Shown: piece after piece, positions 1 to 64,000 of the stretch
How positions within the stretch are numbered: the first letter of the stretch is position 1
How the letters are laid out: each line of letters begins with the position of its first letter
Origin: Escherichia phage LF82-4
Sequence record: PV660448
Direction: 5' to 3' (one strand)
DNA length: 64,000 nt
Notes under the pieces: model-generated
Told to the model about the DNA's origin: nothing
Seen by the model: the letters and a program-made list of their open reading frames with translations, nothing else
The model's database searches: none
Made by a program: the position numbers and the translations under genes

Positions 1-259
1 GGCCACGCACAAAATCAATCTTACAATCAGAACCGTTGACGAACATCATTTCGGCATTGATATCATTACATAATGCTTTTGCTACGGTTGTTTTACCTGT
101 ACCAGGAGAAGGAGAGTGCAAAATAATATGAGGAAGTTTTCCTTTAGATACTAAAGACTTGAATGTTTCATGGTCATACGCAGGCAGAATACATTCGTCA
201 ATGGAAGAAGGACGATATTTCTGTTCTAGAATGTGTTCTTTGGAATTGATAGTAATCAT
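1..259 (-). CDS. 44: clamp loader subunit gp44, N-terminal part (gene continues beyond window start)
   Basis: Minus-strand translation from ATG at 259-257 reads MITINSKEHILEQKYRPSSIDECILPAYDHETFKSL...SPGTGKTT (Walker A); lies directly downstream of gene 45 as in T4. Confidence 0.85.
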   Translation of the reverse strand, partial: MITINSKEHILEQKYRPSSIDECILPAYDHETFKSLVSKGKLPHIILHSPSPGTGKTTVAKALCNDINAEMMFVNGSDCKIDFVRG

Positions 260-334
260 GTAATTTTCCTCATTATCATTAAACTGGAGGATTTCTCCTC
301 CATAATCGTACTACATTAAACGTAAAGCTTTGAC

Positions 335-1021
335 TTAGAAGTCGTGAGTAGAATCGGCTTCCATTGCAATAACATAACTTACTTGAGAGCTTTCAAACTT
401 GGCTGCAACTTTATCACCAGCTCCCCACAACATTACTTTATAGTTACCTGGCTGGATTTTCATATTAGCCATATTGATTACGAAGTTAAAGTTGTTAGAA
501 CCATCATAATCGGTAAGAGTCAAAGAATACTTAGGACGAGTTAGACCAGAATCTTCAACTTTATTATAGCCATTGATAACAATTTTACCATCTTTATTTG
601 TAATAGCAATTGTATCAATCTGAAGACCACGTGAAACTCGAAGCAATTGTTGAAGGTCTTCAGCTTTAATTTCAGTAATCACAGAAGCCACTGGGAATTG
701 AATTGGCTTATTAGGAAAAACAATGGTGCTCTTGTCGGCAGCAGGCCAATAAACTGTGGAACGTGTGTCCGCAATTTTAATATTGCCATCAGTGTGCATT
801 GAAATTTCAGCATCGTCAGACACTAGACTCAAAATGCTTAAGAAGCTATTCAAATCATAAAGTGCTACGTCAAAATCAATTTCATCAGAGATATTTGCTT
901 CCGCATAAGTGGTGCCATTAACTGCACGAGTCATAATAAATTTACCTTGACTCAGCAGAATGCCGGAGTTAATAGAGGCAAAGTTTTTCAGAATAGCGAT
1001 AGTATCTTTAGACAGTTTCAT
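335..1021 (-). CDS. 45: sliding clamp gp45
   Basis: ORF track 335..1036; start moved to ATG 1021 (MKLSKDT...) preceded by AAGGAAA RBS; sequence and C-terminus ...EADSTHDF match T4 gp45 from memory, 228 aa. Confidence 0.9.
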   Translation of the reverse strand: MKLSKDTIAILKNFASINSGILLSQGKFIMTRAVNGTTYAEANISDEIDFDVALYDLNSFLSILSLVSDDAEISMHTDGNIKIADTRSTVYWPAADKSTIVFPNKPIQFPVASVITEIKAEDLQQLLRVSRGLQIDTIAITNKDGKIVINGYNKVEDSGLTRPKYSLTLTDYDGSNNFNFVINMANMKIQPGNYKVMLWGAGDKVAAKFESSQVSYVIAMEADSTHDF

Positions 1022-1063
1022 TTTATTTCCTTTCAAGACAATTCAAAGTTTATAACAAATTTA

Positions 1064-1480
1064 TTATGCAGCAACCATCTGCTTTTTAATAGCTTCAGGC
1101 AGTGATTCAATATATTCTGGAATTTTAGAAGCAACAATTTCGCCAGCTGCAATTAATTGTTCATCGGCATCAACGCAGTAGAAATCTTCCAGGCGCTCAG
1201 AACCATCTTTATCAAGAACGATTTTTCCACCTGCTTCAATAGAATCTTTAAAGTGCTTACGCATCAGATGAATCCACATATCAGATACATCGTTATCAAT
1301 AAAACCATAAATCATAAAACGAGTTTCTTGTGGCAAAGATTGAAGCTTTTTAGCACTTGCGTCATCACAATGCAGGACCCATGCTTTACGAACACGATTA
1401 TGGTTATGCGGGTTAGCGTCAGTACGGATAGAAGTAACTTTCAGATCAGCAGCAGTGAAACCTTTAGCAGTAGTAAACAT
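1064..1480 (-). CDS. rpbA: RNA polymerase binding protein RpbA-like
   Basis: 138 aa ORF at the position between genes 45 and 46 where T4 has rpbA; assignment by synteny and size. Confidence 0.55.
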   Translation of the reverse strand: MFTTAKGFTAADLKVTSIRTDANPHNHNRVRKAWVLHCDDASAKKLQSLPQETRFMIYGFIDNDVSDMWIHLMRKHFKDSIEAGGKIVLDKDGSERLEDFYCVDADEQLIAAGEIVASKIPEYIESLPEAIKKQMVAA

Positions 1481-1492
1481 ATTATTTCTCTC

Positions 1493-1681
1493 TTATTCGT
1501 AGAAGTCAGTAACTGTCCATGCGGAATTGCGATTAGACATTATTTTATTATACTCATCTTTAAAAGCAGATTTGAGCATTTGTTCAGTAACAATATGTTC
1601 TTCACCTGAAAACGTATTGGTCAAAACATATTTTTTAATTTCAGGGACAACAAGAAGATGTTGTCCGGTTGAATACTCCAT
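1493..1681 (-). CDS. hypothetical protein (T4 45.2 position)
   Basis: ORF track 1493..1693; downstream ATG 1681 preferred because GGAG lies 6 nt upstream. Confidence 0.45.
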   Translation of the reverse strand: MEYSTGQHLLVVPEIKKYVLTNTFSGEEHIVTEQMLKSAFKDEYNKIMSNRNSAWTVTDFYE

Positions 1682-1735
1682 GTTGTTCTCCATTTAATTT
1701 GATGTGGTCATTATAACCACATCGTGTTAAAGCGT

Positions 1736-3424
1736 TTATGAAACAGTCATTACAGTAAATCGTCCAACTTTACTCATCTGAAGATGTTGTCCATAACGTT
1801 GAGGGTCATGGTCTCGATGAGAGATAATGAACACGTTAGTATTTTGTAAACTTCCAAGAATGGTATCTATAGCCTTAACAGCTTCAGAATCTACAGCGCC
1901 GTCAAAAACCTCATCAAGAATCAACGTGTTGATTTTAACACCAGAAACTTTTTCAGCAATATCTCGCCATGTAAACAACAATGCGATATCGATACGTGCC
2001 TTTTCACCTTGACTAAATGAAGCATAACTAAAATCTTCACGACCACGTGATTTTATAGATTCATTGAATTCTTCGTCAATAGAAAACACATAATCAGCTT
2101 CCATGATTTTAAGGTAATGGTTAATCTGCTTGTTGAACAGAGGCACATATTTTTTAATGATAGCACCTTTAATACCAGAATCTTTTAACATATCTGTTAT
2201 AATACCACGATGGTATTTTTCAAGAACGTTATCCGATTTTGTTTTAATGATTTTATCAAGTTCTTTTTGAAGCAAAGCTATCTCATCGGCATGGTCGATA
2301 AATTCCGCCGAGGCTTGTTCTATTGCAGCTTTAACTTTCTTAGCTTTATCAATAGTGGCAATCATTGCTTGTTTCTTGGTACGAATATCAGATGCAAGGT
2401 CCTGTTTAGTCTTAACATTAGCTCTATATTCGTCCACTAGGACACTCAGATTATCTCTGTGACAGGTAAGTTGCTCGAATGAGTGATTACATTCATGAAG
2501 CTTATCGGTAATCTTAGAGACAATAGGATCACCCTGGTGCAACTGTGATGCACAAGTAGGACATGTGCCACCGTCATGATACATCTTAATAACTTTGTTG
2601 TATGAGTCGATTTTAGATTTAATCAAGAATGCTTCTTGTCCTATCTTGTTGAATGCCTCAGTAGGGTCTTCATCAAGAACGATATTAAGTAGTCGCTCAT
2701 TAGCTTCTTCGATTTCCGCTTTTAATGAACGAGCTTCTTTGGCTAGGTCGTCATACATATTCTGTAGACGCGCTACATTATCACCAGATAATTTCTTTTG
2801 ACGTTCGATATTCTCGTTATAAATCTTAATTTGTTGGATAACACCATCTTTCTTAGCATCGAGAACTTGTCCCTGGGAATTAAGTTCTCGAACTTGAGAC
2901 TTATTGATTTTATCCATTTCAGCGAGTGTGCCGACTTCTAAAAGGTCTTCGACAAGTTTTCTACGAGCAGGGGTGCTAAGAGCCATGAAAGGGGTATACC
3001 CTGCCGTCCCAAGCACAACGATCTGTTTAAAAGACGCGTATGACATTCCGATGCTACGTTCAAATTCTTCTTGGAAGTCACGACTGCTGGCAGATTCATC
3101 GAGACGAACACCGTCAACGGAGATTTCGAAAATATTGGGCTTTTGGCCTCGTTTAATGAAGTATTTTTTATCATCGAATTCCATCCAAAGCTCAACTAAG
3201 AGCTCTTTCTTGTTCGTGCTATTAATGATTTGTCCTTTCTTAACATCACGAAATGGTTTACCGAAAAGTCCGAAAGTAATGGCTTCTAACATCGTAGATT
3301 TACCACCGCCATTTTTACCAGTGATTAATGTCTTTTGGACTTTATCTAATTGGATATCAATAGGATTCCCACCTACCGACATGATGTTTTGATAACGAAC
3401 ACGATTTAATTTAAATGATTTCAT
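1736..3424 (-). CDS. 46: recombination endonuclease subunit gp46 (Rad50/SbcC-like ATPase)
   Basis: 562 aa; N-terminal Walker A GKNGGGKST; long coiled-coil middle; C-terminal LILDEVFDG Walker B; synteny with gene 47. Confidence 0.9.
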   Translation of the reverse strand: MKSFKLNRVRYQNIMSVGGNPIDIQLDKVQKTLITGKNGGGKSTMLEAITFGLFGKPFRDVKKGQIINSTNKKELLVELWMEFDDKKYFIKRGQKPNIFEISVDGVRLDESASSRDFQEEFERSIGMSYASFKQIVVLGTAGYTPFMALSTPARRKLVEDLLEVGTLAEMDKINKSQVRELNSQGQVLDAKKDGVIQQIKIYNENIERQKKLSGDNVARLQNMYDDLAKEARSLKAEIEEANERLLNIVLDEDPTEAFNKIGQEAFLIKSKIDSYNKVIKMYHDGGTCPTCASQLHQGDPIVSKITDKLHECNHSFEQLTCHRDNLSVLVDEYRANVKTKQDLASDIRTKKQAMIATIDKAKKVKAAIEQASAEFIDHADEIALLQKELDKIIKTKSDNVLEKYHRGIITDMLKDSGIKGAIIKKYVPLFNKQINHYLKIMEADYVFSIDEEFNESIKSRGREDFSYASFSQGEKARIDIALLFTWRDIAEKVSGVKINTLILDEVFDGAVDSEAVKAIDTILGSLQNTNVFIISHRDHDPQRYGQHLQMSKVGRFTVMTVS

Positions 3425-3669
3425 ATGTATTCTCTTCGAATGAAGTCCTCTACATATTTTAACATGTCATCCCTATCAGCAAAATATTCATCTAGTTCTG
3501 CATACATAACAACACCTGGTGCGTACTCACAGGTAACATACATTGTTCCAAAGAAACGAGGAGTTGATTCCTCGTAATTCTCAGTCCATTCAACGATACC
3601 AATATAACCGTCACCAATACTAAATTCGTGACGATGGATTTCATAGTCAGTCTTCGTCATTATACGCAT
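3421..3669 (-). CDS. hypothetical protein (T4 46.1 position)
   Basis: 82 aa ORF, stop overlaps gene 46 start. Confidence 0.45.
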   Translation of the reverse strand: MRIMTKTDYEIHRHEFSIGDGYIGIVEWTENYEESTPRFFGTMYVTCEYAPGVVMYAELDEYFADRDDMLKYVEDFIRREYI

Positions 3670-3904
3670 CCTCGATACATGCTTCAGCCATTTTAAGAAT
3701 AGAGCCAGGAGTATCGTTGTCCATTATATTAAAGCTAAATTCAATAGCCCAGTCGGTACAGACATGAACGGCTTTAACTTCATTGCCTTCAACACGTAAT
3801 GGCTCAATCCAATACTTGATAGTGTTCTCGAATCCATCATCATCTTTAACGTCTATTTCAACTTCAAGCCCGAGCCCAGCATTGTTAAATTCATCTAAAG
3901 TCAT
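3647..3904 (-). CDS. hypothetical protein (T4 46.2 position)
   Basis: 85 aa acidic ORF between genes 47 and 46. Confidence 0.45.
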   Translation of the reverse strand: MTLDEFNNAGLGLEVEIDVKDDDGFENTIKYWIEPLRVEGNEVKAVHVCTDWAIEFSFNIMDNDTPGSILKMAEACIEDAYNDED

Positions 3905-4920
3905 TGTGTTGCCTCAATATAAAGTTCGTTAGAATATTTGACCAGCGCTTCTCTGTCTTCGTCTGAGATATCTGGAATCGCGTCAATATATTCTTTAATG
4001 ATATCTTGAAGTGATTTAATCTCGATTTCCTGGTCGTCATCAGATTCAACACTGTTATCAACTTTAGAAACCATACGAAGAGAGTGAACTACTTTTTCAA
4101 GTTCAGATTCAAACTTAGTCAACTCTGAATCAATTTCTGATACTATAACACGTACGGCTAGATTAGTATAATCAGAATAATTAATTTTGCCTTTAAACGG
4201 ATAAGTGATTCGTCGATGCCATGTTGTTTCATTAGGAATAAATTCCATACGTTCAACATCAGTGTCAAATACCCAGAATCCACGTGGGTCGTTCTCGTCA
4301 CCTGCAGTAAGGGTCCATGGTGTCCCAATATATTTGACGTTAGCAGCTTCAGAGATTGTGTGGAAGTGGCCAGACCAGACTTGTTTATAGGTCTTTAAGA
4401 AATCAGGTTCAAGCCCATGAGACTTCATTCCTTTATAGAAATAAAAGCCGTTCAGTTCCCAATGACCAACACAATACGCAGCAGAAGAAGTCTTGATGTG
4501 CTCTAAGATTTCACCTGTATTTTCTTCACACATCCATGGAATTAAATCAATCAGACACCCATCGAAATCAACAGTCGTAGGTTTATCATAAATAACAACA
4601 TTTTTACGATGAGACAAAAGCTCTTGGGTTGTATTAGGGTATAAAGTTGTCTTATAAAAAAGGTCGTGGTTACCCAAAATAGTGTTAACGGTTATTCCAG
4701 CGTTTTCAGCCATATCAAATAATTCACGAGTAAACTCCATACAACGTTGTGTTGTGTGAGCTCGTACATCAAATACGTCCCCGTACTGTATCCATGTTGT
4801 TATTCCATTTTTAACAGAATAATCCACCATTTGTTTGAATCCATGACGTTGGATGTTTTGAATCCACTCATCATCCTTTTTTACACCTAAGTGCAAATCG
4901 CCTACGTTAAGAATTTTCAT
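3901..4920 (-). CDS. 47: recombination endonuclease subunit gp47 (Mre11/SbcD-like phosphoesterase)
   Basis: Start at MKILNVGDLHLG (calcineurin-like phosphoesterase motifs GDLH, GNHD); 339 aa, same length as T4 gp47 from memory. Confidence 0.9.
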   Translation of the reverse strand: MKILNVGDLHLGVKKDDEWIQNIQRHGFKQMVDYSVKNGITTWIQYGDVFDVRAHTTQRCMEFTRELFDMAENAGITVNTILGNHDLFYKTTLYPNTTQELLSHRKNVVIYDKPTTVDFDGCLIDLIPWMCEENTGEILEHIKTSSAAYCVGHWELNGFYFYKGMKSHGLEPDFLKTYKQVWSGHFHTISEAANVKYIGTPWTLTAGDENDPRGFWVFDTDVERMEFIPNETTWHRRITYPFKGKINYSDYTNLAVRVIVSEIDSELTKFESELEKVVHSLRMVSKVDNSVESDDDQEIEIKSLQDIIKEYIDAIPDISDEDREALVKYSNELYIEATQ

Positions 4921-5722
4921 ATTGCACCTTAAATTTACCATAAATTATACTGTGATAACTTAAATCAGGAAAACCTTCTGCGACGGCTAAAGGTCTAAAC
5001 TTCTTAGGACTTATTCTACCACATTTTACCCAAAGAGCATATAGTGCTTCATAATATTCAAATAATGGTCCTTTACGAGCTTCAGAAACAGCTTTACGCA
5101 CTTTGTCCTTTATTGACGGGTCTAAATTTCTAAGGGTTTCACTAATTTTGTTTCGATGGGTTTCATTAATAAGATTTCCTTTAAGCCAGCCTTCGGGTTC
5201 AGTCCCTGGGACAAACATTTTCTTTTCTTTGCCATTATTATACCATTTGCGGCCTTTATTGTGACTAGAGGCTTTATATTCAGGAGAACGACCTTTTACA
5301 TTACCTTCAGGTATATAAGGTAGAAAACTTTGTTCTAACGTTTCAGGGTTGTATGAGTGTATATGGCCTTTACCATTATGTGAGCCGTACAATGGGTGCT
5401 CTTCTTTTGGAAGTGATAATCCGAAAAATCCTTTAGGAGCAGCAATTGCTTTATTCATATACATCGGGTTATTGGCAGCATCCACCTTTAGTTGGAGTAA
5501 ACGTTCAGCTTTTGTCGCTTCTTCTCTCGTGGCGTGTTCACTTACAATACATGAATCAAAAAGGTGTGGATTCATTTTTAGTTCAGAATTGTAAATTTCC
5601 TTATATGCTTTTGATAAAACCGTTCCGTGATATCCAGCTTTATGCTTTGCAATACTTGTAGAACCTATATAAAACGGTGGAAGTTTGTCACCATCATAAA
5701 TCGTAAAATATACTATGTACAT
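4907..5722 (-). CDS. putative GIY-YIG family endonuclease (Seg-like homing endonuclease)
   Basis: N-terminus MYIVYFTIYDG...PFYIGSTS resembles the GIY...YIG motif; downstream basic repeats (THRNKISETLRNL) resemble NUMOD-type DNA-binding modules; GGAG RBS before ATG 5722; overlaps gene 47 start by 14 nt. Confidence 0.5.
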   Translation of the reverse strand: MYIVYFTIYDGDKLPPFYIGSTSIAKHKAGYHGTVLSKAYKEIYNSELKMNPHLFDSCIVSEHATREEATKAERLLQLKVDAANNPMYMNKAIAAPKGFFGLSLPKEEHPLYGSHNGKGHIHSYNPETLEQSFLPYIPEGNVKGRSPEYKASSHNKGRKWYNNGKEKKMFVPGTEPEGWLKGNLINETHRNKISETLRNLDPSIKDKVRKAVSEARKGPLFEYYEALYALWVKCGRISPKKFRPLAVAEGFPDLSYHSIIYGKFKVQYENS

Positions 5723-5748
5723 GTTATTCTCCATTTTGTATAGAAATT

Positions 5749-5778
5749 ACTATATCATAGTTTATACTGTTTGTAAAC
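5749..5778 (-). promoter_or_regulatory. early sigma70-type promoter (GTTTACA -17- TATAGT)
   Basis: Minus strand GTTTACA at 5778-5772 and TATAGT at 5754-5749 with 17-nt spacer, upstream of GIY-YIG ORF. Confidence 0.5.
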
Positions 5779-5780
5779 CC

Positions 5781-5811
5781 TAGAAACGGAAAAGGAACTC
5801 CGAAGAGTTCC
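5781..5811 (-). terminator. intrinsic terminator-like hairpin
   Basis: GGAACTC-CGAA-GAGTTCC stem-loop followed on minus strand by U-rich tract. Confidence 0.45.
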
Positions 5812-6023
5812 TATCCACATAGTACACCGTACAGAGGCTCATTTGAACTTTTAAATCGAATGGGCTTGTACGTAATAGTTCCTTCGGCTTTAGCTTTATC
5901 ATAAGACTCTTTAAAACGTCTCATTCTTTCTGCTTTGCCTTTACGGATTTTATCGAAATTTTCAGAAGTCGGGATGTTCGTCATGCATAAGCACCTCTCA
6001 GAAAATGCCTAAATCGATTTCTC

Positions 6024-6245
6024 TCATCGTTTCCACCATTTCTTAACTTGAAATGAATCGACCCACACGAGTTGTTTTGGGTCTGCCTTTACAATAGGCG
6101 GACAAATTTCTGTAATAGAACCGTCGTGATATTCCTTTTCGGAAATTTTAACACAAAGAGGACCTCCCAATTTAAGGGAGAACCCTGCGTTCAGCTTCAG
6201 ACGTTTAAACTTTGTTTGAACTAGCGCCATTAATGATGTCCTCAA
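6024..6245 (-). CDS. hypothetical protein
   Basis: 73 aa ORF from track; overlaps next ORF, start uncertain. Confidence 0.3.
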   Translation of the reverse strand: MRTSLMALVQTKFKRLKLNAGFSLKLGGPLCVKISEKEYHDGSITEICPPIVKADPKQLVWVDSFQVKKWWKR

Positions 6246-6528
6246 TAGCCTGACGAGTAGTAATCCACTGGATTTTAATTAACTTGTCATTGTATGGTTG
6301 TCGTAGAATATCCCGAGATTTCTTAATAGCATATTCGTAAGCTTCGAAGTTGTTTTGAATTGCTGCTTCTTGAGCATGTGCATAAAGACGGTTTAGTTCA
6401 AAACGATTCTTTTTAAGAATCTTTTCGGATTTTTTACGTGCTTCAGCTTCATTTTTCTTTTGGATTTCTTGTAGCATTTTAGCTACTGCATCTTCTGCTT
6501 CTTTATTTTCAATAATCTCGGTAGTCAT
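6205..6528 (-). CDS. hypothetical protein
   Basis: 107 aa ORF, charged helical composition. Confidence 0.45.
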   Translation of the reverse strand: MTTEIIENKEAEDAVAKMLQEIQKKNEAEARKKSEKILKKNRFELNRLYAHAQEAAIQNNFEAYEYAIKKSRDILRQPYNDKLIKIQWITTRQAIEDIINGASSNKV

Positions 6529-6529
6529 A

Positions 6530-6745
6530 TTATCTCATTAAATTAAAATAAAAACGTCCATCCTCTTCAATACAGAACTCGTACTCAACTGGAGTCCCAT
6601 TTATTGAAAATGACACGTCATGTGGGTTCAAAGGGTCGATGTCAAAATTAATTTTAAATTCACGACCCAACAGTTTTACCAAATAAGGGATTGCTTCGTC
6701 AAAAGGTTCTTCTAAGTAGTTAGAGATGTCAATTGTCATCCTCAT
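6530..6745 (-). CDS. hypothetical protein
   Basis: ORF track 6530..6823 overlaps gene 55 end; truncated to internal ATG 6745 ([10 protein letters not shown]...). Confidence 0.35.
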
Positions 6746-7286
6746 ATAAAAAATCCAAACTAGGCGAATCGCTAACAACTTCCTTCTTTTCAGCCCCAGG
6801 AGCTTTATAAGCGGATTCTTCATAATGCGTCATTTTATCGTAGATGTCTTGAATAAACGTTTCATCTACCAACGCTACCATATCATCGTCATGACTGTCG
6901 TAGACATTATGAACGAAGTAACTATATTTCTTTGCAACTTCCTTACGTTCTTTTTTGATACGTTGGACAAAAGCATTAAAACAAGCTCGAGTTATGTATG
7001 CATGTGGGTTATTGTACTTAGTTTCGTCGAAATTATGAAGTCCCTTAATAGAGGCTTCAATCCCATCTGCAATCATCTCCTGCTTCCAAGACTGGGTATA
7101 TCCTGAAAAGTTGAAACGTTTGGACAGGCCTTCGGCGATAAGCATAATTGCTAAACCGATGGTATCATTCTGACGAATAATTTTGTTTGGGTCTTTATTA
7201 TTTAAGAGCTCCTTTTTCCACTCGATTATAGCGGCGAGAAGCTCTTTATTATTCACATAGTTATTTTTAGGTTTTTGTTCAGTCAT
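6729..7286 (-). CDS. 55: late-transcription sigma factor gp55
   Basis: Start at [17 protein letters not shown] with AAGAGGT RBS; 185 aa; sequence matches T4 gp55 from memory. Confidence 0.9.
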
Positions 7287-7358
7287 AAGTACCTCTTGGC
7301 TCAATTCATAGGTCTATTATATCATAATATTTAGAGACCTATCTTAAAGCACGAGATA

Positions 7359-7628
7359 CTATCGGAGCAAACAATAAGCCTGGAATACTTTTTCCATTAA
7401 ACGTTTGAACTCATGGATATCGATATAAAGCTCGGTTAATCCAGCTCCATAAAGAAAATCTAAAAAGTTCTCATGTGTTTCGTTATAGTCGCCTTCGTTT
7501 AATTGAGATACATGAGTTTCCCAAAAACCGACACCTTTAACAAATGGAAAATACGTAACTTTCATAAAGTTGTCGACGTAAAATTCGCCCAGCTTTTCTT
7601 CAGTTATACTGATTCGAGTTAATTTCAT
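7359..7628 (-). CDS. hypothetical protein
   Basis: 89 aa ORF, compact operon spacing. Confidence 0.45.
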   Translation of the reverse strand: MKLTRISITEEKLGEFYVDNFMKVTYFPFVKGVGFWETHVSQLNEGDYNETHENFLDFLYGAGLTELYIDIHEFKRLMEKVFQAYCLLR

Positions 7629-7852
7629 TCTAGTTCCTTTGCTGCAAATAAGGCAGCATCCAATGAATCAAATTGGTCAACGAAATCAATATTCAACGCA
7701 TCGTCAACCGTAGCATATAACCACCATTGTTTGAATTCGTATTCTAGAATAAATCCAGGACCTTCAATCTGAGGAAGACCTAGGCTATTTGTACCAACTT
7801 CGTAACCAGCTAGACGCAGGTCATTAATCAAAGTTTCTGTTAATACGCTCAT
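7625..7852 (-). CDS. hypothetical protein
   Basis: 75 aa acidic ORF, stop/start overlap with neighbours. Confidence 0.45.
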   Translation of the reverse strand: MSVLTETLINDLRLAGYEVGTNSLGLPQIEGPGFILEYEFKQWWLYATVDDALNIDFVDQFDSLDAALFAAKELE

Positions 7853-8181
7853 TTTGCCGCCTTAACAATTTTCAGGTCAACGAATTTTTTCTTACGTTGA
7901 TTTTTCATACGACGGATAGTCTTTTCAGAGATTTCATGTTTCTGATAAGCTTTAGATTCAACACCAAATGCAGCAACGTCAAATTCAGAAAGAATATATT
8001 GTACTAGAATTTCACGAATAGAATTACGTCCAATTTTCTGGTCGTGTTTTTGCATGATTTCATAAAGACGGAATTCCCACGCGTCAAGAACTTGAGGAGT
8101 AACAATACCACCTTTTTCTAGAAGACTAACAACTTTATCGAAAGCGAAAGAGTTCACTACGTTTTTGATTTTAGTAGACAT
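7849..8181 (-). CDS. hypothetical protein
   Basis: ORF track 7849..8220; start moved to ATG 8181 (MSTKIKN) because the upstream ATG lies inside the promoter -10 region; GAGGAAA RBS. Confidence 0.5.
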   Translation of the reverse strand: MSTKIKNVVNSFAFDKVVSLLEKGGIVTPQVLDAWEFRLYEIMQKHDQKIGRNSIREILVQYILSEFDVAAFGVESKAYQKHEISEKTIRRMKNQRKKKFVDLKIVKAAK

Positions 8182-8199
8182 ATTATTTTCCTCTGTTAT

Positions 8200-8244
8200 T
8201 TTATTATCCAACGAGAGCATTATACTCTGCTCTCAAGAGTTTGT
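8200..8244. repeat. 45-nt exact repeat, copy 1 (promoter cassette)
   Basis: TTTATTATCCAACGAGAGCATTATACTCTGCTCTCAAGAGTTTGT identical at 8200..8244 and 38143..38187. Confidence 0.9.
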
Positions 8245-8247
8245 GCG
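8219..8247 (-). promoter_or_regulatory. early-type promoter inside duplicated 45-nt cassette (copy 1)
   Basis: Minus strand TATAAT at 8224-8219; weak -35; -10 sits in loop of GAGAGCA/TGCTCTC stem. Confidence 0.4.
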
Positions 8248-8487
8248 TTATTTCGTGATAAGATAATGTAAATAGTTTGCTTGACGAACACTGATATCAA
8301 CACCCATATCAAAGATACCTTTATAGAACGGGTATTTGTTTTCAGTAGAATCTAGACTAAAAGCCTTTCCGCCACAACTAACGGTAATAGCATCAGTTAA
8401 AGTGTCATATACAAACTTAATAGTTGAGCCGTTCACTACAACTTCAAGACGTTTTTTCGATGTAATAATGTCTAATTCTTGTTCCAT
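8248..8487 (-). CDS. hypothetical protein
   Basis: 79 aa ORF. Confidence 0.45.
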   Translation of the reverse strand: MEQELDIITSKKRLEVVVNGSTIKFVYDTLTDAITVSCGGKAFSLDSTENKYPFYKGIFDMGVDISVRQANYLHYLITK

Positions 8488-8542
8488 GATATTCTCCTCA
8501 AATTGGTAGGAAGAAGTGTTATCTTCCTACCATCATAAACTA

Positions 8543-8755
8543 TTAACCGAACTTTTTAGCGCCTTTCCAGCCTTCGTACATAATTGCGCAAGTCAATAGC
8601 ACAGCATGTTGGCATTCTTTGTATTTGTAAATCCAGAACCAGCGTAAAAAGTCTTCATCCTCAACACCGTTGAGTTTCATATTGGCAAAGAATTCGGCAC
8701 GTTCTTCACGAAGCTTTTGCGATAACATAGATTCAGGATTCATTTTGTATTCCAC
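8543..8755 (-). CDS. hypothetical protein
   Basis: 70 aa ORF; start may be internal (MNPESML). Confidence 0.4.
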   Translation of the reverse strand: MEYKMNPESMLSQKLREERAEFFANMKLNGVEDEDFLRWFWIYKYKECQHAVLLTCAIMYEGWKGAKKFG

Positions 8756-8881
8756 GCCCCATTTTCATCGATGAACTTAATCCAGTCATTTACAGACCAT
8801 TTAGTTGTATCACCCTTTGGATTAACATTTAAAGTATATAATCCTTGCTTAAAAAGCATTCGTTTGATATTCATAATTTCC

Positions 8882-9173
8882 TCAACTGTAACGATAACAT
8901 TCGTTAGCTTTACGTTTGGCTTCAGTATGAGAAGTATTATAATCATACTCTTCTTTACTGTAAACATCTTTTTTCAACTTACGAACTTCTTTGCGGAGTT
9001 GTCGATTCATTTCATTCTTGACTTCAGAATCAACACCTTTCATACGTTTCCATTTATCTGAGCGGAAGATGTTTTCAACCATGTCTTTGTGGCTAACACC
9101 GTCAGGAGCTTTACGCTTACCAAAATAGTCGTAATCGCGAACTTTCAAATCTTTACGACGATATGTTTTACCC
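8882..9173 (-). CDS. hypothetical basic protein
   Basis: ORF track 8882..9202; ATG 9173 preferred (GAGGT RBS); lysine/arginine rich. Confidence 0.45.
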
Positions 9174-9182
9174 ATAAGTACC

Positions 9183-9431
9183 TCAGAGGTTGATTGATAC
9201 AATGCGTTTGATAAAATTCACTTCACTTACTGAAAGGTCTTTAAGTCCGATTGATTCTAAACGCTGAGTAAGCGTCAACATCGGGATATAGTCCCAATGA
9301 GTTTTATTTGCTTGATAAGTACGGACGCCATTAGCAATTTCAACATGTAAATCGGAAATGGTAATGAATACCGGATGCTCGTCATTAACTTTAAGGGTTA
9401 GAACAACCTTCTTTGAATCTAAACTAATCAT
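9183..9431 (-). CDS. hypothetical protein
   Basis: 82 aa ORF. Confidence 0.45.
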   Translation of the reverse strand: MISLDSKKVVLTLKVNDEHPVFITISDLHVEIANGVRTYQANKTHWDYIPMLTLTQRLESIGLKDLSVSEVNFIKRIVSINL

Positions 9432-9610
9432 GGCTTAATTTCCTTCGCAATTGAACAGAAGATACTACGGTCACAAAGCATTTCACCAATTTCTGGGTAT
9501 TTGATTGAACGGTACCAAACATCCAGGCTTGAAACTCTGGTTATCTGTACTGCATTACCGTTGACAGAATAGTACTGGTCAACCTTAATTTCTTTATCTT
9601 CAATTGTCAT
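9428..9610 (-). CDS. hypothetical protein
   Basis: ORF track 9428..9730; ATG 9610 preferred (GAGGAAAACAAA ATG). Confidence 0.4.
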   Translation of the reverse strand: MTIEDKEIKVDQYYSVNGNAVQITRVSSLDVWYRSIKYPEIGEMLCDRSIFCSIAKEIKP

Positions 9611-9744
9611 TTTGTTTTCCTCTATAGCAGATGGTTTAATCTTAACATATCTATCGAGGATGTAAACTGTTTTATGAAAATATTTTTGATTTGAGAGGGG
9701 CACAAGGAGATAGTGAAGTGAAGATTCCAATGGATTATATTAGA

Positions 9745-9777
9745 AATGAGATAAAGAAGACCAGGCGGCACCTGGTC
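9745..9777 (-). terminator. intrinsic terminator-like hairpin after glutaredoxin-like gene
   Basis: GACCAGG-CGGCA-CCTGGTC stem overlapping the stop codon, then U-rich tract on minus strand. Confidence 0.5.
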
Positions 9778-10099
9778 AATCTTCTATGATATCAGAGTCG
9801 TATCCTAATGAAATCAAGGACTTTTTAAACTCTGCAATATTCTTTTGTTTCTTATCATTTAAAAATATGACAGGATAACGAATATTAAGTGAAGTGAATC
9901 CTGCACGTTTAGCAAGAGATACGATTAAAGGACGGTCATATTCAATCTTACCATTATTAGTGAGGACTTTATAAAATGTATAAGGAGCATTGAGCTCCTT
10001 TAAAAGTTTTGTAACAGTATAACATCCTGGACAACGTCCAACTTCTTCAGGGATGCCATAAATTTCAATCTTGTTCTTTAAGTTCGAGTTTTGTTCCAC
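9776..10099 (-). CDS. glutaredoxin-like protein (NrdH-like)
   Basis: CPGC redox motif (GRCPGCYTVTKLL); upstream of nrdG/nrdD; in-frame ATGs lie deep inside the preceding ORF, so a GTG start at 10099 with AAGGAA RBS is proposed. Confidence 0.5.
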   Translation of the reverse strand: MEQNSNLKNKIEIYGIPEEVGRCPGCYTVTKLLKELNAPYTFYKVLTNNGKIEYDRPLIVSLAKRAGFTSLNIRYPVIFLNDKKQKNIAEFKKSLISLGYDSDIIED

Positions 10100-10382
10100 G
10101 AGAAATAATTCCTTGGTAAGCCCAATAAGGAGGATTAACCGAATCCTCACCCGAGTTTTCTTCAGGAAAATAAACCTGGATAACGAAGCCGGATTCATCA
10201 AATGTAAAATAAACTGTAGGCAGTTCACCTAACAATTCGGCACGAGCATTAATTTCTTCGAGGTCTTGTTCACGTCCAGCCCAAAAACTAGGATTTAGAT
10301 TACATTCGTAAAAATAATAGTCATTACCGAACATATCAAACCCCTTCCAACTCTCTACCACGTACCGCTCAAAACTAATCAT
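10065..10382 (-). CDS. hypothetical protein
   Basis: 105 aa ORF, acidic/aromatic. Confidence 0.45.
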   Translation of the reverse strand: MISFERYVVESWKGFDMFGNDYYFYECNLNPSFWAGREQDLEEINARAELLGELPTVYFTFDESGFVIQVYFPEENSGEDSVNPPYWAYQGIISRGTKLELKEQD

Positions 10383-10384
10383 AA

Positions 10385-10600
10385 TTAAGCCTTTTTATCA
10401 AGAACAGAATTCAGTTTGTTAGTAATTTTATCCAGACGCTCATTGAACTCATTAGAAGATAAGCCCTTTTCTGGAGAAATTAAACTAATCACGAAAAATA
10501 CACCAGTAAAAGGAATAAGAAAAATAGCTCCAACTGCCATAAACAGAAAGAATGTTACAGTTGTAAGAAAATCAGCTAAACCTTTACGAAATTTATACAT
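10385..10600 (-). CDS. hypothetical small membrane protein
   Basis: 71 aa, one long hydrophobic segment. Confidence 0.45.
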   Translation of the reverse strand: MYKFRKGLADFLTTVTFFLFMAVGAIFLIPFTGVFFVISLISPEKGLSSNEFNERLDKITNKLNSVLDKKA

Positions 10601-10711
10601 ATTTACCCTTAATTAATTAACCAAGCGTTGATAAGCAAACCATATTGCGAATAAAATTCTGGGCCAAAATGAAAAATCATATCATTTATAGTATCCATAA
10701 TATAATTCAAT

Positions 10712-11182
10712 TTAATCATGTTTCCACACCCCATCGGTATTTGACCAAAGTCGCTGATTATCTGATCCTCGCCACAGCTTTTTGGTCGGAAGATTTTTCT
10801 CATACTTCCCATCAATAATAACATCAACATATTTAAGCATTTTTAGTTGTTTAATATCTTCAAACTTATATCCTGTCCACAACCAAATGCTTTTATTGGG
10901 ATAAAGATTTTTAATAGTTTGAACCACAGAGTGAATCACATCTCGGTTATCAGGATAGAGAGGGTCACCTCCGGTTATAGTCAATCCTTCTATATAATCA
11001 TTATTCAAACATTCAATTAATTGTTCTAGTGTTTCACCAGTGAATGGAATACCATTTCTAGCATTCCATGTTGATTTATTATAACACCCTTCGCATTTAT
11101 GCAAACAACCTGTGACGAAAAGAACGACCCTACAACCAGGGCCATTCACAAAATCGCAAGGATAAAATCTATCATAATTCAT
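10712..11182 (-). CDS. nrdG: anaerobic ribonucleotide reductase activating protein NrdG (radical SAM)
   Basis: CxxxCxxC cluster (CLHKCEGC) near N-terminus; immediately downstream of nrdD with ATGA overlap. Confidence 0.9.
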   Translation of the reverse strand: MNYDRFYPCDFVNGPGCRVVLFVTGCLHKCEGCYNKSTWNARNGIPFTGETLEQLIECLNNDYIEGLTITGGDPLYPDNRDVIHSVVQTIKNLYPNKSIWLWTGYKFEDIKQLKMLKYVDVIIDGKYEKNLPTKKLWRGSDNQRLWSNTDGVWKHD

Positions 11183-12996
11183 TGGTGTTTAACCCTATGC
11201 ATGATTTCTTTATTTTTGCCGAGATTAAATCCACGTTCGTTCGGGTTCCCCAAATAACCGCACGTTCTTCTTATGGTGTTCATCTTTTTAGGATCAGTTT
11301 CTCCACAAACTGAACAAACAAATCCATTTTCAGTAGGAGTCATCTCATGGGTACTTCCACACGTAAAACATTTATCTACTGGCATGTTAACACCAAAATA
11401 ATCTAAATGTTGTGCAGCATAATCCCACACGGCCTCAAGACCTTTTAAGTTATTTTTCATATCAGGAAGTTCAACATAAGAAATGTGACCACCTGTCGCA
11501 ATGAAATGATATGGCGCTTCACGAGAAATCTTTTCAAACGGAGTAATATTTTCTTCTACTGAAACATGGAAACTATTAGTGTACCAGCCTTTATCAGTAA
11601 CATCCTTTACACTTCCATATTTTTCTGTATCAAGTTTACAGAAGCGATAACAAAGGTTTTCAGCAGGAGTAGAATACAAGCTAAAAGCAAATCCGGTTCT
11701 TTCAGTCCACTGTTTAAGACGAGCATTCATTTTAGTTAAAATTTCTTGCCCAATATCACGACCGACAAGAATATTCAATTCGTGAATACCAATGTATCCT
11801 AAAGACACTGAACTTCTACCGTTTTTAAATAACTCAATTATGTCGTCATCAGGTTTAAGACGAACCCCGAATGCACCTTCTTGGTAAAGAATAGGAGCAA
11901 CAGTCGCTTTAACACCCTTTAAAGAACTAATTCTACACATCAAGGCTTCAAAACACAGATCCATTCGTTCATTAAATAATTCGATAAATTTCTGTTCATT
12001 GAACTGTGTTCCAATATAAGAATCTAATGCGATACGAGGAAGATTCAGTGTTACAACACCAAGATTATTACGTCCATCAAGAATTTCATTACCAGTCGAA
12101 TCTTTCCATACGCTCAAGAAACTACGGCAGCCCATTGGAGAAACTGGAACTGAAGAACCGGTAATAGCTTTATTATTCTTAACAGAAATAATGTCAGGAT
12201 ACATTCTTTTGCTTGCACATTCTAACGCAAGTTGTTTAATATCATAGTTCGGATCATCTTTATAAAGATTAACACCTTCTTCAACAAACATAACAAGTTT
12301 AGGAAAAATAGGAGTTATTCCATCACGACCAAGACCTTTAATCCGATTTTTCAGAATTGCCTTCTGAATCATTCGTTCAGTCCAATCGGTTCCCGTACCA
12401 AATGTAATTGTTACAAAAGGCGTTTGTCCGTTTGAACTAAAGAGAGTATTTACTTCATATTCATAAGCTTGGAACGCATCGTATACGTCTTTTTCTGTTT
12501 TAGATTGGGCATAATTCAACGCATCAGCGATTTGCCATTTTTCTGCATCCTCAATATGTTTTGCATAGGTGCGTTTAACATAAGGAGAAAGAACTTTATC
12601 GACATTCGCAAATGTAGTTCCGCCATACTGATGTGAAGCAACTTGTGCAGTAATTTGTGCCATAATTGCAGTAGCAACACCAATCGATTTAGGCGTTTCA
12701 ATTTGAGCATTGCCTAATTTAAATCCATTCTCAAGCATCCCCTTTAAATCGACTAAACAGCAATTAGTAAATGGAAGAGCAGGAGAATAATCAATATCAT
12801 GCATATGAATGATTCCGCTTTCATGCGCATTCATAATAAAAGACGGGACCATATTTTTGGCAATGTGCTTAGACACAATACCAGCCATAAGGTCCCGTTG
12901 AGTTGGAAAAACACGAGAATCTTTATTAGCATTCTCGTTCAAAAGATCTTTATTAGTTTTATAAATTAATCCTTCAATTTCTTTTTCAATTTTCAT
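11179..12996 (-). CDS. nrdD: anaerobic ribonucleoside-triphosphate reductase NrdD
   Basis: 605 aa; C-terminal glycyl-radical motif RRTCGYLG and Zn ribbon CFTCG...CSVCG; single uninterrupted ORF. Confidence 0.95.
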   Translation of the reverse strand: MKIEKEIEGLIYKTNKDLLNENANKDSRVFPTQRDLMAGIVSKHIAKNMVPSFIMNAHESGIIHMHDIDYSPALPFTNCCLVDLKGMLENGFKLGNAQIETPKSIGVATAIMAQITAQVASHQYGGTTFANVDKVLSPYVKRTYAKHIEDAEKWQIADALNYAQSKTEKDVYDAFQAYEYEVNTLFSSNGQTPFVTITFGTGTDWTERMIQKAILKNRIKGLGRDGITPIFPKLVMFVEEGVNLYKDDPNYDIKQLALECASKRMYPDIISVKNNKAITGSSVPVSPMGCRSFLSVWKDSTGNEILDGRNNLGVVTLNLPRIALDSYIGTQFNEQKFIELFNERMDLCFEALMCRISSLKGVKATVAPILYQEGAFGVRLKPDDDIIELFKNGRSSVSLGYIGIHELNILVGRDIGQEILTKMNARLKQWTERTGFAFSLYSTPAENLCYRFCKLDTEKYGSVKDVTDKGWYTNSFHVSVEENITPFEKISREAPYHFIATGGHISYVELPDMKNNLKGLEAVWDYAAQHLDYFGVNMPVDKCFTCGSTHEMTPTENGFVCSVCGETDPKKMNTIRRTCGYLGNPNERGFNLGKNKEIMHRVKHQ

Positions 12997-13466
12997 TTTA
13001 AACTCTTTCTAAGCTGCTTTTTGAATGAAGCTATTAATTGTGTTTTAGTATCAGATTCATTATATTCAAATCCTCTTTGAAGCATCTCGGTCATCATTTC
13101 CTCTTTACCTAGTCTTGAGAACTCTTTAGTTTTGTCTGGAACAAAATTAGGATGGATATTATTATCAGAATAATCTTGTTTCAAATAAGCAAGAAGAGCT
13201 TCAAGCCATTCGAGGTAGTCGACATCACGTCCTTTAAGACCGGAACGGTTGAACTTATGCTTCATTTGACCTTCTGCTGCGTTGCACAGATTACAGAGTA
13301 ATCCACGAACTCTACCGGCTTTTGGCCCGTTTAATTCATGGTCGTGGTCAAGATGGTTACCTTGAACATCAGGGTCTAATTCACGGTGGCAAATAGGACA
13401 CTTACCATTCTGTGCATCATAAAATTTTTGTTTTTCTTCTTTATATTTTGCGCCTGATAATAACAT
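12993..13466 (-). CDS. 49: endonuclease VII (Holliday junction resolvase) gp49
   Basis: 157 aa; MLLSGAKYKEEKQKFYDAQNGKCPIC...HLDHDHELNGPKAG... near-identical to T4 endo VII from memory. Confidence 0.95.
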   Translation of the reverse strand: MLLSGAKYKEEKQKFYDAQNGKCPICHRELDPDVQGNHLDHDHELNGPKAGRVRGLLCNLCNAAEGQMKHKFNRSGLKGRDVDYLEWLEALLAYLKQDYSDNNIHPNFVPDKTKEFSRLGKEEMMTEMLQRGFEYNESDTKTQLIASFKKQLRKSLK

Positions 13467-13501
13467 GATAAACCCTTACCTTAAATAGATAAGGGTATTT
13501 A

Positions 13502-13927
13502 TTAACTTAAACGTCTTTCTAAATATTCAATGTATTCTGCGGCTGCTTGCATCAGGTTACCTTCATAGCCGTCGTTATTTTCTTGTCCAGCTAATTTAGC
13601 TAATGCATAAGAAATTCGTTCACCTTCGAATTCACCAAGTTTACTACCTAGCACATCAGCAATATCAGCCGAATCAATTTCTTCGAGTTCATCTATTGAA
13701 TGGGATTCCCAGAAGCACCAAAGAGAAGTATCACGGTCATAGATGCAAAGTTTCTCACCTGTGTTCAACATCACTTCGATAATGCCATGGTCGCCATAAC
13801 CATCTTCGGTAGTAGTACCAATTACCTTGAGGATTGTTCCTTTCTTTAATTCAGGAAACTTGACTTGTAGTTCTTCGTCTTCTTTAACAATCTTGAACCA
13901 TTTACCGCGAGTTTCAGAAATATTCAT
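13502..13927 (-). CDS. hypothetical protein (T4 pin position)
   Basis: ORF track 13502..14065, start moved to MNISETRGKWF (13927); position after gene 49 corresponds to T4 pin; assignment by synteny only. Confidence 0.4.
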   Translation of the reverse strand: MNISETRGKWFKIVKEDEELQVKFPELKKGTILKVIGTTTEDGYGDHGIIEVMLNTGEKLCIYDRDTSLWCFWESHSIDELEEIDSADIADVLGSKLGEFEGERISYALAKLAGQENNDGYEGNLMQAAAEYIEYLERRLS

Positions 13928-13928
13928 A

Positions 13929-14099
13929 TCAATATTCTCTATAAAAGTTACGATGAGAACGTTTAGCTTTGCGAAGCTGACGTTTAGTAGGACGAACTGT
14001 AAATAGTTGTCCAGAGAAAAAATTCGAATCGGTTTTAATAAGCAAATACCAATCATGCTTGCCATTTTTTAATAAACGGTACAATAATTTAACTTGCAT
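13929..14099 (-). CDS. hypothetical small basic protein
   Basis: ORF track 13929..14126; ATG 14099 with GGAAGAG RBS. Confidence 0.35.
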   Translation of the reverse strand: MQVKLLYRLLKNGKHDWYLLIKTDSNFFSGQLFTVRPTKRQLRKAKRSHRNFYREY

Positions 14100-14227
14100 A
14101 ATAATCTCTTCCCATTTCCATATCAATTAATTCATTTATTGAAGGTTCATCATAACATGGTTCTTCGTCGTTGTAAACCGTTTCGACGTCTGGCTCGACA
14201 GTCTCCCATCGAGCAGAATACCACGGT

Positions 14228-14563
14228 TTAACCCCGGAGTTTATTGAGCTCTTCATAATCAATCCAGGATTCTAGCCCTGACGGCAGGTCACATTCAATG
14301 TTCCACAGAAGCTCTTCAATGGCTTGCAGGCGATTATATTCTTCAACAGTAATAGTAACCATTGTTTCAGGCTTTTTAACCATCATGTCATTCATCAGAA
14401 TGTACAGATCTTCACAAACAGCCGGGTCGTCCCATGTCCATATTTCAGCATCTCGAACCAATGAAGTCGGAATAGAATTTAAAACTTCAAGCTTAGTAGG
14501 AGCGTCAGGACCGAGAAGAGTTGCTACAAATTTATATGCTTTGGCGAAATCAATATCGTTCAT
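14228..14563 (-). CDS. hypothetical protein
   Basis: 111 aa acidic ORF. Confidence 0.45.
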   Translation of the reverse strand: MNDIDFAKAYKFVATLLGPDAPTKLEVLNSIPTSLVRDAEIWTWDDPAVCEDLYILMNDMMVKKPETMVTITVEEYNRLQAIEELLWNIECDLPSGLESWIDYEELNKLRG

Positions 14564-14581
14564 TTAAAATATTCTCGCAGT

Positions 14582-14878
14582 TTATTGTTCTACCCAGGCA
14601 CAGGAAACTTCGAAATCAGGACCACCGTATTCCCAGTGATATTCACCAACAGGAATCCAGTCACCGTGCTCGTTTTCTTCGTAGTCTTCAGGTTCAAGAC
14701 CAACGAATCGCCATTGAACACCTATGATTCGATTACCCATTAATATACGAAATTCACCCCATGGATTATCGATAGCATATTGGATATCGTTCTTAGCACG
14801 AGAACACATTTCTTGATATAACAAAGCTTCTAATTCGCCCTGATCATAAGGGCCCGGGAAAGTTAAATCAATACTCAT
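14582..14878 (-). CDS. hypothetical protein
   Basis: 98 aa ORF. Confidence 0.45.
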   Translation of the reverse strand: MSIDLTFPGPYDQGELEALLYQEMCSRAKNDIQYAIDNPWGEFRILMGNRIIGVQWRFVGLEPEDYEENEHGDWIPVGEYHWEYGGPDFEVSCAWVEQ

Positions 14879-15138
14879 TTAAAATATTCTCGCAGTTGGT
14901 CAAATCCACCAATATGACTTCCATCAGGAGCAAATACTTGAGGCATAGTCAATCCAACTTGTGATTCACGTCCTAGTTTATTCAGAAGCTCGTCAATTTT
15001 TTCTTCATCAAATACACCTTTCTCTGGCATAACATTAATGAATTCGAATGGCTGTTTCTTAACAGTCAGCAATCGTTTCGCATTATCACAATAAATGCAT
15101 TTATGAATAGTAGAGTCATACCCGTACACTTTAAACAT
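14875..15138 (-). CDS. nrdC: thioredoxin/glutaredoxin NrdC
   Basis: MFKVYGYDSTIHKCIYCDNAKRLL with CxxC; 87 aa; matches T4 NrdC from memory. Confidence 0.9.
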   Translation of the reverse strand: MFKVYGYDSTIHKCIYCDNAKRLLTVKKQPFEFINVMPEKGVFDEEKIDELLNKLGRESQVGLTMPQVFAPDGSHIGGFDQLREYFK

Positions 15139-15544
15139 TATTTTTCCTTTCATCGATTAAATATGCAATGCCAAATACAATACATGTAATAAAACCTGTG
15201 ATACAGATAGAAACCAACAACACTGTACCAAAGAACCAAATCAAGTTATCTTTAGTAGTTTGTTTGATATCCATCTCACGAATTTCTATAGCTATCGTAT
15301 CACCTTTATTCAGAAGCGTATAAAACGACGGTGATACACGCCTGTCAAAAACTCGTCCTTGCTCATCTTTATAGACTGCAATAAATTCTAATTTAGAATA
15401 TTTTCCTGTAGATTGGCCTGAGATTAATTCCACTACCTCCACAGGAATTACTTTAGTTTCCATGTAAGTATTCTGACTGTTCCAAATGAATGGAATAACG
15501 GCAAAAACTAAAGCTGCGATAAAACAACGAAGGCTATATCTCAT
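15131..15544 (-). CDS. hypothetical membrane protein
   Basis: 137 aa, N- and C-terminal hydrophobic helices. Confidence 0.5.
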   Translation of the reverse strand: MRYSLRCFIAALVFAVIPFIWNSQNTYMETKVIPVEVVELISGQSTGKYSKLEFIAVYKDEQGRVFDRRVSPSFYTLLNKGDTIAIEIREMDIKQTTKDNLIWFFGTVLLVSICITGFITCIVFGIAYLIDERKNNV

Positions 15545-15849
15545 TATAATATTCTCTCAAATTTGTGGAAGCATTTACGGCATTTCAATTTCAAGTTATC
15601 AGTGGTCCAGTTAACCAGTTGGACTTGGATAGTTCCACATTCCGGGCATGGATGTTTTGCTGCTGATTTGGCAGCATTTTCACGTCGTTCAACCATTTTC
15701 ATTATTTCGTTCCATGCTGGAGGAACGAACTCTTCTTCACCGTGGATTTTATCTCGCTGAACAAATTCAATCTTTGAACTATCGTCAATAAACTTAACCA
15801 AGCCATGATTAGTGCTCATATCAATATCCTCTAAAAGACGTAGTTTCAT
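15544..15849 (-). CDS. hypothetical zinc-ribbon protein
   Basis: 101 aa; CPECG...CRKC four-cysteine motif. Confidence 0.5.
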   Translation of the reverse strand: MKLRLLEDIDMSTNHGLVKFIDDSSKIEFVQRDKIHGEEEFVPPAWNEIMKMVERRENAAKSAAKHPCPECGTIQVQLVNWTTDNLKLKCRKCFHKFERIL

Positions 15850-16799
15850 TATAACACCTCAATGGCATTTCGTAAACCGTCCGCTTTCGCATTCAGAGCT
15901 TTTAACGATTTAGTCTGTTCTTTAATCTGGGCTTCGACTTCTTTCAGACGAGATTTGAGATATTCACGTTCTTCGCTCAAGTTGTCAACTTTTTCTACTT
16001 TAGGTTCTTTAATAGTCTTAAGTTTATACTCGTTAGGGTTCTTCAGCTTAATTCGGGTGCGAGAACTGTATAACATTGAACCGTTATCTTCGGATTCGTC
16101 GAACGTTTCAACAACATCCATAGTCTCTAACAATGTAATAAGTTTATAAGACAATGAACGAACGGTTTTGTTATGCTTATTAATTTCTTCAGCTTTCATG
16201 GTACCGAGATTACGTGAGTAGTAATAAGGAACCTGGATATCAATTGATAATGATGCGTTACCATTACCGGTCGGTTTGAATACTGCAGTAACCCAATCTT
16301 TAACATGAACTTTATTTGTACGACCATCACCGCCCGTGAATAATTTACGAGAATGTTTAAAAAGCATATTCACTTGGTTATTGAATTCACAAGCAAATTT
16401 ATCAGCGAATTTAGTTTCAGGAATGGTAGATAACCAATCAGCCAAATGAGTCTTTTTAACATCATTAATAATAGTGAATTCAACCAAATCAGTTTTAGAT
16501 GTCACAGATTTAATAAAGCTCGGTTTCATAAAGTTTTTAATGTTATCGCGAGCTACAGTAGAAGATAATAAACGAGAACGTTTGAACCATTGAAGCAGTG
16601 TCCCTAATGAATGAGAATACGCATTCTGAGTATCTTTACAGATATGATTTTCTTGACCTGTGTATGTACCAAAATCGCGAAGAATACCACTTACTACATC
16701 TCGGTGTGGAACATCAAATCCTAGTGCACCAACAGCGCGCTGGGCACGAACGTTAGCGATAAGACCGGCAAAGTATTCAATGTAATGTGAACGTGTCAT
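15849..16799 (-). CDS. hypothetical protein with C-terminal coiled coil
   Basis: 316 aa; own early-type promoter upstream; heptad-rich C-terminus. Confidence 0.55.
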   Translation of the reverse strand: MTRSHYIEYFAGLIANVRAQRAVGALGFDVPHRDVVSGILRDFGTYTGQENHICKDTQNAYSHSLGTLLQWFKRSRLLSSTVARDNIKNFMKPSFIKSVTSKTDLVEFTIINDVKKTHLADWLSTIPETKFADKFACEFNNQVNMLFKHSRKLFTGGDGRTNKVHVKDWVTAVFKPTGNGNASLSIDIQVPYYYSRNLGTMKAEEINKHNKTVRSLSYKLITLLETMDVVETFDESEDNGSMLYSSRTRIKLKNPNEYKLKTIKEPKVEKVDNLSEEREYLKSRLKEVEAQIKEQTKSLKALNAKADGLRNAIEVL

Positions 16800-16823
16800 A
16801 ATATTTTCCTCTCGTTAAGATAG

Positions 16824-16854
16824 ATTTATTATACTCCAACCATCCTTGGTTGTA
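16824..16854. repeat. 31-nt exact repeat, copy 1 (promoter cassette)
   Basis: ATTTATTATACTCCAACCATCCTTGGTTGTA identical at 16824..16854 and 17844..17874; partial third copy near 38663..38690. Confidence 0.9.
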
Positions 16855-16857
16855 AAC
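16828..16857 (-). promoter_or_regulatory. early sigma70-type promoter with spacer stem-loop
   Basis: Minus strand GTTTACA, 17-nt spacer containing CAACCA/TGGTTG inverted repeat, TATAAT. Confidence 0.55.
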
Positions 16858-16861
16858 CGTT

Positions 16862-17821
16862 TTATGATTTTAATGCATTCATTGCATTAAAAAGTTTAGA
16901 GTACTGCAACTGGAGATTCGTTACAACACTTTGAGCATCACGAAGCTTAGCTTGTGCTTTGTCAAGTTCAACGGACAGTTGGTCTGCAGTAGCCTTGATT
17001 TGGTTGTAATGATAATCTTCGGCCGGAAGAAGGTCATTAGAAACATTTAGTTTTACTGCCGACAGTTTGCACACATTTGGCAAACCTTTAAACATACCGG
17101 GTTGTGTCGGAGAATATGCGCTTAGAACCTCTGCATTACCGACTGGTGTTGCTGTAATATTGCCTTCAAACAATGCATTTTCCTTTTTAAGATTTTGATA
17201 GTATTCAGAGTCTTTGTGCCACCATGGCGCAGGAACCTTTTTACCAATAGATACACGAGCCTGGATAGCGATATGGCCCTTATTCTTGATAGGGTCGATA
17301 ATATTAAGCTCACGAGAATAAATTGCTTTAATTTGGTGAATATTATCACCTAACACTTCCAACGCTTGGTGGAATACACGAGCAACGTTATCGTTCTTAG
17401 GTTTATATGTAAGAGTGAACTCGTTCTCACTGATAACCATGATTTCTAACTTATCGTAAGTATATTTCAAATGTTTCATGTTAATTGCTTGAGGACGAAT
17501 ACGAGAAGCAATGGCCATCAGATTGTTAAGGTTATTTCGGAACTGTTTAGCGAAATATTGTCCTTCACCGCCGATACAAAAATTACGAAGTTTCTGTTTG
17601 GCTAATAAACGGCTGAACTCACCATTTTTAATGAACTCTTTAACGGGTGTGTTAGTAATGCATTCAAATTGAGTAAACATACGAGAATTAATCCCATAAT
17701 ATGAACAGATTTCCTCAATCTCTTCAGGAGTCTTTACAGGCATACGGATAGGATTAGGTCCTGGAGTATATGCGTTCGAGGTAAATTCTTTGATAAGTTC
17801 TCTACGTGTAATAAAAGCCAT
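16862..17821 (-). CDS. hypothetical protein with C-terminal coiled coil
   Basis: 319 aa; preceded by duplicated promoter cassette. Confidence 0.55.
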   Translation of the reverse strand: MAFITRRELIKEFTSNAYTPGPNPIRMPVKTPEEIEEICSYYGINSRMFTQFECITNTPVKEFIKNGEFSRLLAKQKLRNFCIGGEGQYFAKQFRNNLNNLMAIASRIRPQAINMKHLKYTYDKLEIMVISENEFTLTYKPKNDNVARVFHQALEVLGDNIHQIKAIYSRELNIIDPIKNKGHIAIQARVSIGKKVPAPWWHKDSEYYQNLKKENALFEGNITATPVGNAEVLSAYSPTQPGMFKGLPNVCKLSAVKLNVSNDLLPAEDYHYNQIKATADQLSVELDKAQAKLRDAQSVVTNLQLQYSKLFNAMNALKS

Positions 17822-17843
17822 TTTATATTCCTCATGTTGAAAA

Positions 17844-17874
17844 ATTTATTATACTCCAACCATCCTTGGTTGTA
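17844..17874. repeat. 31-nt exact repeat, copy 2 (promoter cassette)
   Basis: Identical to 16824..16854. Confidence 0.9.
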
Positions 17875-17877
17875 CAT
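17848..17877 (-). promoter_or_regulatory. early sigma70-type promoter (duplicate of 16828..16857 core)
   Basis: Shares 31-nt identical core with 16824..16854; -35 variant TGTACA. Confidence 0.5.
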
Positions 17878-18872
17878 CATTCCTTAAGAAGTTTTACTAC
17901 TTGAATAAGATTAGCTCGTTCTGTTTTATTTTTACCGTTTAAGCCTGCTAATCGTGAGATTTCATCGTCAGTCTGTTGAATAGTTACATTAAGTTCGTTA
18001 ATCAAAGCTTCAAAGTATTTGATTTGCTCAGCATGTTTTGATTCAAATTTCTGAACCGGAATAACGTCTTGGTTCAGTCCATCAATAAGGTCTTTAAGAG
18101 CATCTTCTTGGTTGATATCATATTCAACTTCCTTTATTTCTTCAACGAGCTCGTCTTTATATCTAACGTCTTTTAGTCCTGGTGCTGGTCCTGAAATCTC
18201 TTCTTTAAGAGTACAAACATACCCAATACGGTATCCAATGCCGTCTCGCTTGATATCAACTTCGTCGATAAATCCACAATGTTTAAGTCCAGAGCCGATT
18301 ATGTCAAAATATCCTTGACGACGTCCTTCAAACGTTACACGAACTACTAAGACAGTTTTGCCACCGACCTTTTGAAGCTCACATTTATAAAAGTCCGTTG
18401 AACCTGAATAACGTGGATGAGTTTTAAAGTTCATCTGACGATCTAGGCCCATTTGTAAACGTGCTGTTACGGCCATAAAACGTGTTTGGTTCTCGTTAAG
18501 ATGAGCAACAATCCATTTCAAAGGCATTTTACACTGTTCACGACCGAACAAATCAGTACGTCCTAGATTACGCAGGATGTTGTTAGAGTTAATCATCGAC
18601 AGAACGTTAAGTTTATTCAACGCGCTGAAGATTCCGTCAGCCATTGATTTTCCATAACCTTTACACGCTTTAATAAGTGCTCGCGGCAGATTAGTATAGA
18701 TTTCAGACGGCATATGAAAATCAAATTTACTAGTCAGTAATTGATGAACTTGGATAGCAATTTGCTCATAATTAAGTGCTCTGCGATCGTTATGGTCTTT
18801 AAACCACACTTTAATCTGTGAAGCACATAAACCGTTAATTTCATGTTTTACCGCATCAGATGTAATGCTCAT
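17877..18872 (-). CDS. hypothetical protein with C-terminal coiled coil
   Basis: 331 aa. Confidence 0.55.
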   Translation of the reverse strand: MSITSDAVKHEINGLCASQIKVWFKDHNDRRALNYEQIAIQVHQLLTSKFDFHMPSEIYTNLPRALIKACKGYGKSMADGIFSALNKLNVLSMINSNNILRNLGRTDLFGREQCKMPLKWIVAHLNENQTRFMAVTARLQMGLDRQMNFKTHPRYSGSTDFYKCELQKVGGKTVLVVRVTFEGRRQGYFDIIGSGLKHCGFIDEVDIKRDGIGYRIGYVCTLKEEISGPAPGLKDVRYKDELVEEIKEVEYDINQEDALKDLIDGLNQDVIPVQKFESKHAEQIKYFEALINELNVTIQQTDDEISRLAGLNGKNKTERANLIQVVKLLKE

Positions 18873-18934
18873 AACTATTTCCTCAGATTGAATTGGAACT
18901 CAAAACCATTATAACCCGTCCTTGGGTAAAGCGT

Positions 18935-19462
18935 TTATGCGTGAACCGTCTTTAAACGTTCTTCAAATTTCCGAAGAGTACTAATACGTTCTGCTTTCTG
19001 TTTTGTATAGTTTGCAATACGTTCTGAAGTGAGAGCGTATCGTTCGTTTACTGTTTCTTTCATGAAGTCAGGGATTTCACGAGAAGCTTTAATTTCATCA
19101 AACTTGTCGAGTACTGCCTGGTCTTCAGCGATTAAATTTTCGTACATCTCGATATCTTTCTTGATAAACTCGATATCTTCCTGGGTTACTTTGGATAAAC
19201 GAGACGCTTTATCCTTTTTGTACTGCTCGTTAGTTTCACGAGACCAGAATAATGTACGTTTTTTGTTAGTGTTTTTGTAGACTTCCACAATTCCAACTGA
19301 ATCGATGATAACAATCCAATTCCAGCGAGATTTGAAAATCTGACCTCCGTCCACGGTAATCTCGTTATCATAAGCAACGTCATTAAAGAACTTGCTCTGT
19401 GCTTCAGATTTAAATTTACCGTCGTTATAATTTACCAGGTTGAAAATATCTTTAGCGTTCAT
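18935..19462 (-). CDS. hypothetical protein
   Basis: 175 aa, charged helical. Confidence 0.5.
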   Translation of the reverse strand: MNAKDIFNLVNYNDGKFKSEAQSKFFNDVAYDNEITVDGGQIFKSRWNWIVIIDSVGIVEVYKNTNKKRTLFWSRETNEQYKKDKASRLSKVTQEDIEFIKKDIEMYENLIAEDQAVLDKFDEIKASREIPDFMKETVNERYALTSERIANYTKQKAERISTLRKFEERLKTVHA

Positions 19463-19488
19463 GTTTTACCTCCAGTAGTTGATAGGTC

Positions 19489-19518
19489 TATAATAACACA
19501 ACCATAGACCTTGTAAAC
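19489..19518 (-). promoter_or_regulatory. early sigma70-type promoter with flanking inverted repeat
   Basis: Minus strand GTTTACA -17- TATTAT; arms AGGTCTAT/ATAGACCT. Confidence 0.5.
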
Positions 19519-19520
19519 AA

Positions 19521-19808
19521 CTAAAAGAAACTTTTTTCAGTATTTTTTCCACTGAACCAAACCGACTTCGGGGTTTTCTGTAACTTTTCAGATTTAAGTT
19601 TCTCTTCCTGTTCTTTCTTATATACACTCTTGTCGTACTGGAGCATCTCTATGGCATTCTTTTGCAAACGATCTAAGGTAATTAAGGCTTTAGTTTTTCC
19701 TTTCAAGGAAGAGTCCTGGCGAACCTCCTCGCTATATTGCATTGTAGAACTAACCATACGATGAGCATAGAGTTCGACTGCGGCTTTAATTTTTTGCATA
19801 AAATCCAT
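19521..19808 (-). CDS. hypothetical protein
   Basis: 95 aa ORF. Confidence 0.4.
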   Translation of the reverse strand: MDFMQKIKAAVELYAHRMVSSTMQYSEEVRQDSSLKGKTKALITLDRLQKNAIEMLQYDKSVYKKEQEEKLKSEKLQKTPKSVWFSGKNTEKSFF

Positions 19809-19946
19809 AACATATCCTCTTTGATTTGTACATCATTATTTTTAAATATTTCTATGCCCTCAGTAGGTTCCTGGTGTCCTTCTTTGAGGTAAGCCATATG
19901 ATTATTCATCTTTATGGCTTTTGTTACCTCAGGACTTCCTGTAAGC

Positions 19947-20927
19947 TTATTTCAGTAAAGTTACTTCAGAGATTTCCTCCCAACCATCTTTATCAGTTGA
20001 AATAAAATCTGCCACATAAAGAGCCGTACGTAATGATACATTGCGAAGACGAGACACGTTAGCCTTCATCCAGGACAATGCTTTGTACGTTTCAGCATTA
20101 GTCAAGCCACGTTTCTGCATCATGTCAGTAGATAATATTACATCTTCAACTCGAACCATAATCTCTTCATTAGAGTGTACTCCAAGGTCGAGATACACTG
20201 AACGAGATACTAAAGCTTGAAGGTGCGGAGCAAGTTTCGAACCGCGTTCTAACTCTTTATCGATATCAACGTTTGTAATGAAAACAATAGTACCTTCAAA
20301 CTCAAATTCTTTATCGATACCCTTATCATCAAGATAAGATGATGCAGTGCTCCAGCAAACTTTGCGTTTATCATCAGTATCTAATGCTGCTTTAAGAAGG
20401 TTCAAGATATCTATATCCGAGAATACATCAACATCGTCGATTAAGAGAACGCTGTCTGCATCACGGTTGAGCCAAAGTTGTTCGTAAAGGCCAATACCAG
20501 AGATTTTACCATTAATGCTTTTGTATTTGATGAAACCATTATCATTAGCATTATTAAGCGCTTTATCCAGAGAATACGTCTTACCAATACCAGCTGCACC
20601 TGAAATAATGAGTGAACGAATTTTGCCATCGATAATGCCATTCGTCATCATGTTCATTACTTTAAAGCGTTTGTTGATACGAGTTTTCATATCTTCAGTG
20701 CTTTCAACAACTGCAACTGGTGTCGTCTCAACTCCTTCCATTACGATGTCTGATTTGAAGACCCATACTCCACGTTCAGAACCATCAATCATAACGAAAA
20801 TTTTACCGTCACCTAAGTGGGAACATTCAGGATTAAGCTTTGCTGGGAACCATGTCTTTGTGGCAACATAAGAACCGGAGATTTCATTATTACGATAGAT
20901 ACCTTTTTTGATTTGAACGTTGAACAT
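19947..20927 (-). CDS. putative P-loop ATPase
   Basis: Walker A GAAGIGKT and Walker B LLIDDVD; start ATG 20927 with GGAG RBS. Confidence 0.6.
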   Translation of the reverse strand: MFNVQIKKGIYRNNEISGSYVATKTWFPAKLNPECSHLGDGKIFVMIDGSERGVWVFKSDIVMEGVETTPVAVVESTEDMKTRINKRFKVMNMMTNGIIDGKIRSLIISGAAGIGKTYSLDKALNNANDNGFIKYKSINGKISGIGLYEQLWLNRDADSVLLIDDVDVFSDIDILNLLKAALDTDDKRKVCWSTASSYLDDKGIDKEFEFEGTIVFITNVDIDKELERGSKLAPHLQALVSRSVYLDLGVHSNEEIMVRVEDVILSTDMMQKRGLTNAETYKALSWMKANVSRLRNVSLRTALYVADFISTDKDGWEEISEVTLLK

Positions 20928-21010
20928 TTTATTCTCCAAATTTACTCATTTCGTTTTGATAGGTCTATAATAACATATCCTAAAAACATGTACACTACTT
21001 TTTAAAAATA

Positions 21011-21040
21011 TTTTGACCCCCTAAAGGGCCCGAAGGCCCT
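21011..21040 (-). terminator. terminator-like hairpin after NTase-fold gene
   Basis: AGGGCC-CGAA-GGCCCT stem-loop 3 nt after stop; weak U tract. Confidence 0.4.
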
Positions 21041-21042
21041 TA

Positions 21043-22032
21043 TCATTTATAGTATGAATTGTGGTTTTCTAAGTAGACTTGCTCAAGGAAGTCATCCCAG
21101 AAACTCATATCTACTTTTTGCTGCATACCATTCTTGGCAGCTTGTTCTGACGCATGTTCAACTTGGTCAACGATATCTTCTAGGAATTCTTGTACAGTTT
21201 TAAACGTATGTTTACCAAGCTTAACATCGAGAATAAATGGAGCATCCTGAAGCGGGTAAACCAGGTCGCCGGTTTTGTAAATTTCTAAGAGCTGAAGTCC
21301 ACCACGGCATGCGTGACTCAATGCTTTCCAATCAATGCCTTCATTGGCTTCTGCCTTACGAGCACGTTCACCGTAGTTCTCTTCAAGTTTAACCAGGATG
21401 GCATTGAACTCTTTGTTAGTTAACGTATCTTGGAATTTACGGTCTAACAGACTATAGAATGTTTGCTTACCTGTTTTCTCGTTTTCAGTTTCAACCCATG
21501 AAGCAAATTCACCTATAGGCAAAACATTCTTCATATGTGATAAACGAATTACTGCACCGTTATCAAAGTATTGTCCCCATTCATTAGAACGTTTAAGGGC
21601 TTGACGAAGAACAGCCAGCCGAGAACCCTTGACACCGTATTTAGAAGCTTGCTTACGGACATACCCTAAATAAGATTTCATGTTAGTGGTATAGAAACGA
21701 GACCTGTTATCTTGAATATACTTCCATACATCAGGCAAATCAGATTTAACTACTAGACTTTGTGGAGTGTGAAGCATATCTAATGCGACGGTTTCACCAT
21801 CCGCAGCTAGTTTAAAGAAATATTTGAGACTATATAACTCATGGTCTACGTCGTCTTTTGTGTTCTTAGAAGATGTGTTATTCGTGTTCTTGCTCATATG
21901 TTCTTTAACGTTACCGGTCAAGATATCACGAGCATGAGGGACATAAATTTCTTTAAAATCGACGTCAGACTCAGGAGTAGACGTTCCATAAAGGTGGCTA
22001 CCAAAGTAGCCTTTCATAATTGTTTTCATCAT
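21043..22032 (-). CDS. putative nucleotidyltransferase-fold protein (Pol beta-like NTase)
   Basis: N-terminal YFGSHLYGTSTPESDVDF fits the GS-x(9-13)-DxD signature of minimal nucleotidyltransferases. Confidence 0.5.
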   Translation of the reverse strand: MMKTIMKGYFGSHLYGTSTPESDVDFKEIYVPHARDILTGNVKEHMSKNTNNTSSKNTKDDVDHELYSLKYFFKLAADGETVALDMLHTPQSLVVKSDLPDVWKYIQDNRSRFYTTNMKSYLGYVRKQASKYGVKGSRLAVLRQALKRSNEWGQYFDNGAVIRLSHMKNVLPIGEFASWVETENEKTGKQTFYSLLDRKFQDTLTNKEFNAILVKLEENYGERARKAEANEGIDWKALSHACRGGLQLLEIYKTGDLVYPLQDAPFILDVKLGKHTFKTVQEFLEDIVDQVEHASEQAAKNGMQQKVDMSFWDDFLEQVYLENHNSYYK

Positions 22033-22502
22033 TTAGCCTTATATTCAAGAGTAGGACAGACTTTTTCTTTATGAGCTTTAAGGTATTCACCTATTAATGA
22101 TTTCTTACGTTCAATAGGCTCAAGTCCATTTTTAATTCGTTCTTGGTTTTGTGCAATGAGCTCAATTTCTTTATAATATTTTCTGTCGTTATATTTGTCT
22201 AACAACCAAGACGGACCAATTACCAACCCGGTAGCAATAAAAGCCATGACTGCTACAATTAAAATGCCTACACCAATTGAGGCTGGAACTAATGTCCATA
22301 GACTGCTAAAAACAAAGAATTTAGTTAAAATTTCCTGGCCAATGATTGTGACTGCTGCTAAAATCGCAAATCCAATAATTGAAGCAGCCAATACCGGGAT
22401 TAACGTTTTCCAAAAATAAGCACACAACGTTTTAGGACGATTCCATGTACTATTGAATGCAGCATAAATTTTATAGTGCCAAGAGTTTTCATTGATAATC
22501 AT
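22029..22502 (-). CDS. hypothetical membrane protein
   Basis: 157 aa with three or more hydrophobic helices. Confidence 0.5.
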   Translation of the reverse strand: MIINENSWHYKIYAAFNSTWNRPKTLCAYFWKTLIPVLAASIIGFAILAAVTIIGQEILTKFFVFSSLWTLVPASIGVGILIVAVMAFIATGLVIGPSWLLDKYNDRKYYKEIELIAQNQERIKNGLEPIERKKSLIGEYLKAHKEKVCPTLEYKAK

Positions 22503-22511
22503 AATAATTCC

Positions 22512-23048
22512 TTATTTCAAAGTCGGGATAATAGAATCAAGATAAGCTTTAAGAGCAACTGCTTCGTCTTTGGTAAACGTAGTAATATGTGAACGTAAAT
22601 CATCAATTTGACGAATAGTTACGACATCACCATCTTCATAAGAATTCCGTACATCCAACGTCGTGGTATAGTTTAGAGCTACCGGATTAATAATAAAAGC
22701 ACCACGTCCTTTACCCCATTGAAGTTTAGCCTTTTCGGGTGTTTCAGGTGTTTCAGAATTCAAGAATTCTTTAACCTTATCAACGAATGTTTTCCAATTA
22801 TCAATAGAAAGACACATATCTTCAGTTTCGATATTAGCACCACGTTCCCCACGATAAAAACGAACTTGTAGCTCATTGCCAATACTAGTTACGCTATTAA
22901 ATCCTGAAGGAGCATAAGATAAAATCTCTTCCAATTCCATAGGAAGAATAGTAATACTATCATCTTCTTGAGTGAAAAGATAGGTATTACCGAGTTTTTC
23001 GATAGTCAAGTCACCGAACATTTCAGTTGTTTCAATTACAGTTTTCAT
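22512..23048 (-). CDS. hypothetical protein
   Basis: ORF track 22512..23060; ATG 23048 preferred. Confidence 0.5.
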   Translation of the reverse strand: MKTVIETTEMFGDLTIEKLGNTYLFTQEDDSITILPMELEEILSYAPSGFNSVTSIGNELQVRFYRGERGANIETEDMCLSIDNWKTFVDKVKEFLNSETPETPEKAKLQWGKGRGAFIINPVALNYTTTLDVRNSYEDGDVVTIRQIDDLRSHITTFTKDEAVALKAYLDSIIPTLK

Positions 23049-23393
23049 ATTATTCACCAATTAAAGTTTCAACAAAATTCACCAAATCATTCTGACGAGC
23101 ATCAACTTGCTTTTCATAGAAGTCTCCGCTATCATTTACTGCGTGATAAGCTACATCATTTAAATCAGTATCGGCTTCACGCAAGTCATGGATAAGGTCC
23201 ATCAATTTATTAGCTTGTTCACGGGTCATTTTACCATACTCGTTTCAATAAGATTCACTATGCCGTTTACCATGTTATAAGTAAACATCGGATAATTGTA
23301 TTGTACTACAACATAAGCGATAAGCAAAAGTTTCATTTTGTTCTCCGTTCGTTTTGGTAGGACTACTATAACATAGTCCTACCAAGATGTAAA

Positions 23394-23627
23394 CTACCGA
23401 TTGTGTTTTAAATGTTGATAAAGTTCTTCAACTTGTTTAGGGTCCAAAACAATTAGGTCATTTTCTTGGCGAAGATAAAGCCATCCCTTATCCCCAGGAC
23501 CATTTTTACAAAACATCGCCACCATATCATCATCTTCAGCGCTTTCAGGTAAAAGTTCAAGCACACCGTCTTCAGATTTTCCAGTATAATCGTAAAGCAT
23601 AATATCCTCACATAATCTCGTTAACAT
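23394..23627 (-). CDS. hypothetical protein
   Basis: 77 aa acidic ORF. Confidence 0.4.
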   Translation of the reverse strand: MLTRLCEDIMLYDYTGKSEDGVLELLPESAEDDDMVAMFCKNGPGDKGWLYLRQENDLIVLDPKQVEELYQHLKHNR

Positions 23628-23826
23628 ACATTTGCAATTCGGTGTGAGCGTCGGCCATCTTTTTCATAGCTCTGTTAATGTCGATGTCTCCATCTTCGCA
23701 ACCATGAGCATTTTCCCAATCAGATACCGCATTAGCGTACTCTTCAATCAAAAACATCAACTTAGAAATCTTTTCTTTACGTGTCATAACGTTCTCCTCT
23801 AGTAAGTAAGGTCTACTATAACACAA
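23608..23826 (-). CDS. hypothetical protein
   Basis: 72 aa ORF. Confidence 0.4.
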   Translation of the reverse strand: MCYSRPYLLEENVMTRKEKISKLMFLIEEYANAVSDWENAHGCEDGDIDINRAMKKMADAHTELQMYVNEIM

Positions 23827-23852
23827 CCTGAGGAGAAGTAAACTGCTAAATG

Positions 23853-23882
23853 CAAAAAAGCCCCAACCTTTCGGAAGGGGCT
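23853..23882 (-). terminator. intrinsic terminator (repeated 24-nt hairpin, copy 1)
   Basis: AGCCCCAACCTTTCGGAAGGGGCT with GNRA-type loop, followed on minus strand by UUUUUU. Confidence 0.6.
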
Positions 23883-23886
23883 TTGA

Positions 23887-24444
23887 TTAGTTTTTGTAAT
23901 ATCGTAAAGGGTTGATATGGAATGAAAGCATTGCGCGTGGAATAGGACGTCTCAAAAGACTCTTAAGTTTCCAACCACAGTAAACACGCAGATAAAATGT
24001 AATACCACCAACCTTAAGATAAGGTATAGCAGCGAATAATCCCCATGCAGACTCGTTCCAAACTAAAAGATATCCATGATGTGCTGGGTCAGGAGATCCT
24101 GATTTAGTTTCGGCGTTGCCTTTATAGTGCCATTTTGATGAAGCTTCGCGACCTAAAACATGATACGAAAAATTATATGCTTTGTTGCGCCATAACCAAG
24201 CTACGCGTTGAGCATATTTACCTATAACAGGAATTTTACGTATTTTAGACCAACGTTCAACATGGCCACGGTCACCATCGATAGGATTATCGTAAGTCAT
24301 CATCCAGTCAAAGCCATAAGGTAGTTTACCGGTTTTTTCACTATGGAATGGAACTACAAATGGTGCTAGAATAATTGCTAAAATCGCTGCGATCCAATCT
24401 ATAGGAACAAGAACAACCCAACTTACATATTTTAAAAATTTCAT
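23887..24444 (-). CDS. hypothetical membrane protein (T4 rI.-1 position)
   Basis: 185 aa; N-terminal transmembrane helices; own late promoter TATAAATA upstream and hairpin terminators on both sides. Confidence 0.55.
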   Translation of the reverse strand: MKFLKYVSWVVLVPIDWIAAILAIILAPFVVPFHSEKTGKLPYGFDWMMTYDNPIDGDRGHVERWSKIRKIPVIGKYAQRVAWLWRNKAYNFSYHVLGREASSKWHYKGNAETKSGSPDPAHHGYLLVWNESAWGLFAAIPYLKVGGITFYLRVYCGWKLKSLLRRPIPRAMLSFHINPLRYYKN

Positions 24445-24462
24445 ATATCCTCTCTTAGTTTA

Positions 24463-24470
24463 CAAGGATA
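24463..24470 (-). promoter_or_regulatory. late promoter TATAAATA for membrane protein gene 23887..24444
   Basis: Minus strand TATAAATA 19 nt upstream of ATG 24444. Confidence 0.55.
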
Positions 24471-24474
24471 TTTA

Positions 24475-24505
24475 TACAAAAAGCCCCAACCTTTCGGAAG
24501 GGGCT
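24475..24505 (-). terminator. intrinsic terminator (repeated 24-nt hairpin, copy 2)
   Basis: Identical 24-nt hairpin directly after rI stop, U tract follows. Confidence 0.6.
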
Positions 24506-24511
24506 AGTAAA

Positions 24512-24814
24512 TTAGATAGATGTAGGCTCTAATTTTATTTTCATGAACTCGGCAAATTGTCTGGCGGTTTTTATGCCTTGTTCATGACATTCAAATGCAT
24601 CATCACAGGGGCTATTTTTGTAATGCTTTGCCATATACTTATAGAATTTTTCAGAGTTCTCGACATTTTGAATTTCAAACAAAGTATATACGTTTTTAAT
24701 CCCTGATTCCATAAAGTTATCAAAGTATGGGTCAATATGTGCAGTACCAACGATAGGAGTTGTTGCTGCAAAAAACCCCAGCATCGCCATGACAGCTATC
24801 GCTCTTAAGGCCAT
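24512..24814 (-). CDS. rI: lysis inhibition regulator rI (antiholin)
   Basis: 100 aa; signal-anchor MALRAIAVMAMLGFF...; motifs DPYFDNFMESGI and KNSPCDD...C match T4 rI from memory. Confidence 0.8.
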   Translation of the reverse strand: MALRAIAVMAMLGFFAATTPIVGTAHIDPYFDNFMESGIKNVYTLFEIQNVENSEKFYKYMAKHYKNSPCDDAFECHEQGIKTARQFAEFMKIKLEPTSI

Positions 24815-24826
24815 ATAGGCCTCCTG

Positions 24827-25039
24827 TTAATTTTGGCCAGTATTTATTTTTCGCCTTTGGACGGCCTTAACATCTGTGAGGTATTTTTCCAGCTTGCGCT
24901 TGCGTGTATAATCAGCTTTAGAACCAGTTTGACGGATATCCTCGTTTAAATGAGAAATAGAATGTCCTAATTCTCTTCGGATTTCATCCAATTGGGTTAC
25001 AGTAAGATTACGAAGTTGTCTTTCGTTTAATTGCTGCAT
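24827..25039 (-). CDS. hypothetical protein (rI.1 position)
   Basis: 70 aa basic ORF between tk and rI. Confidence 0.45.
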
Positions 25040-25063
25040 ATATACCTCTTGGTTAGATATTAG

Positions 25064-25071
25064 TATTTATA
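25064..25071 (-). promoter_or_regulatory. late promoter TATAAATA upstream of rI.1/rI
   Basis: Minus strand TATAAATA 25 nt upstream of ORF 24827..25039. Confidence 0.5.
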
Positions 25072-25648
25072 ACAACCCTGTCAAATCATTCCAATGCTTC
25101 CGGCATAATGACACATATCTATCGGTATCACCAATTTCAATTTGACTGCCATCTGTAATTGGAAGTCCGTCTTCCGTGACTCTAGCTACCATTGTGGCCT
25201 TTTTACCACAATGACAGACACCTTTAAGTTCAACAAGCTTATCGGCAATAGCCATTAATGCTTGAGAACCTTCAAATAGATTACCTTTAAAATCTGTTCG
25301 TAGTCCATATGCCATTACCGGCACATTGTATACGTCAACAATACGACTAAGTTGATACACCTTTTCAGTAGTTAAGAACTGAGCTTCGTCAACAAATACG
25401 CAGTGAATATCCTTTTGTGCTGCAGCCCATTTATAGAATTCAAAGATATCCATGTCTTTTGTAATTATATTGGCATCCTGACGAATACCAATACGAGAGA
25501 CTATTTCACCTTTTGAATTACGAGTATCAATAGCCGGTTTAAGAACTAATACACCCATGCCACGTTCTTTATAGTTATGTGCGGCAGTAAGTAATGAAGC
25601 AGACTTACCAGCGTTCATAGCGGCATAGGTAAAAATTAAACTAGCCAT
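25067..25648 (-). CDS. tk: thymidine kinase
   Basis: 193 aa; P-loop AAMNAGKSASL; C-terminal zinc motif CHCGKKA...CRKH. Confidence 0.95.
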   Translation of the reverse strand: MASLIFTYAAMNAGKSASLLTAAHNYKERGMGVLVLKPAIDTRNSKGEIVSRIGIRQDANIITKDMDIFEFYKWAAAQKDIHCVFVDEAQFLTTEKVYQLSRIVDVYNVPVMAYGLRTDFKGNLFEGSQALMAIADKLVELKGVCHCGKKATMVARVTEDGLPITDGSQIEIGDTDRYVSLCRKHWNDLTGLL

Positions 25649-25838
25649 AAGAGTCCTTAGTTAAATTTTCTAAATATGTTTCTAAATCATTTTCAGCTTT
25701 ATTGATAGATTTTACTAATTCGTAGTATGTTTCGGCATCTCCATATTCAGAAGATATTTCAAAAGACAAATCCTTTTCTAAACTAATAATTTCACCAACT
25801 AAAAATAATATTTCGTTCTTTTGTTCGCGAGTAATCAT
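25641..25838 (-). CDS. hypothetical protein
   Basis: 65 aa acidic ORF. Confidence 0.4.
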   Translation of the reverse strand: MITREQKNEILFLVGEIISLEKDLSFEISSEYGDAETYYELVKSINKAENDLETYLENLTKDSYG

Positions 25839-26026
25839 AATGAATTTATATAATCAATAAGTTCTTGCTCTTTATCGTCAAAATCTTTACACAGTTCTTC
25901 GTATTCGTCAGTATTAAAAGGACCGCATTCATTACAAACTTTTTCCAATTCGCTATTTTTATCCATAACTTCGTGGATAAGAGAAAAGAGTTTGTCTTTT
26001 TGTTCTTTACTTAAACTCATAACCAT
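25835..26026 (-). CDS. hypothetical protein
   Basis: 63 aa acidic ORF. Confidence 0.4.
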   Translation of the reverse strand: MVMSLSKEQKDKLFSLIHEVMDKNSELEKVCNECGPFNTDEYEELCKDFDDKEQELIDYINSL

Positions 26027-26244
26027 GTCACCTTTAAACAGTATTCTTCTACATGCTGTTTACGACCTTTCTTATCAATAAAGGTATATTCAACGAATGT
26101 TCCAATGTAGTCTTTATCGACATCATGTGGACTATTAATTGGACATTTAGTACGACAAATGCGTTCCCATTGACGAATAATTACTGCTTTATTTTTAGGA
26201 TCAAACGGATGTGGGTAATGCACATTCATAATAATGGTTCCCAA
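26017..26244 (-). CDS. hypothetical protein
   Basis: 75 aa ORF. Confidence 0.4.
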   Translation of the reverse strand: MGTIIMNVHYPHPFDPKNKAVIIRQWERICRTKCPINSPHDVDKDYIGTFVEYTFIDKKGRKQHVEEYCLKVTWL

Positions 26245-26723
26245 TCAACAATCACAATTTCTAGTTTAGTGGAATATGTATCAAGAATTTCTTCAATGAT
26301 ATCCCAGTTTCCACCACCTATACCTGCACCAATTCTTGGCATGTAAATCACAGGCTTTGCTATCTTATTCTTTCCGAATTTATTTAATTCTATTATACAA
26401 TTCATTAAAGCAGAGTACTCAAAATTAGGTCCGGGCTCAAACTGTGTATAAAGATTAAAGCAATAAGCTTTATGGGTCTTAAAATATTTTTCATAAACCG
26501 AATAGGAACCGAGTTTAGACTCGTCTCCGAATTCGGTTTGAAGTTTATCGGCTTCTAAAATTTTTGGATAAGCCTTTGCTAATTGTCCTGCTACACCAGC
26601 GCCCATTGTATGAAAACAATTGCACCCATGAGCAATATTATTACCTTTAGAAAACAGGGCGACAATATCGCCCTTGATATAGTTTTTAATCACTTGCTGC
26701 AAGTCCTCTAGTATAAGAGTCAA
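26226..26723 (-). CDS. putative macro-domain-like protein (ADP-ribose binding/processing)
   Basis: 165 aa; glycine-rich motifs MGAGVAGQLAKAYP and PRIGAGIGGGNW resemble the two signature loops of macro domains; assignment by motif only. Confidence 0.45.
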   Translation of the reverse strand: MTLILEDLQQVIKNYIKGDIVALFSKGNNIAHGCNCFHTMGAGVAGQLAKAYPKILEADKLQTEFGDESKLGSYSVYEKYFKTHKAYCFNLYTQFEPGPNFEYSALMNCIIELNKFGKNKIAKPVIYMPRIGAGIGGGNWDIIEEILDTYSTKLEIVIVDWEPLL

Positions 26724-27033
26724 CTAGACGGTCCACCATAGAATTGCATGCTGCCTTATCTTTAGGTTCCGCCACCGAGCATTCTAATATTTGCCATTTT
26801 TTATAGTATCTTTTAATTAAGGTAGACGCCTTGAACCTACTAGACGCCCCATCTTTTTCTCCGTCTTTATATGCATATAACAATTTTTGTGAAAAATCTA
26901 CTTTACACTCTTGACTTTTACCACAATAATCAGACGCCGTTCTGTTTGTATACTCCGTTACATCAGTATATGTAGTATTAGCAAGAGCGTTAAATGAAAC
27001 CAAGCCAACTATTAAAGCCAACATTTTGGTCAT
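26686..27033 (-). CDS. hypothetical secreted protein (T4 vs position)
   Basis: 115 aa with N-terminal signal peptide MTKMLALIVGLVSFNALA; several cysteines. Confidence 0.45.
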   Translation of the reverse strand: MTKMLALIVGLVSFNALANTTYTDVTEYTNRTASDYCGKSQECKVDFSQKLLYAYKDGEKDGASSRFKASTLIKRYYKKWQILECSVAEPKDKAACNSMVDRLVDSYTRGLAASD

Positions 27034-27572
27034 TCTTTTATTTCCAGTAGTTTATTTGATTTAAGGTAATTAGCCTTTTCTAGGACTTCAGAAGCATATT
27101 TACTTCCAGCACTTGTCTTCCATCCAGCATTATATGAGGATATGGCTTTCCTTATATCCCCGTTATGTATATTTAACCAATAAGAAAATTCGATATAAGC
27201 CCATCTTGCTGAATTAGACCGCTTAGATAGCATTTTCTTAATTTGGGCATCAGTCATATTATAACCAAGCTGGTTAATTCTTGCCCTCATTGTTGGTAGA
27301 TAATTTTGGAACATTCCATACGCATGGTGACCTTTCTTATCTTTAAGATTAATACCGGCAGATGATTCCTGCCATAGTATTGCGGCCATTATGTATCCAA
27401 GTCCTTTCTTATGCATATTTTCATGCGTTTTAAATTTTCCATCCTTAGAAAACTGTTCCCCAAACTGATAAGCATAATTCAAGTTATCGAGTTGGACATT
27501 ACTAAAAGTATGCTCGGAGCTATGTGCTGATAACGAAAGAGCAAATAGACCAGCGAGTAGTGCTTTTCTCAT
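27030..27572 (-). CDS. putative periplasmic lytic transglycosylase
   Basis: Signal peptide MRKALLAGLFALSLSAHS; catalytic-type ES motif (ILWQESSAG) and AYNAG-like motif typical of SLT domains. Confidence 0.65.
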   Translation of the reverse strand: MRKALLAGLFALSLSAHSSEHTFSNVQLDNLNYAYQFGEQFSKDGKFKTHENMHKKGLGYIMAAILWQESSAGINLKDKKGHHAYGMFQNYLPTMRARINQLGYNMTDAQIKKMLSKRSNSARWAYIEFSYWLNIHNGDIRKAISSYNAGWKTSAGSKYASEVLEKANYLKSNKLLEIKE

Positions 27573-27580
27573 GTTTACCT

Positions 27581-28039
27581 CTAGATTTTAATCACTGCTT
27601 TAGAAGCTTTTCCTGGTAGTCGTTTACTGTTAATAATAGCCATTCTGCATTGAAGAGTCTTCATTTTGAATGCTGGATTTTCGCGACAAACTGTAAGTCC
27701 TAACCAAAGATTTCCATCAGTTATTTCTAAACGGCCTGGGCGATATTCGACACCTTCGACAAAATCTTCATCAACATCTGGACGTGCCGGCATTGATAAA
27801 AATTCTGCAACTTCTTTAGCATGATTTTTTACTTTATGAAATAATTCAAAAACGTAATTCTCATCTATTTCTCTCTGGATGGCACGATCTAAGAGATGTT
27901 GAGAATACTTGATATGAAAGCCTGGTAGTCCAAGAGACTTTGCAGCATCTTTTATACCGGCATTTATTTTGCGGAACTCCGTTTCAAAGATTCGACGGAG
28001 TTTATTACGGCGGATAAAAACTTCCGAATTGATAGTCAT
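27581..28039 (-). CDS. regB: endoribonuclease RegB
   Basis: Start MTINSEVFIRRNKLRR...; C-terminus LQCRMAIINSKRLPGKASKAVIK matches T4 RegB from memory. Confidence 0.9.
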   Translation of the reverse strand: MTINSEVFIRRNKLRRIFETEFRKINAGIKDAAKSLGLPGFHIKYSQHLLDRAIQREIDENYVFELFHKVKNHAKEVAEFLSMPARPDVDEDFVEGVEYRPGRLEITDGNLWLGLTVCRENPAFKMKTLQCRMAIINSKRLPGKASKAVIKI

Positions 28040-28095
28040 TTTGATTTCTCCTCTAGTTGACAAGTCTATAGTAACACAACTAGAGGAGAAGTAAA

Positions 28096-28395
28096 CTACT
28101 CTTTGAAAGGAATTAACTTTTTAACTGCTTTAGATACTTCGTCACGAACCTGATGGAAGTTCTTGAGCTGTTCAAGGCGTTGTTCGTAATACGCAATCTC
28201 ATCTTCTTCAAGACAATCGTCAGCGTCTTCTTTCAGATATGCCTTGTACTCATTAAAGAGGGCCCATAGGCGGTTCTCAAAGTCATCAAGGCTTTGAATT
28301 TTCTTGTGCTTCGGAACAAGGCCAAAAGGATTGCTTTCAGTTATGCGTCTAGATGCTTCATAATGAGTTCCAAAGCCTGATAGGATTTGAGCCAT
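28096..28395 (-). CDS. hypothetical protein
   Basis: 99 aa ORF. Confidence 0.45.
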
Positions 28396-28661
28396 TAGTA
28401 TTTTTCCTCAGGTCGAAATACTGCACGACAGGCCCACATGCTGGCTTCTTTTAGATGTTGCTTAGCATACTTAAGAGCCTGTACTGCATCCATATCTTCT
28501 TTGGTTTGTTGCTCTGTTTCATTTTCTTTCAAGATATATGCTTCTTCAATCAGAGCATCAAACAACAATCCAAGACGGACTTCTGCATCTTTAATAGCGT
28601 TCACTTTACCGATTTTATCGTCGGTATGCGGCTTGTAGCCTTTGATGTCTTCAATCGACAT
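28395..28661 (-). CDS. hypothetical small protein at T4 vs.4 (Acb2) position
   Basis: ORF track 28395..28829 truncated to ATG 28661 (GAGGAAA RBS); 88 aa helical protein; assignment by gene order after regB only. Confidence 0.35.
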
Positions 28662-28875
28662 AAGGAATTTCCTCATCGGTGACAAGGTCATATTCGACCA
28701 ATTGGATAGGCTCGTTAATACCATATCCACGTACAGTGATATCGGTTGTCGGATATTTTCCAGTAATATCACCCATTCTAAATGCTTCAGTGAATGATTG
28801 CTCACCTGAGCAACTAAACCAGGCGGCAAAACATTTTAAAACATCTTCAGACCCTTCTATAATCAATTTAGCCAT
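28651..28875 (-). CDS. hypothetical protein
   Basis: 74 aa acidic ORF. Confidence 0.4.
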   Translation of the reverse strand: MAKLIIEGSEDVLKCFAAWFSCSGEQSFTEAFRMGDITGKYPTTDITVRGYGINEPIQLVEYDLVTDEEIPYVD

Positions 28876-29237
28876 TATAGACTCTCAGTAAAGGTACGAG
28901 CGATAACGTCGCGCTGCTGTTCCGGAGTCAGAGAGTTAAAGCGAACTGCATAACCGGATACACGAATGGTCAGCTGAGGATATTTTTCCGGATGCTTAAC
29001 TGCATCTTCCAGAGTTTCACGACGCAGAACGTTAACGTTCAGGTGTTGACCACCTTCAATTTTAACTTTAGGTTGATGTTCAATTTCAATTTCACGGGCA
29101 TGTAAACCGTAGAAAATTTCCGGGTCTACAATAGCGTCTTCTTTAAAAGTCTTAGAGACGATAATCCGGGCTTGAGTACCATCTTCAAAATAAATAGTGC
29201 CTTTATGTACACCTTCAAGAATTTGATATGCTTTCAT
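28875..29237 (-). CDS. autonomous glycyl radical cofactor (GrcA/YfiD-like)
   Basis: 120 aa; C-terminal glycyl-radical motif [13 protein letters not shown] as in pyruvate formate-lyase C-terminus; T4 is known to encode such a homolog. Confidence 0.8.
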
Positions 29238-29243
29238 ATAACC

Positions 29244-29552
29244 TCAATTAGAAAATAAATTTATCCAAGTTTTTTCTTTAATCAAAAATGGGTCGGAATT
29301 AAACGCCATTAAACTTTGAGTGATTAATCCCTTAAACGGCCCATCAATAAATTCCATTTTGAAATGCGGAATACTAGTCATCAACCGTGCATTAGGAGCA
29401 GTACAAAGAACCTGCTGCCCCGCGAAAGGACCTTTAGTCAAACTGTATCGTTTAGGTTTAAAATGGTAAATCTCATAATTTTCTACAAGAGCCCTTTTAT
29501 TGCATACTGGGCTGTTATAACAATATTCAAAAACTTCAATAGTGGTCATCAT
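29244..29552 (-). CDS. hypothetical protein
   Basis: 102 aa ORF. Confidence 0.45.
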   Translation of the reverse strand: MMTTIEVFEYCYNSPVCNKRALVENYEIYHFKPKRYSLTKGPFAGQQVLCTAPNARLMTSIPHFKMEFIDGPFKGLITQSLMAFNSDPFLIKEKTWINLFSN

Positions 29553-30088
29553 TGCATTCCAATCACAAAAAATTGAGGACGAGCATTACCGCCGATGCAA
29601 TATTTGCTTTTGCAACAGTGTTGGACTGTTTTAATATGGACATTGTAAATCTTATCCATATCAGGAGCTTTAATAGGCTCGTCAATTATGTACAGAATAC
29701 GAGAAAGCGTTAATCCACGGAATTTAGAACCTTCATTGCCAATAAAACTACGGACAGAATCGGTAAATAAACGGAATCGAATATCATCGCTAGAATAACG
29801 AGAAAATTCTTTTTTAATGTTGCCAGCAGAAATTTTAGCATAGGCTGAAGTATTAGAAAGAACAATAACTGTTCCACCATCATACAGCCAATTAGCAGCA
29901 AAGTTAGTCACAGCAATTGATTTACCTGATTGTCGGCCGCCGTCTAAACGAAGTGTACAGTACTGCTTGAGTACGTCTTCAAACGGTGGGATATAACCGT
30001 TCTTACAAATTTCTTCTACTCTAGCATCAGAATGGTGTGTAAAAGCATTCATCAGGGATAGATAAGGTCCAGTTAAAAATGTTCTCAT
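29549..30088 (-). CDS. putative P-loop NTPase
   Basis: 179 aa; Walker A-like GGRQSGKS and Walker B-like ILYIIDEP. Confidence 0.45.
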   Translation of the reverse strand: MRTFLTGPYLSLMNAFTHHSDARVEEICKNGYIPPFEDVLKQYCTLRLDGGRQSGKSIAVTNFAANWLYDGGTVIVLSNTSAYAKISAGNIKKEFSRYSSDDIRFRLFTDSVRSFIGNEGSKFRGLTLSRILYIIDEPIKAPDMDKIYNVHIKTVQHCCKSKYCIGGNARPQFFVIGMQ

Positions 30089-30201
30089 TTAGTTTCTCTT
30101 TTAGGTTGGGCCATTCCGTGGCGCATGAATTGTCCATTTCTGTATTTACCCCTCTAAGTAATTATGAATATACTATCACAATTCTAGGAGAAAGTAAACT
30201 G

Positions 30202-30504
30202 TTATTTACCTTTAATTACTTTAGCTGCTTCGATAGCCGCTTGCTGAAGGTCATCCATAGACATACCGAATTTAGAAGCAAAGTTATCAATTTTCTTTTC
30301 GACAGCATTCAAAGGCTTGGCCTGTTTACCTTCATTAGCGCCAGGAAGAGCGAGAATACGCTCTTTGTCAATATAAAGGCTTACAAGTTTCTTACGGTCT
30401 TTATCGGACAAATCATGAAATGAATGGGCCTTTTTATTTATAGCGGCTTCTAATTTACCTGCACTCACTCGCGCTTCAGTAATAAATTCTTGATATGTTT
30501 TCAT
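30202..30504 (-). CDS. internal protein (capsid-targeting-sequence bearing)
   Basis: N-terminus MKTYQEFITEA matches the conserved capsid targeting sequence of T4 internal proteins IPI/IPII/IPIII. Confidence 0.65.
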   Translation of the reverse strand: MKTYQEFITEARVSAGKLEAAINKKAHSFHDLSDKDRKKLVSLYIDKERILALPGANEGKQAKPLNAVEKKIDNFASKFGMSMDDLQQAAIEAAKVIKGK

Positions 30505-30568
30505 TTTTTGTTTCCTTGTTTGTTTTGATAGAGTAATTATACCATATTAATACTTAAGCGTAAACAAT

Positions 30569-30829
30569 TTAAGCTTTACCGCCAGAAATAATTCCGAAGT
30601 TGTTAAAATCGTATCCAATATCGTCAACATCTACTTTAGGATTTACTACAACATAAGCAATTTCACTACGTTTTGCATAGGTGTTGATTTCTTTACCATC
30701 GCCACCTAAGAAAGAATACCCATTACGTTTTAATGAGCCAAAGTCTTCGGCATCACCAATGAAAGCTTTAACTTTAAATTTAGGACCTTTGGCATCTGCT
30801 TCAATGATAAATTCTTGATACATTTTCAT
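30569..30829 (-). CDS. internal protein (capsid-targeting-sequence bearing)
   Basis: N-terminus MKMYQEFIIEA. Confidence 0.65.
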   Translation of the reverse strand: MKMYQEFIIEADAKGPKFKVKAFIGDAEDFGSLKRNGYSFLGGDGKEINTYAKRSEIAYVVVNPKVDVDDIGYDFNNFGIISGGKA

Positions 30830-30835
30830 TTTTCC

Positions 30836-31249
30836 TTAGTAAATTGATTTACCATAGTATTTGTACCAAGTAGGACGTTGAGCAATTTTTTCATCTAAGC
30901 GTGCTTGACTTATCGCAACGGACGCTTCGGACGGGACATAATTATTACGAAATTCGGCAGGGATGTCGGAAATATCCTGGACTGTCGTGTCCTTGATTTT
31001 GAAACCACGTTTCAAGCATTCAGCGATTAGCTCGATTTGTCGTAAACGTAAAAATTCAAGTTTGTCGTAAAAGAATGTTACGTGACCTGTGCCTAAGATA
31101 AATGTTGGAGAGATTTTAAAATCCTTTACACGTTTACCGTTTTGGACATGTTTACGGACTGCACTAAATACGCGTGGTAATTCACGATACTCAGCCATAA
31201 GATGTTGATCGGTCAGTTCAGAAACAAGTGTTAAATTGATACGAGTCAT
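30836..31249 (-). CDS. denV: endonuclease V (pyrimidine dimer DNA glycosylase) DenV
   Basis: Start [28 protein letters not shown]; near-identical to T4 DenV from memory, 137 aa. Confidence 0.95.
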
Positions 31250-31307
31250 AATTTCCTCCAAGTAGTTGATGAATGTATAGTATCAAAACCCTTGGAGGAA
31301 GTAAACA

Positions 31308-31589
31308 CTATTTTTCTGAAGCGCCTGAAATATATTTTTCAAGACGTTGTTTCATCAGCGAGCCGTTCTTAGCGATTTCTTCCGGTTTATCGCACATACG
31401 TAACAAGGCTTCAAGCTTAGCGATATCGCTGGTACGTTCAAATTTGCGAGTATCTATCTTACTAGCAAGTTCAGAAATACGTGCTAATAGACTTTCGGCT
31501 TCAACCAAAGCTGCACCTAGCTTAGTTGCAAATGTGTCAGTAGCTTCGTTAAGAATAGATTCTGATAAAAATTCACTATATGTTTTCAT
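31308..31589 (-). CDS. internal protein-like (capsid-targeting-sequence bearing)
   Basis: Start at [11 protein letters not shown] (ATG 31589). Confidence 0.6.
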
Positions 31590-32074
31590 ATATACGCTTT
31601 CCAAGTTCCTGTTTTAAATGTTGAGATTACGCGTTTCGCGCGATTAGGTGTCTGACGATACCATTTAGATTGGGCGAGATTTACTGCCGCTTCATCCCAA
31701 CGTTTCTGTTGAAGCATACGAAGAGAATTAGTAAAACCAGCAACGCCTGCTACACCCATTTGGAAGACCATATTGACCAATGCACATCGACGAACCGCGT
31801 CTAAAGAATCATATACCGGTTTAAGTTTAGCATTACCCAAGATTCCGCGAACGGCTTTATCGACGTCTTCGTTAAATAGCTTTTCAGCCTCATCAAGGGT
31901 AATTGTACCGTTGCATTTACGACCGATCATTCTGTCAAGTTCAGCTTTAGCTACGGCTAAAGACGGGTTCTTTGTTACTAAATGGCCTATGCCAATCGTC
32001 CAAAAGCCTTCAGTGTCTTTGTATAAAGTCAGTCTAAGACCTTCGTCATTACGAAGCATTTCAAATATATTCAT
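31586..32074 (-). CDS. e: endolysin (T4 lysozyme family)
   Basis: [28 protein letters not shown]; catalytic E11, D20, T26 context conserved; C-terminus differs from T4 lysozyme. Confidence 0.95.
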
Positions 32075-32108
32075 AATACCTCCCACGTTTATAGGAGGTA
32101 TTTATTAC

Positions 32109-32567
32109 TTATAGGATGGTAGTGAGCACCTTGTATAACGATTTGCCCATTACATATTCCCATTGAGAAGGTTTAATTAAAGCGAATGCATCAAATTCAG
32201 GAATCTGTCGTCCGTCTGGGAATGTATGATAGGAATTACAAACACTGTTTCTGAATTGCTCATGCTCTACAGGGATGGTATATAGGAACAGATGAATATT
32301 CTTATTGTCTGAGTAATGATGTTCACCTAGGTCTTTCAGGAAGGCAGGGTCATATTGTGTAAACCCAGTTTCTTCTTCGCATTCACGAATAGCGGCTTCA
32401 ATAGGAGATTCGCCAGGTTCGACACGGCCTTTAGGAATATCCCACCGATGAGCTAATGCACCTTTAGGACGAGAACCAGTTACACGACCCATGAATAATT
32501 CTTTATTTTCGGTAAGGAAAATAATACCGGCAGATAGTTCTTTCACTTTATTTTTCTTACTCATCAT
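32109..32567 (-). CDS. nudE: Nudix hydrolase NudE
   Basis: Nudix box GRVEPGESPIEAAIRECEEETGF; directly after lysozyme gene as T4 e.1. Confidence 0.85.
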   Translation of the reverse strand: MMSKKNKVKELSAGIIFLTENKELFMGRVTGSRPKGALAHRWDIPKGRVEPGESPIEAAIRECEEETGFTQYDPAFLKDLGEHHYSDNKNIHLFLYTIPVEHEQFRNSVCNSYHTFPDGRQIPEFDAFALIKPSQWEYVMGKSLYKVLTTIL

Positions 32568-32793
32568 CTCGGTCCCATGATTTGGCCATTAATTCAGACA
32601 TAAATTCTTCAATGCGCGTTTCTTTAGATGGACTTTCACTATTAGAGACCGCAAGTTTGTAATCTGCAATAGGACGGAACAAATCAAGGTCCATATTAAG
32701 ATCGTCTTTGATTTGTTCTTCAGATACGTCTTTATCATACGTATACAAATAACTATCACCCGATTCTGATTTAACGTAAATTGCTATGCTCAT
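32557..32793 (-). CDS. hypothetical protein
   Basis: 78 aa acidic ORF. Confidence 0.4.
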   Translation of the reverse strand: MSIAIYVKSESGDSYLYTYDKDVSEEQIKDDLNMDLDLFRPIADYKLAVSNSESPSKETRIEEFMSELMAKSWDRDDE

Positions 32794-33188
32794 CTCAAAT
32801 TCCTACATTCGGTAATAAAACGTTCAACTTCATTATTCTTGGCCTTTATCTTGTCTTTACGTTCCTGTAAACTACTTTTAACAAGATTAATAATGATGCC
32901 TATAGTACCTCCACCAATAATACCACCAATAATACTTACGATAGTAGATGCTAATAATATAGCGATAATATCTGGTATGGCAAAGGCACTTACTTTAGTA
33001 CTAAAAAACCATACCGACGGTACAAATATAATCCATCCTGTTATCCATTGGCACTTATTGAAAAACTTTTCAAGCTCAGCTTGAGTTGTTCTTATTACTT
33101 CATCGATAGGTTGATATCCATTAATGTATCTGTTCACGATAATACCTGCTGGCTGGTCGATTTTAAATTCTTGACAAATACGTTTCAC
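32790..33188 (-). CDS. hypothetical membrane protein
   Basis: 132 aa; central glycine/isoleucine-rich hydrophobic stretch. Confidence 0.45.
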   Translation of the reverse strand: MKRICQEFKIDQPAGIIVNRYINGYQPIDEVIRTTQAELEKFFNKCQWITGWIIFVPSVWFFSTKVSAFAIPDIIAILLASTIVSIIGGIIGGGTIGIIINLVKSSLQERKDKIKAKNNEVERFITECRNLR

Positions 33189-33269
33189 TAAGTAGGATGG
33201 ACATCCTGTCCAATCTACTGAATAGTACGAAATACCTTCATTACTTAGACCAATATGTTTTGTTAATCA

Positions 33270-33956
33270 TTACCAGCCTTCCATAGGGAATTCCAGATAA
33301 ACTTGAGCATTGACACGAATTTCATTGGTAATCTTTTTAACTCGGTCTGTATTACGAGATACACGTCCGAACCAACGCCATCCATTACTAATTGCACGAG
33401 AACCAGTGTGCCATGTTTGCCAATCAAACTGAAGAAGAGTACGGTCCGGAGCTTCCCATTTCTCTAGTTCACCTTTTTCAATTTTTTCGAGGACTTCTTT
33501 GTGCCATTGGCGATAGATAAGTTCGCCATCAGGAATCTGACTGAACTCTGCAGTTCCTGTTGCAAAATGAGTAGGACACACGTCAGCGTTAACAAGACCA
33601 AGAATATGTTCAGAATGGTAACGAGGGTTATCATAGTCAGGTTGTCCTGCAGTAATAAAGTGTTGGCCGACTGGAATATCAGGGCGAGGAACATCGTCAT
33701 GGTGATATCCAGGAATAGCAGGATACCAACCAGGCATCAGCATATGAACCCGAGAATCAAATACAACATGTTGATTAGTCCAATCAATTGGGAGATTGGC
33801 AATAAAGCTACGAGTAATAGGACCGCCGTTATCCCAAGCAAAACTCAAATCACAGTTAAAGAACATTGGTTCATTTTTGATTTGGTCATTTTGTACGTTA
33901 TGAGCAAAACCACCTACTGCGCGAGCTTGACTATTAAACACTTTAGAACTATTCAT
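33270..33956 (-). CDS. hypothetical protein (His/Asp-rich, possible metal-dependent enzyme)
   Basis: 228 aa; HHDD and later His residues plus R-x-S near C-terminus could form a 2-His-1-carboxylate site; speculative. Confidence 0.45.
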   Translation of the reverse strand: MNSSKVFNSQARAVGGFAHNVQNDQIKNEPMFFNCDLSFAWDNGGPITRSFIANLPIDWTNQHVVFDSRVHMLMPGWYPAIPGYHHDDVPRPDIPVGQHFITAGQPDYDNPRYHSEHILGLVNADVCPTHFATGTAEFSQIPDGELIYRQWHKEVLEKIEKGELEKWEAPDRTLLQFDWQTWHTGSRAISNGWRWFGRVSRNTDRVKKITNEIRVNAQVYLEFPMEGW

Positions 33957-33957
33957 A

Positions 33958-34263
33958 TTATTTTCCTCGACATTCTTTAATGAAATTTTCTAGATTGGTA
34001 GATTCAATAGCTTTTTTACGAGCTTCTGCATGTTCTTCTTCAGACAATTTACATTTATAATTAACCCAGACGTTATGGTCAAAACTAGTCGTGGCATATA
34101 ATAACAATGCTCCAACGAATAGCAAAAACGGCGATAAGAATACAAAACCAGGAACACCATCCATATCGTAAGCCTTTTGTAATACTGCAACAGAAAGGGC
34201 TGCGTAAAAAGGTGATGCAAATATTGTTAAAAGACCAATTCGGTTGGTTTCGCCTAATTTCAT
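33958..34263 (-). CDS. hypothetical membrane protein
   Basis: 101 aa, two hydrophobic helices; own early promoter upstream. Confidence 0.45.
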   Translation of the reverse strand: MKLGETNRIGLLTIFASPFYAALSVAVLQKAYDMDGVPGFVFLSPFLLFVGALLLYATTSFDHNVWVNYKCKLSEEEHAEARKKAIESTNLENFIKECRGK

Positions 34264-34292
34264 AATATTCTCCTCATGTTTTTAATAGGACT

Positions 34293-34322
34293 ACTATAAC
34301 ATAGTCCTATAATTGTGTAAAC
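34293..34322 (-). promoter_or_regulatory. early sigma70-type promoter with flanking inverted repeat
   Basis: Minus strand GTTTAC -18- TATAGT; arms ATAGGACT/AGTCCTAT around the -10. Confidence 0.5.
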
Positions 34323-34334
34323 AGTTTTGTGAAG

Positions 34335-35291
34335 TTATTTGAAAGGTTTTACCATATGGAAATTTTGTTTGAAACGTTTGACGTAATCATTTTTGCCGAG
34401 CTTATGATACATAGCCACTACTTCATAATAGTTCTCGTATGCGTACTCACGGAACCATCCGGAGGTGATGCTTGTACAGACTTTTTCCAATGCCATCATA
34501 AAACTGGCTTCAGGGTTAATTTTAAAGTTATTAGGAATCTGAGAACGTTCTAATGCTAATACACATGATTCTTCGTATACACCGGCCAATTTGACCATTT
34601 CTGGTAATGATTCGAACTTCTCGCGTGAGGTCATGACTTCAGAACCATCTTTCATATAAAATGTATACGCTGGACGGTCTGTTAGTGCAATGGCTTCATG
34701 AATAGTATCATGGTCATATGTATAGATGTCATCTTTAAAGAACGCACTTTTAGAAGTGTCAAGAACCGGGTGAGCATAGTTCAAAGTTTCTTTCTGGCGT
34801 TTCAACATAATTTCAGTAAGTTCATCGTTCAGTGTAACACCTTTACCACGAAGATACTGAATATGGTTCATAGTCTTTAAAAAGAATGGATTATTTTTCT
34901 TGAAACGATGAGACATCTTAATTGCAAGACATATCTCAGGAGTTGCCCAGTAAAACCCAGTCAAACGGTCTTTAGTCAAATTTTTCTTGGCGTATTTTAA
35001 AAGGTCATAAGAAGATGTGAAATCTTCAGGAGTGAGTTCACCGACTAATTCACGGACATTAGTGATTGCCGGAACAATATATGCTTCAAAATGAGTTTCA
35101 CGTCCATTATGGAAGCATTTGAAAACTTGGACATCAGGGTTATCTTGGTGAACATATACACCCATCATTTGATTTTTGAATACATTCCAAGAACCTTGGT
35201 CCGCAATAAAGTCCCAATCACTATTTTTGATAGCGCTAGAATCAATAAGGCCATGGTAGTGAAGTGCACGAGAACCAATAACTAACATCAT
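34335..35291 (-). CDS. hypothetical protein
   Basis: 318 aa; N-terminal IGSRALHYHG...SDWDFIAD weakly resembles a nucleotidyltransferase GS...DxD motif. Confidence 0.5.
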   Translation of the reverse strand: MMLVIGSRALHYHGLIDSSAIKNSDWDFIADQGSWNVFKNQMMGVYVHQDNPDVQVFKCFHNGRETHFEAYIVPAITNVRELVGELTPEDFTSSYDLLKYAKKNLTKDRLTGFYWATPEICLAIKMSHRFKKNNPFFLKTMNHIQYLRGKGVTLNDELTEIMLKRQKETLNYAHPVLDTSKSAFFKDDIYTYDHDTIHEAIALTDRPAYTFYMKDGSEVMTSREKFESLPEMVKLAGVYEESCVLALERSQIPNNFKINPEASFMMALEKVCTSITSGWFREYAYENYYEVVAMYHKLGKNDYVKRFKQNFHMVKPFK

Positions 35292-35316
35292 AATATTTTC
35301 CTCGAATTTAGATTAC

Positions 35317-35556
35317 TTAAATTTCGCGACATGCGATATTATATTCATCCCAGAGGTCGTCATGTGAAGCCTCTACCAATGGAACGATTGTACCATTTAT
35401 ATCTTCATTATAAGGGCAAATTGTACAGTGCGCATCTTCGAATCGGATGCCTTTGTGTTCAGATTTTTTATAACGCATATCGAATATCTTTGCAAACTTT
35501 TCACGAGTAATAGTTTTAGCAACTACTTCGGTTCCTATACTTTCGTAATAAACCAT
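35317..35556 (-). CDS. hypothetical cysteine-containing protein
   Basis: ORF track 35317..35568; ATG 35556 with GGAG RBS. Confidence 0.4.
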   Translation of the reverse strand: MVYYESIGTEVVAKTITREKFAKIFDMRYKKSEHKGIRFEDAHCTICPYNEDINGTIVPLVEASHDDLWDEYNIACREI

Positions 35557-35618
35557 TGTTGTCTCCATTTAATTTGATAGGACTACTATAACATAGCCCT
35601 ATCTTGTTGTAAACTGTT

Positions 35619-35816
35619 TTAGCAAGAATAACTAGATGATACCCAGCCTTGAACAGTGATACTATTGTGGGATAATGAGATCGCGTCCTGGAGATTCAGA
35701 CCTGCATTATCTTCAATCCACAATGTAACTTCTTCACGCTCTTCGGTTGCAATCTGGAACAGGTTTTCTAGAGCAGCTACGGCCGTACGTACAGCACAAT
35801 CTAATTCACGAGACAT
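35619..35816 (-). CDS. small protein, paralog family member 3 (C-terminal WVSSSYSC)
   Basis: 65 aa; shares C-terminal motif with two upstream ORFs. Confidence 0.45.
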   Translation of the reverse strand: MSRELDCAVRTAVAALENLFQIATEEREEVTLWIEDNAGLNLQDAISLSHNSITVQGWVSSSYSC

Positions 35817-35825
35817 ATGATTTCC

Positions 35826-36098
35826 TTAACAAGTGTGAGAAGATGCAACCCAACCACCAGTTTCGAGGCTCAGGTTGTAGTCGTATTGGTAAACGTCAGC
35901 CCATTCGGCATAACCGTTTTTTGTACAACGTTCAAGATCGGCTTTAAGATGTCCGGGTGAATGATAGGTTCCACCCATACCATAAGCTGGGTACAAGTTG
36001 AATGTTGTGTTTTGTTTATCAGCAATTTCTTTGGCAGCCTCAATAGCTGCATAGATTTTTGCTACAGCTTCAGCCAGTTCGGTTTGTTCTTTAGACAT
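35826..36098 (-). CDS. small protein, paralog family member 2 (C-terminal GGWVASSHTC)
   Basis: 90 aa; starts MSKEQ; shares architecture with 36108..36413. Confidence 0.5.
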   Translation of the reverse strand: MSKEQTELAEAVAKIYAAIEAAKEIADKQNTTFNLYPAYGMGGTYHSPGHLKADLERCTKNGYAEWADVYQYDYNLSLETGGWVASSHTC

Positions 36099-36107
36099 AA
36101 TGATTCC

Positions 36108-36413
36108 TTAGCACAACGCAGAAGATGAAACCCAAGCACCTTCAGTAATAACGTATCCATTACCTTCACGCTTAACATCGCCGCCATTATTTTCAATTTC
36201 ATCTTTCATCCACTGGGATACGATTTCACCCTTAGGATAATAAGTACGACCGCTACCATAATCACCTACAGAAAATGATACGGCATATTGGTCTGCGATC
36301 TTTGTTGCTTCTTCTTCGATACGTTCAGCTTGATTCAGAAGTTTATAAATTGCATCTGAAGCGGATTTGGCATCATTAAACTCTGGTACTTTAATTTCAA
36401 TAATCTTACTCAT
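36108..36413 (-). CDS. small protein, paralog family member 1 (C-terminal GAWVSSSALC)
   Basis: 101 aa; starts MSKII; early-type promoter just upstream. Confidence 0.5.
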   Translation of the reverse strand: MSKIIEIKVPEFNDAKSASDAIYKLLNQAERIEEEATKIADQYAVSFSVGDYGSGRTYYPKGEIVSQWMKDEIENNGGDVKREGNGYVITEGAWVSSSALC

Positions 36414-36511
36414 TTTCTACATTCCTTAATAAAGTTTTCGATTGTTTCATTTTCACGTTTAGCTAGGAGTTCATTATAACTAATCATTTGAGAAGCGTAA
36501 ACAGCATAAAT

Positions 36512-36934
36512 TCAGTTAAGGCTTTTGCATCTTATTTCCTTAACGAATTCCATAGCTTCTTCATATTCATACTTTTTAACAGCTTCATCATACTGAGCTT
36601 GGGCTTTTGCGCACTGAACTTTCCATTCTCTTAATCGGGCTCTGTGATGACGGCCTTGGTACCAATATCCCATCCAGTTAATAGGCATTAATAAAAATGG
36701 TACAATAAGTGGTGCGACGAACATTAATGAAAATGCTGCATCAGACGATATAACTTCACTAGAATCTAAAACGGCTCCTATAATCATAAAGATTAAAAAT
36801 GCTAAAGCTAAAATAGGGCCAAATAGTACTTCATTTGGGATTAATTTACGCTTGTATTCATACGCCCAGGGCTTACTTGGCATGTACAGGGTTGGCTTTG
36901 ACATATTCTCTACATTCCATAATAAATTGCTCAA
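36512..36934 (-). CDS. hypothetical membrane protein
   Basis: 140 aa, two or three transmembrane helices followed by charged tail. Confidence 0.45.
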   Translation of the reverse strand: MSNLLWNVENMSKPTLYMPSKPWAYEYKRKLIPNEVLFGPILALAFLIFMIIGAVLDSSEVISSDAAFSLMFVAPLIVPFLLMPINWMGYWYQGRHHRARLREWKVQCAKAQAQYDEAVKKYEYEEAMEFVKEIRCKSLN

Positions 36935-37475
36935 GGATTAAATTGTTAGTGAAATTAGGACTAACAACCATAGTTTCATAAAGCGCATCAATAGCACTTA
37001 AAGCATCAACTCTCTTAAGCAAAGGCTTGCCTTCATACATAGTTTCAGAATCGACGATTAACGTAAAGTAGTATTTTTTATTATCGACTAGAACTTCTGT
37101 ATCGATATAAAACATATTAGACCTCAGAAGCTTATCTCTAAAACCATAATAATCTTCAGAGCGTTCGCTGATATATTCCCATTCAGTGTTTAAACAACAA
37201 ACAGACCACGTAGGAGCAACGAAATCAGTGAATCTAATATCATAGTCTGCAACTAGTTTAGCAATAGCTCCGATATCATGAATCATAATACCTGGGGCTA
37301 ATAAAGATTTTCTGCTATGGCTAGCCGTTTTCTCAGTGGTTTCATAAGAAGACGACCAATACCATTTACGTCCGGTTGCAACATATCGTAATGAATCAAC
37401 TAAAGACGTAGGTGGATTTACCTTATCTCGGAACTCTTCGAACATTGAGTCAATATCATTATTTTGGTTTCGCAT
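36873..37475 (-). CDS. hypothetical protein
   Basis: ORF track 36873..37496; ATG 37475 with AAAGGAG RBS. Confidence 0.5.
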   Translation of the reverse strand: MRNQNNDIDSMFEEFRDKVNPPTSLVDSLRYVATGRKWYWSSSYETTEKTASHSRKSLLAPGIMIHDIGAIAKLVADYDIRFTDFVAPTWSVCCLNTEWEYISERSEDYYGFRDKLLRSNMFYIDTEVLVDNKKYYFTLIVDSETMYEGKPLLKRVDALSAIDALYETMVVSPNFTNNLILEQFIMECREYVKANPVHAK

Positions 37476-37524
37476 GTTAACTCCTTTATTATCCAAAAGG
37501 AGGACCGGAGTCCTCCGTATTATT

Positions 37525-38118
37525 TTATTTCAAAGAGTTAATATATTCTTGTACATCAGCAGAAGTGGTTTCGACACCGGCTGGAGTGCCATTGAACGTT
37601 TCAACACGAGTCAGAGTGTCTTCGATATCAACCTTAGTCAGTGCAGCGATTTCAATCACATCATCAGCCGTAGAGATACCAAGGGCATTGGCTGCTCGAG
37701 TTTCACGAATGTATTCGAGTTTGATTGCCAGGTTCTGACGAGCATCATCAAGTTCAACCACCTTACGAGCAATTTCAATTCGCATAGCGGCATACCCATC
37801 AGCTTTTGTATTAAGTTGTTCGGCAGTTCGACGATACAGAAGACCAAGCTTAGCATGCATGGTAACATCTTGTCCTTCAGCCAGGAGCTTACGAATTTCA
37901 CGTTCCTTAGAAGCGGCTTGCTTGTTCTTTTCATTAACAAGTTCGCGAATACGTTTTTCTTCATTAATAGATTTAACAGAAGCCGTTTTTAGTTCTTTGA
38001 TTTGGGTAATCAACTTATCTGCAGCTGCGTTATACTGTTCTTCGACAGTCAGATTTTTAGCCATAGCAGTACCCAGTTTAGTGCGGATGAATTCAACAAG
38101 TTTCTTCAGTGTGTTCAT
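37525..38118 (-). CDS. hypothetical coiled-coil protein (PspA-like composition)
   Basis: ORF track 37525..38133; ATG 38118; long heptad-repeat helices; driven by the duplicated 45-nt promoter cassette. Confidence 0.5.
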
Positions 38119-38142
38119 ATTATTACCTTTCAATTGGTGGTT

Positions 38143-38187
38143 TATTATCCAACGAGAGCATTATACTCTGCTCTCAAGAGTTTGTAA
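38143..38187. repeat. 45-nt exact repeat, copy 2 (promoter cassette)
   Basis: Identical to 8200..8244. Confidence 0.9.
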
Positions 38188-38191
38188 ATTA
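38162..38191 (-). promoter_or_regulatory. early-type promoter inside duplicated 45-nt cassette (copy 2)
   Basis: Minus strand ATTTACA -17- TATAAT; identical core to copy at 8200..8244. Confidence 0.5.
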
Positions 38192-38416
38192 TTTTTTAAT
38201 CAAATTGACATAAAACTTGGCATCTTCGGGGTGCATGCCTTCGCAGTATTCTTCAACCATGAACTTCTTAACAGCTTCATAAGGACCACTCAGATTAAGC
38301 TCAGTTGTCCAGAACTTGGAATCTTGTACTGAATCGATACGAACTTCAGGGTGACGGTTGCGAATAACTTCTTCTGTGTATTCATAATCAACGACATCAA
38401 TACTAACTTTAGCCAT
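38189..38416 (-). CDS. hypothetical protein
   Basis: 75 aa acidic ORF. Confidence 0.4.
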   Translation of the reverse strand: MAKVSIDVVDYEYTEEVIRNRHPEVRIDSVQDSKFWTTELNLSGPYEAVKKFMVEEYCEGMHPEDAKFYVNLIKK

Positions 38417-38645
38417 TTTGTTTTCCTCTTGATTTGATGTGATTACTATAACATAAACTTACTTAGATGTAAACTATTTCAACATCACCTTTAGCTGCTT
38501 TATAACCTTCGGCCCAAGATACAACAGAGTTTTTATCTGAGGATTCAAATTCAGGCATTGGACTTTCACCAATATTCACACAGTATGTTTCTTCATTTTC
38601 ATCGAACCAAATAATTAAAGTAGTCATTTTGTTTACTCCACTGTA

Positions 38646-38666
38646 GTTGATAAGTCTATAGTATCA
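38646..38666. repeat. 21-nt repeat, copy 1
   Basis: GTTGATAAGTCTATAGTATCA identical at 38646..38666 and 39018..39038, both in promoter regions. Confidence 0.85.
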
Positions 38667-38695
38667 CCATCCTTGGTGCTTGTACATCATTATTT

Positions 38696-39001
38696 TTAAT
38701 TTTTCCAACTTAACAACTTGTAGTGTCCTTCATTCGTACGAGGTTTATCCCAATAGATATTAATAAACGATGTCTCACCAATAGAAGTCGGCGGTTTTTT
38801 CTCTACAGTAAGACCTTCGCTTTCTAACCACTCAATGACTTTTGTAGATAAAGCTAAAGAAACATGTAATGGACAACGACAGTATTTTTCACCTTTAGCT
38901 GAAGACTCGTACATCATTTCTAAAATACGTTTTTGCACTTTTTTAAAAATAGTTTCAGCAGATTCTTCAGATTTTTTATTCAGTTCAGTGTAAAGACTCA
39001 T
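38696..39001 (-). CDS. hypothetical protein
   Basis: 101 aa; CRCP motif; GGAG RBS. Confidence 0.45.
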   Translation of the reverse strand: MSLYTELNKKSEESAETIFKKVQKRILEMMYESSAKGEKYCRCPLHVSLALSTKVIEWLESEGLTVEKKPPTSIGETSFINIYWDKPRTNEGHYKLLSWKN

Positions 39002-39017
39002 AATATTCTCCTCTGCG

Positions 39018-39038
39018 GTTGATAAGTCTATAGTATCA
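39018..39038. repeat. 21-nt repeat, copy 2
   Basis: Identical to 38646..38666. Confidence 0.85.
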
Positions 39039-39087
39039 TGTCCTTAGAAGAAGTAAACAACTTTTTAAACTTTTTCTGCCCTAGATA

Positions 39088-39117
39088 CCAAAAAGCCCCA
39101 ACCTTTCGGAAGGGGCT
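39088..39117 (-). terminator. intrinsic terminator (repeated 24-nt hairpin, copy 3)
   Basis: Identical 24-nt hairpin at 3-prime end of tRNA-like RNA region, U tract follows. Confidence 0.6.
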
Positions 39118-39119
39118 AA

Positions 39120-39430
39120 GCCTTGCGGCAACCTTGTCGGGGTTTCCACCTACTAGGTAAGTGTTTGTACGAAACGCCGGGATTCGAACCCGGTTATTAA
39201 GCAGTTGACGCTACTCAATATTTTTAAAAGGCCATATCTCGACCATATCCGAACGTTCCGTCAAAAACGCTACTCGGCTTACGGCAAAGATATTTCCTCG
39301 AATCGATAATTCTGTGCGCCGTTTCTGCTGTGATGTAAGGGGATATTAACGAATCATAAAGATTTATTAAGACCAGTCCTTACTCAGGGAACATCAGTCC
39401 GACGACTTACCGGTAGCGACCCGGCTTCTT
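39120..39430 (-). ncRNA. non-coding, tRNA-like RNA region (possible remnant tRNA or T4 species-1/2-type stable RNA)
   Basis: About 310 nt with no ORF; minus strand contains canonical T-arm CCGGGTTCGAATCCCGG followed by CGTTTCG that pairs with upstream CGGAACG, but the intervening 58 nt do not fold into a standard D/anticodon arm; followed by a hairpin terminator. Confidence 0.3.
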
Positions 39431-39773
39431 ATTTTGGCATATCATCAATTTGCTCTCGACGCCGACGCCATAGATTAATCGCTTCATAAACACATTCAGC
39501 ATTTGGTATATGGCGACAATAGTATAGTGATTCGCGTTTCTGGAACCGATGTTGCAATGGGATTTCGTTTAAAAGGTCTTTACGGTCAAAGTATTCAAAA
39601 CTAGTTAACCCGGAACGGTTTTTAAGAAACTTCCAATGGCCAAATTCATTTTGGAAATAAACGTAATCAGCGTGTTGATATAATGAATTAATCAACCGGT
39701 CGGAAATAACTGTATCCTGTTCGTTAAAATAAAACGTTAAATCATGAACTACCAGATAAATATTGCCTTTCAT
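39429..39773 (-). CDS. hypothetical protein
   Basis: 114 aa ORF between segB-like gene and RNA region. Confidence 0.45.
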   Translation of the reverse strand: MKGNIYLVVHDLTFYFNEQDTVISDRLINSLYQHADYVYFQNEFGHWKFLKNRSGLTSFEYFDRKDLLNEIPLQHRFQKRESLYYCRHIPNAECVYEAINLWRRRREQIDDMPK

Positions 39774-39780
39774 ATTTTCC

Positions 39781-40449
39781 TCACTTAAATTTTAGTTTAT
39801 AGCCTTTAATCCAACCTTCCGGAATAGGATCGGTTTTCTTAATTTTCTTAGATTTCTTTTCTTCTAATGAATGAATCCACATAGTACCAAACTGGGAATT
39901 TTTCTCGCCTTGTTGGTGTTTGTTCCTGGCGTGGGTATCTTTCATTTTAGCAATAGTTTCGGAAGTATGATTTTTATTTAAAAACGACTTAGTGCTAGAG
40001 AATTTTTCTCTGTATTCAGGTAAAGTCCACAGATGCTTTAATTTCTCTGAACCCATTTTACGATATTTTTCTTGAAGCACTTCATCAGAATCAAATCTCT
40101 CTTTAAAAGCTTTGGCTCCTTTAATAGAGGCTTCTTTCTTTTTATAATTAAATTCGTAAGTATTTAAATGGTCCCAACCACCTTCGCCACCAAGTTTTAA
40201 ATTATATACGTCAGAACGATTCAAAAATTCTTCGTTTACGATATTTTTCTCGGCTTCAAACATCTGCTCTTTAGTGTCAAAGAATTCTAAAATTTCTTTA
40301 TTAAAATTTTCTATACCATACTTGTCTTGGGCTCTTTTTAATAATTTACCAGAACCCATATATCCATCATCTAAATTTTCGGTAGAATGAGCGCCTATAT
40401 AGATTTTATTATTAATTTTATTTGTTATTTTATAAGTGTAATGGAACAT
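39781..40449 (-). CDS. segB: GIY-YIG homing endonuclease (SegB-like)
   Basis: N-terminus HYTYKITNKINNKIYIGAHS is a canonical GIY-YIG motif; 222 aa; sits between tRNA genes as T4 segB does. Confidence 0.75.
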   Translation of the reverse strand: MFHYTYKITNKINNKIYIGAHSTENLDDGYMGSGKLLKRAQDKYGIENFNKEILEFFDTKEQMFEAEKNIVNEEFLNRSDVYNLKLGGEGGWDHLNTYEFNYKKKEASIKGAKAFKERFDSDEVLQEKYRKMGSEKLKHLWTLPEYREKFSSTKSFLNKNHTSETIAKMKDTHARNKHQQGEKNSQFGTMWIHSLEEKKSKKIKKTDPIPEGWIKGYKLKFK

Positions 40450-40490
40450 AAATATCTCCTATTTCTAAGAGTATTTATGTTCCCAAAATA

Positions 40491-40562
40491 TGGCCCTGGC
40501 TGGTTTCGATCCAGCTACCTATCAGTTATGAGCTGACAGCTCTCCCATTGAGCTACAGGGCC
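40491..40562 (-). tRNA. tRNA with CAU anticodon (elongator Met or lysidine-modified Ile)
   Basis: Minus strand 72 nt folds as a cloverleaf: acceptor GGCCCTG/CAGGGCC, D stem GCTC/GAGC, anticodon stem GTCAG/CTGAT with loop CTCATAA, T stem GCTGG/CCAGC with loop ATCGAAA, discriminator A; no encoded CCA. Confidence 0.85.
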
Positions 40563-40656
40563 TTAATAACTTTCTATTATGAAAGGCACTTTAGAGCACC
40601 TTTGGTAATAGAGGGTAGATTAATAATAACACATAATTCTTAAAGCAAATTACGTT

Positions 40657-40947
40657 TTACCATACCATATTAATGTAATTATACTCAATACATTCAAGAT
40701 TTAAAGGATTCTTGAAAATATCATATTCAAGAGGACCTTTTTCTGTTTCAATAAAGAAATCAAAGTTCACACTATTAAATTTGCGGTCTTCCCAAAGTAA
40801 TTTAACCTGTGAAGATGAACGGTCGACGTAAACCTTTTCAACTTCAAAGTGGGTCAAAATACCATAGTAATCGACTAGTGCTTTAGCTGCACGTTGATCG
40901 CTTTCATATCCATTCTCAACGGATTTTACCTTAGCATAAAGAATCAT
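40657..40947 (-). CDS. hypothetical protein
   Basis: 96 aa ORF. Confidence 0.45.
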   Translation of the reverse strand: MILYAKVKSVENGYESDQRAAKALVDYYGILTHFEVEKVYVDRSSSQVKLLWEDRKFNSVNFDFFIETEKGPLEYDIFKNPLNLECIEYNYINMVW

Positions 40948-41324
40948 GAATGTTCCACCACTTCAAAGGTGTGAGCATCAACAATATGATACCAGTCAAA
41001 ATTTTCTTCTGCGTTTTTATAAATTTCGCGAAGAGCCTCAACAGTTTTTCCTGTAGCAACAAGGTCGTCAATACCACCAAGAGGATAACAGTCATAACCA
41101 GCAAACAGAAGGAAATTAATAGTTTCTGTAGGTTCTGGATGCAAAACACCATTATCATCTACCACTTCAAAGAAAGTGTAAGAAGGAGTACAAGTTTTAA
41201 TCCAAGCCCATGCTTGAGCTGCTGAATCAAATGGTCTGCGTATCAAACGACAATCAGGGTCTTTAGAAGGATTTGCTTCAAAATCCGCATATACGTGATA
41301 TTTCATTTTACTCACCTTTTGCAA
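40944..41324 (-). CDS. hypothetical protein
   Basis: 126 aa acidic ORF. Confidence 0.45.
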   Translation of the reverse strand: MQKVSKMKYHVYADFEANPSKDPDCRLIRRPFDSAAQAWAWIKTCTPSYTFFEVVDDNGVLHPEPTETINFLLFAGYDCYPLGGIDDLVATGKTVEALREIYKNAEENFDWYHIVDAHTFEVVEHS

Positions 41325-41493
41325 TTTTATCCATAACGATAGCGATTAAGCCGATTAGAAATGCTACTACCAATGAGATAGAATTTTCTGTTGTTGTCAG
41401 TAGTCCACAAATGAATCCTACAAACATCGAAAAACTAAAAGCCATTGAAGCAATTACTACAGCAACATTACGAATCAGTTCAGCGCGTTTCAT
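41308..41493 (-). CDS. hypothetical small membrane protein
   Basis: 61 aa with two hydrophobic helices. Confidence 0.4.
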   Translation of the reverse strand: MKRAELIRNVAVVIASMAFSFSMFVGFICGLLTTTENSISLVVAFLIGLIAIVMDKIAKGE

Positions 41494-41562
41494 TTTATTC
41501 TCCTCAGTAGTTGATAGGGTAATAGTATCACTACCCTATCTAAAAGTAAACGGTTTTATAAA

Positions 41563-41871
41563 CTATTTTATTCCGCGTGATGCAATCGTATTCTGCCGTT
41601 TAACACCAGTTTGTTTAAAGTCATGACTGTCGATTTGATCGGTGCGAGCAACTCCGAATGATGATTTAATCTTAGCTTTAGATCCTTTAGTTATAGAAAT
41701 AAACATCTCGGAAGACCCTTTCTTAAAGTCTGATGCAGATACTTCAACACCGTTCTTAGCAAGTGACCTCAGAATTGCATCCGCGTACTCATCATCAAGA
41801 CTCGCTTGAGTATTAATAACAAATGTCTTTGGTGCAGCCGCTTCATTGATAAATTCTTTATAGGTTTTCAT
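41563..41871 (-). CDS. internal protein-like (capsid-targeting-sequence bearing)
   Basis: N-terminus MKTYKEFINEA; own early promoter-stem-loop upstream. Confidence 0.6.
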   Translation of the reverse strand: MKTYKEFINEAAAPKTFVINTQASLDDEYADAILRSLAKNGVEVSASDFKKGSSEMFISITKGSKAKIKSSFGVARTDQIDSHDFKQTGVKRQNTIASRGIK

Positions 41872-41901
41872 TTTATTTTCCTAATTAATTTTGATAGGAC
41901 T

Positions 41902-41931
41902 ACTATAACATAGTCCTATTAGCATGTAAAC
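41902..41931 (-). promoter_or_regulatory. early sigma70-type promoter with flanking inverted repeat
   Basis: Minus strand GTTTAC -18- TATAGT with TG extended -10; arms ATAGGACT/AGTCCTAT. Confidence 0.5.
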
Positions 41932-41934
41932 TAC

Positions 41935-42222
41935 TTACAGAAGGGTTTTTGCAATAATTTTAAGCTGAGCTACAGAAATATGCTTAGCTTTAAACAGTGC
42001 AGTCTCTTCAGCCGGAGAGATAACAATAGTAGCGCCATCTTTCTTAGCAGACCATCCATCCCCTAAGTAAACAGTACCTTTTACTTCTTCGCCATCAACC
42101 AGACTAATCATTGGTTTACCCTCACGTCCTTTATTTGCTTTAATAACTTCGGAAGTAAGGGTCGCTTCGGTCAGAGTAGAAACGTTAGCATCAGGTGATA
42201 TAAATTCTTTATAGGTTTTCAT
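41935..42222 (-). CDS. internal protein-like (capsid-targeting-sequence bearing, IPI position)
   Basis: N-terminus MKTYKEFISPD...LTEA; 95 aa; located just upstream of 57B/57A as ipI is in T4. Confidence 0.6.
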   Translation of the reverse strand: MKTYKEFISPDANVSTLTEATLTSEVIKANKGREGKPMISLVDGEEVKGTVYLGDGWSAKKDGATIVISPAEETALFKAKHISVAQLKIIAKTLL

Positions 42223-42299
42223 TTTATTTCCTTGAGGTTGTTTATTTTATAGGATGATAGTAACACACCATCATCCTTATGTAAACTGTTTTGTGAAAA

Positions 42300-42985
<686 letters not shown>

Positions 42986-42989
42986 TTTA

Positions 42990-43724
42990 TTACCTTAAGA
43001 TTTTTTCAATTTTAGAATAAAGCTCTTCTAACGAGCCGTCGTTTGTAATAACTAAGTCGCCTTCTTCAATAGGCAACCCAGCTTCTGTAATATGTTTATC
43101 AGTGGATTCCGTACCAGAGCGAACCACATGAATAACTGTAGCACCCATCGCTCTAGCGGTTTCCATTTCATGGACTTGTCGTGTATCGGTCACAACGTAG
43201 TAATCGAAATCACTTCCAATATAATCCATATAGTTTAATGCAAAAAGCTTAACCCAATACATACGGTCAAATAAATTAACGACAACATCCGTACCGAGGG
43301 CTTGCATAAGACGGCGGATCGACCATGTGTCGTTGATATTATTTATAGCTTCACGCAGGGCTTCATATGGTTTAATATCTAGATATGAATATCCACCTTC
43401 TAACGATGATAATACTTTAACATTATTAATTGGTAAATATTGACTTTGCAAATAAATTAGCGCTTCTTCCAATAATTCAATAACATCCAACTTATTGAGA
43501 TTTAATGGTGTTTCACGGTCGTATCCAATGCCTTCAAAGTATTCGTATTTCAACTCTGTGAATACATCAGGATTTTCAGCATGTCTACGTCCCCAGGCTA
43601 TTGCTAGAGCGTCTTTAATTGGATATGCTAATTGGTATTTTACGGATTTAAAGTTTGAATTGATGTAATCAGCAGTAGTGTCTTTACCACTACGTTTGAT
43701 GCCACTTAAAAAGATTAGCTCCAT
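42990..43724 (-). CDS. 1: deoxynucleoside monophosphate kinase gp1
   Basis: MELIFLSGIKRSGKDTTADY P-loop; 244 aa; ...MGATVIHVVR...GLPIEEGDLVITNDGSLEEL matches T4 gp1. Confidence 0.9.
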   Translation of the reverse strand: MELIFLSGIKRSGKDTTADYINSNFKSVKYQLAYPIKDALAIAWGRRHAENPDVFTELKYEYFEGIGYDRETPLNLNKLDVIELLEEALIYLQSQYLPINNVKVLSSLEGGYSYLDIKPYEALREAINNINDTWSIRRLMQALGTDVVVNLFDRMYWVKLFALNYMDYIGSDFDYYVVTDTRQVHEMETARAMGATVIHVVRSGTESTDKHITEAGLPIEEGDLVITNDGSLEELYSKIEKILR

Positions 43725-43777
43725 AGGTTTTCCTCATATAATTTATAAGTGATTATAACATACGGAGCTAGAAGCGA

Positions 43778-44362
43778 TTAACGCAAGGAAGGGTGTCTAG
43801 AAATGGATTTAGATTCGGCTGCTTGACGAGGCTGTTGAGATACAATGACTTCGCCGTCTTTTTCTATCGTCATATACGCGTAGTGAATAGTTGCTACGCA
43901 CGTAACGGCAGGATCAGAATCTTCAGTGTAACTAAATTCAATTTCGCTCAAATCAGAAATCCATGGTTTATAGAAATTTGCCGTCAAAACGACTTCAGTC
44001 TTATTGTTGTTTAAAATGTGCAAAGTAACAAACTCAGGACCATCGGCATGGGCTGTATTATGACCGGTTATATAGTTATTAGTGCTGAGCATCCATTTAT
44101 ACATGTTCATCCAGGACGTCATGTCTTCATCAACTATAAATCGTACAATAAAAGGGTCATATTCAAATGTAGTGCCTGCGCGCATTGCACGTCCTAACCC
44201 CATTGTGCCTGTCACAGTTTCAACAACAGGAATTCTCACACCTGGCAATGGTGCCGTTTGGGCATTGAGCACAAAACCTGAAGTTCGTGTACTATCTGGG
44301 ATATCCACAACAAAGTTTGTTATATTTGTTTGGTTAAAAATCTGTCTCGTTGGACGAGTCAT
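43778..44362 (-). CDS. 3: tail tube terminator / sheath stabiliser gp3
   Basis: 194 aa from ATG 44362 (GAGGTG RBS); position between genes 1 and 2 as in T4. Confidence 0.65.
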   Translation of the reverse strand: MTRPTRQIFNQTNITNFVVDIPDSTRTSGFVLNAQTAPLPGVRIPVVETVTGTMGLGRAMRAGTTFEYDPFIVRFIVDEDMTSWMNMYKWMLSTNNYITGHNTAHADGPEFVTLHILNNNKTEVVLTANFYKPWISDLSEIEFSYTEDSDPAVTCVATIHYAYMTIEKDGEVIVSQQPRQAAESKSISRHPSLR

Positions 44363-44464
44363 AAGCACCTCAAAAACGCTTTAATAAAAATACAGTATAA
44401 TGGTTTTAGGTCTCTTCCATTAATCCGGTTCAACAGAATATCAGAAGAACGGAAGAGAATAGAA

Positions 44465-45286
44465 TTAAGATTTCCAAACAGTATTCGCAGAGAAACGTTT
44501 TCCTTTTGACATAAATTGCTGAGTAGGTAACATGATTATGTTAGCCCAGTCTTTAGGAGCGATTTCTGTTATTGTTCCTCTAATGTGGCCTGGCAGGTAT
44601 GCTTTAATCATTTTGTCAGCACCTTGAAATCCTTTCACCTTGCTCCAGTCTATCTTCAACTTTGTGTTATTAGTAATAGTAGTTGTGCTAGCATATTGCT
44701 TCAGCAATTCTTCAAGAAACTGTTGACGTGCTTTAGGTGGGATATAGTGCAAGTTTAACCCGTACATCAAATTATGTTTACCTAATCCTAAATAAATAAT
44801 CAAAGGATATCGGTCCCAGTATGGCAGAGTATCTTTATGTTTAGCATCATACACGTAAGTATAAATTTTGCCTGGTGTAGGCTTGACTACTTTGTGACCT
44901 TTTACACTTTTCTTAATTGTTTCAACAAACCACTTAGATGATTTGTTGTTTACTGCTGCGCCTTCATTTCTAATCTTTTCTCGTATTGAACTGCGAAACG
45001 AGTTTATCATCAGAAGTTGTCGTTCTTGCTTATTGAGTTTATTTTTAGGTTTGGATTCAAGCGTTTCAATTTTCTGTGCAGTCTTAATAGATGATGCATA
45101 TCTAGACATTGCAGATGTAAACGACGAGTATTTTATTCCTTTTGATTCTGCAAATGCTTTTGCAGTGATTCCTTTCTCTTTAGCTTTCTTGTATTCTAAT
45201 CCTATCTCAATCCATTTTCTTTCATTCATAGACTGAGCAATCTTAGGGGCTTGTACGCCTTCAGATATAATTTGGAATATGCTCAT
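44465..45286 (-). CDS. 2: DNA end protector protein gp2
   Basis: 273 aa basic protein; synteny 3-2-4 and size match T4 gp2. Confidence 0.8.
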
Positions 45287-45288
45287 AA

Positions 45289-45738
45289 TTACCCCTTGTA
45301 TCCGAGTTTCCTAAGTCCGTCTTCGGTTAGAACTCGAAATTTTATATTTCTCTTTTCTGCGACAGCAGAAGCAGCTTTCCATTTGTCGCAGTTCACAGAC
45401 CAGGTGTATATTTCATTCATATAACGTTTCTTTGCTGCGGTCGTAAGATTTGCAGGCTTAATAGGTGGTTGAGTTTCTTTCTTTGGTTTTATTTCTACAA
45501 AGAACTCTTGACCTGATGCATCTTTCATCCATATGTCCATATAGTATCGACGTTTCTTACCTTCAGCATTACAAAAATATGGAATTACGGCTGTTTCACT
45601 ACCCCATGCAATAATTTCCGGATTTTTATCCAACCATTCGAAAAAGAATTTTTCCCAGTTTGAACGATACGTTATTTTGGTATGGTCTCCACGGTATTTT
45701 TTTAAATTTTTTGGGACCCATTTACCAGAGTAGGCCAT
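45289..45738 (-). CDS. 4: head completion protein gp4
   Basis: [18 protein letters not shown]...; 149 aa; matches T4 gp4 from memory; late promoter TATAAATA 27 nt upstream. Confidence 0.9.
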
Positions 45739-45749
45739 GTTGTCCTCCT

Positions 45750-45757
45750 TATAAATA
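45750..45757 (+). promoter_or_regulatory. late promoter TATAAATA for genes 53 onward
   Basis: Exact T4 late consensus TATAAATA 43 nt upstream of gene 53 start. Confidence 0.6.
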
Positions 45758-45764
45758 GTATTAT

Positions 45765-45772
45765 TATTTATA
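45765..45772 (-). promoter_or_regulatory. late promoter TATAAATA for genes 4-2-3
   Basis: Minus strand TATAAATA 27 nt upstream of gene 4 ATG; divergent from the gene 53 late promoter. Confidence 0.6.
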
Positions 45773-45799
45773 CCAATTTAATATTGGAAGGAGACTATT

Positions 45800-46375
45800 T
45801 TGTTATTTACATTCTTCGACCCAATAGGATATAGTGCTAAAACAGTTGATAAGAATGCACCTACTATTCCTATGACAGACATATTTCGTAACTATAAAGA
45901 GTACTTTAAACGTGTTGCTGCCAATTATAGATTACGTTCTTATTACATTAAAGGCTCTCCACGTCCTGAAGAACTAGCAAACATAATTTATGGCAACCCT
46001 CAATTATACTGGGTCCTTTTGATGTGTAATGATAACTATGATCCGTATTATGGTTGGATTACATCTCAGGAAGCAGCGTATCAAGCGTCTATTCAGAAAT
46101 ATGCAAATGCTGGCGGAGACCAAATTCTTTACCATATTAACGAGAATCGTGAGAAATTTTACAATTTAGTTTCATACCCAGACGAGCCTTTAGTGTGGTA
46201 TGATAAAGGTGATGAAGCTCGTAAGTATCCGCAATATAAAGGACCTTTAGCTGCAGTAGATACTTATGAAGCGGCAATATTAGATAATGAAAAACTTCGT
46301 AAAATAAAAATTGTTGCAAAAGAAGATATAAACTCGTTTATTACTGATTTGATTCGTGAGATGGAGATTGCATAA
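45800..46375 (+). CDS. 53: baseplate wedge protein gp53
   Basis: MLFTFFDPIGYSAKTV...; TTG start 6 nt after GGAAGGAG RBS; late promoter upstream. Confidence 0.85.
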   Translation: MLFTFFDPIGYSAKTVDKNAPTIPMTDIFRNYKEYFKRVAANYRLRSYYIKGSPRPEELANIIYGNPQLYWVLLMCNDNYDPYYGWITSQEAAYQASIQKYANAGGDQILYHINENREKFYNLVSYPDEPLVWYDKGDEARKYPQYKGPLAAVDTYEAAILDNEKLRKIKIVAKEDINSFITDLIREMEIA

Positions 46376-48108
46376 TGGAAATGATTAGCAGTAGCCTTAA
46401 TTGGTTCGTGGGTGTTGTTGAGGACAGAATGGACCCATTAAAACAAGGGCGAGTTCGAGTTCGAGTCGTTGGTCTTCATCCAGCACAGAGAGCACAAGGT
46501 GATGTACAAGGTATTCCTACAGAAAAACTTCCGTGGATGACTGTTATTCAACCTATTACGTCTGCATCAATTTCAGGTATTGGTGGTTCTGTTACAGGTC
46601 CTGTTGAAGGAACTCGAGTATATGGTCATTTCTTAGACAAATGGAAAACAAACGGGATTGTACTTGGTACATACGGCGGAATCGTACGTGAAAAGCCTAA
46701 TAGACTTGAAGGTTTTTCAGACCCGACTGGCCAATATCCGCGACGTTTAGGTAATGATACGAACGTATTAAACCAAGGTGGTGAAGCTGGTTATTATTCA
46801 AACTCTAACGTAATTCAAGATAACAACTTGGATTATGGTATAAACCCAGATGATACAGATTTGGCAAATATTCCAGAAGATGATGACCCTAATTTTACAA
46901 TAACAGAAATGTTACGTCGTGACGAAGGACTTCGTGATAAAGTGTATTGGGACCATCTAGGGTATCCTACAGTAGGTATTGGACACCTTATCGTAATGGA
47001 AAAGACCCGAGATATGTCTCGAATTAATAAATTGTTATCTGACCAAGTAGGGCGTGAAGTAACAGGAAATCCAGGGACTATTACATTAGAAGAAGCAACA
47101 GCGTTATTTGAGAAAGACCTTGCTAAGATGCAGAAAGATATTCGTTCTAATTCTAAAGTAGGTCCTGTTTATGCCAAAATGAATAGGTCTCGCCAAATGG
47201 CATTAGAAAACATGTGCTTCCAAATGGGTGTTGGCGGTGTAGCAAAATTCAATACTATGCTTAAAGCAATGGCCGCAGGCGATTGGAAAACTGCATACAA
47301 ATCTGGGCGTGATTCGTTATGGTTCCAACAGACTAAAGGACGTGCTTCACGCGTAACAACAATTATTTTAACTGGTAACATGGAATCATACGGTGTTCCT
47401 GTTAAAACACCACCTTCGCCTGGTGTTGGTGCCGATTTAGTTACTAGAAATACAGATCCAGAAGATCCGGCTAGTCCTCCTGTTCCATTAGATTCACGTA
47501 TCCTTTTTAAAGAACCGGAATCAAGTTATCGTGGTGAATACCCGTATGTTCATGCTATGGAAACAGAAAGCGGACATATCCAAGAGTTTGACGACACTCC
47601 AGGTAATGAACGTTATCGCTTAGTTCATCCGACAGGGTCATATGAGGAAGTTTCTCCATCCGGTCGTCGTACTCGTAAAACTGTAGAAGACCTTTTTGAC
47701 ATCACTAATGGCGATGGGAACTTCTTGATTTCTGGTGATAAACTTGTTAACGTTGGTGCTAATGAAATATATTATAACATGGCAGACCGCCTCCATCAAA
47801 TAGATGGCAGCGACACAATCTTTATTCGTGGTAACCAAACTAAAACTGTTGAAGGCGATGGAACTCTTTACGTTAAGGGCAATATCAAAATAGTTGTTGA
47901 CGGAAATGCAGATATTCTTGTTAAAGGTGATGCTAAGACTCAAGTTGAAGGGAATCATGACTATACTGTCAATGGTAATGTTAAATGGACTGTCAATGGT
48001 AATGTTGATATGACTGTTGCTGGCAATTGGTCTGAGACAATGACTACAATGAGCTCAATAGCTTCAGGACAATATACTGTTGACGGATCTCGTATTGATA
48101 TTGGGTAA
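46375..48108 (+). CDS. 5: baseplate hub and tail lysozyme gp5
   Basis: 577 aa; central lysozyme domain (DEGLRDKVYWDHLGYPTVGIGHL) and C-terminal beta-helix V-x-G repeats ending VDGSRIDIG. Confidence 0.95.
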   Translation: MEMISSSLNWFVGVVEDRMDPLKQGRVRVRVVGLHPAQRAQGDVQGIPTEKLPWMTVIQPITSASISGIGGSVTGPVEGTRVYGHFLDKWKTNGIVLGTYGGIVREKPNRLEGFSDPTGQYPRRLGNDTNVLNQGGEAGYYSNSNVIQDNNLDYGINPDDTDLANIPEDDDPNFTITEMLRRDEGLRDKVYWDHLGYPTVGIGHLIVMEKTRDMSRINKLLSDQVGREVTGNPGTITLEEATALFEKDLAKMQKDIRSNSKVGPVYAKMNRSRQMALENMCFQMGVGGVAKFNTMLKAMAAGDWKTAYKSGRDSLWFQQTKGRASRVTTIILTGNMESYGVPVKTPPSPGVGADLVTRNTDPEDPASPPVPLDSRILFKEPESSYRGEYPYVHAMETESGHIQEFDDTPGNERYRLVHPTGSYEEVSPSGRRTRKTVEDLFDITNGDGNFLISGDKLVNVGANEIYYNMADRLHQIDGSDTIFIRGNQTKTVEGDGTLYVKGNIKIVVDGNADILVKGDAKTQVEGNHDYTVNGNVKWTVNGNVDMTVAGNWSETMTTMSSIASGQYTVDGSRIDIG

Positions 48109-48111
48109 TAT

Positions 48112-48627
48112 ATGGCACAAATACTTCCTTTAAATACCGACTTAGGAGAAGACATGGAAGTGGCGTCTATTGACGTCCTTTTTACTCCTCAGCTAGAAAC
48201 GTCCGAAACTTTAGTGTCAATAAATATAACAGATTATGAACCGACACAAGGCATTACGGTAGATGGTAATCGTTTATATGGAACATATGAAAGTGTGTTT
48301 AGCTTTTCTTCGGATGCATTGAAATATCGATTAAATGATGATTTTAAAACTGCATCTTCATGGGATGATTTACCGAAAGATGAATCCGCACAGTTATATT
48401 TGTGGAGAGCTCCTCAGAATCTTCGTAAAGTGTTTAGTTATACGGTTGAAATGATTTATAACTACCAAGAAGAAAGTTCATCAGGCGGCACAAGAAGTGA
48501 CTCTGGTGCAGAACCTCCACCGGCTCCAGTACAAAAAACTCTTACTAAGGTTTATACAAAAACTATAGTAGGAAATTGGAGCAAATGGGCACAACAATTA
48601 CGAAACTATGTTTATATGAGGCCATAA
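48112..48627 (+). CDS. 5.1: hypothetical protein gp5.1
   Basis: 171 aa ORF directly after gene 5 as in T4. Confidence 0.6.
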
Positions 48628-48629
48628 AA

Positions 48630-48923
48630 ATGTCTGGCTTAAGTTACGACCAGTGCGTTACAACAGGTCATGAAGCATGGCCTCCTACGGTAATTAACGC
48701 TTCTCAATCTAAAGTATTCACCGGTGGTATTCCTGTTCTTGTAGCAGGAGACCAAATAACACCTCATACAGAAATTAAAAAACCATACGAGACTCATGGT
48801 GGTGTTACTGAACCTCGTACATCTAAAGTATATGTCACCGGTAAAAAGGCCGTTCAAATGGCTGACCCAATTTCATGCGGGGATACTGTTTCTCAGGCCT
48901 CGTCAAAAGTCTTTATCAAATAG
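48630..48923 (+). CDS. 5.4: PAAR-repeat baseplate spike tip protein gp5.4
   Basis: 97 aa from [16 protein letters not shown]; PAAR-like motifs; ORF track upstream extension rejected. Confidence 0.75.
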
Positions 48924-48931
48924 GAATTAAA

Positions 48932-50902
48932 ATGGCAAACACTCCTGTAAATTATCAATTAACCCGAACAGCGAATGCTATTCCCGAGATTTTTATCGGG
49001 GGCACATTTGCCGAAATCAAACAAAACATTATCGAATGGCTCAATGGACAGAACGAATTTCTTGATTATGATTTTGAAGGTTCGCGTTTAAACGTATTGT
49101 GCGACCTTTTAGCATATAATACTCTTTATATCCAACAGTTCAGTAATAGTGCGGTGTATGAAAGCTTTATGCGCACTGCAAACTTGCGTAGCTCTGTTGT
49201 ACAAGCGGCTCAAGATAACGGATACCTGCCTGCATCTAAATCGGCAGCACAAACAGAAATTATGCTCACATGTACGGATGCGTTAAATAGAAACTATATC
49301 ACTATTCCGCGTGGTACTCGTTTCCTGGCGTATGCTAAAGGTACTTCTGTTAACCCGTATAACTTTGTTTCCACCGAAGACGTCATTGTAGTTAAAGACA
49401 AAAATAATCAATATTTCCCACGTCTTAGGTTAGCTCAGGGACGTATTGTTCGTACTGAATTAACATTTGATAAATTAAAACCTATCATTATTCGTGATAA
49501 GAACATTGACCGTAATTTGGTTAAATTGTATGTTGACGGAGCAGAATGGATTAACTGGACTCGCAAATCGATGGTTCATGCTGGTTCTACTTCAACCATT
49601 TATTATATGCGAGAAACTGTTGACGGGAACACTGAATTTTATTTTGGTGAAGGTGAAATCTCTATTAACACATCAGAAGGTGCTTTAACATCTAACTACG
49701 TTGGCGGCCTTAAACCTGTCCAGGGTTCTAAAATCGTAATTGAATATATTTCTACTAATGGTGCTGAAGCAAATGGTGCAGTAGGATTCTCTTATGCTGA
49801 TACATTAGCTAATATCACAGTTATTGGAATTAATGAAAACCCAAGTAATAACCCTGACTTCGTTGGTGCGGATGGCGGTGGCGACCCTGAAGATATTGAA
49901 CGTATCCGTGAATTAGGTACAATTAAACGCGAAACTCAACAACGATGTGTGACTGCGACAGATTACGACACATTCGTCTCTGAACGATTTGGTTCTATTA
50001 TTCAAGCGGTTCAGACATTTACGGATTCATCTAAGCCTGGGTACGCATTTATTGCTGCTAAACCTAAGTCTGGGTTATATTTGACTTCCGTCCAACGAGA
50101 CGATATTAAAAATTATCTTAATGAGTATAACTTAGGGACGATAACTCCTGTTGTTATTTCTCCTGATTATTTGTTTATTAAAATGAATATTCGCGTTACG
50201 TATGCATTGAACAAATTACAGGAATCTGAACAATGGTTAGAAGGCCAAATTATTAATAAAATCGACCGGTATTATATTGAAGACGTGGAAATTTTTAACT
50301 CGTCATTCGCAAAATCTAAAATGCTAACGTATGTCGATGACGCAGATATTTCTATCATTGGTTCGTCTGCGACTATTCAAATGGTTCGCGAGGTACAGAA
50401 CTTCTACAAAACACCTGAAACAGGTATTAAATACAATAACCAGATTAAAGATAGAACATTAGAATCTAACGTGTTTTCATTTGATAGTTTACGCGTTGAC
50501 CCTGAAACGGAAGCTACTATTAAATACGACGTTCGCATTGTAGGTTCAGATAGAAATGACCGTGGCATTGGACAAGTTATCATTGGCCCGTTTGCAGATG
50601 GCGACGTTATAGAAAATGCTTATATTCAACCATATACTGGTGACGATTTTAATAAACTTCATGTTACGGACGGAAGAAACAAATATTACTCTATAGGTGA
50701 AGTAAATTATCCTGCTGATTCAATTTATTGGAATATAGCTAAAATTGATTTAACTTCTGATAGGTTTGAAGTTCAAACTATTGAACTCTATTCAGACCCA
50801 GCTGATGATGTTATCTTTACTAAAGACGGGTCATTAATTGTATTTGAAAATGACTTACGTCCGCAATATTTAACCATAGATTTGGAGCCTATTTCACAAT
50901 GA
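48932..50902 (+). CDS. 6: baseplate wedge protein gp6
   Basis: Start MANTPVNYQL after AGGAAT RBS; 656 aa; synteny 5-6-7. Confidence 0.9.
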   Translation: MANTPVNYQLTRTANAIPEIFIGGTFAEIKQNIIEWLNGQNEFLDYDFEGSRLNVLCDLLAYNTLYIQQFSNSAVYESFMRTANLRSSVVQAAQDNGYLPASKSAAQTEIMLTCTDALNRNYITIPRGTRFLAYAKGTSVNPYNFVSTEDVIVVKDKNNQYFPRLRLAQGRIVRTELTFDKLKPIIIRDKNIDRNLVKLYVDGAEWINWTRKSMVHAGSTSTIYYMRETVDGNTEFYFGEGEISINTSEGALTSNYVGGLKPVQGSKIVIEYISTNGAEANGAVGFSYADTLANITVIGINENPSNNPDFVGADGGGDPEDIERIRELGTIKRETQQRCVTATDYDTFVSERFGSIIQAVQTFTDSSKPGYAFIAAKPKSGLYLTSVQRDDIKNYLNEYNLGTITPVVISPDYLFIKMNIRVTYALNKLQESEQWLEGQIINKIDRYYIEDVEIFNSSFAKSKMLTYVDDADISIIGSSATIQMVREVQNFYKTPETGIKYNNQIKDRTLESNVFSFDSLRVDPETEATIKYDVRIVGSDRNDRGIGQVIIGPFADGDVIENAYIQPYTGDDFNKLHVTDGRNKYYSIGEVNYPADSIYWNIAKIDLTSDRFEVQTIELYSDPADDVIFTKDGSLIVFENDLRPQYLTIDLEPISQ

Positions 50903-53900
50903 CAGTAAAAGCGCCAGCAGTCACGAGTCTCAGATTATCTAAATTGTCCGCAAACCAAGTTCAAATTCGCTGGGATGAGGTTGGCGCTAATTTCTACTAT
51001 TTTGTGGAAATAGCTGAGACCAAAACAGCTAACGGGGAAGCAATTCCCCGTAATAGCTATAGATGGACTAATTTAGGATATACCGCTGATAACAATTTCT
51101 TTGAGTCTGGTTTAAATTCATTAACAACATATATGATGCGTGTGGCTACAGCAGCGGAGGGATTTGAGCAGTCTGATTGGAGATACACCGAAGAGTTTGA
51201 AACATTTGAAATAAACGCTTACACATTCCAACATATGATTGAAATGCAATTAGCTAACGAGTTTATTTCTGAAAAATTTACAAAAAATAATACAAGCTAC
51301 GTTGATTTTAATAATGACACGATCATGGCAGCACTGATGAGCGAGTCGTTCCAATTTAGTCCTGCATACACCGATGTGTCATCGATTAGAAATTTTATAA
51401 TTGGTGAAAATCAGTATCATGAAATCCAGGGGCATATCCAGGATGTATGTAAAGATATAAATCGAGTATATCTAATGGAATCTGAAGGAATTCTTTACCT
51501 TTTTGAAAGATTCCAACCTATTGTAAAAGTGTCTAATGATAAAGGCCAAACATGGAAAGCGGTTAAATTGCTTAATGACCGTGTAGGATATCCACTTTCA
51601 CGAACCGTATATTACCAATCAGAATATACGACGTATTTGCTCGGCTATGATAAGATTTTTTACGGGCGTAAATCATCCGATATTCGTTGGTCTGCTGATG
51701 ATGTTCGTTTCAGTTCACAAGACGTAACATTTGCTAAAATCGGGGACCAATTAAATTTAGGTTTTGATGTAGAGATTTTCGGTACATACGCGTCATTACC
51801 AGGAAACGTATCACGTATTGCAGAAGCTATTACTTGTAATGATGACTATGTTTATATTGCGGCCAGAGATAAAGTTCGCTTCGTTAAAACCAGTAACGCT
51901 CCTATTGATTCAGATCCATTATCTCCGACCTATTCCGAACGGTTGTTTGAACCTGAGATGTTTACAATAACAGGCAACCCTAAAGCAGTTTGTTATAAAA
52001 TGGATTCTGTTGGTGGAAGAATATTCGCTCTTATTATTGGTGAAGTCGAAAACGTTAATGACGACCCAAGAACAAAGCCTATTTTGGATTCTGTTGATAA
52101 AGGTGTATACGTTTTAGACCATGACGCTGGAACATTTAAAAGGATATTTGGTAATACTGAAGAAGAACGCCGTCGTATAGAACCGGCTTTCACCAATATG
52201 TCTACTGACGGTGTTGAGCTTTATATCTCTTCTAGTAATTTTAAATTTTTAGAATCTGATATTGTTGACGACCCGGAAACGCAATCTAAGTATGGACTTT
52301 TAGGAGCGGTTAAGTATGAATATCCTAGAGAATGGCTCGCAGATAAACATTACCATATGATGATTTTCGCATCAAACGAAGAAAGTAATTGGGAAACTTT
52401 TTCACCAACTCCTATGCAGTATTATGCAGAACCTTTCTTTAGTTATTCTAGAAAATCAGGCACACGTTCTTGGATTAATAACTCTGATAGAGCGGTAGTG
52501 ATTTATTCTGATTTGCTTTACACAAAGGTAGTGGAAAGCTACCCTAGCACTTCACCTGATCGTAAAGTTCACGAATACTGGAATGATGGCGATTGTAAGA
52601 TTGTTATGCCGAATATAGAATTCACTGGATTTAAAAAATACGCGTCTGGTATGTTGTTTTATAAATCATCAGGTGAAATAATTTCATATTATGATTTTAG
52701 TTATCGTGTTAGAGATAACGTTTCTATAATTTGGAAGCCCACTAACGTATTTTTGACCGCCTCATTACAAAACCAAGAAAAAGAAACTTCTTGGGTTCCT
52801 GTTGAAGAGACAGGTCTAGCTGACCCGGATTTACGCCCATTACTCACTACAATGATGCCAGAGTCTTATCTGTTGGATAATACAAACTTTGAAGCATTTT
52901 GTGAAGCGTATATTCAATATCTTTCTGATGGATATGGGACTCATTATAATAACTTATTGAATTTGATTAAAAATAAATACCCGCGAGAAGAACACGCATG
53001 GGAATATCTTTGGTCTGAAATTTATAAACGGAACATTTATTTGAATGCTGAGAAACGTGATTTAGTTTCTAGGTTCTTTGAGTCCAGAAGTTATGATTTT
53101 TATTCTACTAAAGGAACTGAAGCATCGTATAAGTTTTTGTTTAAAGTTCTTTATAACGAAGACGTTGAAGTAGAAATCGAGTCATCTGCTGGAACAGAGT
53201 ATGATATCATAATTCAATCTGATTCTATAAGTGAAGATTTGGTTGGACAAACTATATACACCGCTACAGGTAGATGTAATGTTACATATTTAGAAAGAAG
53301 CTATTCTAAAGGTAAATTACAATGGACTGTGACTATTCATAACCTTTTAGGTAGGCTTTTAGTCGGTCAAGAAGTAAAAGCCGAAAGACTAGCAGATTTT
53401 GAAGGTGAAATAGTTCGCGGTATTAAAGGTAAAGAACTTGCCCAAAACACTATCGATTATTTTAATCGTGGTAGAGCTTATTACGTCATGAAAATAAAGT
53501 CAAATCTTCCATCCTCTCGTTGGAAATCTGACGTACTACGTTTTGTACATCCGGTAGGATTTGGATTTATTGCAATAACCTTATTAACAATGTTTATTAA
53601 TACAGGATTAACGCTTAAACATGTTGAAACTATTATTAATAAATATAAAAATTATAAGTGGGATTCCGGACTGCCTACGGAATATGCAGACCGCGTCGCT
53701 CGTTTAGACCCTCAAGGTAATGTAGAATTCAATCCTGTTACAGGTGAAGTAATTTATGATGCTGGTCCTTATGCCGGTATCGAATACCCTTTACCTGCAA
53801 ATTATAATGAAGAAAATGATAACTCTATTTTCCAAGGACAATTACCGTCCGAACGACGCAAGCCGATGAGCCCATTATTTGATGCATCAGGTACAACGTT

Positions 53901-53997
53901 CTCTAGATTTAGAGAGCTTGTTAATGAAAGATTGTTAGATAACGTGGGAAATCCTAGAGACCCGATTAATCCACCACAGGTTAAATTAGATGAATGA
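50899..53997 (+). CDS. 7: baseplate wedge initiator gp7
   Basis: 1032 aa, same length as T4 gp7; ATGA overlap with gene 6. Confidence 0.9.
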   Translation: MTVKAPAVTSLRLSKLSANQVQIRWDEVGANFYYFVEIAETKTANGEAIPRNSYRWTNLGYTADNNFFESGLNSLTTYMMRVATAAEGFEQSDWRYTEEFETFEINAYTFQHMIEMQLANEFISEKFTKNNTSYVDFNNDTIMAALMSESFQFSPAYTDVSSIRNFIIGENQYHEIQGHIQDVCKDINRVYLMESEGILYLFERFQPIVKVSNDKGQTWKAVKLLNDRVGYPLSRTVYYQSEYTTYLLGYDKIFYGRKSSDIRWSADDVRFSSQDVTFAKIGDQLNLGFDVEIFGTYASLPGNVSRIAEAITCNDDYVYIAARDKVRFVKTSNAPIDSDPLSPTYSERLFEPEMFTITGNPKAVCYKMDSVGGRIFALIIGEVENVNDDPRTKPILDSVDKGVYVLDHDAGTFKRIFGNTEEERRRIEPAFTNMSTDGVELYISSSNFKFLESDIVDDPETQSKYGLLGAVKYEYPREWLADKHYHMMIFASNEESNWETFSPTPMQYYAEPFFSYSRKSGTRSWINNSDRAVVIYSDLLYTKVVESYPSTSPDRKVHEYWNDGDCKIVMPNIEFTGFKKYASGMLFYKSSGEIISYYDFSYRVRDNVSIIWKPTNVFLTASLQNQEKETSWVPVEETGLADPDLRPLLTTMMPESYLLDNTNFEAFCEAYIQYLSDGYGTHYNNLLNLIKNKYPREEHAWEYLWSEIYKRNIYLNAEKRDLVSRFFESRSYDFYSTKGTEASYKFLFKVLYNEDVEVEIESSAGTEYDIIIQSDSISEDLVGQTIYTATGRCNVTYLERSYSKGKLQWTVTIHNLLGRLLVGQEVKAERLADFEGEIVRGIKGKELAQNTIDYFNRGRAYYVMKIKSNLPSSRWKSDVLRFVHPVGFGFIAITLLTMFINTGLTLKHVETIINKYKNYKWDSGLPTEYADRVARLDPQGNVEFNPVTGEVIYDAGPYAGIEYPLPANYNEENDNSIFQGQLPSERRKPMSPLFDASGTTFSRFRELVNERLLDNVGNPRDPINPPQVKLDE

Positions 53998-54994
53998 TTC
54001 AAGTGTTGTCTATCGTGCGATAGTTACTTCAAAATTTAGAACTGAAAAAATGTTGAATTTCTACAATTCAATAGGTGATGGTGATAATAAAAACACCATC
54101 TTTATAACGTTTGGTCGGTCTGAACCATGGGCTGCTAATGAAAATGAGGTGGGCTTCGCCCCACCGTATCCAACAGACTCGGTTTTAGGTGTAACAGATA
54201 TGTGGACTAACATGATGGGTTTAGTTAAAGTTATCCCATCTATGTTAGACTCGGTTATTCCTAGACGTGACTGGGGAGATATTCGTTATCCGGACCCTTA
54301 TACATTCAAAATAAATGATATAGTCGTATGTAATACAGCCCCATATAATGCCACTGAAGTCGGAGCTGGATGGTTAGTATACCGTTGCGTAGATGTTCCT
54401 GATGTTGGGATATGTTCTATTGAGTCTCTCGACAACAAAGAAGAATGTCTTAAATTAGGCGGTAAATGGACTCCATCTGTTAGGTCTTTAACCCCTCCTG
54501 AAGGCCGTGGAGATGCTGAAGGGATTATCGAAGTTGGTGATGGATATATATGGGAGTATCTTTATGAGATTCCACCTGATGTGTCTATAAACCGATGTAC
54601 TAATGAATATATAGTCGTTCCATGGCCGGAAGAAGTTAAAGAAGACCCTGCTCGTTGGGGATATGAAAACAATCTAACCTGGCAACAAGATGATTTTGGC
54701 CTTGTGTATAGAGTTAAAGCAAACATAATTCGTTTTAAAGCCTATTTAGACTCAGTTTATTTCCCTAATGCAGCACTGCCTGGTAATAAAGGATTTAGAC
54801 AAATTTCTATTATCACAAACCCGTTGGAAGCTAAACTCCGTCCTAATGACCCTAATATAAAAGCTGAAAAGGATTATTATGACCCCAGAGATTTACAGCG
54901 TCATTCCGGTGAAATGATTTATATGGAAAACCGTCCACCTATTATTATGGCAATGGACCAAACCGAAGAGATCAATATTTTGTTTATGTTCTAA
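53990..54994 (+). CDS. 8: baseplate wedge protein gp8
   Basis: 334 aa as T4 gp8; followed by hairpin terminator. Confidence 0.9.
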   Translation: MNDSSVVYRAIVTSKFRTEKMLNFYNSIGDGDNKNTIFITFGRSEPWAANENEVGFAPPYPTDSVLGVTDMWTNMMGLVKVIPSMLDSVIPRRDWGDIRYPDPYTFKINDIVVCNTAPYNATEVGAGWLVYRCVDVPDVGICSIESLDNKEECLKLGGKWTPSVRSLTPPEGRGDAEGIIEVGDGYIWEYLYEIPPDVSINRCTNEYIVVPWPEEVKEDPARWGYENNLTWQQDDFGLVYRVKANIIRFKAYLDSVYFPNAALPGNKGFRQISIITNPLEAKLRPNDPNIKAEKDYYDPRDLQRHSGEMIYMENRPPIIMAMDQTEEINILFMF

Positions 54995-54998
54995 TTTA

Positions 54999-55020
54999 GG
55001 GAGACTTCGGTCTCCCTTTC
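54999..55020 (+). terminator. intrinsic terminator after gene 8
   Basis: GGGAGAC-TTCG-GTCTCCC followed by TTTC. Confidence 0.6.
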
Positions 55021-55023
55021 GTG

Positions 55024-55031
55024 TATAAATA
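55024..55031 (+). promoter_or_regulatory. late promoter TATAAATA for gene 9
   Basis: Exact TATAAATA 26 nt upstream of gene 9 ATG, just after the gene 8 terminator. Confidence 0.65.
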
Positions 55032-55056
55032 GTATAAACTATTAAGGATTAGCCAC

Positions 55057-55920
55057 ATGTATATTCAAACTCCAAAACAATTGATTGACGTTGGCGAAAT
55101 TGGTAACGCTTCTACAGGCGATATCCTTTTTGACGGCGGTGTTAAAATAAACAATGATATAAATGCTATTTACAATGCGTTTGGCGACCAACGAAAAATG
55201 GCAACTGCTAATGGGACAGGACCAAATGGACAAATAATCCATGCTACTGGATACTACCAAAAAGGAGGTCCTACTGATTATTTCACCCCTGTTCCAGTAG
55301 GAAGTAGACACGACATAGATGCTTCCACCGGTGGTGTTATTGTTACTGTTGCTAGAGGTGAACTCGGTGATTCCGTGGAATTTATAAATTCAAACGGGTC
55401 AATTTCGGTAAACAACCCATTAAGTATCCAAGCATTAGATTCTATTAAAGGTGTTGCAGGTAATTTAGTTATAACCACACCTTATACTAAAGTTACTCTT
55501 CGTTGTATTTCTTCTGGTACAGGCGGCTCAATATGGGATTATTCTACAGAAAGTATGTTTAGTCATACCGAAATTCCTGTAGACGGGACATGGAATATTA
55601 TTTCAGACTATGTCAATATTCCTCTATTTTATAAAACTGAATATAATGCTGCTAAACTTTTGGTTACATGCCAATCTGCCAACGGCAGAAAAATTAAATC
55701 ATGCGAAATAAATATTCTAATAGATACAATTAATTCAAGAGTTATTTCAACCGAATACGCAGTGATGCGCGTTGGTAATGATAACGAAGAAGATGAAATT
55801 GCGAATATTAGTTTTTCGATAATTAACAATTTTGCCACTATGACAGTTTCTTCACATATAAATGGTCTTCGAGTGGCAGCTAAAGTTATTTCAACTCAGA
55901 AAATTAGGGTCGCTCAATAA
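55057..55920 (+). CDS. 9: baseplate wedge tail fiber connector gp9
   Basis: MYIQTPKQLIDVGEIGNASTGDILFDGG; 287 aa; late promoter TATAAATA 26 nt upstream. Confidence 0.9.
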   Translation: MYIQTPKQLIDVGEIGNASTGDILFDGGVKINNDINAIYNAFGDQRKMATANGTGPNGQIIHATGYYQKGGPTDYFTPVPVGSRHDIDASTGGVIVTVARGELGDSVEFINSNGSISVNNPLSIQALDSIKGVAGNLVITTPYTKVTLRCISSGTGGSIWDYSTESMFSHTEIPVDGTWNIISDYVNIPLFYKTEYNAAKLLVTCQSANGRKIKSCEINILIDTINSRVISTEYAVMRVGNDNEEDEIANISFSIINNFATMTVSSHINGLRVAAKVISTQKIRVAQ

Positions 55921-57734
55921 TGAAACAAAATATTAAAATTGGGAACGTCGTTGATGACGGACAAGGCGATTACCTTCGTCGTGGTGGTGCAAAAATTAAT
56001 GAAAACTTTGATGAGTTGTATTATGAATTAGGCGATGGCGAAGTTCCATATTCCGCTGGTGCCTGGAAAACATACCATTCTTCAGATGGACTTAATTTAG
56101 CTGCTGAATGGGGTAAATCATACGCAATTGATACTTCAACAGGGCGTGTTTCTATAAATTTACCTAAAGGAACAGTGGAAGATTATAATAAAGTAATTAG
56201 AGCCCGTGATGTATTCGCCACGTGGAATATTAACCCTGTAACATTAATTGCTGCCAGCGGTGATACTATTAAAGGTTCTTCCAGCCCAGTAGAAATCAAT
56301 GTGCAGTTTTCAGACTTAGAATTAGTTTACTGTTCTCCTGGGCGCTGGGAATACGTTAAAAATAAACAAATAGACAAAATTACTAGTTCTGATATTAGTA
56401 GTGTAGCTCGTAAAGAATTTTTAGTCGAAGTTCAAGGTCAAACTGATTTTCTTGATGTATTTGGGTCTGTTTCTTATAATGTGAATAATATCCGTGTAAA
56501 ACATCGTGGTAACGAATTATACTACGGTGATGCGTTCAGTGACAATAGCGACTTTGGTTCTCCAGGAGCTAATCCCGGAGAAATCGTTGCATTAGATGGT
56601 AAAAACATCCGTTTAAGACAACCATGTAATATTGGCGACACCGTACAAATTGAAACCTTTTTGGATGGGATTACACAATTACGCAGTTCTTATTCTCGCC
56701 GCCAAATACGTATTTTAGATTCAAAATTAACAACCCGTCCTTCCTTAGAAGGAAGTGTATATGTCGCTGATTTGTCAACTTTGAAATCTATTCCTTTTTC
56801 CGCATTTGGAGTTAATCCTTCAGAACCGGTCAATACCAATTCTTTAGAAGTTCGTTTTAACGGTATTCTTCAAGAATTAGCTGGTACTGTTGGTTTACCT
56901 ATGTTCAGATGTGAAGGAGCTGACGCAGAAACTTCTACTGAGTGTTCAGCTTTAGGTGGGACTTGGGTTACATCTAACACAGATTATTCTATTGAATATG
57001 ATGATAACGATGCAACTATCGCACGTGCTTTAGTCTTTGACCGTAAGTTTGAAGACCAAGACATTATTGATATTACATGGTTTAATAACGATTTAGGCAC
57101 TTTATTAAGTATCGATGACATTTTAGATACAACTGATGAAAGGTATGTCGCACAAGGTGCAACCGTAAATGTGACAGGCGATGTGGCTTTGACCGATTTC
57201 AATAATATCGGATGGCCTAATGTAGAACCTGTTCCGACATATAGCAGGGAATTCTCGTCTATTGCAAATATTTTTAACACTATTTACCCTGTCGGTACTA
57301 TTTACGAAAATGCGGTGAACCCTAATAACCCAGCCACATATTTAGGATTTGGCTCTTGGAAATTATGGGGACAAGGAAAAGTATTAGTTGGATGGAATGA
57401 CGATATTAGCGATCCTAATTTTGCATTAAATAATAACGACCTTGATTCTAGCGGGAATCCTACACATACCGCCGGTGGAACAGTCGGAACAACGTCTAAC
57501 ACACTAACTAATTCTGATTTACCTCCTACTCAAACTGACGAGAAAGTTCTTATTTCCGATGAGAACGGTACAATTATTATTGGTGGTTGTCAATACGACC
57601 CTGATGCAGAAGGTCCTATATACACCAAATACCGTGAAGGCCACGCCACAACGAATAGTACACACATACCGCCTCAAGCTGTAAATAATATTCAACCGTC
57701 AATTACCGTATACCGTTGGGTAAGGATTGCATAA
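55920..57734 (+). CDS. 10: baseplate wedge protein gp10
   Basis: 604 aa; N-terminus shares the [21 protein letters not shown] motif with gp9 start; synteny. Confidence 0.9.
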
Positions 57735-58393
57735 TGACCATACTTAGTACTAAAGCGGGAGTAATATCCCGCGAAGCAGATTTTTTAGGATTTAGAAAAA
57801 ATCCTACTCAAATTGATATTTTAAACAACCAAGGCGTAGGTTCTGTAACTATTTCTCAATTGGCAAAAGGATTCTATGATGATAACGTAGAATCTGCAAT
57901 AAACGATGTTCATAATATTGCTAGAGCAGATGTAGGAACAGTTACAATTAACACCTCAGGTGTATCTCCTGAAGGAACTTCACAGGTAGATTATTGGTCC
58001 TTTAGTGGAAGTGTAACTGACCCTAGTTTGCCCGATGGAAGCCCTGTTATTGTAAAAGTTTATGGACTTCCTGTTAATGCTACTGTAGGTATGACCGCCG
58101 ACGAATTTGTTGTACAATTACGTACTACTCTCCGGAATGCGATTTCCGACCAATTGGCTATTGCAGAGTATAAAGATGACCCCACTGTTGGGACTAAATT
58201 ACAAATAACATATTTAGATAACCAAAGACACGTACTCCCAACGTATTCCTCTTATGGTATCACGGTTTCTCAAGAAATAGTGTCTCAGGCTAAGTCCGGG
58301 TACGGCACTTGGAATTTACTAGGTGCGCAAACCATTACTCTTGACAACCATATTTCACCTACAACCTTTTATTATTTTGTGAGAACCGCATGA
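57734..58393 (+). CDS. 11: baseplate wedge short tail fiber connector gp11
   Basis: 219 aa from [13 protein letters not shown]; start overlaps gene 10 stop (TAATG). Confidence 0.85.
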
Positions 58394-59940
58394 GTAATAA
58401 TACATATCAACACGTTTCGAACGAATCTGTATATGTTGAATTTGACCCGGTAGGGTCAAATTTTGATAGTTCAATAACCAATGTCCAGGCAGCCTTAGCC
58501 TCAATTAGCGCGTATGGTGTTAAAGGTGTTCCGGACGCAAGTGAAGCAGAAAAAGGTGTAATTCAATTAGCGACAGAACAAGAAGTTCTTGATGGATTTA
58601 ATAGTACTAAAGCCGTTACACCCGCCACATTAAATGCAAGACTTCAGTATCCGAACGCGTCAGAAACACAATACGGTGTAACTAAATATGCAACACAAGA
58701 GGAAGCCATTGCCGGCACTTTAGACACTGTTTCTATTACTCCGCTTAAATTAGACAAAACTATTGATAACACGTTCTCTACTCGTTATTCCACCGAAACA
58801 ACTAATGGTGTTATTAAAATTGCAACTCAAACCGCTGCACTTGCCGGGTCTGATGATACCACGGCAATGACACCGCTTAAAACTCAGCAATTAGCAATAA
58901 AATTAATTTCTCAAATAGCTCCTAATAACGACCCGGCTTCAGAATCTATTACCGGTGTTGTGCGTTTAGCTACGGTGGCTCAAACACGTCAAGGAACTCT
59001 TCGCGAAGGATATGCAATTTCCCCATACACCTTTATGAATTCTGTTGCAACACAAGAATATAAAGGTGTTATACGTCTAGGAACACAAGCGGAAATTAAT
59101 AGTAATTTAGGAGATGTTGCTGTAACAGGTGAAACGCTAAATGGTAGAGGAGCTACCGGTTCTATGCGTGGAGTCGTAAAATTAACGACGCAGGCCGGTG
59201 TTGCACCCGAAGGCGATAGCTCTGGAGCATTAGCATGGAACGCAGATGTAATTAATACACGCGGTGGGCAAACTATTAATGGTTCTTTAAATTTAGACCA
59301 TCTAACAGCAAATGGAATTTGGTCACGTGGCGGAATGTGGAAAAACGGTGACCAGCCGGTTGCAACAGAGCGATATGCATCTGAACGTGTTCCTGTTGGA
59401 ACAATTCAAATGTTCGCAGGTGATAGCGCTCCTCCAGGTTGGGTTTTATGTCATGGCGGGACCGTTTCTGGGAACCAATTTCCAGACTATCGAAATGTGG
59501 TTGGAACGAGATTTGGCGGTGATTGGAATAATCCTGGAATTCCAGACATGCGCGGTCTTTTTGTTAGAGGAGCTGGTACAGGCAGCCATATTTTAAATAA
59601 TCGCGGTCAAGATGGCTATGGAAAGGATAGATTAGGTGTAGGATGTGACGGTATGCATGTTGGTGGTGTCCAAGCACAGCAAATGTCATATCATAAACAC
59701 GCTGGTGGATGGGGCGAATATCAACGTCATGAGGCACCATTCGGAGCATCCGTATATCAAGGTTATTTGGGTACTAGAAAATACGCTGATTGGGATAACG
59801 CGTCATATTTCACAAATGACGGCTTCGAATTAGGTGGTCACCGCGACGCAACAGGCACTCTTAACCGTGAAGGACTTATCGGATATGAGACTCGTCCATG
59901 GAATATATCTTTAAATTATATTATTAAAGTCCATTACTAA
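58390..59940 (+). CDS. 12: short tail fiber protein gp12
   Basis: 516 aa; repetitive VTKYATQ / VIKIATQ / VVRLATVAQ / VIRLGTQ / VVKLTTQ beta-helix repeats; C-terminal His-rich receptor-binding region. Confidence 0.9.
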
Positions 59941-59949
59941 GGGTAAAAA

Positions 59950-61392
59950 ATGATCGAATTAAAAAGTCTACCATACGTTGATGGCCCTCCTGATGTGGGT
60001 CAAAAACGCTTAAACTGGATTAAAAATTCAGAAGAAATAACTGGCGCTGATACGTTATACGGTTCTGAAGGAGTAATGAACCGTCCAATAACAGAAGTTC
60101 AACGAAATGTAGAAACAATTAACGATAACGTTAAGACTATCGCAGAATCTTTAGATACCGCTAATGCTGATATTGTCACAATTAAAAGTATCTTGGATGT
60201 TTCTGGTGATGTAGATGCTTTAGCACAAATTGGACATAACACTGATGATATTGAAGTATTAAAACACACTGTAAATTCACACGGTGTTGATATTTTAAAC
60301 ACTGAAGAAAAACTAGATGATACTATTGCTAATATCGGAGTAGTTAATCCAGAAACAGATTCGGTGTATCGTACGGTGCGTAACGACCTTCTTTGGATTA
60401 AAACCGAATTAGGGCAATATACTGGACAAGATATTAATGGTGTCCCAACCGAAGGTAATGAAAGCACCGGTATGAAACGACGTATTATTACTAACAGTTC
60501 AGTGTTGGTTGACCAAGGCGTTCGTTTAACCGAGTTAGAAAATAAATTTGCCGATTCTGATGTTGGGGCTCTGACAACCGAAGTTGAAAACCTCCGTCAA
60601 GAAATAGGTCCTAGACCATCGTTAACAGTACCGGTTTACACTCGTTTATCCGGTATTGATTCATCCATTTCTATCCAAACTAGAGATATTGCGGCATTAA
60701 AAGATTTTGTTGGATATCCTAATTCAACCGCTATTAAAACTCAAGTCGAGGCCAATCGTCTTTCTATATCAACAATAAATTCAGACATTAACTCGCCTGG
60801 CGGTATTAAACCACGTTTGACAACGTTAGAAACTACTATAGGCTCTCCAGATTTACCAACTACTCTTCAGGGTAAGATCAAATTAAATACCGATTCCATT
60901 TCAGGTATTAACACAGTTTTAGGTGTTGATTCTTCTAGTGGTTTACGTTTTAACGTAGCATGGCTTAATCAGGTGGTTGGCGTTGATTCAAACGGTGGAC
61001 AACCTGAACCGGCCGATTCACTTTTATATAGGACTCGTATTCTTGAAACTGGTGTTACCGACCTAGGCAATAACATTCAAAACGTTCAAACTGAATTGGG
61101 AACTAATTCGTCTGGTATTAAAGGACAAGTAACTAGTTTAAATAAACTTATAAGCGGCACCAACCCAAACGGTCAAACCATAGAAGAACGTGGTATATTG
61201 CCAACAGTTAAAAACCACGACACGACAATTACGGATTTAACTACGCGTGTTACCACTTTAGAAACAGACCTTGCTGCAGCAGAAGCAGAAATTCAAGCCC
61301 TTAAAGAGGCTGGATATATCGAAGATGCTCCTTCAGACGGTAAATTCTATGTTCGTAAAGATGGTGCTTGGGTTGAACTTCCTACAGCTTAA
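59950..61392 (+). CDS. wac: fibritin (whisker antigen control protein)
   Basis: 480 aa segmented coiled coil; C-terminal foldon GYIEDAPSDGKFYVRKDGAWVELPTA. Confidence 0.85.
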   Translation: MIELKSLPYVDGPPDVGQKRLNWIKNSEEITGADTLYGSEGVMNRPITEVQRNVETINDNVKTIAESLDTANADIVTIKSILDVSGDVDALAQIGHNTDDIEVLKHTVNSHGVDILNTEEKLDDTIANIGVVNPETDSVYRTVRNDLLWIKTELGQYTGQDINGVPTEGNESTGMKRRIITNSSVLVDQGVRLTELENKFADSDVGALTTEVENLRQEIGPRPSLTVPVYTRLSGIDSSISIQTRDIAALKDFVGYPNSTAIKTQVEANRLSISTINSDINSPGGIKPRLTTLETTIGSPDLPTTLQGKIKLNTDSISGINTVLGVDSSSGLRFNVAWLNQVVGVDSNGGQPEPADSLLYRTRILETGVTDLGNNIQNVQTELGTNSSGIKGQVTSLNKLISGTNPNGQTIEERGILPTVKNHDTTITDLTTRVTTLETDLAAAEAEIQALKEAGYIEDAPSDGKFYVRKDGAWVELPTA

Positions 61393-61398
61393 TGAAAA

Positions 61399-61412
61399 GG
61401 GCCTTCGGGCCC
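61399..61412 (+). terminator. stem-loop after wac (terminator or mRNA stability element)
   Basis: GGGCC-TTCG-GGCCC hairpin 7 nt after wac stop; no clear U tract; sits just 5-prime of gene 13 RBS. Confidence 0.35.
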
Positions 61413-61424
61413 TAAAGGATTTAT

Positions 61425-62351
61425 ATGTCAGGTTATAATGCACAAAACCCTAAAGAATTAAAGGATGTAATATTACGTCGTTTAGGCGCTCCTATTGTAA
61501 ATGTTGAATTAACTACAGACCAAATTTATGATTGTATTTCACGAGCGTTAGAACTTTACGGCGAATACCATTTTGACGGGTTGAATAAAGGTTTCCATGT
61601 ATTTTTTGTTGATGACGAAGAAAAATACCGTCATGGCGTATTTGATATGCGTGGTTCTAATGTATTTGCTGTAACAAGAATTATAAGAACAAACGTTGGC
61701 TCTATTACTTCAATGGATGGTAACGCAACTTATCCATGGTTCACCGATTTCCTTTTAGGAATGGCTGGTGTTTCAGGTGGTATGGGCAGTAATTGTGGTA
61801 AATTCTACGGCCCGAACGCTTTTGGCGCTGACCTCGGATATTATTCTCAATTAGTATCTTATATGGGTATGCTTCAAGATATGATTGCTCCTCTTCCGGA
61901 TTTTTGGTTTAACTCTGCAAACGAGCAATTAAAAGTAATGGGTAACTTTAGACAGAAAGATGTCATTATCGTTGAATCGTATGTTCGCTCTTATATCGAG
62001 ACCCATAAGATGGTAGGAAATACAGTAGGGTACGGTCAGGTCGGTCCTCGTGATTCATGGTCTATTTCTGAACGTTATGATAATCCAGACCATAATTTGG
62101 TAGGACGTCGAGTTGGTGAAGATCCTGCAACTAAACAAGGCGCATATAACAACCGCTGGGTTAAAGATTATGCAACTGCATTAGCTAAAGAGCTTAACGG
62201 ACAAATTCTTGCTAAACATCAAGGTATGATGTTACCAGGCGGTGTCACTGTTGATGGTGTTCGATTAATTGAAGAAGCCCGTTTAGAGAAAGAAGCTTTA
62301 CGAGAAGAGTTATATTTACTAGACCCTCCTGCAGGTATTTTGGTAGGTTAA
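61425..62351 (+). CDS. 13: neck protein gp13
   Basis: 308 aa; synteny wac-13-14-15. Confidence 0.85.
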
Positions 62352-62352
62352 T

Positions 62353-63117
62353 ATGGCAACTTATGATAAAAATCTTTTCGCCAAACTAGAAAATCGTGGT
62401 GGGTATTCTAAGACAAATGAGACTGAAATCCTCAATCCATTTGTCAATTTTAATAACTACGAGAATAGTCAGACATTAGCTGATGTTCTAGTGGCAGAAA
62501 GCATACAAATGCGCGGTATTGAATGTTTTTATGTTCCACGTGAATATGTTGCTGTGGATCTTATCTTTGGTGAGGACCTTAAAAATAAATTTACTAAAGC
62601 ATGGAAATTTGCTGCGTATCTGAACTCTTTTGAAGGTTATGAAGGAGCGAAATCGTTCTTCAGCAACTTCGGAATGCAAGTTCAAGATGAAGTTACATTA
62701 TCTATTAACCCGGGTCTTTTCAAACACCAGGTCAACAATCAGGAGCCTAAGGAAGGTGATTTAATATACTTCCCAATGGACAACAGTTTGTTTGAGATTA
62801 ACTGGGTTGAACCATATGACCCGTTCTATCAAGTAGGTAAAAATGCGATTCGTAAAATTACTGCAGGCAAGTTTATTTACTCTGGCGAAGAAATCAATCC
62901 GGTGCTTCAGAAAAATGAAGGTATCAATATACCTGAATTTAGTGACTTGGAACTTAACCCTGTTAGAAATCTTGACGGTATCCATGACATTAATATCGAT
63001 GAATATTCTGAAGTTGAGCAAATCAATTCAGAGGCAAGTGAATACGTTGAACCATATGTAGTAGTTAACAACCGTGGTAGACAAAATTCACCATTTGACG
63101 ATGGGTTTATGAATTAA
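62353..63117 (+). CDS. 14: neck protein gp14
   Basis: 254 aa; synteny. Confidence 0.85.
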
Positions 63118-63166
63118 TAAATAGATAAGATAAAGCAAACACCGGTCGAAAGGCCGGTTAGGAGAA

Positions 63167-63991
63167 ATGATGTTTGGTTATTTTTACAACTCGTCGTTCA
63201 GGCGATATATCACAATGATGGGCGATTTGTTTTCAAATATCCAAGTTAACCGTCAATTGACTACAGGCAATAAATTAATTAGAGTTCCTATTACGTATGC
63301 ATCTAAAGAGCACTTTATGATGAAACTTAATAAATGGACCTCTATAAACTCACAAGAAGATGTGGCTAAAGTCGAAACTATTCTACCACGTATAAATCTC
63401 CAAATGGTAGATTTCGTTTATAACCCGACTTTTAAAACGAATATATTGAATAACTCTCTTTTGAGTAAATCGACTAAGGATATTGTAGACCAATACAACC
63501 CATCACCAATTAAAATGATTTTTGAACTGAGCATCTTTACTCGTTACGAAGATGATATGTTCCAAATCGTTGAGCAAATTATTCCATATTTTCAGCCGCA
63601 TTTTAATACGACTATGATTGAGCAATATGGGCAGGATATTCCATTTGAAAGGGATATTAAAGTCGTATGGATGGCAGCAGCAATGGATGAACAAATAGAC
63701 GGTGATAATTTATCCCGTCGACGTTTAGAGTGGTCATTAACATTTGAAGTAAATGGATGGATGTATCCTCCGGTAGGCGCAGCTGAAGGCCTTATTAAAA
63801 CGACTTATCTTGATTTTCATGCTAATGAACGAGACCTTCAAACAGCCGCCAGCGTTTTTGAATCAGTTGATACAGAAATTAAACCGAGAGACGTTGAAGC
63901 ACAAGATTGGAATGGTGAAGTTGAACAAACTTATACTCATGATATTCCAATCCCGACTCCACCAACCCCTCCTGGTCCTAGAAAACAATAA
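63167..63991 (+). CDS. 15: tail sheath stabiliser / tail terminator gp15
   Basis: MMFGYFYNSSFRRYITMMGDLFSNIQ...; 274 aa; AGGAG RBS; matches T4 gp15 from memory. Confidence 0.85.
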   Translation: MMFGYFYNSSFRRYITMMGDLFSNIQVNRQLTTGNKLIRVPITYASKEHFMMKLNKWTSINSQEDVAKVETILPRINLQMVDFVYNPTFKTNILNNSLLSKSTKDIVDQYNPSPIKMIFELSIFTRYEDDMFQIVEQIIPYFQPHFNTTMIEQYGQDIPFERDIKVVWMAAAMDEQIDGDNLSRRRLEWSLTFEVNGWMYPPVGAAEGLIKTTYLDFHANERDLQTAASVFESVDTEIKPRDVEAQDWNGEVEQTYTHDIPIPTPPTPPGPRKQ

Positions 63992-64000
63992 GAGGTAAAT

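Follow-up and report, generated by a model that had tools for sequence, protein, structure and literature searches.

Three identical hairpins at the ends of transcription units

The window (the whole 64-kb stretch of DNA analysed here) derives from a Mosigvirus, a T4-like coliphage. Its minus strand carries rI (24512..24814), the antiholin or lysis-inhibition regulator, identified by tblastn and from the annotation of LF82-9, ChristianSchoenbein, and Mizar. Adjoining rI on the same strand is a gene (23887..24444) for a 185-aa protein of Pfam family PF24027 (DUF7338; E=9e-62; phrog_2143), whose N-terminal hydrophobic segment marks it as a predicted membrane protein. The T4 late-promoter motif TATAAATA (24469..24476, minus strand), as read from the sequence, lies 24 nt ahead of the ATG of this gene and 2 nt past the U-tract of hairpin copy B (described below). 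A second minus-strand region encodes homologs of the T4 species 1 RNA, rnaC (39168..39306; all 139 nt identical to the annotated rnaC of RB10), and of the T4 species 2 RNA, rnaD (39314..39430; 91% identical to annotated RB10 rnaD), with a SegB homolog at 39781-40449.

One 24-nt sequence, AGCCCCAACCTTTCGGAAGGGGCT, connects these places. It occurs on the plus strand in three exact copies—A at 23859-23882, B at 24482-24505, and C at 39094-39117—which confirms the three identical hairpins described in the earlier note; none would be expected by chance (100 dinucleotide shuffles), and a fourth copy was not detected in the 64-kb window at up to three mismatches. With the adjoining A-run, the exact repeat extends to 28 nt between A and B, 28 nt between A and C, and 30 nt between B and C. 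As had been claimed, copies A and B bracket a predicted membrane-protein gene next to rI that has a late-promoter motif, a description borne out by the open reading frame, TATAAATA, and the PF24027 match.

In the minus-strand RNA each copy reads GCCCCUUCC-GAAA-GGUUGGGGC and runs directly, 3′ of the stem, into a U-tract of six (A) or five residues (B and C), so that the complete elements span 23854..23882 (fold –17.9 kcal/mol), 24478..24505, and 39090..39117. The predicted fold comprises six base pairs, a 2x2 U·U internal loop, two further pairs, and a GAAA tetraloop (–16 to –18 kcal/mol for the three copies; z –2.4 to –3.5 against shuffles). The GC stem, GAAA loop, and U-tract noted previously are therefore present on the minus-strand RNA, with the correction that the internal loop makes the stem imperfect. 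A simple terminator scan misses the hairpin because of this imperfection; a scan of the window returned six further plausible minus-strand terminators, all unlike AGCCCCAACCTTTCGGAAGGGGCT in sequence.

All three copies are sense-oriented at the ends of transcription units: copy B begins 7 nt past the rI stop codon, copy A 5 nt past that of the DUF7338 gene, and copy C 50 nt beyond the annotated rnaC 3′ end. This placement, the U-tracts, and the orthology of copy C to the rnaC terminator (see below) sustain the earlier reading of the hairpins as terminators. We predict that B terminates rI, A the DUF7338 gene, and C the tRNA/rnaD-rnaC stable-RNA operon; as a sequence-based assignment, three intrinsic terminators are well supported by anatomy and orthology, and the hairpins presumably act as such in vivo. 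Our literature search found no 3′-end mapping for this hairpin. Formal covariation support was weak, with one compensatory pair, equalled or exceeded in 94 of 500 shuffles.

An rnaC-type terminator hairpin shared by two loci

The ortholog of copy C in T4 and RB10 is the rnaC terminator hairpin, GCCCCGACCGAAAGGTTGGGGC, which occupies the same position within a flank of 93% identity. The T4 terminator and copy C have GCCCC-NN-CC-GAAA-GGUUGGGGC-U5 in common and differ in the middle of the stem, where GA at positions 6-7 gives T4, RB10, and KAW1E185 a fully paired 9-bp stem (–21.5 kcal/mol), whereas UU in the window hairpin creates two mismatches (–17.2 kcal/mol). The rI and rnaC hairpins of Mosigviruses possess the same imperfect stem with its two U·U mismatches as well as about 10 nt of downstream flank (GG[C/T]ATCTA). 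These common mismatches and flanking bases argue for copying of one hairpin to the other locus rather than for convergence. RB51, the Tequatrovirus examined, has an unrelated hairpin at the end of its rI slot.

The exact-match search that had been proposed returned the three copies in the window, and no genome seen in a census of 50,697 phage records had more than three hairpin places. In the genomes seen, these places always fall at the same two loci, rI and rnaC, in the same orientation, and the first 105.5 kb of LF82-9 held no additional copy. The loop differs between orthologous hairpins (GAAA, UUAU, UUAC, UAAA, or UUUC); the GNRA loop is thus not conserved.

A cassette present or absent at rI

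Copies A and B are, respectively, the distal and the proximal direct repeat flanking a 623-bp unit (23859..24481, minus strand) composed of one hairpin, the DUF7338 gene, and its late promoter. Alignment with ChristianSchoenbein and Mizar and the 623-nt spacing of the copies (repeat family D9) support this unit, whose boundaries can be placed only to within the 28-nt repeat. Most Mosigviruses do without it and have a single hairpin at that exact junction, as in the gene-less ChristianSchoenbein, Mizar, LF82-41, Av-05, phiE142, and L072; the 623-bp indel between gene-carrying and gene-less relatives accordingly falls exactly at the hairpin. The full unit is present in only 22 of 195 matching records, and copy A is kept in all gene-carrying relatives examined.

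At a threshold of at least 95%, the cassette gene was recovered from only 22 phage records, and all four that were examined carry it at the rI slot. Among the genomes seen (559 places in 553 records), none carries the gene at both slots. Since no allele more than 80% identical was sampled at another site as a possible donor, the direction and route of the cassette's move cannot be reconstructed. The closest gene-less relatives, LF82-41 and Mizar, have a UUAU loop in their hairpin and hence are not simple deletion products of the arrangement in the window. Cassette presence is also incongruent with the similarity of the flanks. KMB38 shows a conversion tract between the two hairpin copies: five nucleotides of upstream flank have been copied from the distal to the proximal one, which extends the repeat to 36 nt.

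The same gene behind the rnaC terminator in other genera

In the genera Gaprivervirus and Dhakavirus, DUF7338 homologs (about 75%) lie directly behind the rnaC terminator. Gaprivervirus phage RZ and the similar contig L004 have this gene family behind the identical hairpin at rnaC. Their cassette ends distally in a different hairpin, and all that the corresponding indel shares is a 13-nt microhomology, GGGCTTTTTTATA, so the arrangement does not depend on identical hairpins at both ends. In the Dhakaviruses MX01 and EcWhh-1, the gene sits between two identical hairpins, GGCCCUUCCGAAAGGUUGGGCC, of the same hairpin family, preceded by the motif GTATAAATA as in the window. An unrelated late-gene cassette (phrog_2280) is bracketed alike at rnaC in KAW1E185, ChristianSchoenbein, and LF82-9, and EcWhh-1 carries two cassettes in tandem. 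Depending on the phage, the rnaC terminator is thus followed by no, one, or two cassettes.

Adjacent promoters and known systems of gene shuffling

About 12 nt past copy A lies an early sigma-70/T4-type promoter (23815..23842, minus strand; TTTACT, 16 nt, TATAGT with TG; repeat families D5/D6), the pair having the architecture of a promoter-early stem-loop (PeSL) cassette. A second early-type promoter, about 32 nt past copy C (39030..39058, minus strand; GTTTAC ... TACTAT; families D3/D5/D6), would drive the open reading frame 38696-39001. Its hexamers TTTACT and TACTAT fit the PST/T4 PeSL consensus TTTACW/TAYWAT of PMC4122927, with a 16-nt spacer against the published N17; a generic promoter scan did not detect it. 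The order stem-loop, then early promoter, holds for copies A and C, and copy B instead precedes the late motif TATAAATA.

The window shares several features with the PeSL and PmSL cassettes of T4-type phages (Arbiol et al. 2010, PMC2839356; Comeau et al. 2014, PMC4122927): a stem-loop terminator with a G/C-rich stem (GGGG...CCCC type) stands directly ahead of promoter, SD, and ATG; copies lie in hyperplastic regions, next to small accessory ORFs in which close relatives differ; and the inserted gene would stay transcriptionally insulated. Like PeSLs, the element occurs in several copies (three identical stem-loops in the window, with the associated early-promoter families D1-D6 at 4-8 copies each in the 18-46 kb section of the window) and is associated with indels, namely the 623-bp unit and the variable cassettes at the rnaC hairpin slot. 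Here, however, the bracketing repeat is the 28-30-nt stem-loop alone, the promoters are of two unlike kinds (late TATAAATA inside, early outside), and the hairpin copies the terminator of a stable-RNA operon. Moreover, our case is known from sequence, whereas for PeSLs recombination between tandem copies leads to ORF deletion and mini-circles (Arbiol et al. 2010, PMC2839356; PMC4122927). Within the searchable literature we found no late-promoter PeSL; Arbiol 2010 and Comeau 2014 have only early- and middle-promoter versions.

The cassette also resembles the morons of lambdoid phages (Hendrix et al. 2000, as summarised in PMC2839356) in being a single extra gene, inserted between two genes that stand side by side in related phages, with a promoter motif (TATAAATA) and a terminator hairpin (A) of its own. 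In contrast to morons, the cassette is delimited by terminators that are conserved as linkers and seemingly direct where insertion occurs, its gene points the same way as the genes beside it and has a phage late promoter in place of one expressed from a prophage, and its base composition is not atypical (38.4% GC; the window averages 37.2%, sd 2.4%, and 30% of segments of the same length reach or exceed the cassette's value). With integrons we draw an analogy only: both have arrays of single-gene cassettes, each closed by an imperfect hairpin of one family as with attC, and in varying number at a fixed slot. Unlike integron cassettes, however, each cassette here has its own late promoter and its hairpin is a transcription terminator; nor did we notice an integrase in the stretches examined or in the LF82-9 annotation tables, which cover part of that record. 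The late promoters of the cassettes set the arrangement apart from an integron-type system with its site-specific integrase and promoterless cassettes.

A further parallel comes from T4 itself. According to Mosig et al. (1998), as cited in PMC2839356, deletions that remove small, dispensable ORFs have their ends at GGGC, in some cases with a GCCC that makes an inverted repeat of the two. The hairpin stem contains this motif and the Gaprivervirus microhomology begins with GGGC, although the T4 cases, as that source cites them, are laboratory deletions from another region (genes 56 to dda).

Terminators as probable homology linkers

Taken together, we consider it likely that these terminators double as short homology linkers through which recombination adds, removes, and relocates insulated gene cassettes. 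The three copies would be Rho-independent terminators belonging to a single homologous hairpin family, that of the rnaC terminator in T-even phages; in Mosigviruses this hairpin would terminate rI too. The promoter right after each hairpin (early at A and C, late at B) would make a compact PeSL-type terminator-promoter junction, and because the hairpin is identical at several places, it may offer the very active T4 recombination a 28-30-nt linker. A self-contained cassette of late promoter, RBS, and DUF7338 gene, normally located behind the rnaC terminator in related genera, would in this lineage have come to follow the identical hairpin at rI, leaving a hairpin copy on each side; these flanking repeats would permit its renewed loss. 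Genome comparison shows the indel, both slots that the gene can occupy, the bracketing by hairpins, and the conversion tract, and the recombination pathway was probably either mini-circle integration and excision, as in PeSLs, or a double crossover. Counted against this explanation were the 2x2 internal loop in the stem, the weak covariation, the unlike distal hairpin of Gaprivervirus, the UUAU loop of the closest gene-less relatives, and the failure to sample a donor allele of more than 80% identity at another site.

On this evidence, the system is best read as a late-promoter, stem-loop-only variant of PeSL/moron shuffling rather than a new kind of element. The hairpin-bracketed cassette is a clear new example of known accessory-gene shuffling and founds no new element class. 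It nevertheless provides an unusually clean natural example of accessory-gene movement in T4-like phages, as two alternative landing sites bear one and the same short terminator hairpin and the gene is found at either, depending on the genus. The PeSL idea would thereby extend to late-promoter cassettes and to the stem-loop alone as the repeated linker, and link up with the GGGC/GCCC-associated deletions described long ago in T4. Filled and empty rI sites are both available in near-identical phages (the LF82 series), and such matched pairs allow direct tests of hairpin-mediated excision and integration and of DUF7338 function beside the antiholin rI.

Other explanations fared less well. The hairpins could be ordinary terminators with no role in rearrangement, one insertion having duplicated the rI terminator and the likeness to rnaC being ancestral. 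Indeed, a single illegitimate-recombination insertion at a terminator would likewise duplicate the hairpin, a 13-nt microhomology suffices for the Gaprivervirus indel, and one event could be the ancestor of all 22 gene-carrying records. We nonetheless regard this account as unlikely, given that the bracket recurs with other genes, hairpin variants, and genera, that the gene's alternative slots are both marked by the same hairpin, and that it sits poorly with the KMB38 tract and with a cassette distribution out of step with flank similarity. The idea that three strong terminators converged independently on one sequence appeals to favoured terminator designs, which include GC-clamp stems with GNRA loops, and we give it virtually no credence: the copies have destabilising U·U mismatches and flanking bases in common, the indel boundaries fall exactly at the hairpin, and the chance expectation is zero. 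The "mobile terminator cassette" of the earlier note stands insofar as there is a mobile unit, which consists of the late promoter and DUF7338 gene with the hairpin as its boundary or linker. An autonomous, self-inserting MITE-like hairpin, suggested by identical short palindromes at several loci, is highly improbable: the hairpin alone is neither multi-copy nor autonomous, with at most three places in any genome seen among the 50,697 records, always in sense after a gene end at the rI and rnaC slots, and has neither target-site duplications nor extra copies elsewhere. The generic shape AAAGCCCC..GGGGCTTT in unrelated phages is a common terminator form.

Recognition by a dedicated protein would recast the exact conservation of the hairpin, folded as DNA or RNA, as a binding signal to which termination is secondary; a recombination or homing factor, an RNase, or an RNA chaperone could be the binder. 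The inner stem CCUUCC-GAAA-GGUUGG is unchanged in Mosigvirus, Gaprivervirus, and Dhakavirus, even where a compensatory swap altered the outer stem, the rnaC slot is near homing-endonuclease territory (the SegB homolog), and the rI slot adjoins the mobD region in T4 relatives. A protein binding GGGC/GCCC stem-loops was, as far as PMC2839356 conveys, speculated on by Mosig et al. 1998 and Arbiol et al. 2010. Against these points, the analysis yielded no candidate protein, the two mid-stem bases are paired in Tequatrovirus and mismatched in the window, and termination fully explains position and U-tract. Such recognition therefore seems improbable to us, and the protein-binding or RNA-processing site proposed earlier, while conceivable, is not needed; the variation of the loop among orthologous copies speaks against a loop-specific form of it. 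We think it more doubtful still that the imperfect GCCC...GGGC hairpin, with its conserved T·T/A·A mismatches, is a recombination signal that a phage factor reads as folded DNA, the slots being attachment sites. If true, the rnaC and rI slots would serve a dedicated exchange system for late genes (DUF7338 and internal-protein-like genes)—a functional analogue of integron attC/attI, built from a terminator.

Three identical hairpins with the anatomy of terminators

The 24-mer AGCCCCAACCTTTCGGAAGGGGCT occurs exactly three times in the window (plus-strand starts 23859, 24482 and 39094; hereafter copies A, B and C). No further match with up to three mismatches was present in the window and none is expected from shuffled sequence, bearing out as non-random the triple repeat described in the earlier note. 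Including the preceding A-run, the exact repeat spans 28 nt between A and B and between A and C, and 30 nt between B and C. Genes at the hairpin loci all lie on the minus strand, and the minus-strand RNA reads GCCCCUUCC-GAAA-GGUUGGGGC, then U5-6. In the predicted fold (-16 to -18 kcal/mol), a 6-bp GC stem is separated by a 2x2 U.U internal loop from two C-G pairs capped by a GAAA tetraloop; the GC stem, GAAA loop and U tract noted earlier are present at each copy, albeit with an imperfect stem. Solely because this internal loop breaks the stem, the hairpin went unreported by the built-in terminator scan, which needs an uninterrupted one. A separate scan of the window's minus strand turned up another six plausible terminators, each different in sequence, so that the shared sequence is a property of these three sites alone.

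Extending the exact-match search from the three copies in the window to its relatives—a check the earlier note had proposed—we surveyed 50,697 phage genomes by BLAST and counted 223 places with an exact match of at least 28 nt to the hairpin, spread over 166 records. All carriers were Escherichia/Shigella-type T4-like phages, with at most three places per record seen. No further copy was found on joining the window to phage LF82-9, a count that covers the window plus the first 105.5 kb of LF82-9 rather than one genome, because the two differ around the tRNA/rnaC region. Searching IMG/VR with sequence flanking rI and rnaC gave 3 and 8 loci, and the GenBank phage collection was used instead. The degenerate pattern AAAGCCCCNNCCNNNNGGNNGGGGCT was rejected as a family probe for IMG/VR: among the matches listed were unrelated phages, the shape being a generic terminator form. 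A covariation test on ten hairpin variants yielded one compensatory pair and was not significant.

A hairpin-bracketed gene cassette at rI

In the direction of transcription, the rI locus consists of tk, an rI.1-like ORF, rI, hairpin B, a late promoter, a 185-aa ORF, hairpin A, an early promoter and small mobD.x-like ORFs. On the minus strand, rI (24512-24814) ends 7 nt before hairpin B (24482-24505), whose U5 tract is followed after 2 nt by the late promoter motif TATAAATA (24476-24469), then by an RBS and the 185-aa ORF (24444-23887). The latter ends 5 nt before hairpin A (23859-23882), which has a U6 tract and, directly 3′ of it, an early-type promoter (TTTACT, 16 nt, TATAGT; 23842-23815). 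The bracketed gene belongs to Pfam DUF7338 (E=9e-62) and phrog_2143 and encodes a hydrophobic N-terminus; our literature search found no papers on DUF7338. A few Felixounavirus records label DUF7338 homologs 'holin' or 'putative holin'. In the window, the gene carries a late promoter motif and directly adjoins the antiholin gene rI. T4 rI.-1, considered as a homolog of the cassette gene, was dismissed as no similarity turned up.

Among 195 GenBank phage records matching window positions 23000-25500, 22 covered this interval fully, while the remainder aligned in two pieces (76% coverage). The piece absent from gene-less relatives is exactly a 623-bp unit made up of one hairpin copy, the gene and its late promoter, in agreement with the earlier observation that copies A and B bracket a late-promoter-driven gene beside rI. 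In ChristianSchoenbein, Mizar, LF82-41, Av-05, phiE142 and one metagenomic contig, a single hairpin follows rI and is joined straight to the early promoter; two hairpins are found in all four further gene-carrying phages (KMB38, PHB12, TH58 and AV109), with a point change in the loop of one hairpin in AV109. The proximal hairpin of KMB38 has, on its rI-stop side (window 24506-24512), TCAAA of the distal-copy flank in place of the usual TTTACTA, thereby lengthening the repeat to 36 nt—an apparent gene-conversion tract between the two hairpin copies. Flank identity to the window is 98-99.5% for gene-less LF82-41 and Mizar as compared with 93-98% for gene-carrying KMB38, PHB12 and AV109, and hence cassette presence or absence does not track local phylogeny. 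The closest gene-less relatives are not simple deletion derivatives, since their hairpin has a UUAU loop.

Copy C corresponds to the T-even rnaC terminator

The rnaC locus reads, in the direction of transcription, tRNA-Met, a SegB homolog, rnaD, rnaC, 50 nt, hairpin C with a U5 tract, an early-type promoter and a 101-aa ORF. The SegB homolog is a GIY-YIG ORF (39781-40449, minus strand) that shares 76% identity with the protein encoded at the equivalent place beside rnaD in T4, SegB on the T4 map. A homing endonuclease located beside the rnaC slot might help to bring about gene conversion and mosaicism in this region. Also on the minus strand are rnaD (about 39430-39314), rnaC (39306-39168) and, between hairpin C (39094-39117) and the 101-aa ORF, the promoter (GTTTAC ... 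TACTAT; 39058-39030). Compared with Tequatrovirus RB10, rnaC is 100% identical over 139 nt, its downstream flank 93% and rnaD 91%. An Rfam scan of the whole window at gathering thresholds reported tRNA alone, rnaC and rnaD matching no family.

Window positions 39080-39434 are 92-95% identical to Tequatroviruses, in which rnaC and rnaD are annotated there. At the same position and between the same flanks, T4, RB10 and KAW1E185 carry GCCCCGACC-GAAA-GGUUGGGGC-U5, a fully paired hairpin (-21.5 kcal/mol) in which UU replaces GA in Mosigvirus and Gaprivervirus. Copy C is, by position and sequence, the ortholog of the T-even rnaC terminator, and anatomy together with orthology lends good support to the earlier label 'terminator' for what is a predicted function.

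The rI region of the window is 100% identical to LF82-9 (Mosigvirus; Straboviridae, Tevenvirinae). The tRNA/rnaC region of LF82-9 (record 144800-147300) holds ten tRNAs and, at rnaC, a hairpin of the Tequatrovirus type (GCCCCGACC...) with a cassette inserted behind it that ends in GCCCCAGCC..., while the window has a single tRNA-Met and the SegB homolog. Window positions 38000-41000 find their best database match in four pieces (95.6% identical), and no database record contains the contiguous arrangement. The window is, by these alignments, LF82-9-identical at rI and mosaic at the tRNA/rnaC region.

Recurrent cassettes behind the rnaC hairpin

Searching phage genomes by tblastn, we located DUF7338 homologs in 553 genomes and 559 places, essentially one per genome. 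Copies at least 95% identical were confined to the 22 records fully covering window 23000-25500, and the 553 genomes sampled included no close allele located elsewhere that could have served as donor. The usual home of the gene seems to be the rnaC hairpin locus. In Gaprivervirus, represented by RZ and a similar IMG/VR contig (L004), the rnaC terminator is a hairpin identical to that of the window, and immediately behind it come a late promoter and a 76% homolog; the distal end of this cassette has a different terminator (AGCCCGCAUUGCGGGCU in L004), and in a gene-less relative (L007) the rnaC hairpin is joined to the distal flank across the 13-nt microhomology GGGCTTTTTTATA. In Dhakavirus MX01 and EcWhh-1, the gene behind rnaC is flanked by two identical hairpins, GGCCCUUCC-GAAA-GGUUGGGCC, which have G-C where the window's hairpin has C-G, a compensatory swap, and is preceded by the same promoter as in the window (GTATAAATA); after the distal hairpin of MX01 comes an early promoter, a homolog of the one 3′ of copy C. 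In STP4-a and RB16, too, the gene is found immediately downstream of the tRNA cluster.

The rnaC hairpin of KAW1E185, ChristianSchoenbein, LF82-9, phiE142 and IMG/VR loci is followed by a further gene with a late promoter, phrog_2280, whose cassette ends, where read (KAW1E185, ChristianSchoenbein and LF82-9), in another hairpin of the rnaC-terminator family. In KAW1E185 (249-275 versus 806-832 of the compared sequence), this 3′ hairpin retains the rnaC-terminator stem with the loop reverse-complemented (UUUC for GAAA on the transcribed strand), as expected from hairpin inversion or recombination between inverted copies. EcWhh-1 has DUF7338 and phrog_2280 cassettes in tandem with a hairpin between them, and the site is empty in T4, RB10 and the window; across the phages examined, occupancy of the rnaC slot is therefore 0, 1 or 2. 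The rnaC terminator, as judged from these arrangements, is a general cassette slot.

The phrog_2280 protein begins with MK[ST]Y.[EQ]F, which we take to resemble the targeting sequence of T4 internal proteins. A conserved 5′ coding sequence for MKTYQEF..., presumably the capsid-targeting sequence of those proteins, also occurs at five minus-strand gene starts in the window (30475-30504, 30800-30829, 31560-31589, 41842-41871 and 42193-42222), and the phrog_2280 gene at the rnaC slot of other phages starts in the same manner. The LF82-9 stretch matching window ~30.2-31.6 kb has three genes annotated as internal head or virion proteins.

Origin and role of the repeated hairpin

An imperfect stem, GCCCCUUCC...GGUUGGGGC, forms the rI terminator of every Mosigvirus examined, and about 10 nt past the U-tract (GG[C/T]ATCTA; repeat family D9) are common to the rI and rnaC terminators. 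The rI slot of Tequatrovirus RB51 holds an unrelated gene (rI.-1) ending in an unrelated hairpin, AGUCUCC-UUCG-GGAGACU. That three terminators converged on one sequence is contradicted by the destabilising mismatches and flanks common to the copies, which point to the Mosigvirus rI hairpin being a copy from the rnaC-terminator family. Strict concerted evolution of the two was ruled out, as rI-slot and rnaC-slot loops differ (GAAA versus UUAU or UUAC) in phiE142, Mizar and ChristianSchoenbein. The GNRA loop varies between hairpin alleles and is not a conserved feature.

Beyond terminator anatomy and position, rnaC orthology and a hairpin evidently copied to the rI slot, the comparisons document an exact indel, alternative slots for one gene, recurrent brackets, an apparent conversion tract and flank incongruence. 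In the model we favor, the hairpins would terminate transcription, and their 28-30 nt identity would let the T4 recombination machinery insert, delete and relocate insulated late-gene cassettes. By analogy with promoter-early stem-loops (PeSLs), this may proceed via excised circles and single crossovers, or via double crossovers between co-infecting phages. The mobility implied by the 'mobile terminator cassette' of the earlier note was right in spirit; given the 623-bp indel and the alternative slots, however, the mobile unit is probably the gene, for which the hairpin serves as boundary and linker. Copy numbers in the BLAST survey and the constancy of the hairpin positions contradict an autonomous mobile 'terminator element'. 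Nor does a single historical insertion, leaving a hairpin without ongoing role, agree with a bracket that recurs across genes, genera and hairpin alleles. A dedicated protein-recognition or RNA-processing site might explain why the imperfect inner stem is so strikingly conserved, but is disfavored, as loop and mid-stem pairing vary freely.

Relation to PeSLs, morons and T4 deletions

In a PeSL, a stem-loop terminator immediately precedes an early promoter, SD and ATG; such elements cluster in hyperplastic regions, where the ORFs they flank vary from one close relative to another, and recombination between neighboring PeSLs deletes the intervening ORF and yields mini-circles (PMC2839356; PMC4122927). 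A middle-promoter version (PmSL) has been described (PMC2839356; PMC4122927); a late-promoter version was found neither in these papers nor elsewhere in the searchable literature. Copies A and C share the published architecture, each lying directly upstream of an early promoter of the same family; the promoter after copy B is a late one. Having its own promoter and terminator and being absent from close relatives, the rI cassette also qualifies as a moron by definition, except that it is not of atypical base composition and that its position seems to be targeted by conserved linkers. According to PMC2839356, half of 13 T4 small-ORF deletions involved GGGC, sometimes with GCCC as inverted repeats, which is the stem motif of the hairpin in the window. 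Modular shuffling of the PeSL/moron type is a known phenomenon in T4-like phages, and the hairpin-bracketed cassette is a new and clean variant of it, not a system of a new kind.

Repeated early-promoter cassettes are abundant in the region (4-8 copies per family). Another PeSL-like family within these hyperplastic regions is formed by D1/D2, an early-promoter cassette of 52-72 nt present in six or seven copies (23333-23404, 34261-34332, 35553-35624, 38413-38484, 41490-41561, 41870-41941 and 42241-42292), whose -10 region lies inside a palindrome (TAGGACTA...TAGTCCTA) downstream of GTTTAC.

Follow-up and report, generated by a model that had tools for sequence, protein, structure and literature searches.

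A stand-alone macrodomain of the T4 Tk.4 (AdfM) family in Escherichia phage LF82-4, with a predicted glutamine-type active site and a probable role against DarTG2

Arrangement of the tk.4 region

The DNA analysed, referred to here as the window, is a stretch of 64,000 nucleotides of Escherichia phage LF82-4 (PV660448). The window belongs to a Mosigvirus (RB69-like Tevenvirinae), and positions 25000-28100 were 100% identical to Escherichia phage LF82-9, also a Mosigvirus, and 97-99% identical to many further RB69-like phages. The genes of the region, in the order tk, three small ORFs, the tk.4 ORF, vs, vs.1 and regB, are arranged as in T4 (tk, tk.1, tk.2, tk.3, tk.4, vs, vs.1, regB). The thymidine kinase gene lies on the same strand as the tk.4 ORF, three small ORFs downstream of it (Table 1), which agrees with an earlier note on this DNA that had placed the ORF next to the thymidine kinase cluster.

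Table 1 Features of the tk.4 region and other loci of the window discussed in the text. Residue numbers refer to the 155-aa protein.
Feature	Positions	Strand	Basis or remark
tk (thymidine kinase)	25067..25648	-	
tk.3 homolog, downstream neighbour	26017..26229	-	ATG overlaps the tk.4 stop (ATGA)
tk.4/adfM ortholog CDS, stand-alone macrodomain (155 aa, GTG start, TGA stop)	26226..26693	-	ORF, LF82-9 CDS limits, identity to T4 Tk.4, Pfam Macro, AlphaFold2 model, dN/dS
Loop 2, second Gly-rich (phosphate-binding) loop, P119-R-I-G-A-G-I-G-G-G-N-W130	26304..26339	-	P119, I121, G122 and G124 invariant
N80-L-Y82-T-Q84 motif	26442..26456	-	All 101 homologs have N80, Y82 and Q84
Loop 1, first Gly-rich ADP-ribose-binding loop, M30-G31-A32-G33-V34-A35-G36	26586..26606	-	G33 and A35 invariant, M30 and G31 nearly so
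H22-G23-C24-N25-C26 motif	26616..26630	-	Hardly any variation among 101 homologs; contains N25, the conserved Asn of macrodomains
Terminator-like hairpin, AGGGCGATATTGTCGCCCT then GTTTTCT	26656..26674	-	12 nt past the vs stop, inside tk.4 codons 7-13
vs (valyl-tRNA synthetase modifier), upstream neighbour	26686..27033	-	Stop overlaps the tk.4 start (GTGATTAA)
10-codon upstream extension (TTG start)	26694..26723	-	Inside the 3' end of vs; homolog N-termini
GAGGA Shine-Dalgarno-like element	26704..26708	-	10 nt upstream of the GTG start; same element before the T4 tk.4 ATG
vs.1 homolog	27030..27572	-	Adjoins vs
179-aa ORF	29549..30088	-	Single and intact in the window
NUDIX hydrolase	32109..32567	-	Pfam PF00293, 60 bits; position of T4 nudE (e.1)
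Acb1 (T4 57B) homolog, anti-CBASS phosphodiesterase	42300..42755	-	Pfam PF23474, 196.8 bits
dNMP kinase	42990..43724		Expected at ~44334 from LF82-9

The minus-strand tk.4 ORF ends with the TGA at 26226 and encodes 165 aa when counted from its first possible start, the TTG at 26723. The earlier note had described a 165-aa protein; the ORF stands, and the length of the protein was revised. The start of tk.4 is most likely the GTG at 26693, which gives a product of 155 aa and 17.4 kDa, and the ten codons upstream are probably outside the protein and not translated as part of it. The shorter length was adopted because the CDS is annotated with these limits, and with the same GTG as start, in the GenBank records of near-identical phages; because the GTG lines up with the T4 tk.4 ATG and, like it, follows a GAGGA element; because the extension overlaps vs; and because an N-terminus of the form MIxxxIKGD is the start of all 100 homologs compared.

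Start/stop overlaps of the sort seen between vs, tk.4 and tk.3 are typical of translationally coupled phage gene blocks, and the overlap of the tk.4 stop with the tk.3 start suggests translational coupling within one transcription unit. Two plus-strand ORFs that overlap tk.4 (26053..26346 and 26583..26711) were without support and were set aside. A scan for sigma-70-like promoters found 11 sites compared to 13.4 +/- 4.0 in shuffled sequence. This count was no higher than in shuffled sequence, and the scan was therefore uninformative on expression.

The terminator-like hairpin between vs and tk.4 has 8 pairs and a minimum free energy of -13.8 kcal/mol (z = -2.1). Its 19-nt stem-loop is identical in T4, while the tk.4 genes as a whole are only 81% identical in DNA, and the record of Yersinia phage fPS-65 has a 'terminator' annotated at the same spot. 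The predicted hairpin could attenuate read-through from vs into tk.4.

The vs.1 homolog has a sub-threshold match to an SLT lytic transglycosylase (18.8 bits, cut-off 21.3) and an N-terminus that resembles a signal peptide. The 179-aa ORF upstream of it is represented by two overlapping CDS in the LF82-9 annotation, and its product had no Pfam match; the LF82-9 coordinates shift by one base past this ORF, which indicates a 1-nt indel relative to the window there. Within the interval from about 32600 to 42990 the window is ~1.34 kb shorter than LF82-9. The two genomes are close relatives but not the same.

Relationship to T4 tk.4

The window protein and T4 Tk.4 are 85% identical, with 155 of 155 residues aligned and no gaps. 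Comparison of the two genes gave a dN/dS of 0.07 (dN 0.09, dS 1.3, with synonymous sites nearly saturated), and a dS near saturation alongside so low a dN indicated a real gene under strong purifying selection. With high identity over the full length and a position between tk.3 and vs, the window gene was assigned as the ortholog of T4 tk.4, recently renamed adfM.

T4 Tk.4, the AdfM of bioRxiv 10.1101/2025.11.20.689424, has the same neighbours, tk.3 and vs, and all invariant residues of the family are common to both proteins. The T4 protein differs from the window protein by 23 substitutions, among them K129 in loop 2, where the window protein has G129. The T4 gene starts with ATG and the window copy with GTG, and T4 is a Tequatrovirus whereas the window phage is a Mosigvirus. 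An anti-DarTG2 phenotype is on record for the T4 copy only, not for the Mosigvirus copy. The window gene is therefore not a discovery, as it is already annotated as a macrodomain and its T4 ortholog has been assigned an anti-DarTG2 function.

Tk.4 is a stand-alone macrodomain

The macro-domain resemblance proposed in the earlier note rested on two glycine-rich motifs, MGAGVAGQLAKAYP and PRIGAGIGGGNW, both of which were found in the ORF. A search against macro domain families, which that note had suggested, matched Pfam PF01661 (Macro) at 28.1 bits, above the gathering score of 22 (E = 2.2e-6), over profile positions 2-117 (116 of 118). A phmmer search against the PDB identified BT1257 (E = 1.9e-11), and a profile built from 100 homologs matched BT1257, TARG1, SCO6735, Poa1p and DarG at E-values of 4e-17 to 1e-11 (TARG1, 6e-17), whereas coronavirus Mac1 was matched only at 6.5e-5. 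The protein also matched PHROG 335 ('phosphatase', E = 4e-66), and the macrodomain part of DarG was its sole match in NCBIfam and in PADLOC. These matches, together with the structural model, indicated that the resemblance is not due to chance.

An AlphaFold2 model based on 101 sequences (pLDDT 96, pTM 0.91) had the three-layer alpha/beta macro fold with two Gly-rich ligand loops. The Gly-rich segments were placed in loops after the strand formed by residues 20-25 and after the strand formed by residues 115-118, that is, in the arrangement of ADP-ribose-binding loops that had been suggested from the sequence. In a Foldseek search the best ranks were taken by TARG1 (top), Poa1p, DarG, BT1257 and SCO6735. 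The earlier note had counted a predicted fold that is not macro-like as a refutation, and the AlphaFold2 and Foldseek results showed a macro-like fold. The nearest neighbours in both sequence and structure were TARG1-like and clearly apart from the MacroD, viral Mac1 and PARG classes. The 155-aa protein is a stand-alone macrodomain of the class that comprises TARG1, DarG, SCO6735 and Poa1p (ALC1-like).

The active-site residues of Tk.4 match those of SCO6735

Conservation was counted in 101 homologs with identity down to 35%, and each reference protein was aligned singly to one Tk.4 family profile. A MAFFT alignment of five distant sequences, in which K75 appeared in register across proteins, reflected misalignment of the central region and was replaced by the profile alignments. 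Pairwise phmmer comparison with SCO6735 mis-registered NLYTQ and NMIGQ and served only for the SCO6735 sequence and its numbering, which was counted from the 5e3b chain and agrees with PMC9411070 at Q85 and V25.

The catalytic-position motif of the window protein is NLYTQ, in which Q84 stands where DarG and TARG1 have their catalytic Lys (K80 and K84, respectively). The corresponding motif is YLITK in TARG1, NFPTK in the M. tuberculosis and T. aquaticus DarG proteins (checked against 5m3i and 5m31), and NMIGQ in both BT1257 and SCO6735, where the Gln of SCO6735 is Q85. The conserved Asn, N25, is equivalent to N27 of SCO6735 and N23 of PhiKZ gp104 in the profile alignments, and this Asn was mutated in published work on both proteins (PMC9411070, PMC13309987). 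Loop 1 is matched by MGAGIA in TARG1 and by MGKGIA in DarG. In loop 2, G124 corresponds to G128 of SCO6735, and the position of TARG1 D125 is occupied by a Gly (G126). The sequence NLY(T/G)Q was also found in the phage groups Vequintavirus, Felixounavirus, Pakpunavirus, Moazamivirus and Phapecoctavirus and in a 253-kb Vibrio phage, and Q84, N25 and G124 were invariant or nearly so in the 101 homologs and in these six groups.

SCO6735 of Streptomyces coelicolor (PDB 5e3b) is likewise a stand-alone macrodomain of ~150 aa without a DarT partner, and it is ~23% identical to the window protein. Its Q85, N27, H24 and G126/G128 are equivalent to Q84, N25, H22 and G122/G124, so that the Gln, the locking Asn and the loop-2 Gly of SCO6735 (Q85, N27, G128) all have counterparts in Tk.4. 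SCO6735 removes ADP-ribose that is linked to thymidine in DNA and so neutralises DarT; its activity is lost in Q85A, almost lost in N27S and lowered in G128E, and a water-mediated mechanism has been proposed (PMC9411070). The DNA-positioning residues K34 and K89 of SCO6735 are replaced here by A32 and, approximately, G88. SCO6735 is also strongly basic (pI 9.9, compared to 6.3 for the window protein) and is a bacterial housekeeping or stress protein, whereas Tk.4 is assigned to phage counter-defence. Net charge and pI were dropped as a test for DNA binding; the active PhiKZ gp104 has a pI of 5.05, below the 6.29 of the window protein.

In the DarG reference proteins of M. tuberculosis (5m3i), T. 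aquaticus (5m31/5m3e) and T. africanus (7omu), K80 occupies the position of Q84. The catalytic Lys of the DarG FPTK motif was sought in the window protein by profile alignment and was absent, with Q84 in its place. DarG carries a C-terminal DarT-binding domain and its gene adjoins that of DarT, whereas the window gene adjoins vs and tk.3, and no DarT toxin gene was found beside tk.4. The DarG equivalog model NF048014 scored 30.7 bits against a cut-off of 250, with model positions 4-146 of 338 matched. Human TARG1/OARD1 (PDB 4j5r) is nearly identical to the window protein in loop 1 (MGAGIA) and loop 2 (PRIGCGL), but it uses a K84/D125 dyad where the window protein has Q84 and G126. [quoted passage not shown]

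PhiKZ gp104, also named AdfM (Cell Rep 2026, PMC13309987), is like Tk.4 a stand-alone phage macrodomain that counters DarTG2. It strips DarT2-made ADP-ribose from a TNTC DNA oligonucleotide in vitro and needs its conserved Asn to do so (PMC13309987). In contrast to Tk.4, gp104 is DarG-like, with an FPTK motif, and is imported into the phage nucleus. It was assigned to the Lys type because of this motif, and it matched the Tk.4 family profile most weakly (36 bits), with an alignment out of register at the FPTK segment. PhiKZ gp104 was probably acquired independently of Tk.4. That two groups gave the name AdfM to T4 Tk.4 (Gln type) and to PhiKZ gp104 (Lys type) is a coincidence.

Taken together, the equivalences at Q84, N25 and G124 indicate that the Tk.4 lineage shares its catalytic core with SCO6735 and BT1257. 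The predicted active site of Tk.4 is of the Gln type found in SCO6735, whereas DarG, TARG1 and PhiKZ AdfM have the Lys type, and by these alignments the Tk.4 lineage is not a truncated DarG. The presence of Gln at the catalytic position in the Tk.4 family goes beyond the literature cited here.

The class also contains enzymes that act on small molecules. Yeast Poa1p (PDB 6lfq-6lfu) is an ADP-ribose-1''-phosphate phosphatase and is as close to the window protein as DarG by sequence and fold, and BT1257 of Bacteroides (2fg1/2afc) is a close fold relative whose function is not known. The Poa1p motif H-x-C-N-C-x-x-S, with residue roles taken from PDB entry titles only, has its H23 and S30 (mutated in 6lfs and 6lft) aligned with H22 and T29, and its H-x-C-N-C part is common to the window protein; at the position of Q84, Poa1p has Ser (LFTS), not Gln. 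Such likeness would fit a main role of Tk.4 on small ADP-ribose derivatives, as an Appr-1''-p phosphatase, an OAADPr deacetylase or an enzyme that degrades NAD-derived immune signals, with the DarTG2 phenotype as a side activity. A comparative genomic study has argued that most phage macro domains target soluble ADP-ribose derivatives of low molecular weight (PMC9503650). We consider this role unlikely for Tk.4, as DarTG2 sensitivity is the sole recorded phenotype of the ortholog (bioRxiv 10.1101/2025.11.20.689424) and the family-invariant residues are those that SCO6735 needs to hydrolyse thymidine-ADP-ribose on DNA (PMC9411070). The T4 record states that the protein 'contains A1pp phosphatase motif' and PHROG 335 is labelled 'phosphatase', yet this label, which goes back to the Appr-1''-p phosphatase reading, is an inherited annotation and not an assay result. 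An Appr-1''-p-making pathway (Tpt1/KptA tRNA splicing) is not known to belong to T-even infection, which also counts against a small-molecule role.

Probable role of Tk.4 in counter-defence against DarTG2

Bacteria widely defend themselves with DarT toxins that ADP-ribosylate phage DNA. T4 lacking adfA and adfN was still resistant to DarTG2, and a further factor was predicted (PMC11825919). In the HIDEN-SEQ preprint, a T4 transposon library was grown on a DarTG2 host and tk.4 was the single significant hit; a clean tk.4 knock-out made T4 sensitive to DarTG2, and the gene was renamed adfM, for anti-DarT factor Macrodomain (bioRxiv 10.1101/2025.11.20.689424). The evidence in that work is genetic, and its authors state that enzymatic removal of ADP-ribose from DNA by T4 AdfM 'seems likely'. 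The earlier note had suggested that the protein could erase or bind ADP-ribose marks set by host defences such as DarTG, and had named DarTG sensitivity after deletion as a test. For the 85%-identical T4 ortholog this test was positive, which supports the suggestion genetically.

By orthology, the window protein likely hydrolyses DarT2-made thymidine-ADP-ribose on single-stranded phage DNA as a means of counter-defence. In a host with the DarTG2 toxin-antitoxin system, the toxin DarT2 would ADP-ribosylate thymidines in the single-stranded DNA of the infecting phage and so block its replication. The two Gly-rich loops of the phage macrodomain would take up the ADP-ribose between them. Q84, which N25 would keep in place, would then orient the distal ribose for cleavage mediated by water. 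Hydrolysis of the thymine-ribose bond would then yield free ADP-ribose and DNA that can be replicated. We infer all three elements of this model, namely that protection is enzymatic, that the substrate is thymidine-ADP-ribose in DNA, and that the window copy behaves as the T4 copy does. Several points count against it: the evidence from T4 is a genetic result in a preprint, Tk.4 has no counterpart of the catalytic Lys found in DarG and TARG1, K34 and K89 of SCO6735 are not conserved, and Poa1p, a small-molecule phosphatase, is as near a relative as DarG.

The absence of the catalytic Lys would also be compatible with non-catalytic protection, in which the macrodomain serves as a binding module that inhibits DarT2 directly or masks ADP-ribosylated sites. 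Catalytically dead SCO6735 (Q85A), DarG (K80A) and TARG1 (K84A) inhibit DarT in vitro, SCO6735 most strongly (PMC9411070). As SCO6735 thus inhibits DarT without catalysis, protection need not be purely enzymatic. Nevertheless, a non-catalytic mode alone appears quite improbable for Tk.4, which at 155 aa lacks the C-terminal DarT-binding domain of DarG (of the 338-position DarG model only the macrodomain part was matched). That N25, Q84 and G124 stay the same even between distant phages fits an active site better than a toxin-specific interface, and PhiKZ AdfM is inactive once its Asn is mutated (PMC13309987).

The earlier note had also considered marks made by the phage's own ADP-ribosyltransferases. 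In this option the protein would remove, or tune, ADP-ribosylation or RNAylation that Alt, ModA and ModB set on host proteins. T-even phages have genes for three ADP-ribosyltransferases specific for Arg (PMC8120803), and an eraser would be their natural partner. Against this option, the T4 enzymes modify arginine (PMC8120803), whereas TARG1-like enzymes act on Glu/Asp-linked ADP-ribose on proteins (TARG1, SCO6735; PMC9411070) and on thymine- or uracil-linked ADP-ribose (PMC9411070, PMC13036486), and no arginine-linked hydrolysis by them is reported in the literature cited here. In addition, none of alt, modA and modB adjoins tk.4, which is non-essential on plain E. coli K-12 and was scored with DarTG2 only (bioRxiv 10.1101/2025.11.20.689424). 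This option is the least credible of those considered and can be given very little weight. Enzymatic removal of DarT2 marks from DNA remains the preferred reading.

Two further genes of the window touch on the same subject. The Acb1 homolog is a second counter-defence gene; it is labelled 'RNA ligase' in the LF82-9 record, apparently a misannotation. ADP-ribose is one of the substrates that T4 NudE hydrolyses, so the NUDIX hydrolase at the corresponding position could clear ADP-ribose freed by the macrodomain.

Spread of the Tk.4 family and its possible wider role

In a tblastn search, 2,793 of 50,697 phage records (5.5%) contained Tk.4 relatives; most of these phages are large and virulent, and they infect Escherichia, Klebsiella, Salmonella, Pseudomonas, Vibrio and Acinetobacter. 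The gene already goes under the names 'macro domain protein', 'Poa1p-like', 'O-acetyl-ADP-ribose deacetylase' or 'phosphatase' in many records. According to a published survey, 41% of myoviruses have macro domains (PMC9503650).

The wide host range of the phages with this family, in which Escherichia, Vibrio, Pseudomonas and Acinetobacter are all represented, would be in line with a broader eraser of base-linked ADP-ribose, one that acts on uracil-linked RNA marks or on those of other nucleic-acid defences in addition to its DarT2 role. ADP-ribosylation of uracil in single-stranded RNA is undone by TARG1 and DarG and above all by SCO6735, which is of the Gln type (PMC13036486). On the other hand, no bacterial defence that ADP-ribosylates uracil is documented in the literature cited here, and T-even phages have the Tk.4 family, so that one RNA mark is evidently not neutralised by the macrodomain. 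We regard a broader activity of this kind as very unlikely.

A wider proposal joins these observations: that the Gln-type Tk.4 macrodomains form a distinct phage-wide lineage (5.5% of records, at least 7 genera), derived from stand-alone bacterial enzymes like SCO6735 and BT1257 and not from DarG, and that they are general erasers of pyrimidine-linked ADP-ribose on DNA (thymine) and RNA (uracil) and possibly block the transferase directly. This proposal is speculative and, as a whole, doubtful. If it is true, Gln-type Tk.4 macrodomains would act against several defences that ADP-ribosylate nucleic acids, DarTG2 being only the first of them to be found. The Gln-type site has so far been studied only in Streptomyces SCO6735, and the Tk.4 family, which is without the catalytic lysine of DarG, shares it. 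Knowing which phages carry such an eraser helps host-range prediction, a point of importance for T-even-like phages in therapy, the present E. coli LF82-type phage included.

Follow-up and report, generated by a model that had tools for sequence, protein, structure and literature searches.

The window analysed here is a stretch of 64,000 nucleotides from Escherichia phage LF82-4 (sequence record PV660448), and the open reading frame (ORF) under study runs on its minus strand from an ATG at 28661 to a TAA stop ending at 28395, a length of 89 codons that gives a protein of 88 amino acids. An earlier note on this DNA had reported an 88-aa ORF at exactly these coordinates and, counting genes from regB, had put it in the slot of T4 vs.4; the ORF is the second gene after regB, and the order matches that of the annotated T4T record. 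Across the neighbourhood the succession is tk.4, vs, vs.1, regB, vs.3, vs.4, vs.5, vs.6, vs.7 and vs.8, as in T4, a synteny supported by tblastn of T4 proteins against the window and by Pfam scans of the neighbouring genes. The order on the regB side, a vs.3-slot gene followed by regB, was also found in loci L052-L054. When positions 27000-30200 were compared with other records, the DNA was 100% identical to Escherichia phage LF82-1 (PV648359) and sibling isolates and about 98% identical to Shigella phages SHSML-52-1 and Shf125875, and matches were obtained in about 860 T4-like phage records. The features of the locus are collected in Table 1.

Table 1. Position of vs.4, of its parts and of the genes discussed with it in the LF82-4 window
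Feature	Position	Strand	Evidence or remark
vs.4 / acb2 coding sequence	28395..28661	-	88 aa plus TAA stop; ORF, homology and synteny
Shine-Dalgarno sequence GAGGA	28670..28674	-	8 nt upstream of the vs.4 ATG; kept in T4
Vs.4 residues 1-40, conserved N-terminal arm and first helix	28542..28661	-	alignment of 121 homologs
Vs.4 residues 41-65, end of helix 1, hairpin loop (43-49) and first half of helix 2	28467..28541	-	variable segment
Vs.4 residues 66-88, conserved second half of helix 2 and C-terminal tail	28398..28466	-	alignment of 121 homologs
vs.3-like ORF, 99 aa	28096..28395	-	neighbour of vs.4 on the regB side
regB	27584..28039	-	RegB PF10715, 229.9 bits
vs.5-like ORF, 74 aa	28651..28875	-	72% identity to T4 Vs.5
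vs.6-like gene	28875..29237		glycyl-radical GrcA-type protein, PF01228; DNA 95-100% identical to T4
tk.4-like gene	26226..26723	-	macro domain PF01661, 28.1 bits
Acb1, homolog of T4 gp57B	42303..42758	-	PF23474, 196.8 bits; 84% identity to T4 57B

The vs.4 gene shares sequence with the genes on both sides: the final A of its TAA stop also opens the ATG of the vs.3-like ORF (a TAATG overlap), and its first 11 nt overlap the 3' end of the vs.5-like gene. It appears to share a transcript with these neighbours and to be coupled to them in translation, and coupling to both of them is a feature of the T4 gene as well. In a promoter and terminator scan of positions 27500-30700, promoter-like sites were no commoner than in shuffled sequence, and no convincing signal adjoining vs.4 was observed.

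To identify the product, the protein was compared with sequence, profile and structure collections. A phmmer search of all PDB chains returned one significant match, 7UQ2, which is T4 Vs.4 with cGAMP (E=9.8e-31, residues 3-88), and BLASTP against T4T Vs.4 gave 57 identical residues out of 87 (66%; E=4e-38). The Pfam model PF24729 (Acb2_Tad1_hairpin) matched residues 8-83 along its full length (profile positions 1-58 of 58) at 65.7 bits, with a gathering score of 27. PHROG 717, the family that Jenson et al. used to gather 198 Vs.4 homologs (PMC10097602), was matched at E=3.6e-28. A search of 5.8 billion proteins yielded 142 homologs, with PF24729 present on all 120 of those listed, and tblastn found the protein in 1231 phage records. 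When a profile of the 121-member family was run against the PDB chains, 7UQ2 was recovered at 6.9e-41 and the chains of Acb2 from Pseudomonas phage PaMx33 (8H2J, 8H2X, 8H39, 8IXZ and others) at 6e-5, the profile alignment pairing Y9 with Y11, K24 with K26 and R79 with R85 of the PaMx33 protein.

The AlphaFold2 model, built from the 121 sequences as a single chain and so giving the fold of the monomer and not the assembly of a hexamer, is a two-helix hairpin with helices at residues 14-42 and 50-81 (mean pLDDT 87.7); its only beta element is a single bridge between residues 9 and 87. Foldseek against the PDB placed three chains of 7UQ2 at the top (TM 0.73-0.75, E down to 9e-7). PaMx33 Acb2 chains came lower down, at TM 0.65-0.67 and E of about 0.7, which is weak, so that the link to PaMx33 Acb2 rests on the profile search. 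Neither the PDB matches of the family profile at E<=10 nor the top 50 Foldseek matches included a chain named Tad1. The earlier note had described a small helical protein and had assigned it to Vs.4/Acb2 by gene order alone. It had left to later work the pairwise alignments to T4 Vs.4 and to Pseudomonas phage Acb2 and the comparison of predicted structures; these have now been run, and they agree with the assignment, as do the Pfam and PHROG matches, the synteny and the functional residues described below.

Jenson et al. (2023, PMC10097602) found T4 Vs.4 to be hexameric and to hold three molecules of cGAMP, with a Kd of about 30 nM; another source gives 84 nM for 3',3'-cGAMP (PMC10312549). In the T4 protein Y8 and F82 stack on the cGAMP bases, while Y8, H11, K23 and R79 contribute hydrogen bonds and salt bridges. 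The substitutions S74N, T12I and A77I abolish inhibition of CapV, as do mutations of L29, A66, A73 and A77, and F33A destabilises the hexamer (PMC10097602). LF82-4 Vs.4 is longer than the T4 protein by one residue at the N-terminus and shorter by one in the loop, and its numbering therefore equals that of T4 from residue 48 onward. Allowing for this shift, the base-stacking aromatics (Y9 and F82) and the polar or charged cGAMP contacts (H12, K24, S74 and R79, for T4 H11, K23, S74 and R79) are all kept and are invariant in the 121 homologs. The hexamer-interface residues L30, F34, A66, A73 and A77 (T4 L29, F33, A66, A73 and A77) are kept too, and so is the helix cap T13 (T4 T12). Positions that are invariant in the 121-sequence alignment comprise D5, I6, G8, Y9, H12, K16, V20, N21, K24 and E27 and, in the C-terminal half, A66, L70, K71, E72, S74, M75, R79 and F82. 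In PaMx33 Acb2, Y11 and K26, the partners of Y9 and K24 in the profile alignment, were reported to be essential for cGAMP binding (PMC10312549).

Taking into consideration homology, fold, gene position and the retention of all published functional residues, we assign the ORF with high confidence to vs.4 (acb2) of a Tequatrovirus and its product to the predicted anti-CBASS nucleotide sponges. The gene is already known, in that structures have been solved for its family, for which a Pfam model and a PHROG are also defined. UniRef names the homologs 'Acb2/Tad1 hairpin domain-containing protein'; in GenBank the protein stands as 'hypothetical protein', in 61 records at an identity of at least 99% and in 134 at an identity of at least 95%. 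The protein and its identical GenBank copies, that of LF82-1 included, can confidently be relabelled as Acb2/Vs.4 anti-CBASS sponge. The importance of the result lies mainly in this annotation.

The LF82-4 allele is only 66% identical to the experimentally tested T4 protein; hexamer assembly, nanomolar binding and inhibition of CBASS are what we infer for it by homology. By analogy with T4 Vs.4, six of the 88-aa hairpins would interlock into a hexamer with three pockets, each lying where the N-terminal arm of one protomer meets the C-terminal tail of a second. A single cyclic dinucleotide, such as 3',3'-cGAMP, would be held in each pocket, with Y9 and F82 stacking on the bases and H12, K24, S74 and R79 holding the phosphates and riboses. 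With the signal sequestered, CBASS effectors such as the phospholipase CapV would stay inactive, and the phage would be able to finish its cycle. For T4 itself, deletion of vs.4 costs about 50-fold in plating on E. coli with a type II CBASS whose Cap2 is inactive.

The likeness to T4 Vs.4 (7UQ2) extends to the slot between regB and vs.3 on one side and vs.5 and vs.6 on the other, to the length of 88 aa, to the two-helix hairpin, which is predicted here, and to the identity of every cGAMP-contact and hexamer-interface residue. The differences lie elsewhere: LF82-4 Vs.4 carries a serine (Ser2) after the initial methionine, has one loop residue fewer, lacks the T4 loop cysteines C47 and C50, and has I, M, V, Q, K and Q in place of T4 Y37, A57, L60, D61, T64 and T68. 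At the DNA level, identity of vs.4 to T4 is 78-89% at both ends of the gene and falls in the middle to 36-40%, which is about random. Over residues 1-40 and 66-88 the T4-class alleles (P0043 and P0044) are about 85-87% identical to LF82-4, whereas over residues 41-65 the identity is about 14%; by this comparison the two central segments are, in essence, unrelated sequences.

The same division runs through the whole alignment. Column entropy in the 121 sequences is near zero in residues 1-40 and 66-88 and reaches 2-3.5 bits in residues 41-65, and the loop of the homologs ranges from 7 residues shorter to 10 residues longer than that of LF82-4. The conserved parts are 65-97% identical, while the centre is 0-30% identical or less than half, with higher values only in the three closest homologs. 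Variability of residues 41-65 is, on the evidence of the alignment, a property of the family as a whole. A literature search found no paper pairing 'Acb2' with 'hypervariable'.

Positive selection, or a swapped cassette, was first suggested by the divergence of the centre and by pairs in which pN of the centre exceeded pS of the flanks. To evaluate this, Nei-Gojobori pN and pS were computed separately for the conserved parts and for the centre, in a set of 47 IMG/VR loci together with three intermediate alleles (P0002 to P0004). In the conserved parts pN/pS was about 0.05-0.2 among close relatives, and omega was about 0.03-0.07. Between LF82-4 and locus L005, for instance, the conserved parts differ by five synonymous changes and one non-synonymous change, and the 25 codons of the centre by three and one, respectively. 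For the centre, where 25 codons lend little strength to pairwise Nei-Gojobori estimates and alignments between allele classes are unreliable, omega was about 0.06-0.2 within an allele class and 0.15-0.25 against the intermediate alleles P0002 and P0003. Values of 0.5-0.8, nearing 1, were seen only in deep comparisons, in which synonymous sites are saturated and the alignment is unreliable. Once the intermediate alleles are included, omega of the centre is 0.06-0.25 wherever dS can be interpreted, with no evidence of omega above 1 at these divergences, and positive selection was therefore rejected. These values indicate, as far as codon comparisons can, that the centre is under relaxed constraint, much looser than that on the ligand-binding and interface parts, and relaxed constraint is enough to explain the pattern.

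In some pairs the centre had a greater synonymous distance than the conserved parts. Over positions 27581..30100, identity to T4 is likewise a mosaic, with the DNA of vs.6 at 95-100% and that of vs.5 at about 70%, and with values of only about 35-50% in parts of vs.7 (around 29450..29530) and of vs.3 (around 28240..28370). The mosaicism of T4-like genomes is well known, and both the differences in synonymous distance and the patchwork along the region fit it.

Since the substitutions that set this allele apart from T4 include residues assigned to a pocket, we considered whether the protein might be an Acb2 sponge with a shifted or broadened set of ligands, having either a second pocket that accepts cyclic trinucleotides (or another signal) or the capacity to bind 3'cADPR. 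Acb2 homologs are known to differ in their binding range. PaMx33 Acb2 (8H2J, 8H2X, 8IXZ; Huiting et al. 2023; Cao et al., PMC10312549) belongs to the same Pfam family and has the same fold, and the expected mechanism, a hexamer that would sequester three cyclic dinucleotides, is the same. It is, however, a distant relative, matched in sequence only with the family profile, and it also binds cA3 and cAAG in two further pockets, for which R67 and T74 are used and for cA3 are essential; JBD67 belongs with it to the trinucleotide-binding subgroup (PMC10312549). T4 Acb2, in contrast, binds dinucleotides but not cA3 or cAAG, and its Y37, A57, L60, D61 and T64 are said to fill the would-be trinucleotide pocket (Cao et al., PMC10312549). 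The counterparts of these pocket-blocking residues in LF82-4 are I38, M57, V60, Q61 and K64, the last four of them within the variable segment, and their replacement is a point in favour of an altered pocket.

Both residues on which the PaMx33 pocket depends are nevertheless absent from LF82-4: in the profile alignment Q61 and Q68 stand at the positions of R67 and T74, where T4 has D61 and T68, and the T4 protein fails to bind cA3 even with the threonine in place. With glutamines at these two positions, trinucleotide binding is not expected, and LF82-4 Vs.4, like T4 Vs.4, probably does not bind cyclic trinucleotides. As for 3'cADPR, some Acb2 homologs bind it instead of cyclic dinucleotides. 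Acb2_43 (Hadary et al. 2025, PMC12393519) is one such protein, a hexameric hairpin sponge of the Acb2 family which binds 3'cADPR through added terminal beta-strands and does not inhibit CBASS. LF82-4 Vs.4 differs from it, in a comparison made with its published description, in that the T4-type contacts to cyclic dinucleotides are kept; these contacts are intact and invariant, and membership of the 3'cADPR-binding subgroup is consequently unlikely. The centre, moreover, bears the marks of relaxed constraint (omega 0.06-0.25) and not those of adaptive change. Taken together, we give a shifted or broadened ligand range very little probability.

It is, similarly, quite improbable in our judgement that the allele class with the unrelated centre (about 134 phage records at an identity of at least 95%) differs functionally from T4 Vs.4. 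If it did, a new specificity could, for example, reside in a second pocket on the three-fold axis, or the hairpin tip could evade a host factor that recognises the sponge itself; the family's variable centre would in that case be the surface of an arms race and more than a loosely constrained loop. The preferred reading is still that of a T4-type sponge for cyclic dinucleotides with a loosely constrained hairpin tip.

The 142 homologs, the 1231 phage records and the strong purifying selection on the conserved parts show that vs.4 is a real gene and not a chance ORF. The two plus-strand ORFs that overlap it (28438..28638 and 28455..28682) are mechanical only, as conservation and codon substitutions fit the minus-strand frame. 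That this copy is decayed or non-functional and kept by linkage alone is almost certainly wrong, as the ORF is undamaged over its full length, no functional residue has been lost, and close relatives differ by synonymous but by almost no non-synonymous changes.

A longer product is just as hard to sustain. Going upstream from the ATG at 28661, the vs.4 frame meets no stop for 56 codons, as far as a TTG at 28829, and translation could in principle begin there or at one of the in-frame ATGs between the two; the earlier note had raised the worry that an upstream ATG would give a different protein. In T4, however, the same frame is closed by a stop 13 codons before the vs.4 ATG, and in the DNA alignment GAGGAA followed by ATG is kept in both phages, LF82-4 adding only the codon for Ser2. 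Similarity to T4 Vs.4 and to all homologs starts at residues 2-3, and the DNA upstream of the ATG encodes, in another frame, the conserved vs.5 homolog (72% identity to T4 Vs.5 by tblastn). The GenBank record of the identical phage LF82-1 calls the same 267-nt coding sequence. The T4 stop, the conserved Shine-Dalgarno sequence and the point at which homology starts dispose of the worry, and with the overlap with vs.5 and the GenBank call they establish the ATG at 28661 as the correct start; the probability of a longer product is negligible.

A second anti-CBASS gene lies further along the window. The homolog of T4 gp57B (Table 1) corresponds to Acb1, which serves the same purpose as Acb2, the removal of CBASS signals, but has an unrelated fold and acts as a phosphodiesterase that degrades the signal instead of holding it as a sponge. 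Judged by these matches, LF82-4 carries both known T4 anti-CBASS genes, Acb1 and Acb2, and would thus have the same two-part anti-CBASS equipment as T4. Nucleotide binding by T4 Acb2 triggers the defence system Panoptes in a manner that depends on Y8 and F82 (PMC12657218). Both residues have their counterparts here, and LF82-4 Vs.4 would therefore probably also trigger guard systems of the Panoptes type, which sense nucleotide sponges. The anti-CBASS pair and the expected sensing by Panoptes are relevant to the choice of therapeutic phages against E. coli LF82-like strains.

Near vs.4, the tk.4-like gene may also act in host interaction or counter-defence, since the macro domain that it encodes is of a class that binds ADP-ribose or removes it.

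Several other departures from T4 were observed in the window. The N-terminus of the vs.8 homolog (29549..30150, minus strand) looks frame-shifted relative to T4T: residues 18-36 of T4 Vs.8 match 30150..30094, while residues 35-216 match 30097..29552 in a different frame. The vs.8 ORF, both as read here and in GenBank, starts at 30088 and has 179 aa, compared with 216 aa in T4T. Beyond vs.8 the gene order is unlike that of T4, where vs.8 is followed by denV, ipII and ipIII; in LF82-4, vs.8 and denV (30839..31249, minus strand) are separated by an ipII-like gene for an internal protein (30202..30504, minus strand), whose product shares 94% identity with T4 IpII across 86 aa, and T4 IpIII had no tblastn match in the 64,000-nt window. 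Finally, the lysozyme e ortholog was found at 31592..32074 (minus strand), and a second region similar to T4 lysozyme e, with 41% identity over about 160 aa, lies on the plus strand at 46900..47391; this is probably the lysozyme domain of the baseplate hub protein gp5.

Follow-up and report, generated by a model that had tools for sequence, protein, structure and literature searches.

A probable set of five T4-type internal protein genes in an RB69-like Mosigvirus, Escherichia phage LF82-4

We consider it highly probable (about 0.88) that five ORFs on the minus strand of Escherichia phage LF82-4, at 30202..30504, 30569..30829, 31308..31589, 41563..41871 and 41935..42222, encode members of the T4-type internal protein (Ip) family, the phage being RB69-like and of the genus Mosigvirus. 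The window, i.e. the whole stretch of 64,000 nucleotides analysed here (record PV660448), is ~97% identical to Shigella phage Shf125875, the closest relative. All five ORFs of the original prediction are present, each preceded at 6-9 nt by a ribosome-binding site of the AGGA type, and they occupy the two classical Ip loci: three are grouped near denV/e, and the other two lie in the interval from 57B to trna.4, a placement that holds for all five by synteny with T4, RB69, Shf125875, RB15 and T2.

The finding is correct but ordinary, because two of the genes are counterparts of IPI and IPII, three fall into named families, and public records annotate them; the literature already describes the family along with its targeting signal, polymorphism and anti-restriction role. 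Orthologs of all five are already labelled internal head or virion proteins in RefSeq NC_025437, the exact protein sequences are deposited in public databases, and each ORF is represented by 217-496 records from hundreds of phage genomes at 90-100% conservation. The count of three such genes in T4, on which the idea of an expanded family of five was based, is correct for the T4 region examined, but RB69 carries seven ORFs with a capsid-targeting sequence (CTS) in the homologous region, Shf125875 six, and RB15 four at the ipI locus alone, so that the set described here is neither a new nor an unusual expansion.

Capsid-targeting sequence and predicted processing

In the six-frame translation of the window, the motif MK[TM]Y.EF[IL] was observed five times against 0.00015 expected from residue frequencies, and the shorter DNA pattern ATGAARACNTAY four times against 0.32 expected. 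The N-terminus MKTY(Q/K/S)EF(I/L)xE, proposed earlier for all five ORFs, fits literally in three: ORF 30569-30829 has Met at position 3 (MKMYQEFIIE), and ORF 41935-42222 (MKTYKEFISP) lacks Glu at position 10 and carries its cleavage motif, LTE↓A (the arrow marks the predicted cut), at residues 17-19, as does T4 IPI. M1, K2, Y4, E6 and F7 are common to all five N-termini, which resemble MKTYQEFIAE of IPIII and have both residues needed for targeting, an aromatic at position 4 and Phe at position 7. CTS determinants have been assigned to residues 4, 7, 8 and 10, and propeptides comprise 10-19 residues (PMC9026906). A gp21-type (I/L)-x-Glu stands at the end of a predicted propeptide of this length in 5/5 of the proteins, and in four of them it is a single (I/L)xE motif followed by Ala at the expected place. 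At residues 8-10 the predicted site reads ITE↓A, IIE↓A or INE↓A, in ORF 41935-42222 LTE↓A occupies residues 17-19, and the Ip5-like protein described below offers two sites, LSE↓S and LNE↓A.

As these are internal-protein genes bearing a CTS, their products are likely packaged, processed and injected, and the presence of the signal in every ORF supports the earlier description of them as likely injected proteins. By homology with T4, the CTS, with Tyr4 and Phe7 for targeting, would send each of the proteins to the prohead's scaffolding core, where the gp21 prohead protease would cut after Glu in (I/L)-x-Glu↓Ala. In IPII, Ip7 and the protein of the RB69 ORF125c type the cut would follow residue 10, in IPI residue 19, and in the Ip5-like protein residue 10, residue 15 or both; the mature proteins, roughly 8-10 kDa, would remain in the head beside the DNA and be injected together with it. 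Genes for the gp21 protease and for the core proteins gp22, gp67 and gp68 lie outside the 64 kb window and are found in the 97%-identical Shf125875. Packaging and cleavage of the five proteins are likely on these motifs.

Identity of the five genes

The ORF at 41935..42222 (minus strand, 95 aa) is the ipI ortholog. Its predicted propeptide consists of residues 1-19 (MKTYKEFISPDANVSTLTE, nt 42166-42222), and the mature IPI* of 76 aa would begin with ATLTSE. Residues 20-95 match positions 1-76 of the Pfam model PF11634 IPI_T4 (E 1.4e-50, 169.6 bits, cutoff 25) and align exactly to PDB 2JUB (IPI*, 76 aa; E 6e-42). The protein is 88% identical to T4 IPI overall, with four differences in the mature part, and in this part it is the same as RB69 IPI. 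It agrees with T4 IPI in length, in the 57B-trna.4 locus and in a 19-residue propeptide ending in (I/L)TE↓ATLTSE, but differs in the propeptide itself, which is MKTFKEFTSTTTPVSTITE in T4. The phages also differ in DNA modification, which is arabinosylation in the phage of the window and glucosylation in T4. The target of IPI* is the CT596 GmrS/GmrD type IV restriction enzyme, and RB69 IPI protects against GmrSD (PMC6024577). The IPI* encoded here would block a GmrSD type IV restriction enzyme, as RB69 IPI, which has the same mature sequence, has been shown to do.

The ORF at 30202..30504 (minus strand, 100 aa, CTS MKTYQEFITE↓A) is the ipII ortholog: its product shares 93% identity with T4 IPII across 100/100 residues (E 2e-66), matches phrog_7857 (E 4.5e-55) and has a CTS of the same length, and the nucleotide identity is 96% over the full length. 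The gene order is ORF125c-ipII-vs.8 here and ipIII-ipII-denV in T4, whereas RB69 is without ipII and has ORF123c/124c in its place. T4 Ip2 inhibits the ECOR21 GmrSD/BrxU-type enzyme (Silas et al. 2025, PMC12373910), and the IPII of this phage would most likely block a BrxU/ECOR21-type GmrSD like its 93%-identical counterpart. The comparison with T4 that had been proposed thus yields orthologs for IPI and IPII; for IPIII it yields none in the window, as the CTS alone aligns to T4 IPIII and no body matches phrog_5341. T4 IPIII (Ip3), an inhibitor of the ECOR17 two-gene GmrSD with a mature part of 183 residues, shares only the CTS with the ORFs of the window.

The remaining three genes are, judged from sequence comparison, members of named or already annotated families. 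The ip7 gene at 41563..41871 (minus strand, 102 aa, CTS MKTYKEFINE↓A) encodes a body 94.6% identical to RB15 Ip7 (CAA84464) over 92 residues (E 4e-63) and 92% identical to the T2 homologue; the protein matches phrog_2667, 'internal head protein' (E 4e-42), and its ortholog carries the Ip7 label in KM407600. The name dates from 1994, when it was given in RB15 (Repoila, Tetart, Bouet and Krisch 1994, EMBO J 13:4181), whose record Z35082 holds Ip5, Ip7, Ip8 and Ip9. The predicted structure of Ip7 has a generic ferredoxin/ACT-like fold, and structure comparison with this model gave no significant match and no functional clue.

The Ip5-like gene (RB69 ORF127c type) at 31308..31589 (minus strand, 93 aa) has an ATG that overlaps the stop codon of the lysozyme gene e (ATGA). 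With the CTS left out, its body is 47% identical to RB15 Ip5 (CAA84462) over 74 residues (E 5e-19); the protein matches phrog_3499, 'internal head protein' (E 2e-46), which also covers RB15 Ip5, and the gene bears the same label in RefSeq. The first ten residues are followed by SILNE↓A, which gives two candidate cleavage sites, and the LNE↓A site is kept in RB69 ORF127c despite a compensated frameshift within the RB69 CTS. The gene resides at the denV/e locus here, in contrast to ip5 of RB15 and T2, which is found at the ipI locus.

The gene of the RB69 ORF125c type at 30569..30829 (minus strand, 86 aa, CTS MKMYQEFIIE↓A) begins 6 nt past denV. Its product is 96.5% identical to RB69 ORF125c and is an 'internal head protein' in RefSeq. 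The family is narrow, with 12 clusters among 5.8 billion proteins, all in T4-like phages, and its relatives start with MKTY; the structure model (pLDDT 39) is unusable. The bodies of the five proteins had been described as unrelated, and this holds insofar as BLASTP of residues 11 to the end gave no pair with E < 0.1. However, phrog_2667 is hit by two of the bodies, ORF125c and Ip7 (encoded at 30569 and 41563), also when the CTS is removed (E 1e-12 and E 8e-34, respectively). Direct comparison of these two bodies gave nothing by BLASTP and a probability of 0.1% by hhalign, with shallow alignments.

Cassette boundaries at the two loci

A detail that is new here concerns the DNA of two of these genes: the ipII and ip7 cassettes resemble Tequatrovirus DNA far more closely than the genes on either side do. 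The ipII gene is as close to T4 as stated above, compared to 64-80% identity in the flanking genes, and the high identity runs from the ATG of the CTS to the next GTTTAC box. For the ip7 cassette, the mean column identity to RB15 and T2 DNA is 90% over the aligned region including flanks.

Promoter/stem-loop (PeSL) cassettes are known from T4-type phages (Arbiol et al. 2010, PMC2839356; Comeau et al. 2014, PMC4122927), and we took the promoter consensus from the latter study. The elements described below are on the minus strand. A T4 early-type promoter with an inverted repeat lies upstream of ipI at 42247..42286 (GTTTAC-N18-TACTAT, arms AGGATGAT/ATCATCCT), a second PeSL-like element between ipI and ip7 at 41892..41931 (GTTTAC-N18-TATAGT, arms ATAGGACTA/TAGTCCTAT), and a third at 41512..41551 downstream of ip7, ahead of trna.4; this last one is conserved in RB15 and T2. 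Early-type promoters are likewise found upstream of ipII at 30526..30565 (GTTTAC-N18-TATAAT) and directly downstream of it at 30160..30199, where the 96% identity to T4 stops at the GTTTAC box. These elements resemble PeSLs in that GTTTAC-N18-TAnnnT promoters and 8-9 bp inverted repeats of the AGGA...TCCT type flank the ip genes and fall where the high-identity cassettes end. They depart from the PeSL scheme at the 5' breakpoint of the ipII identity, which is the CTS start codon and has no PeSL. The ip genes behave like exchangeable cassettes bounded by CTS codons and early-promoter/stem-loop elements, and the comparison indicates recent exchange of ipII and ip7, as cassettes, with Tequatrovirus phages.

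Probable anti-defence function and a possible wider cargo repertoire

An injected anti-defence role is the accepted view of the Ip family (PMC3012670; PMC12373910). Internal proteins are regarded as diverse anti-restriction proteins that share only the CTS (PMC3012670), and in 2025 T4 Ip1, Ip2 and Ip3 were each found to inhibit a distinct GmrSD type IV restriction enzyme (PMC12373910). Arabinosylated Mosigvirus DNA is cut by BrxU (PMC13390438). The candidates of the original prediction were all said to be of unknown target, which applies only to Ip7, the Ip5-like protein and ORF125c, as GmrSD targets are known for IPI and IPII. Ip7 showed no reproducible inhibition of 15 GmrSD groups, so that a GmrSD target for these three proteins is not established; they would most likely inhibit other nucleases attacking modified phage DNA.

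The three orphan proteins might be injected but act outside the GmrSD type altogether, on other defences, in host takeover, or on enzymes specific for arabinosyl-cytosine DNA, a reading that we regard as rather unlikely but the most serious of the alternatives. Not only Ip7 but ip4-10 as a whole gave no reproducible inhibition of the 15 GmrSD groups, the assays relied on T-even phages, whose DNA is glucosylated, while that of Mosigvirus contains arabinosyl-cytosine, and the orphan bodies have no similarity to IPI, IPII or IPIII. On the other hand, all Ips with a known target so far act on GmrSD enzymes, and the tests sampled only part of this very diverse family.

It is considerably less probable that the three orphans are mainly structural, filling the head, neutralising DNA charge or assisting assembly. 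Mutants in T4 IPIII show slower head assembly and a smaller burst (PMC9026906), lysines of internal proteins touch DNA phosphates (PMC3012670), and mature IPII, Ip7 and IPI are basic (pI 9.0-9.7), as are the classical Ips. However, two of the orphans, ORF125c and the Ip5-like protein, have a near-neutral pI of 6.3-8.1 in mature form, laboratory hosts do not require the T4 Ips, and defence targets have now been assigned to all three of these. Moreover, the gene set varies among close relatives and cassettes are swapped across genera, which fits arms-race cargo over structural parts. That some of the five are decaying remnants retaining recombination-prone CTS codons can be given almost no credence: the RB69 ORF127c frameshift and truncated family members in databases may recall such decay, but all five ORFs are intact, with ribosome-binding sites and the broad conservation reported above.

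The anti-restriction reading of internal proteins has a parallel in phage P1, whose DarA, DarB and Hdf are head-packaged, injected anti-restriction proteins. Like the Ips, they are loaded during head assembly, delivered with the DNA and block restriction; they differ in their unrelated sequences and in their targets, which are type I restriction systems.

A scan of IMG/VR for the CTS codons covered at least 120 loci and gave at least 180 ORFs in at least approximately 68 unrelated body families. Among the matches listed, only 13 of the families include a named reference, only about 9 of 48 matched PHROGs are labelled internal proteins, and many loci adjoin genes typical of T4-like phages. In the same matches two positions left unconstrained are conserved, position 10 (Glu, 86%) and position 11 (Ala/Ser, 64%), and these therefore argue for a real processing site. 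We suggest tentatively, and with somewhat more doubt than confidence, that the capsid-targeting tag may mark a cargo repertoire that far exceeds the ~10-12 named Ips and for the most part lacks annotation.

The window itself is of confirmatory value, as it presents a Mosigvirus with IPI and IPII, whose counterparts have GmrSD targets, plus three further Ips, and adds no new kind of system. If the wider repertoire is real, one simple rule on sequence could be enough to pick out candidates for injected anti-defence effectors throughout the T4 superfamily, and Ip7, the Ip5-like protein and ORF125c may hit targets other than GmrSD, e.g. enzymes attacking arabinosylated DNA. Internal proteins deliver ready-made anti-defence proteins that are active before phage gene expression, and every new pair of an Ip and its target exposes a bacterial restriction enzyme together with its inhibitor.

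Five ORFs with a capsid-targeting N-terminus

Between positions 30202 and 42222 the window carries five ORFs of 86-102 codons each, all on the minus strand and with coordinates exactly as in the original prediction. Each is preceded by an AGGA-type ribosome-binding site and opens with the capsid-targeting sequence (CTS), the N-terminal tag of T4-type internal proteins (Ips). The pattern MK[TM]Y.EF[IL] was observed five times, compared to an expectation of 0.00015 for the window, and when the six frames of the entire 64 kb were scanned with a looser pattern, no sixth CTS ORF turned up. Three N-termini agree with the predicted consensus, among them MKTYQEFITE (start at 30504, minus strand) and MKTYKEFINE (start at 41871, minus strand), but in one ORF the third residue is Met (MKMYQEFIIE, start at 30829, minus strand) and in another the tenth is not Glu (MKTYKEFISP, start at 42222, minus strand). 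Tyr4 and Phe7 are kept in all five proteins, and four possess a single (I/L)-x-Glu motif at the expected position, always followed by Ala; the Ip5-like protein (start at 31589, minus strand) has two such motifs in its N-terminal part, LSE|S and LNE|A.

The gene at 41935-42222 encodes IPI: Pfam IPI_T4 matches residues 20-95 of its product (E 1.4e-50), the solved structure of mature IPI (IPI*, 2JUB) aligns to the same residues, identity to T4 IPI is 88%, and the mature part equals RB69 IPI exactly, with four differences from T4 (PMC6024577). IPII (30202-30504) is 93% identical to T4 IPII over all 100 residues. The body of Ip7 (41563-41871), i.e. the residues after the CTS, shares 94.6% identity with RB15 Ip7 (1994 record Z35082) and 92% with the T2 homologue. 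The ORF at 31308-31589 is homologous to Ip5 (with the CTS left out, 47% identity and E 5e-19), and that at 30569-30829 is of the RB69 ORF125c type, a narrow family whose members were all found in T4-like phages. No IPIII ortholog is present among the window ORFs. IPI_T4 was the sole significant Pfam match among the five, DUF7412 matches at their N-termini being below threshold, and in PDB sequence searches IPI alone was matched (2JUB); weak DARPin-like PDB matches of Ip7 residues 33-65 were rejected as chance (E 0.001, no stretch passing alone).

The bodies had been described as unrelated to each other, and BLASTP of residue 11 to the end detected no similar pair, but the bodies of ORF125c and Ip7 still match phrog_2667 once the CTS is removed, which suggested that the two are related. 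This PHROG may be a mixed cluster joined through the CTS. Hhalign of the CTS-trimmed family alignments gave ORF125c and Ip7 a probability of 0.1%, with shallow alignments (Neff about 1.6). The 90%-identity clusters of ORF125c and Ip7 also hold products of neighbouring genes (DenV and Trna.4, respectively), which looks like a clustering artefact, so their sizes are not to be trusted.

The implied novelty of these genes is not borne out, because the family is textbook and the genes are annotated already: in RefSeq NC_025437 all five orthologs are labelled 'internal head protein' or 'internal virion protein', and the exact protein sequences of all five are present in public databases. The observation is confirmed, and its reading is right in kind but already known.

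Lineage, copy number and the wider repertoire

Shigella phage Shf125875, which belongs to the RB69-like relatives of T4 (genus Mosigvirus), matches 94% of the length of the window region at 97% identity, and products of the genes flanking the ip genes share 96-100% identity with RB69, but only 56-89% with T4. A GIY-YIG (Seg-like) homing endonuclease gene (39781-40449) adjoins tRNA-Met (40491-40562), the only tRNA found in the window, whereas Shf125875 and RB69 possess tRNA-Arg, tRNA-Met and ORF151c here, without the endonuclease. Three tandem small minus-strand ORFs of RB69 ORF136c-139c types (35619-35816, 35826-36098 and 36108-36413) have the C-terminal motif G(G)WV(S/A)SS..C in common, which suggests a local paralog family.

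Five genes are an expansion relative to the three of T4, as had been proposed, but not by the standard of the phage's own relatives: the corresponding region of RB69 contains seven CTS ORFs (123c, 124c, 125c, 127c, 149c, ipI and 156). Those absent from the window are ORF123c (3450-3779 of the RB69 locus), ORF124c (3848-4120), ORF149c (13551-13991) and the Ip7-like ORF156 (16784-17110). Shf125875 has a sixth CTS ORF absent from the window, a 154-aa MKSYAEFLTE protein (10063-10527 of its locus), and in RB15 the ipI locus by itself holds four ip genes. Several of the extra CTS ORFs of Shf125875 and RB69 are still annotated as hypothetical.

A scan of IMG/VR for CTS codons yielded at least 120 loci (L008-L127), and among those listed there are at least 180 CTS ORFs with about 68 unrelated body families. 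Among the matches listed, Glu10 occurs in 86% and Ala or Ser at position 11 in 64%, the search pattern having left both free, and the bodies are mostly basic (pI > 9 in 73%). Of the 48 PHROGs to which they correspond, most are unannotated and only about 9 carry an internal-protein annotation; the largest unannotated family listed comprises very Lys/Arg-rich proteins of about 160-240 aa (phrog_12788, e.g. 5294-5782 of the IMG/VR locus L126). In the metagenomic IMG/VR loci sampled, the neighbouring genes are T4-like. Judged by these sequences, the repertoire of CTS-tagged cargo appears to far exceed the named Ips.

Probable cassette exchange and early promoters

The ipII cassette (window 30160-30565, compared to 5340-5860 of the T4 locus) has 96% nucleotide identity, in contrast to 64-80% in its neighbours, and the high identity extends from the CTS ATG to the following early promoter, where it stops at the GTTTAC box. 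At this position RB69 carries other CTS genes, ORF123c and ORF124c. Because high identity to T4 is confined to the cassette and RB69 has different CTS genes there, our data point to a recent exchange of the ipII cassette between Tequatrovirus and this Mosigvirus lineage. The DNA of the ip7 cassette (window 41480-41960) is likewise closely conserved with the Tequatrovirus phages RB15 and T2, including the 5' leader and the downstream promoter/stem-loop; its mean column identity of 90% refers to the whole aligned region, diverged outer flanks included.

Promoters of the form GTTTAC-N18-TAnnnT, with inverted repeats of 8-9 bp, flank both ipI and ip7. These promoter/inverted-repeat elements match the published early-promoter/stem-loop elements (PeSLs), to which a mediating role in modular shuffling has been ascribed (PMC4122927). 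This cassette behaviour is nothing new in kind and fits what has been published on the polymorphism of Ips. Five PeSL-like promoters are found on the minus strand of the window (G of GTTTAC at 42286, 41931, 41551, 35614 and 34322), overlapped by inverted repeats of 6-9 bp (e.g. ATAGGACTA/TAGTCCTAT), and the copies at 41931 and 34322 are near-identical. While ipI, ip7 and ipII have their own promoters, the Ip5-like gene and ORF125c do not. The start codon of the Ip5-like gene and the stop codon of the lysozyme gene e overlap (ATGA, 31586-31589), which suggests translational coupling. Upstream of the window ip genes neither late promoters nor MotA boxes were found (one TATAAATA lies within ipII).

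Predicted packaging, processing and targets

In T4 the first ten residues of IPIII are enough for packaging, CTS residues 4 and 7 serve targeting and 8 and 10 processing, and the propeptides of Ips comprise 10-19 residues (PMC9026906). A T4 head holds about 1000 Ip molecules alongside the DNA (PMC3012670), with which they are injected (PMC12373910). Following this framework, the window Ips would be packaged into the head, cleaved, and injected with the DNA. For all five these steps are well-founded inferences, since Tyr4/Phe7, the (I/L)-x-Glu motifs and the relative's protease and core genes fit the T4 scheme; the prohead protease gp21 and the core proteins are encoded outside the window and are present in the 97%-identical Shf125875. 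No Mosigvirus virion proteome was found in the literature. Of the two candidate sites of the Ip5-like protein, LSE|S and LNE|A, RB69 retains the second. In the RB69 record, ORF127c (5160-5204, compared to window 31530-31589) contains a -1/+1 compensated frameshift over CTS codons 5-12 and reads MKTYMNFYQNLSLNE, differing from the window, with MKTY and LNE|ATDTF kept; either the CTS is genuinely degenerate there or the record contains an old sequencing error.

All five bodies had been regarded as candidate effectors of unknown target, which fails for the orthologs of IPI and IPII. IPI* inhibits the CT596 GmrS/GmrD enzyme, and in 2025 T4 Ip2 and Ip3 were shown to block two further GmrSD systems that have diverged strongly, those of strains ECOR21 and ECOR17, without any cross-protection between them (PMC12373910). 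Since the targets of IPI* and Ip2 are published, known GmrSD targets are plausible for the window IPI and IPII by analogy. Mosigvirus DNA contains arabinosylated cytosine, and the GmrSD-family enzyme BrxU still cuts it (PMC13390438). Ip7, the Ip5-like protein and the ORF125c product are still orphans. No reproducible inhibition of 15 GmrSD groups was seen with ip4-10, and an apparent ip7-CLS_011 interaction, among others, failed to reproduce (PMC12373910). A literature search under the names Ip5, Ip7, Ip8 and Ip9 yielded unrelated papers only.

An AlphaFold2 structure of ORF125c from a 5-sequence alignment was unusable (pLDDT 39). The Ip7 model (pLDDT 68) has a beta-alpha-beta-beta-alpha core, for which the PDB matches in Foldseek were all of a generic ACT/ferredoxin-like kind (E >= 0.006) and BFVD yielded Ip7 itself alone. 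Its C-terminal tail (residues 83-102, window 41563-41622; FKQTGVKRQNTIASRGIK) is near-invariant across the Ip7 family and predicted to be disordered (pLDDT about 40). As modelled, Ip7 would combine a generic ferredoxin-like core, a fold that gives no function, with a conserved disordered basic tail, and this tail could be a functional contact region.
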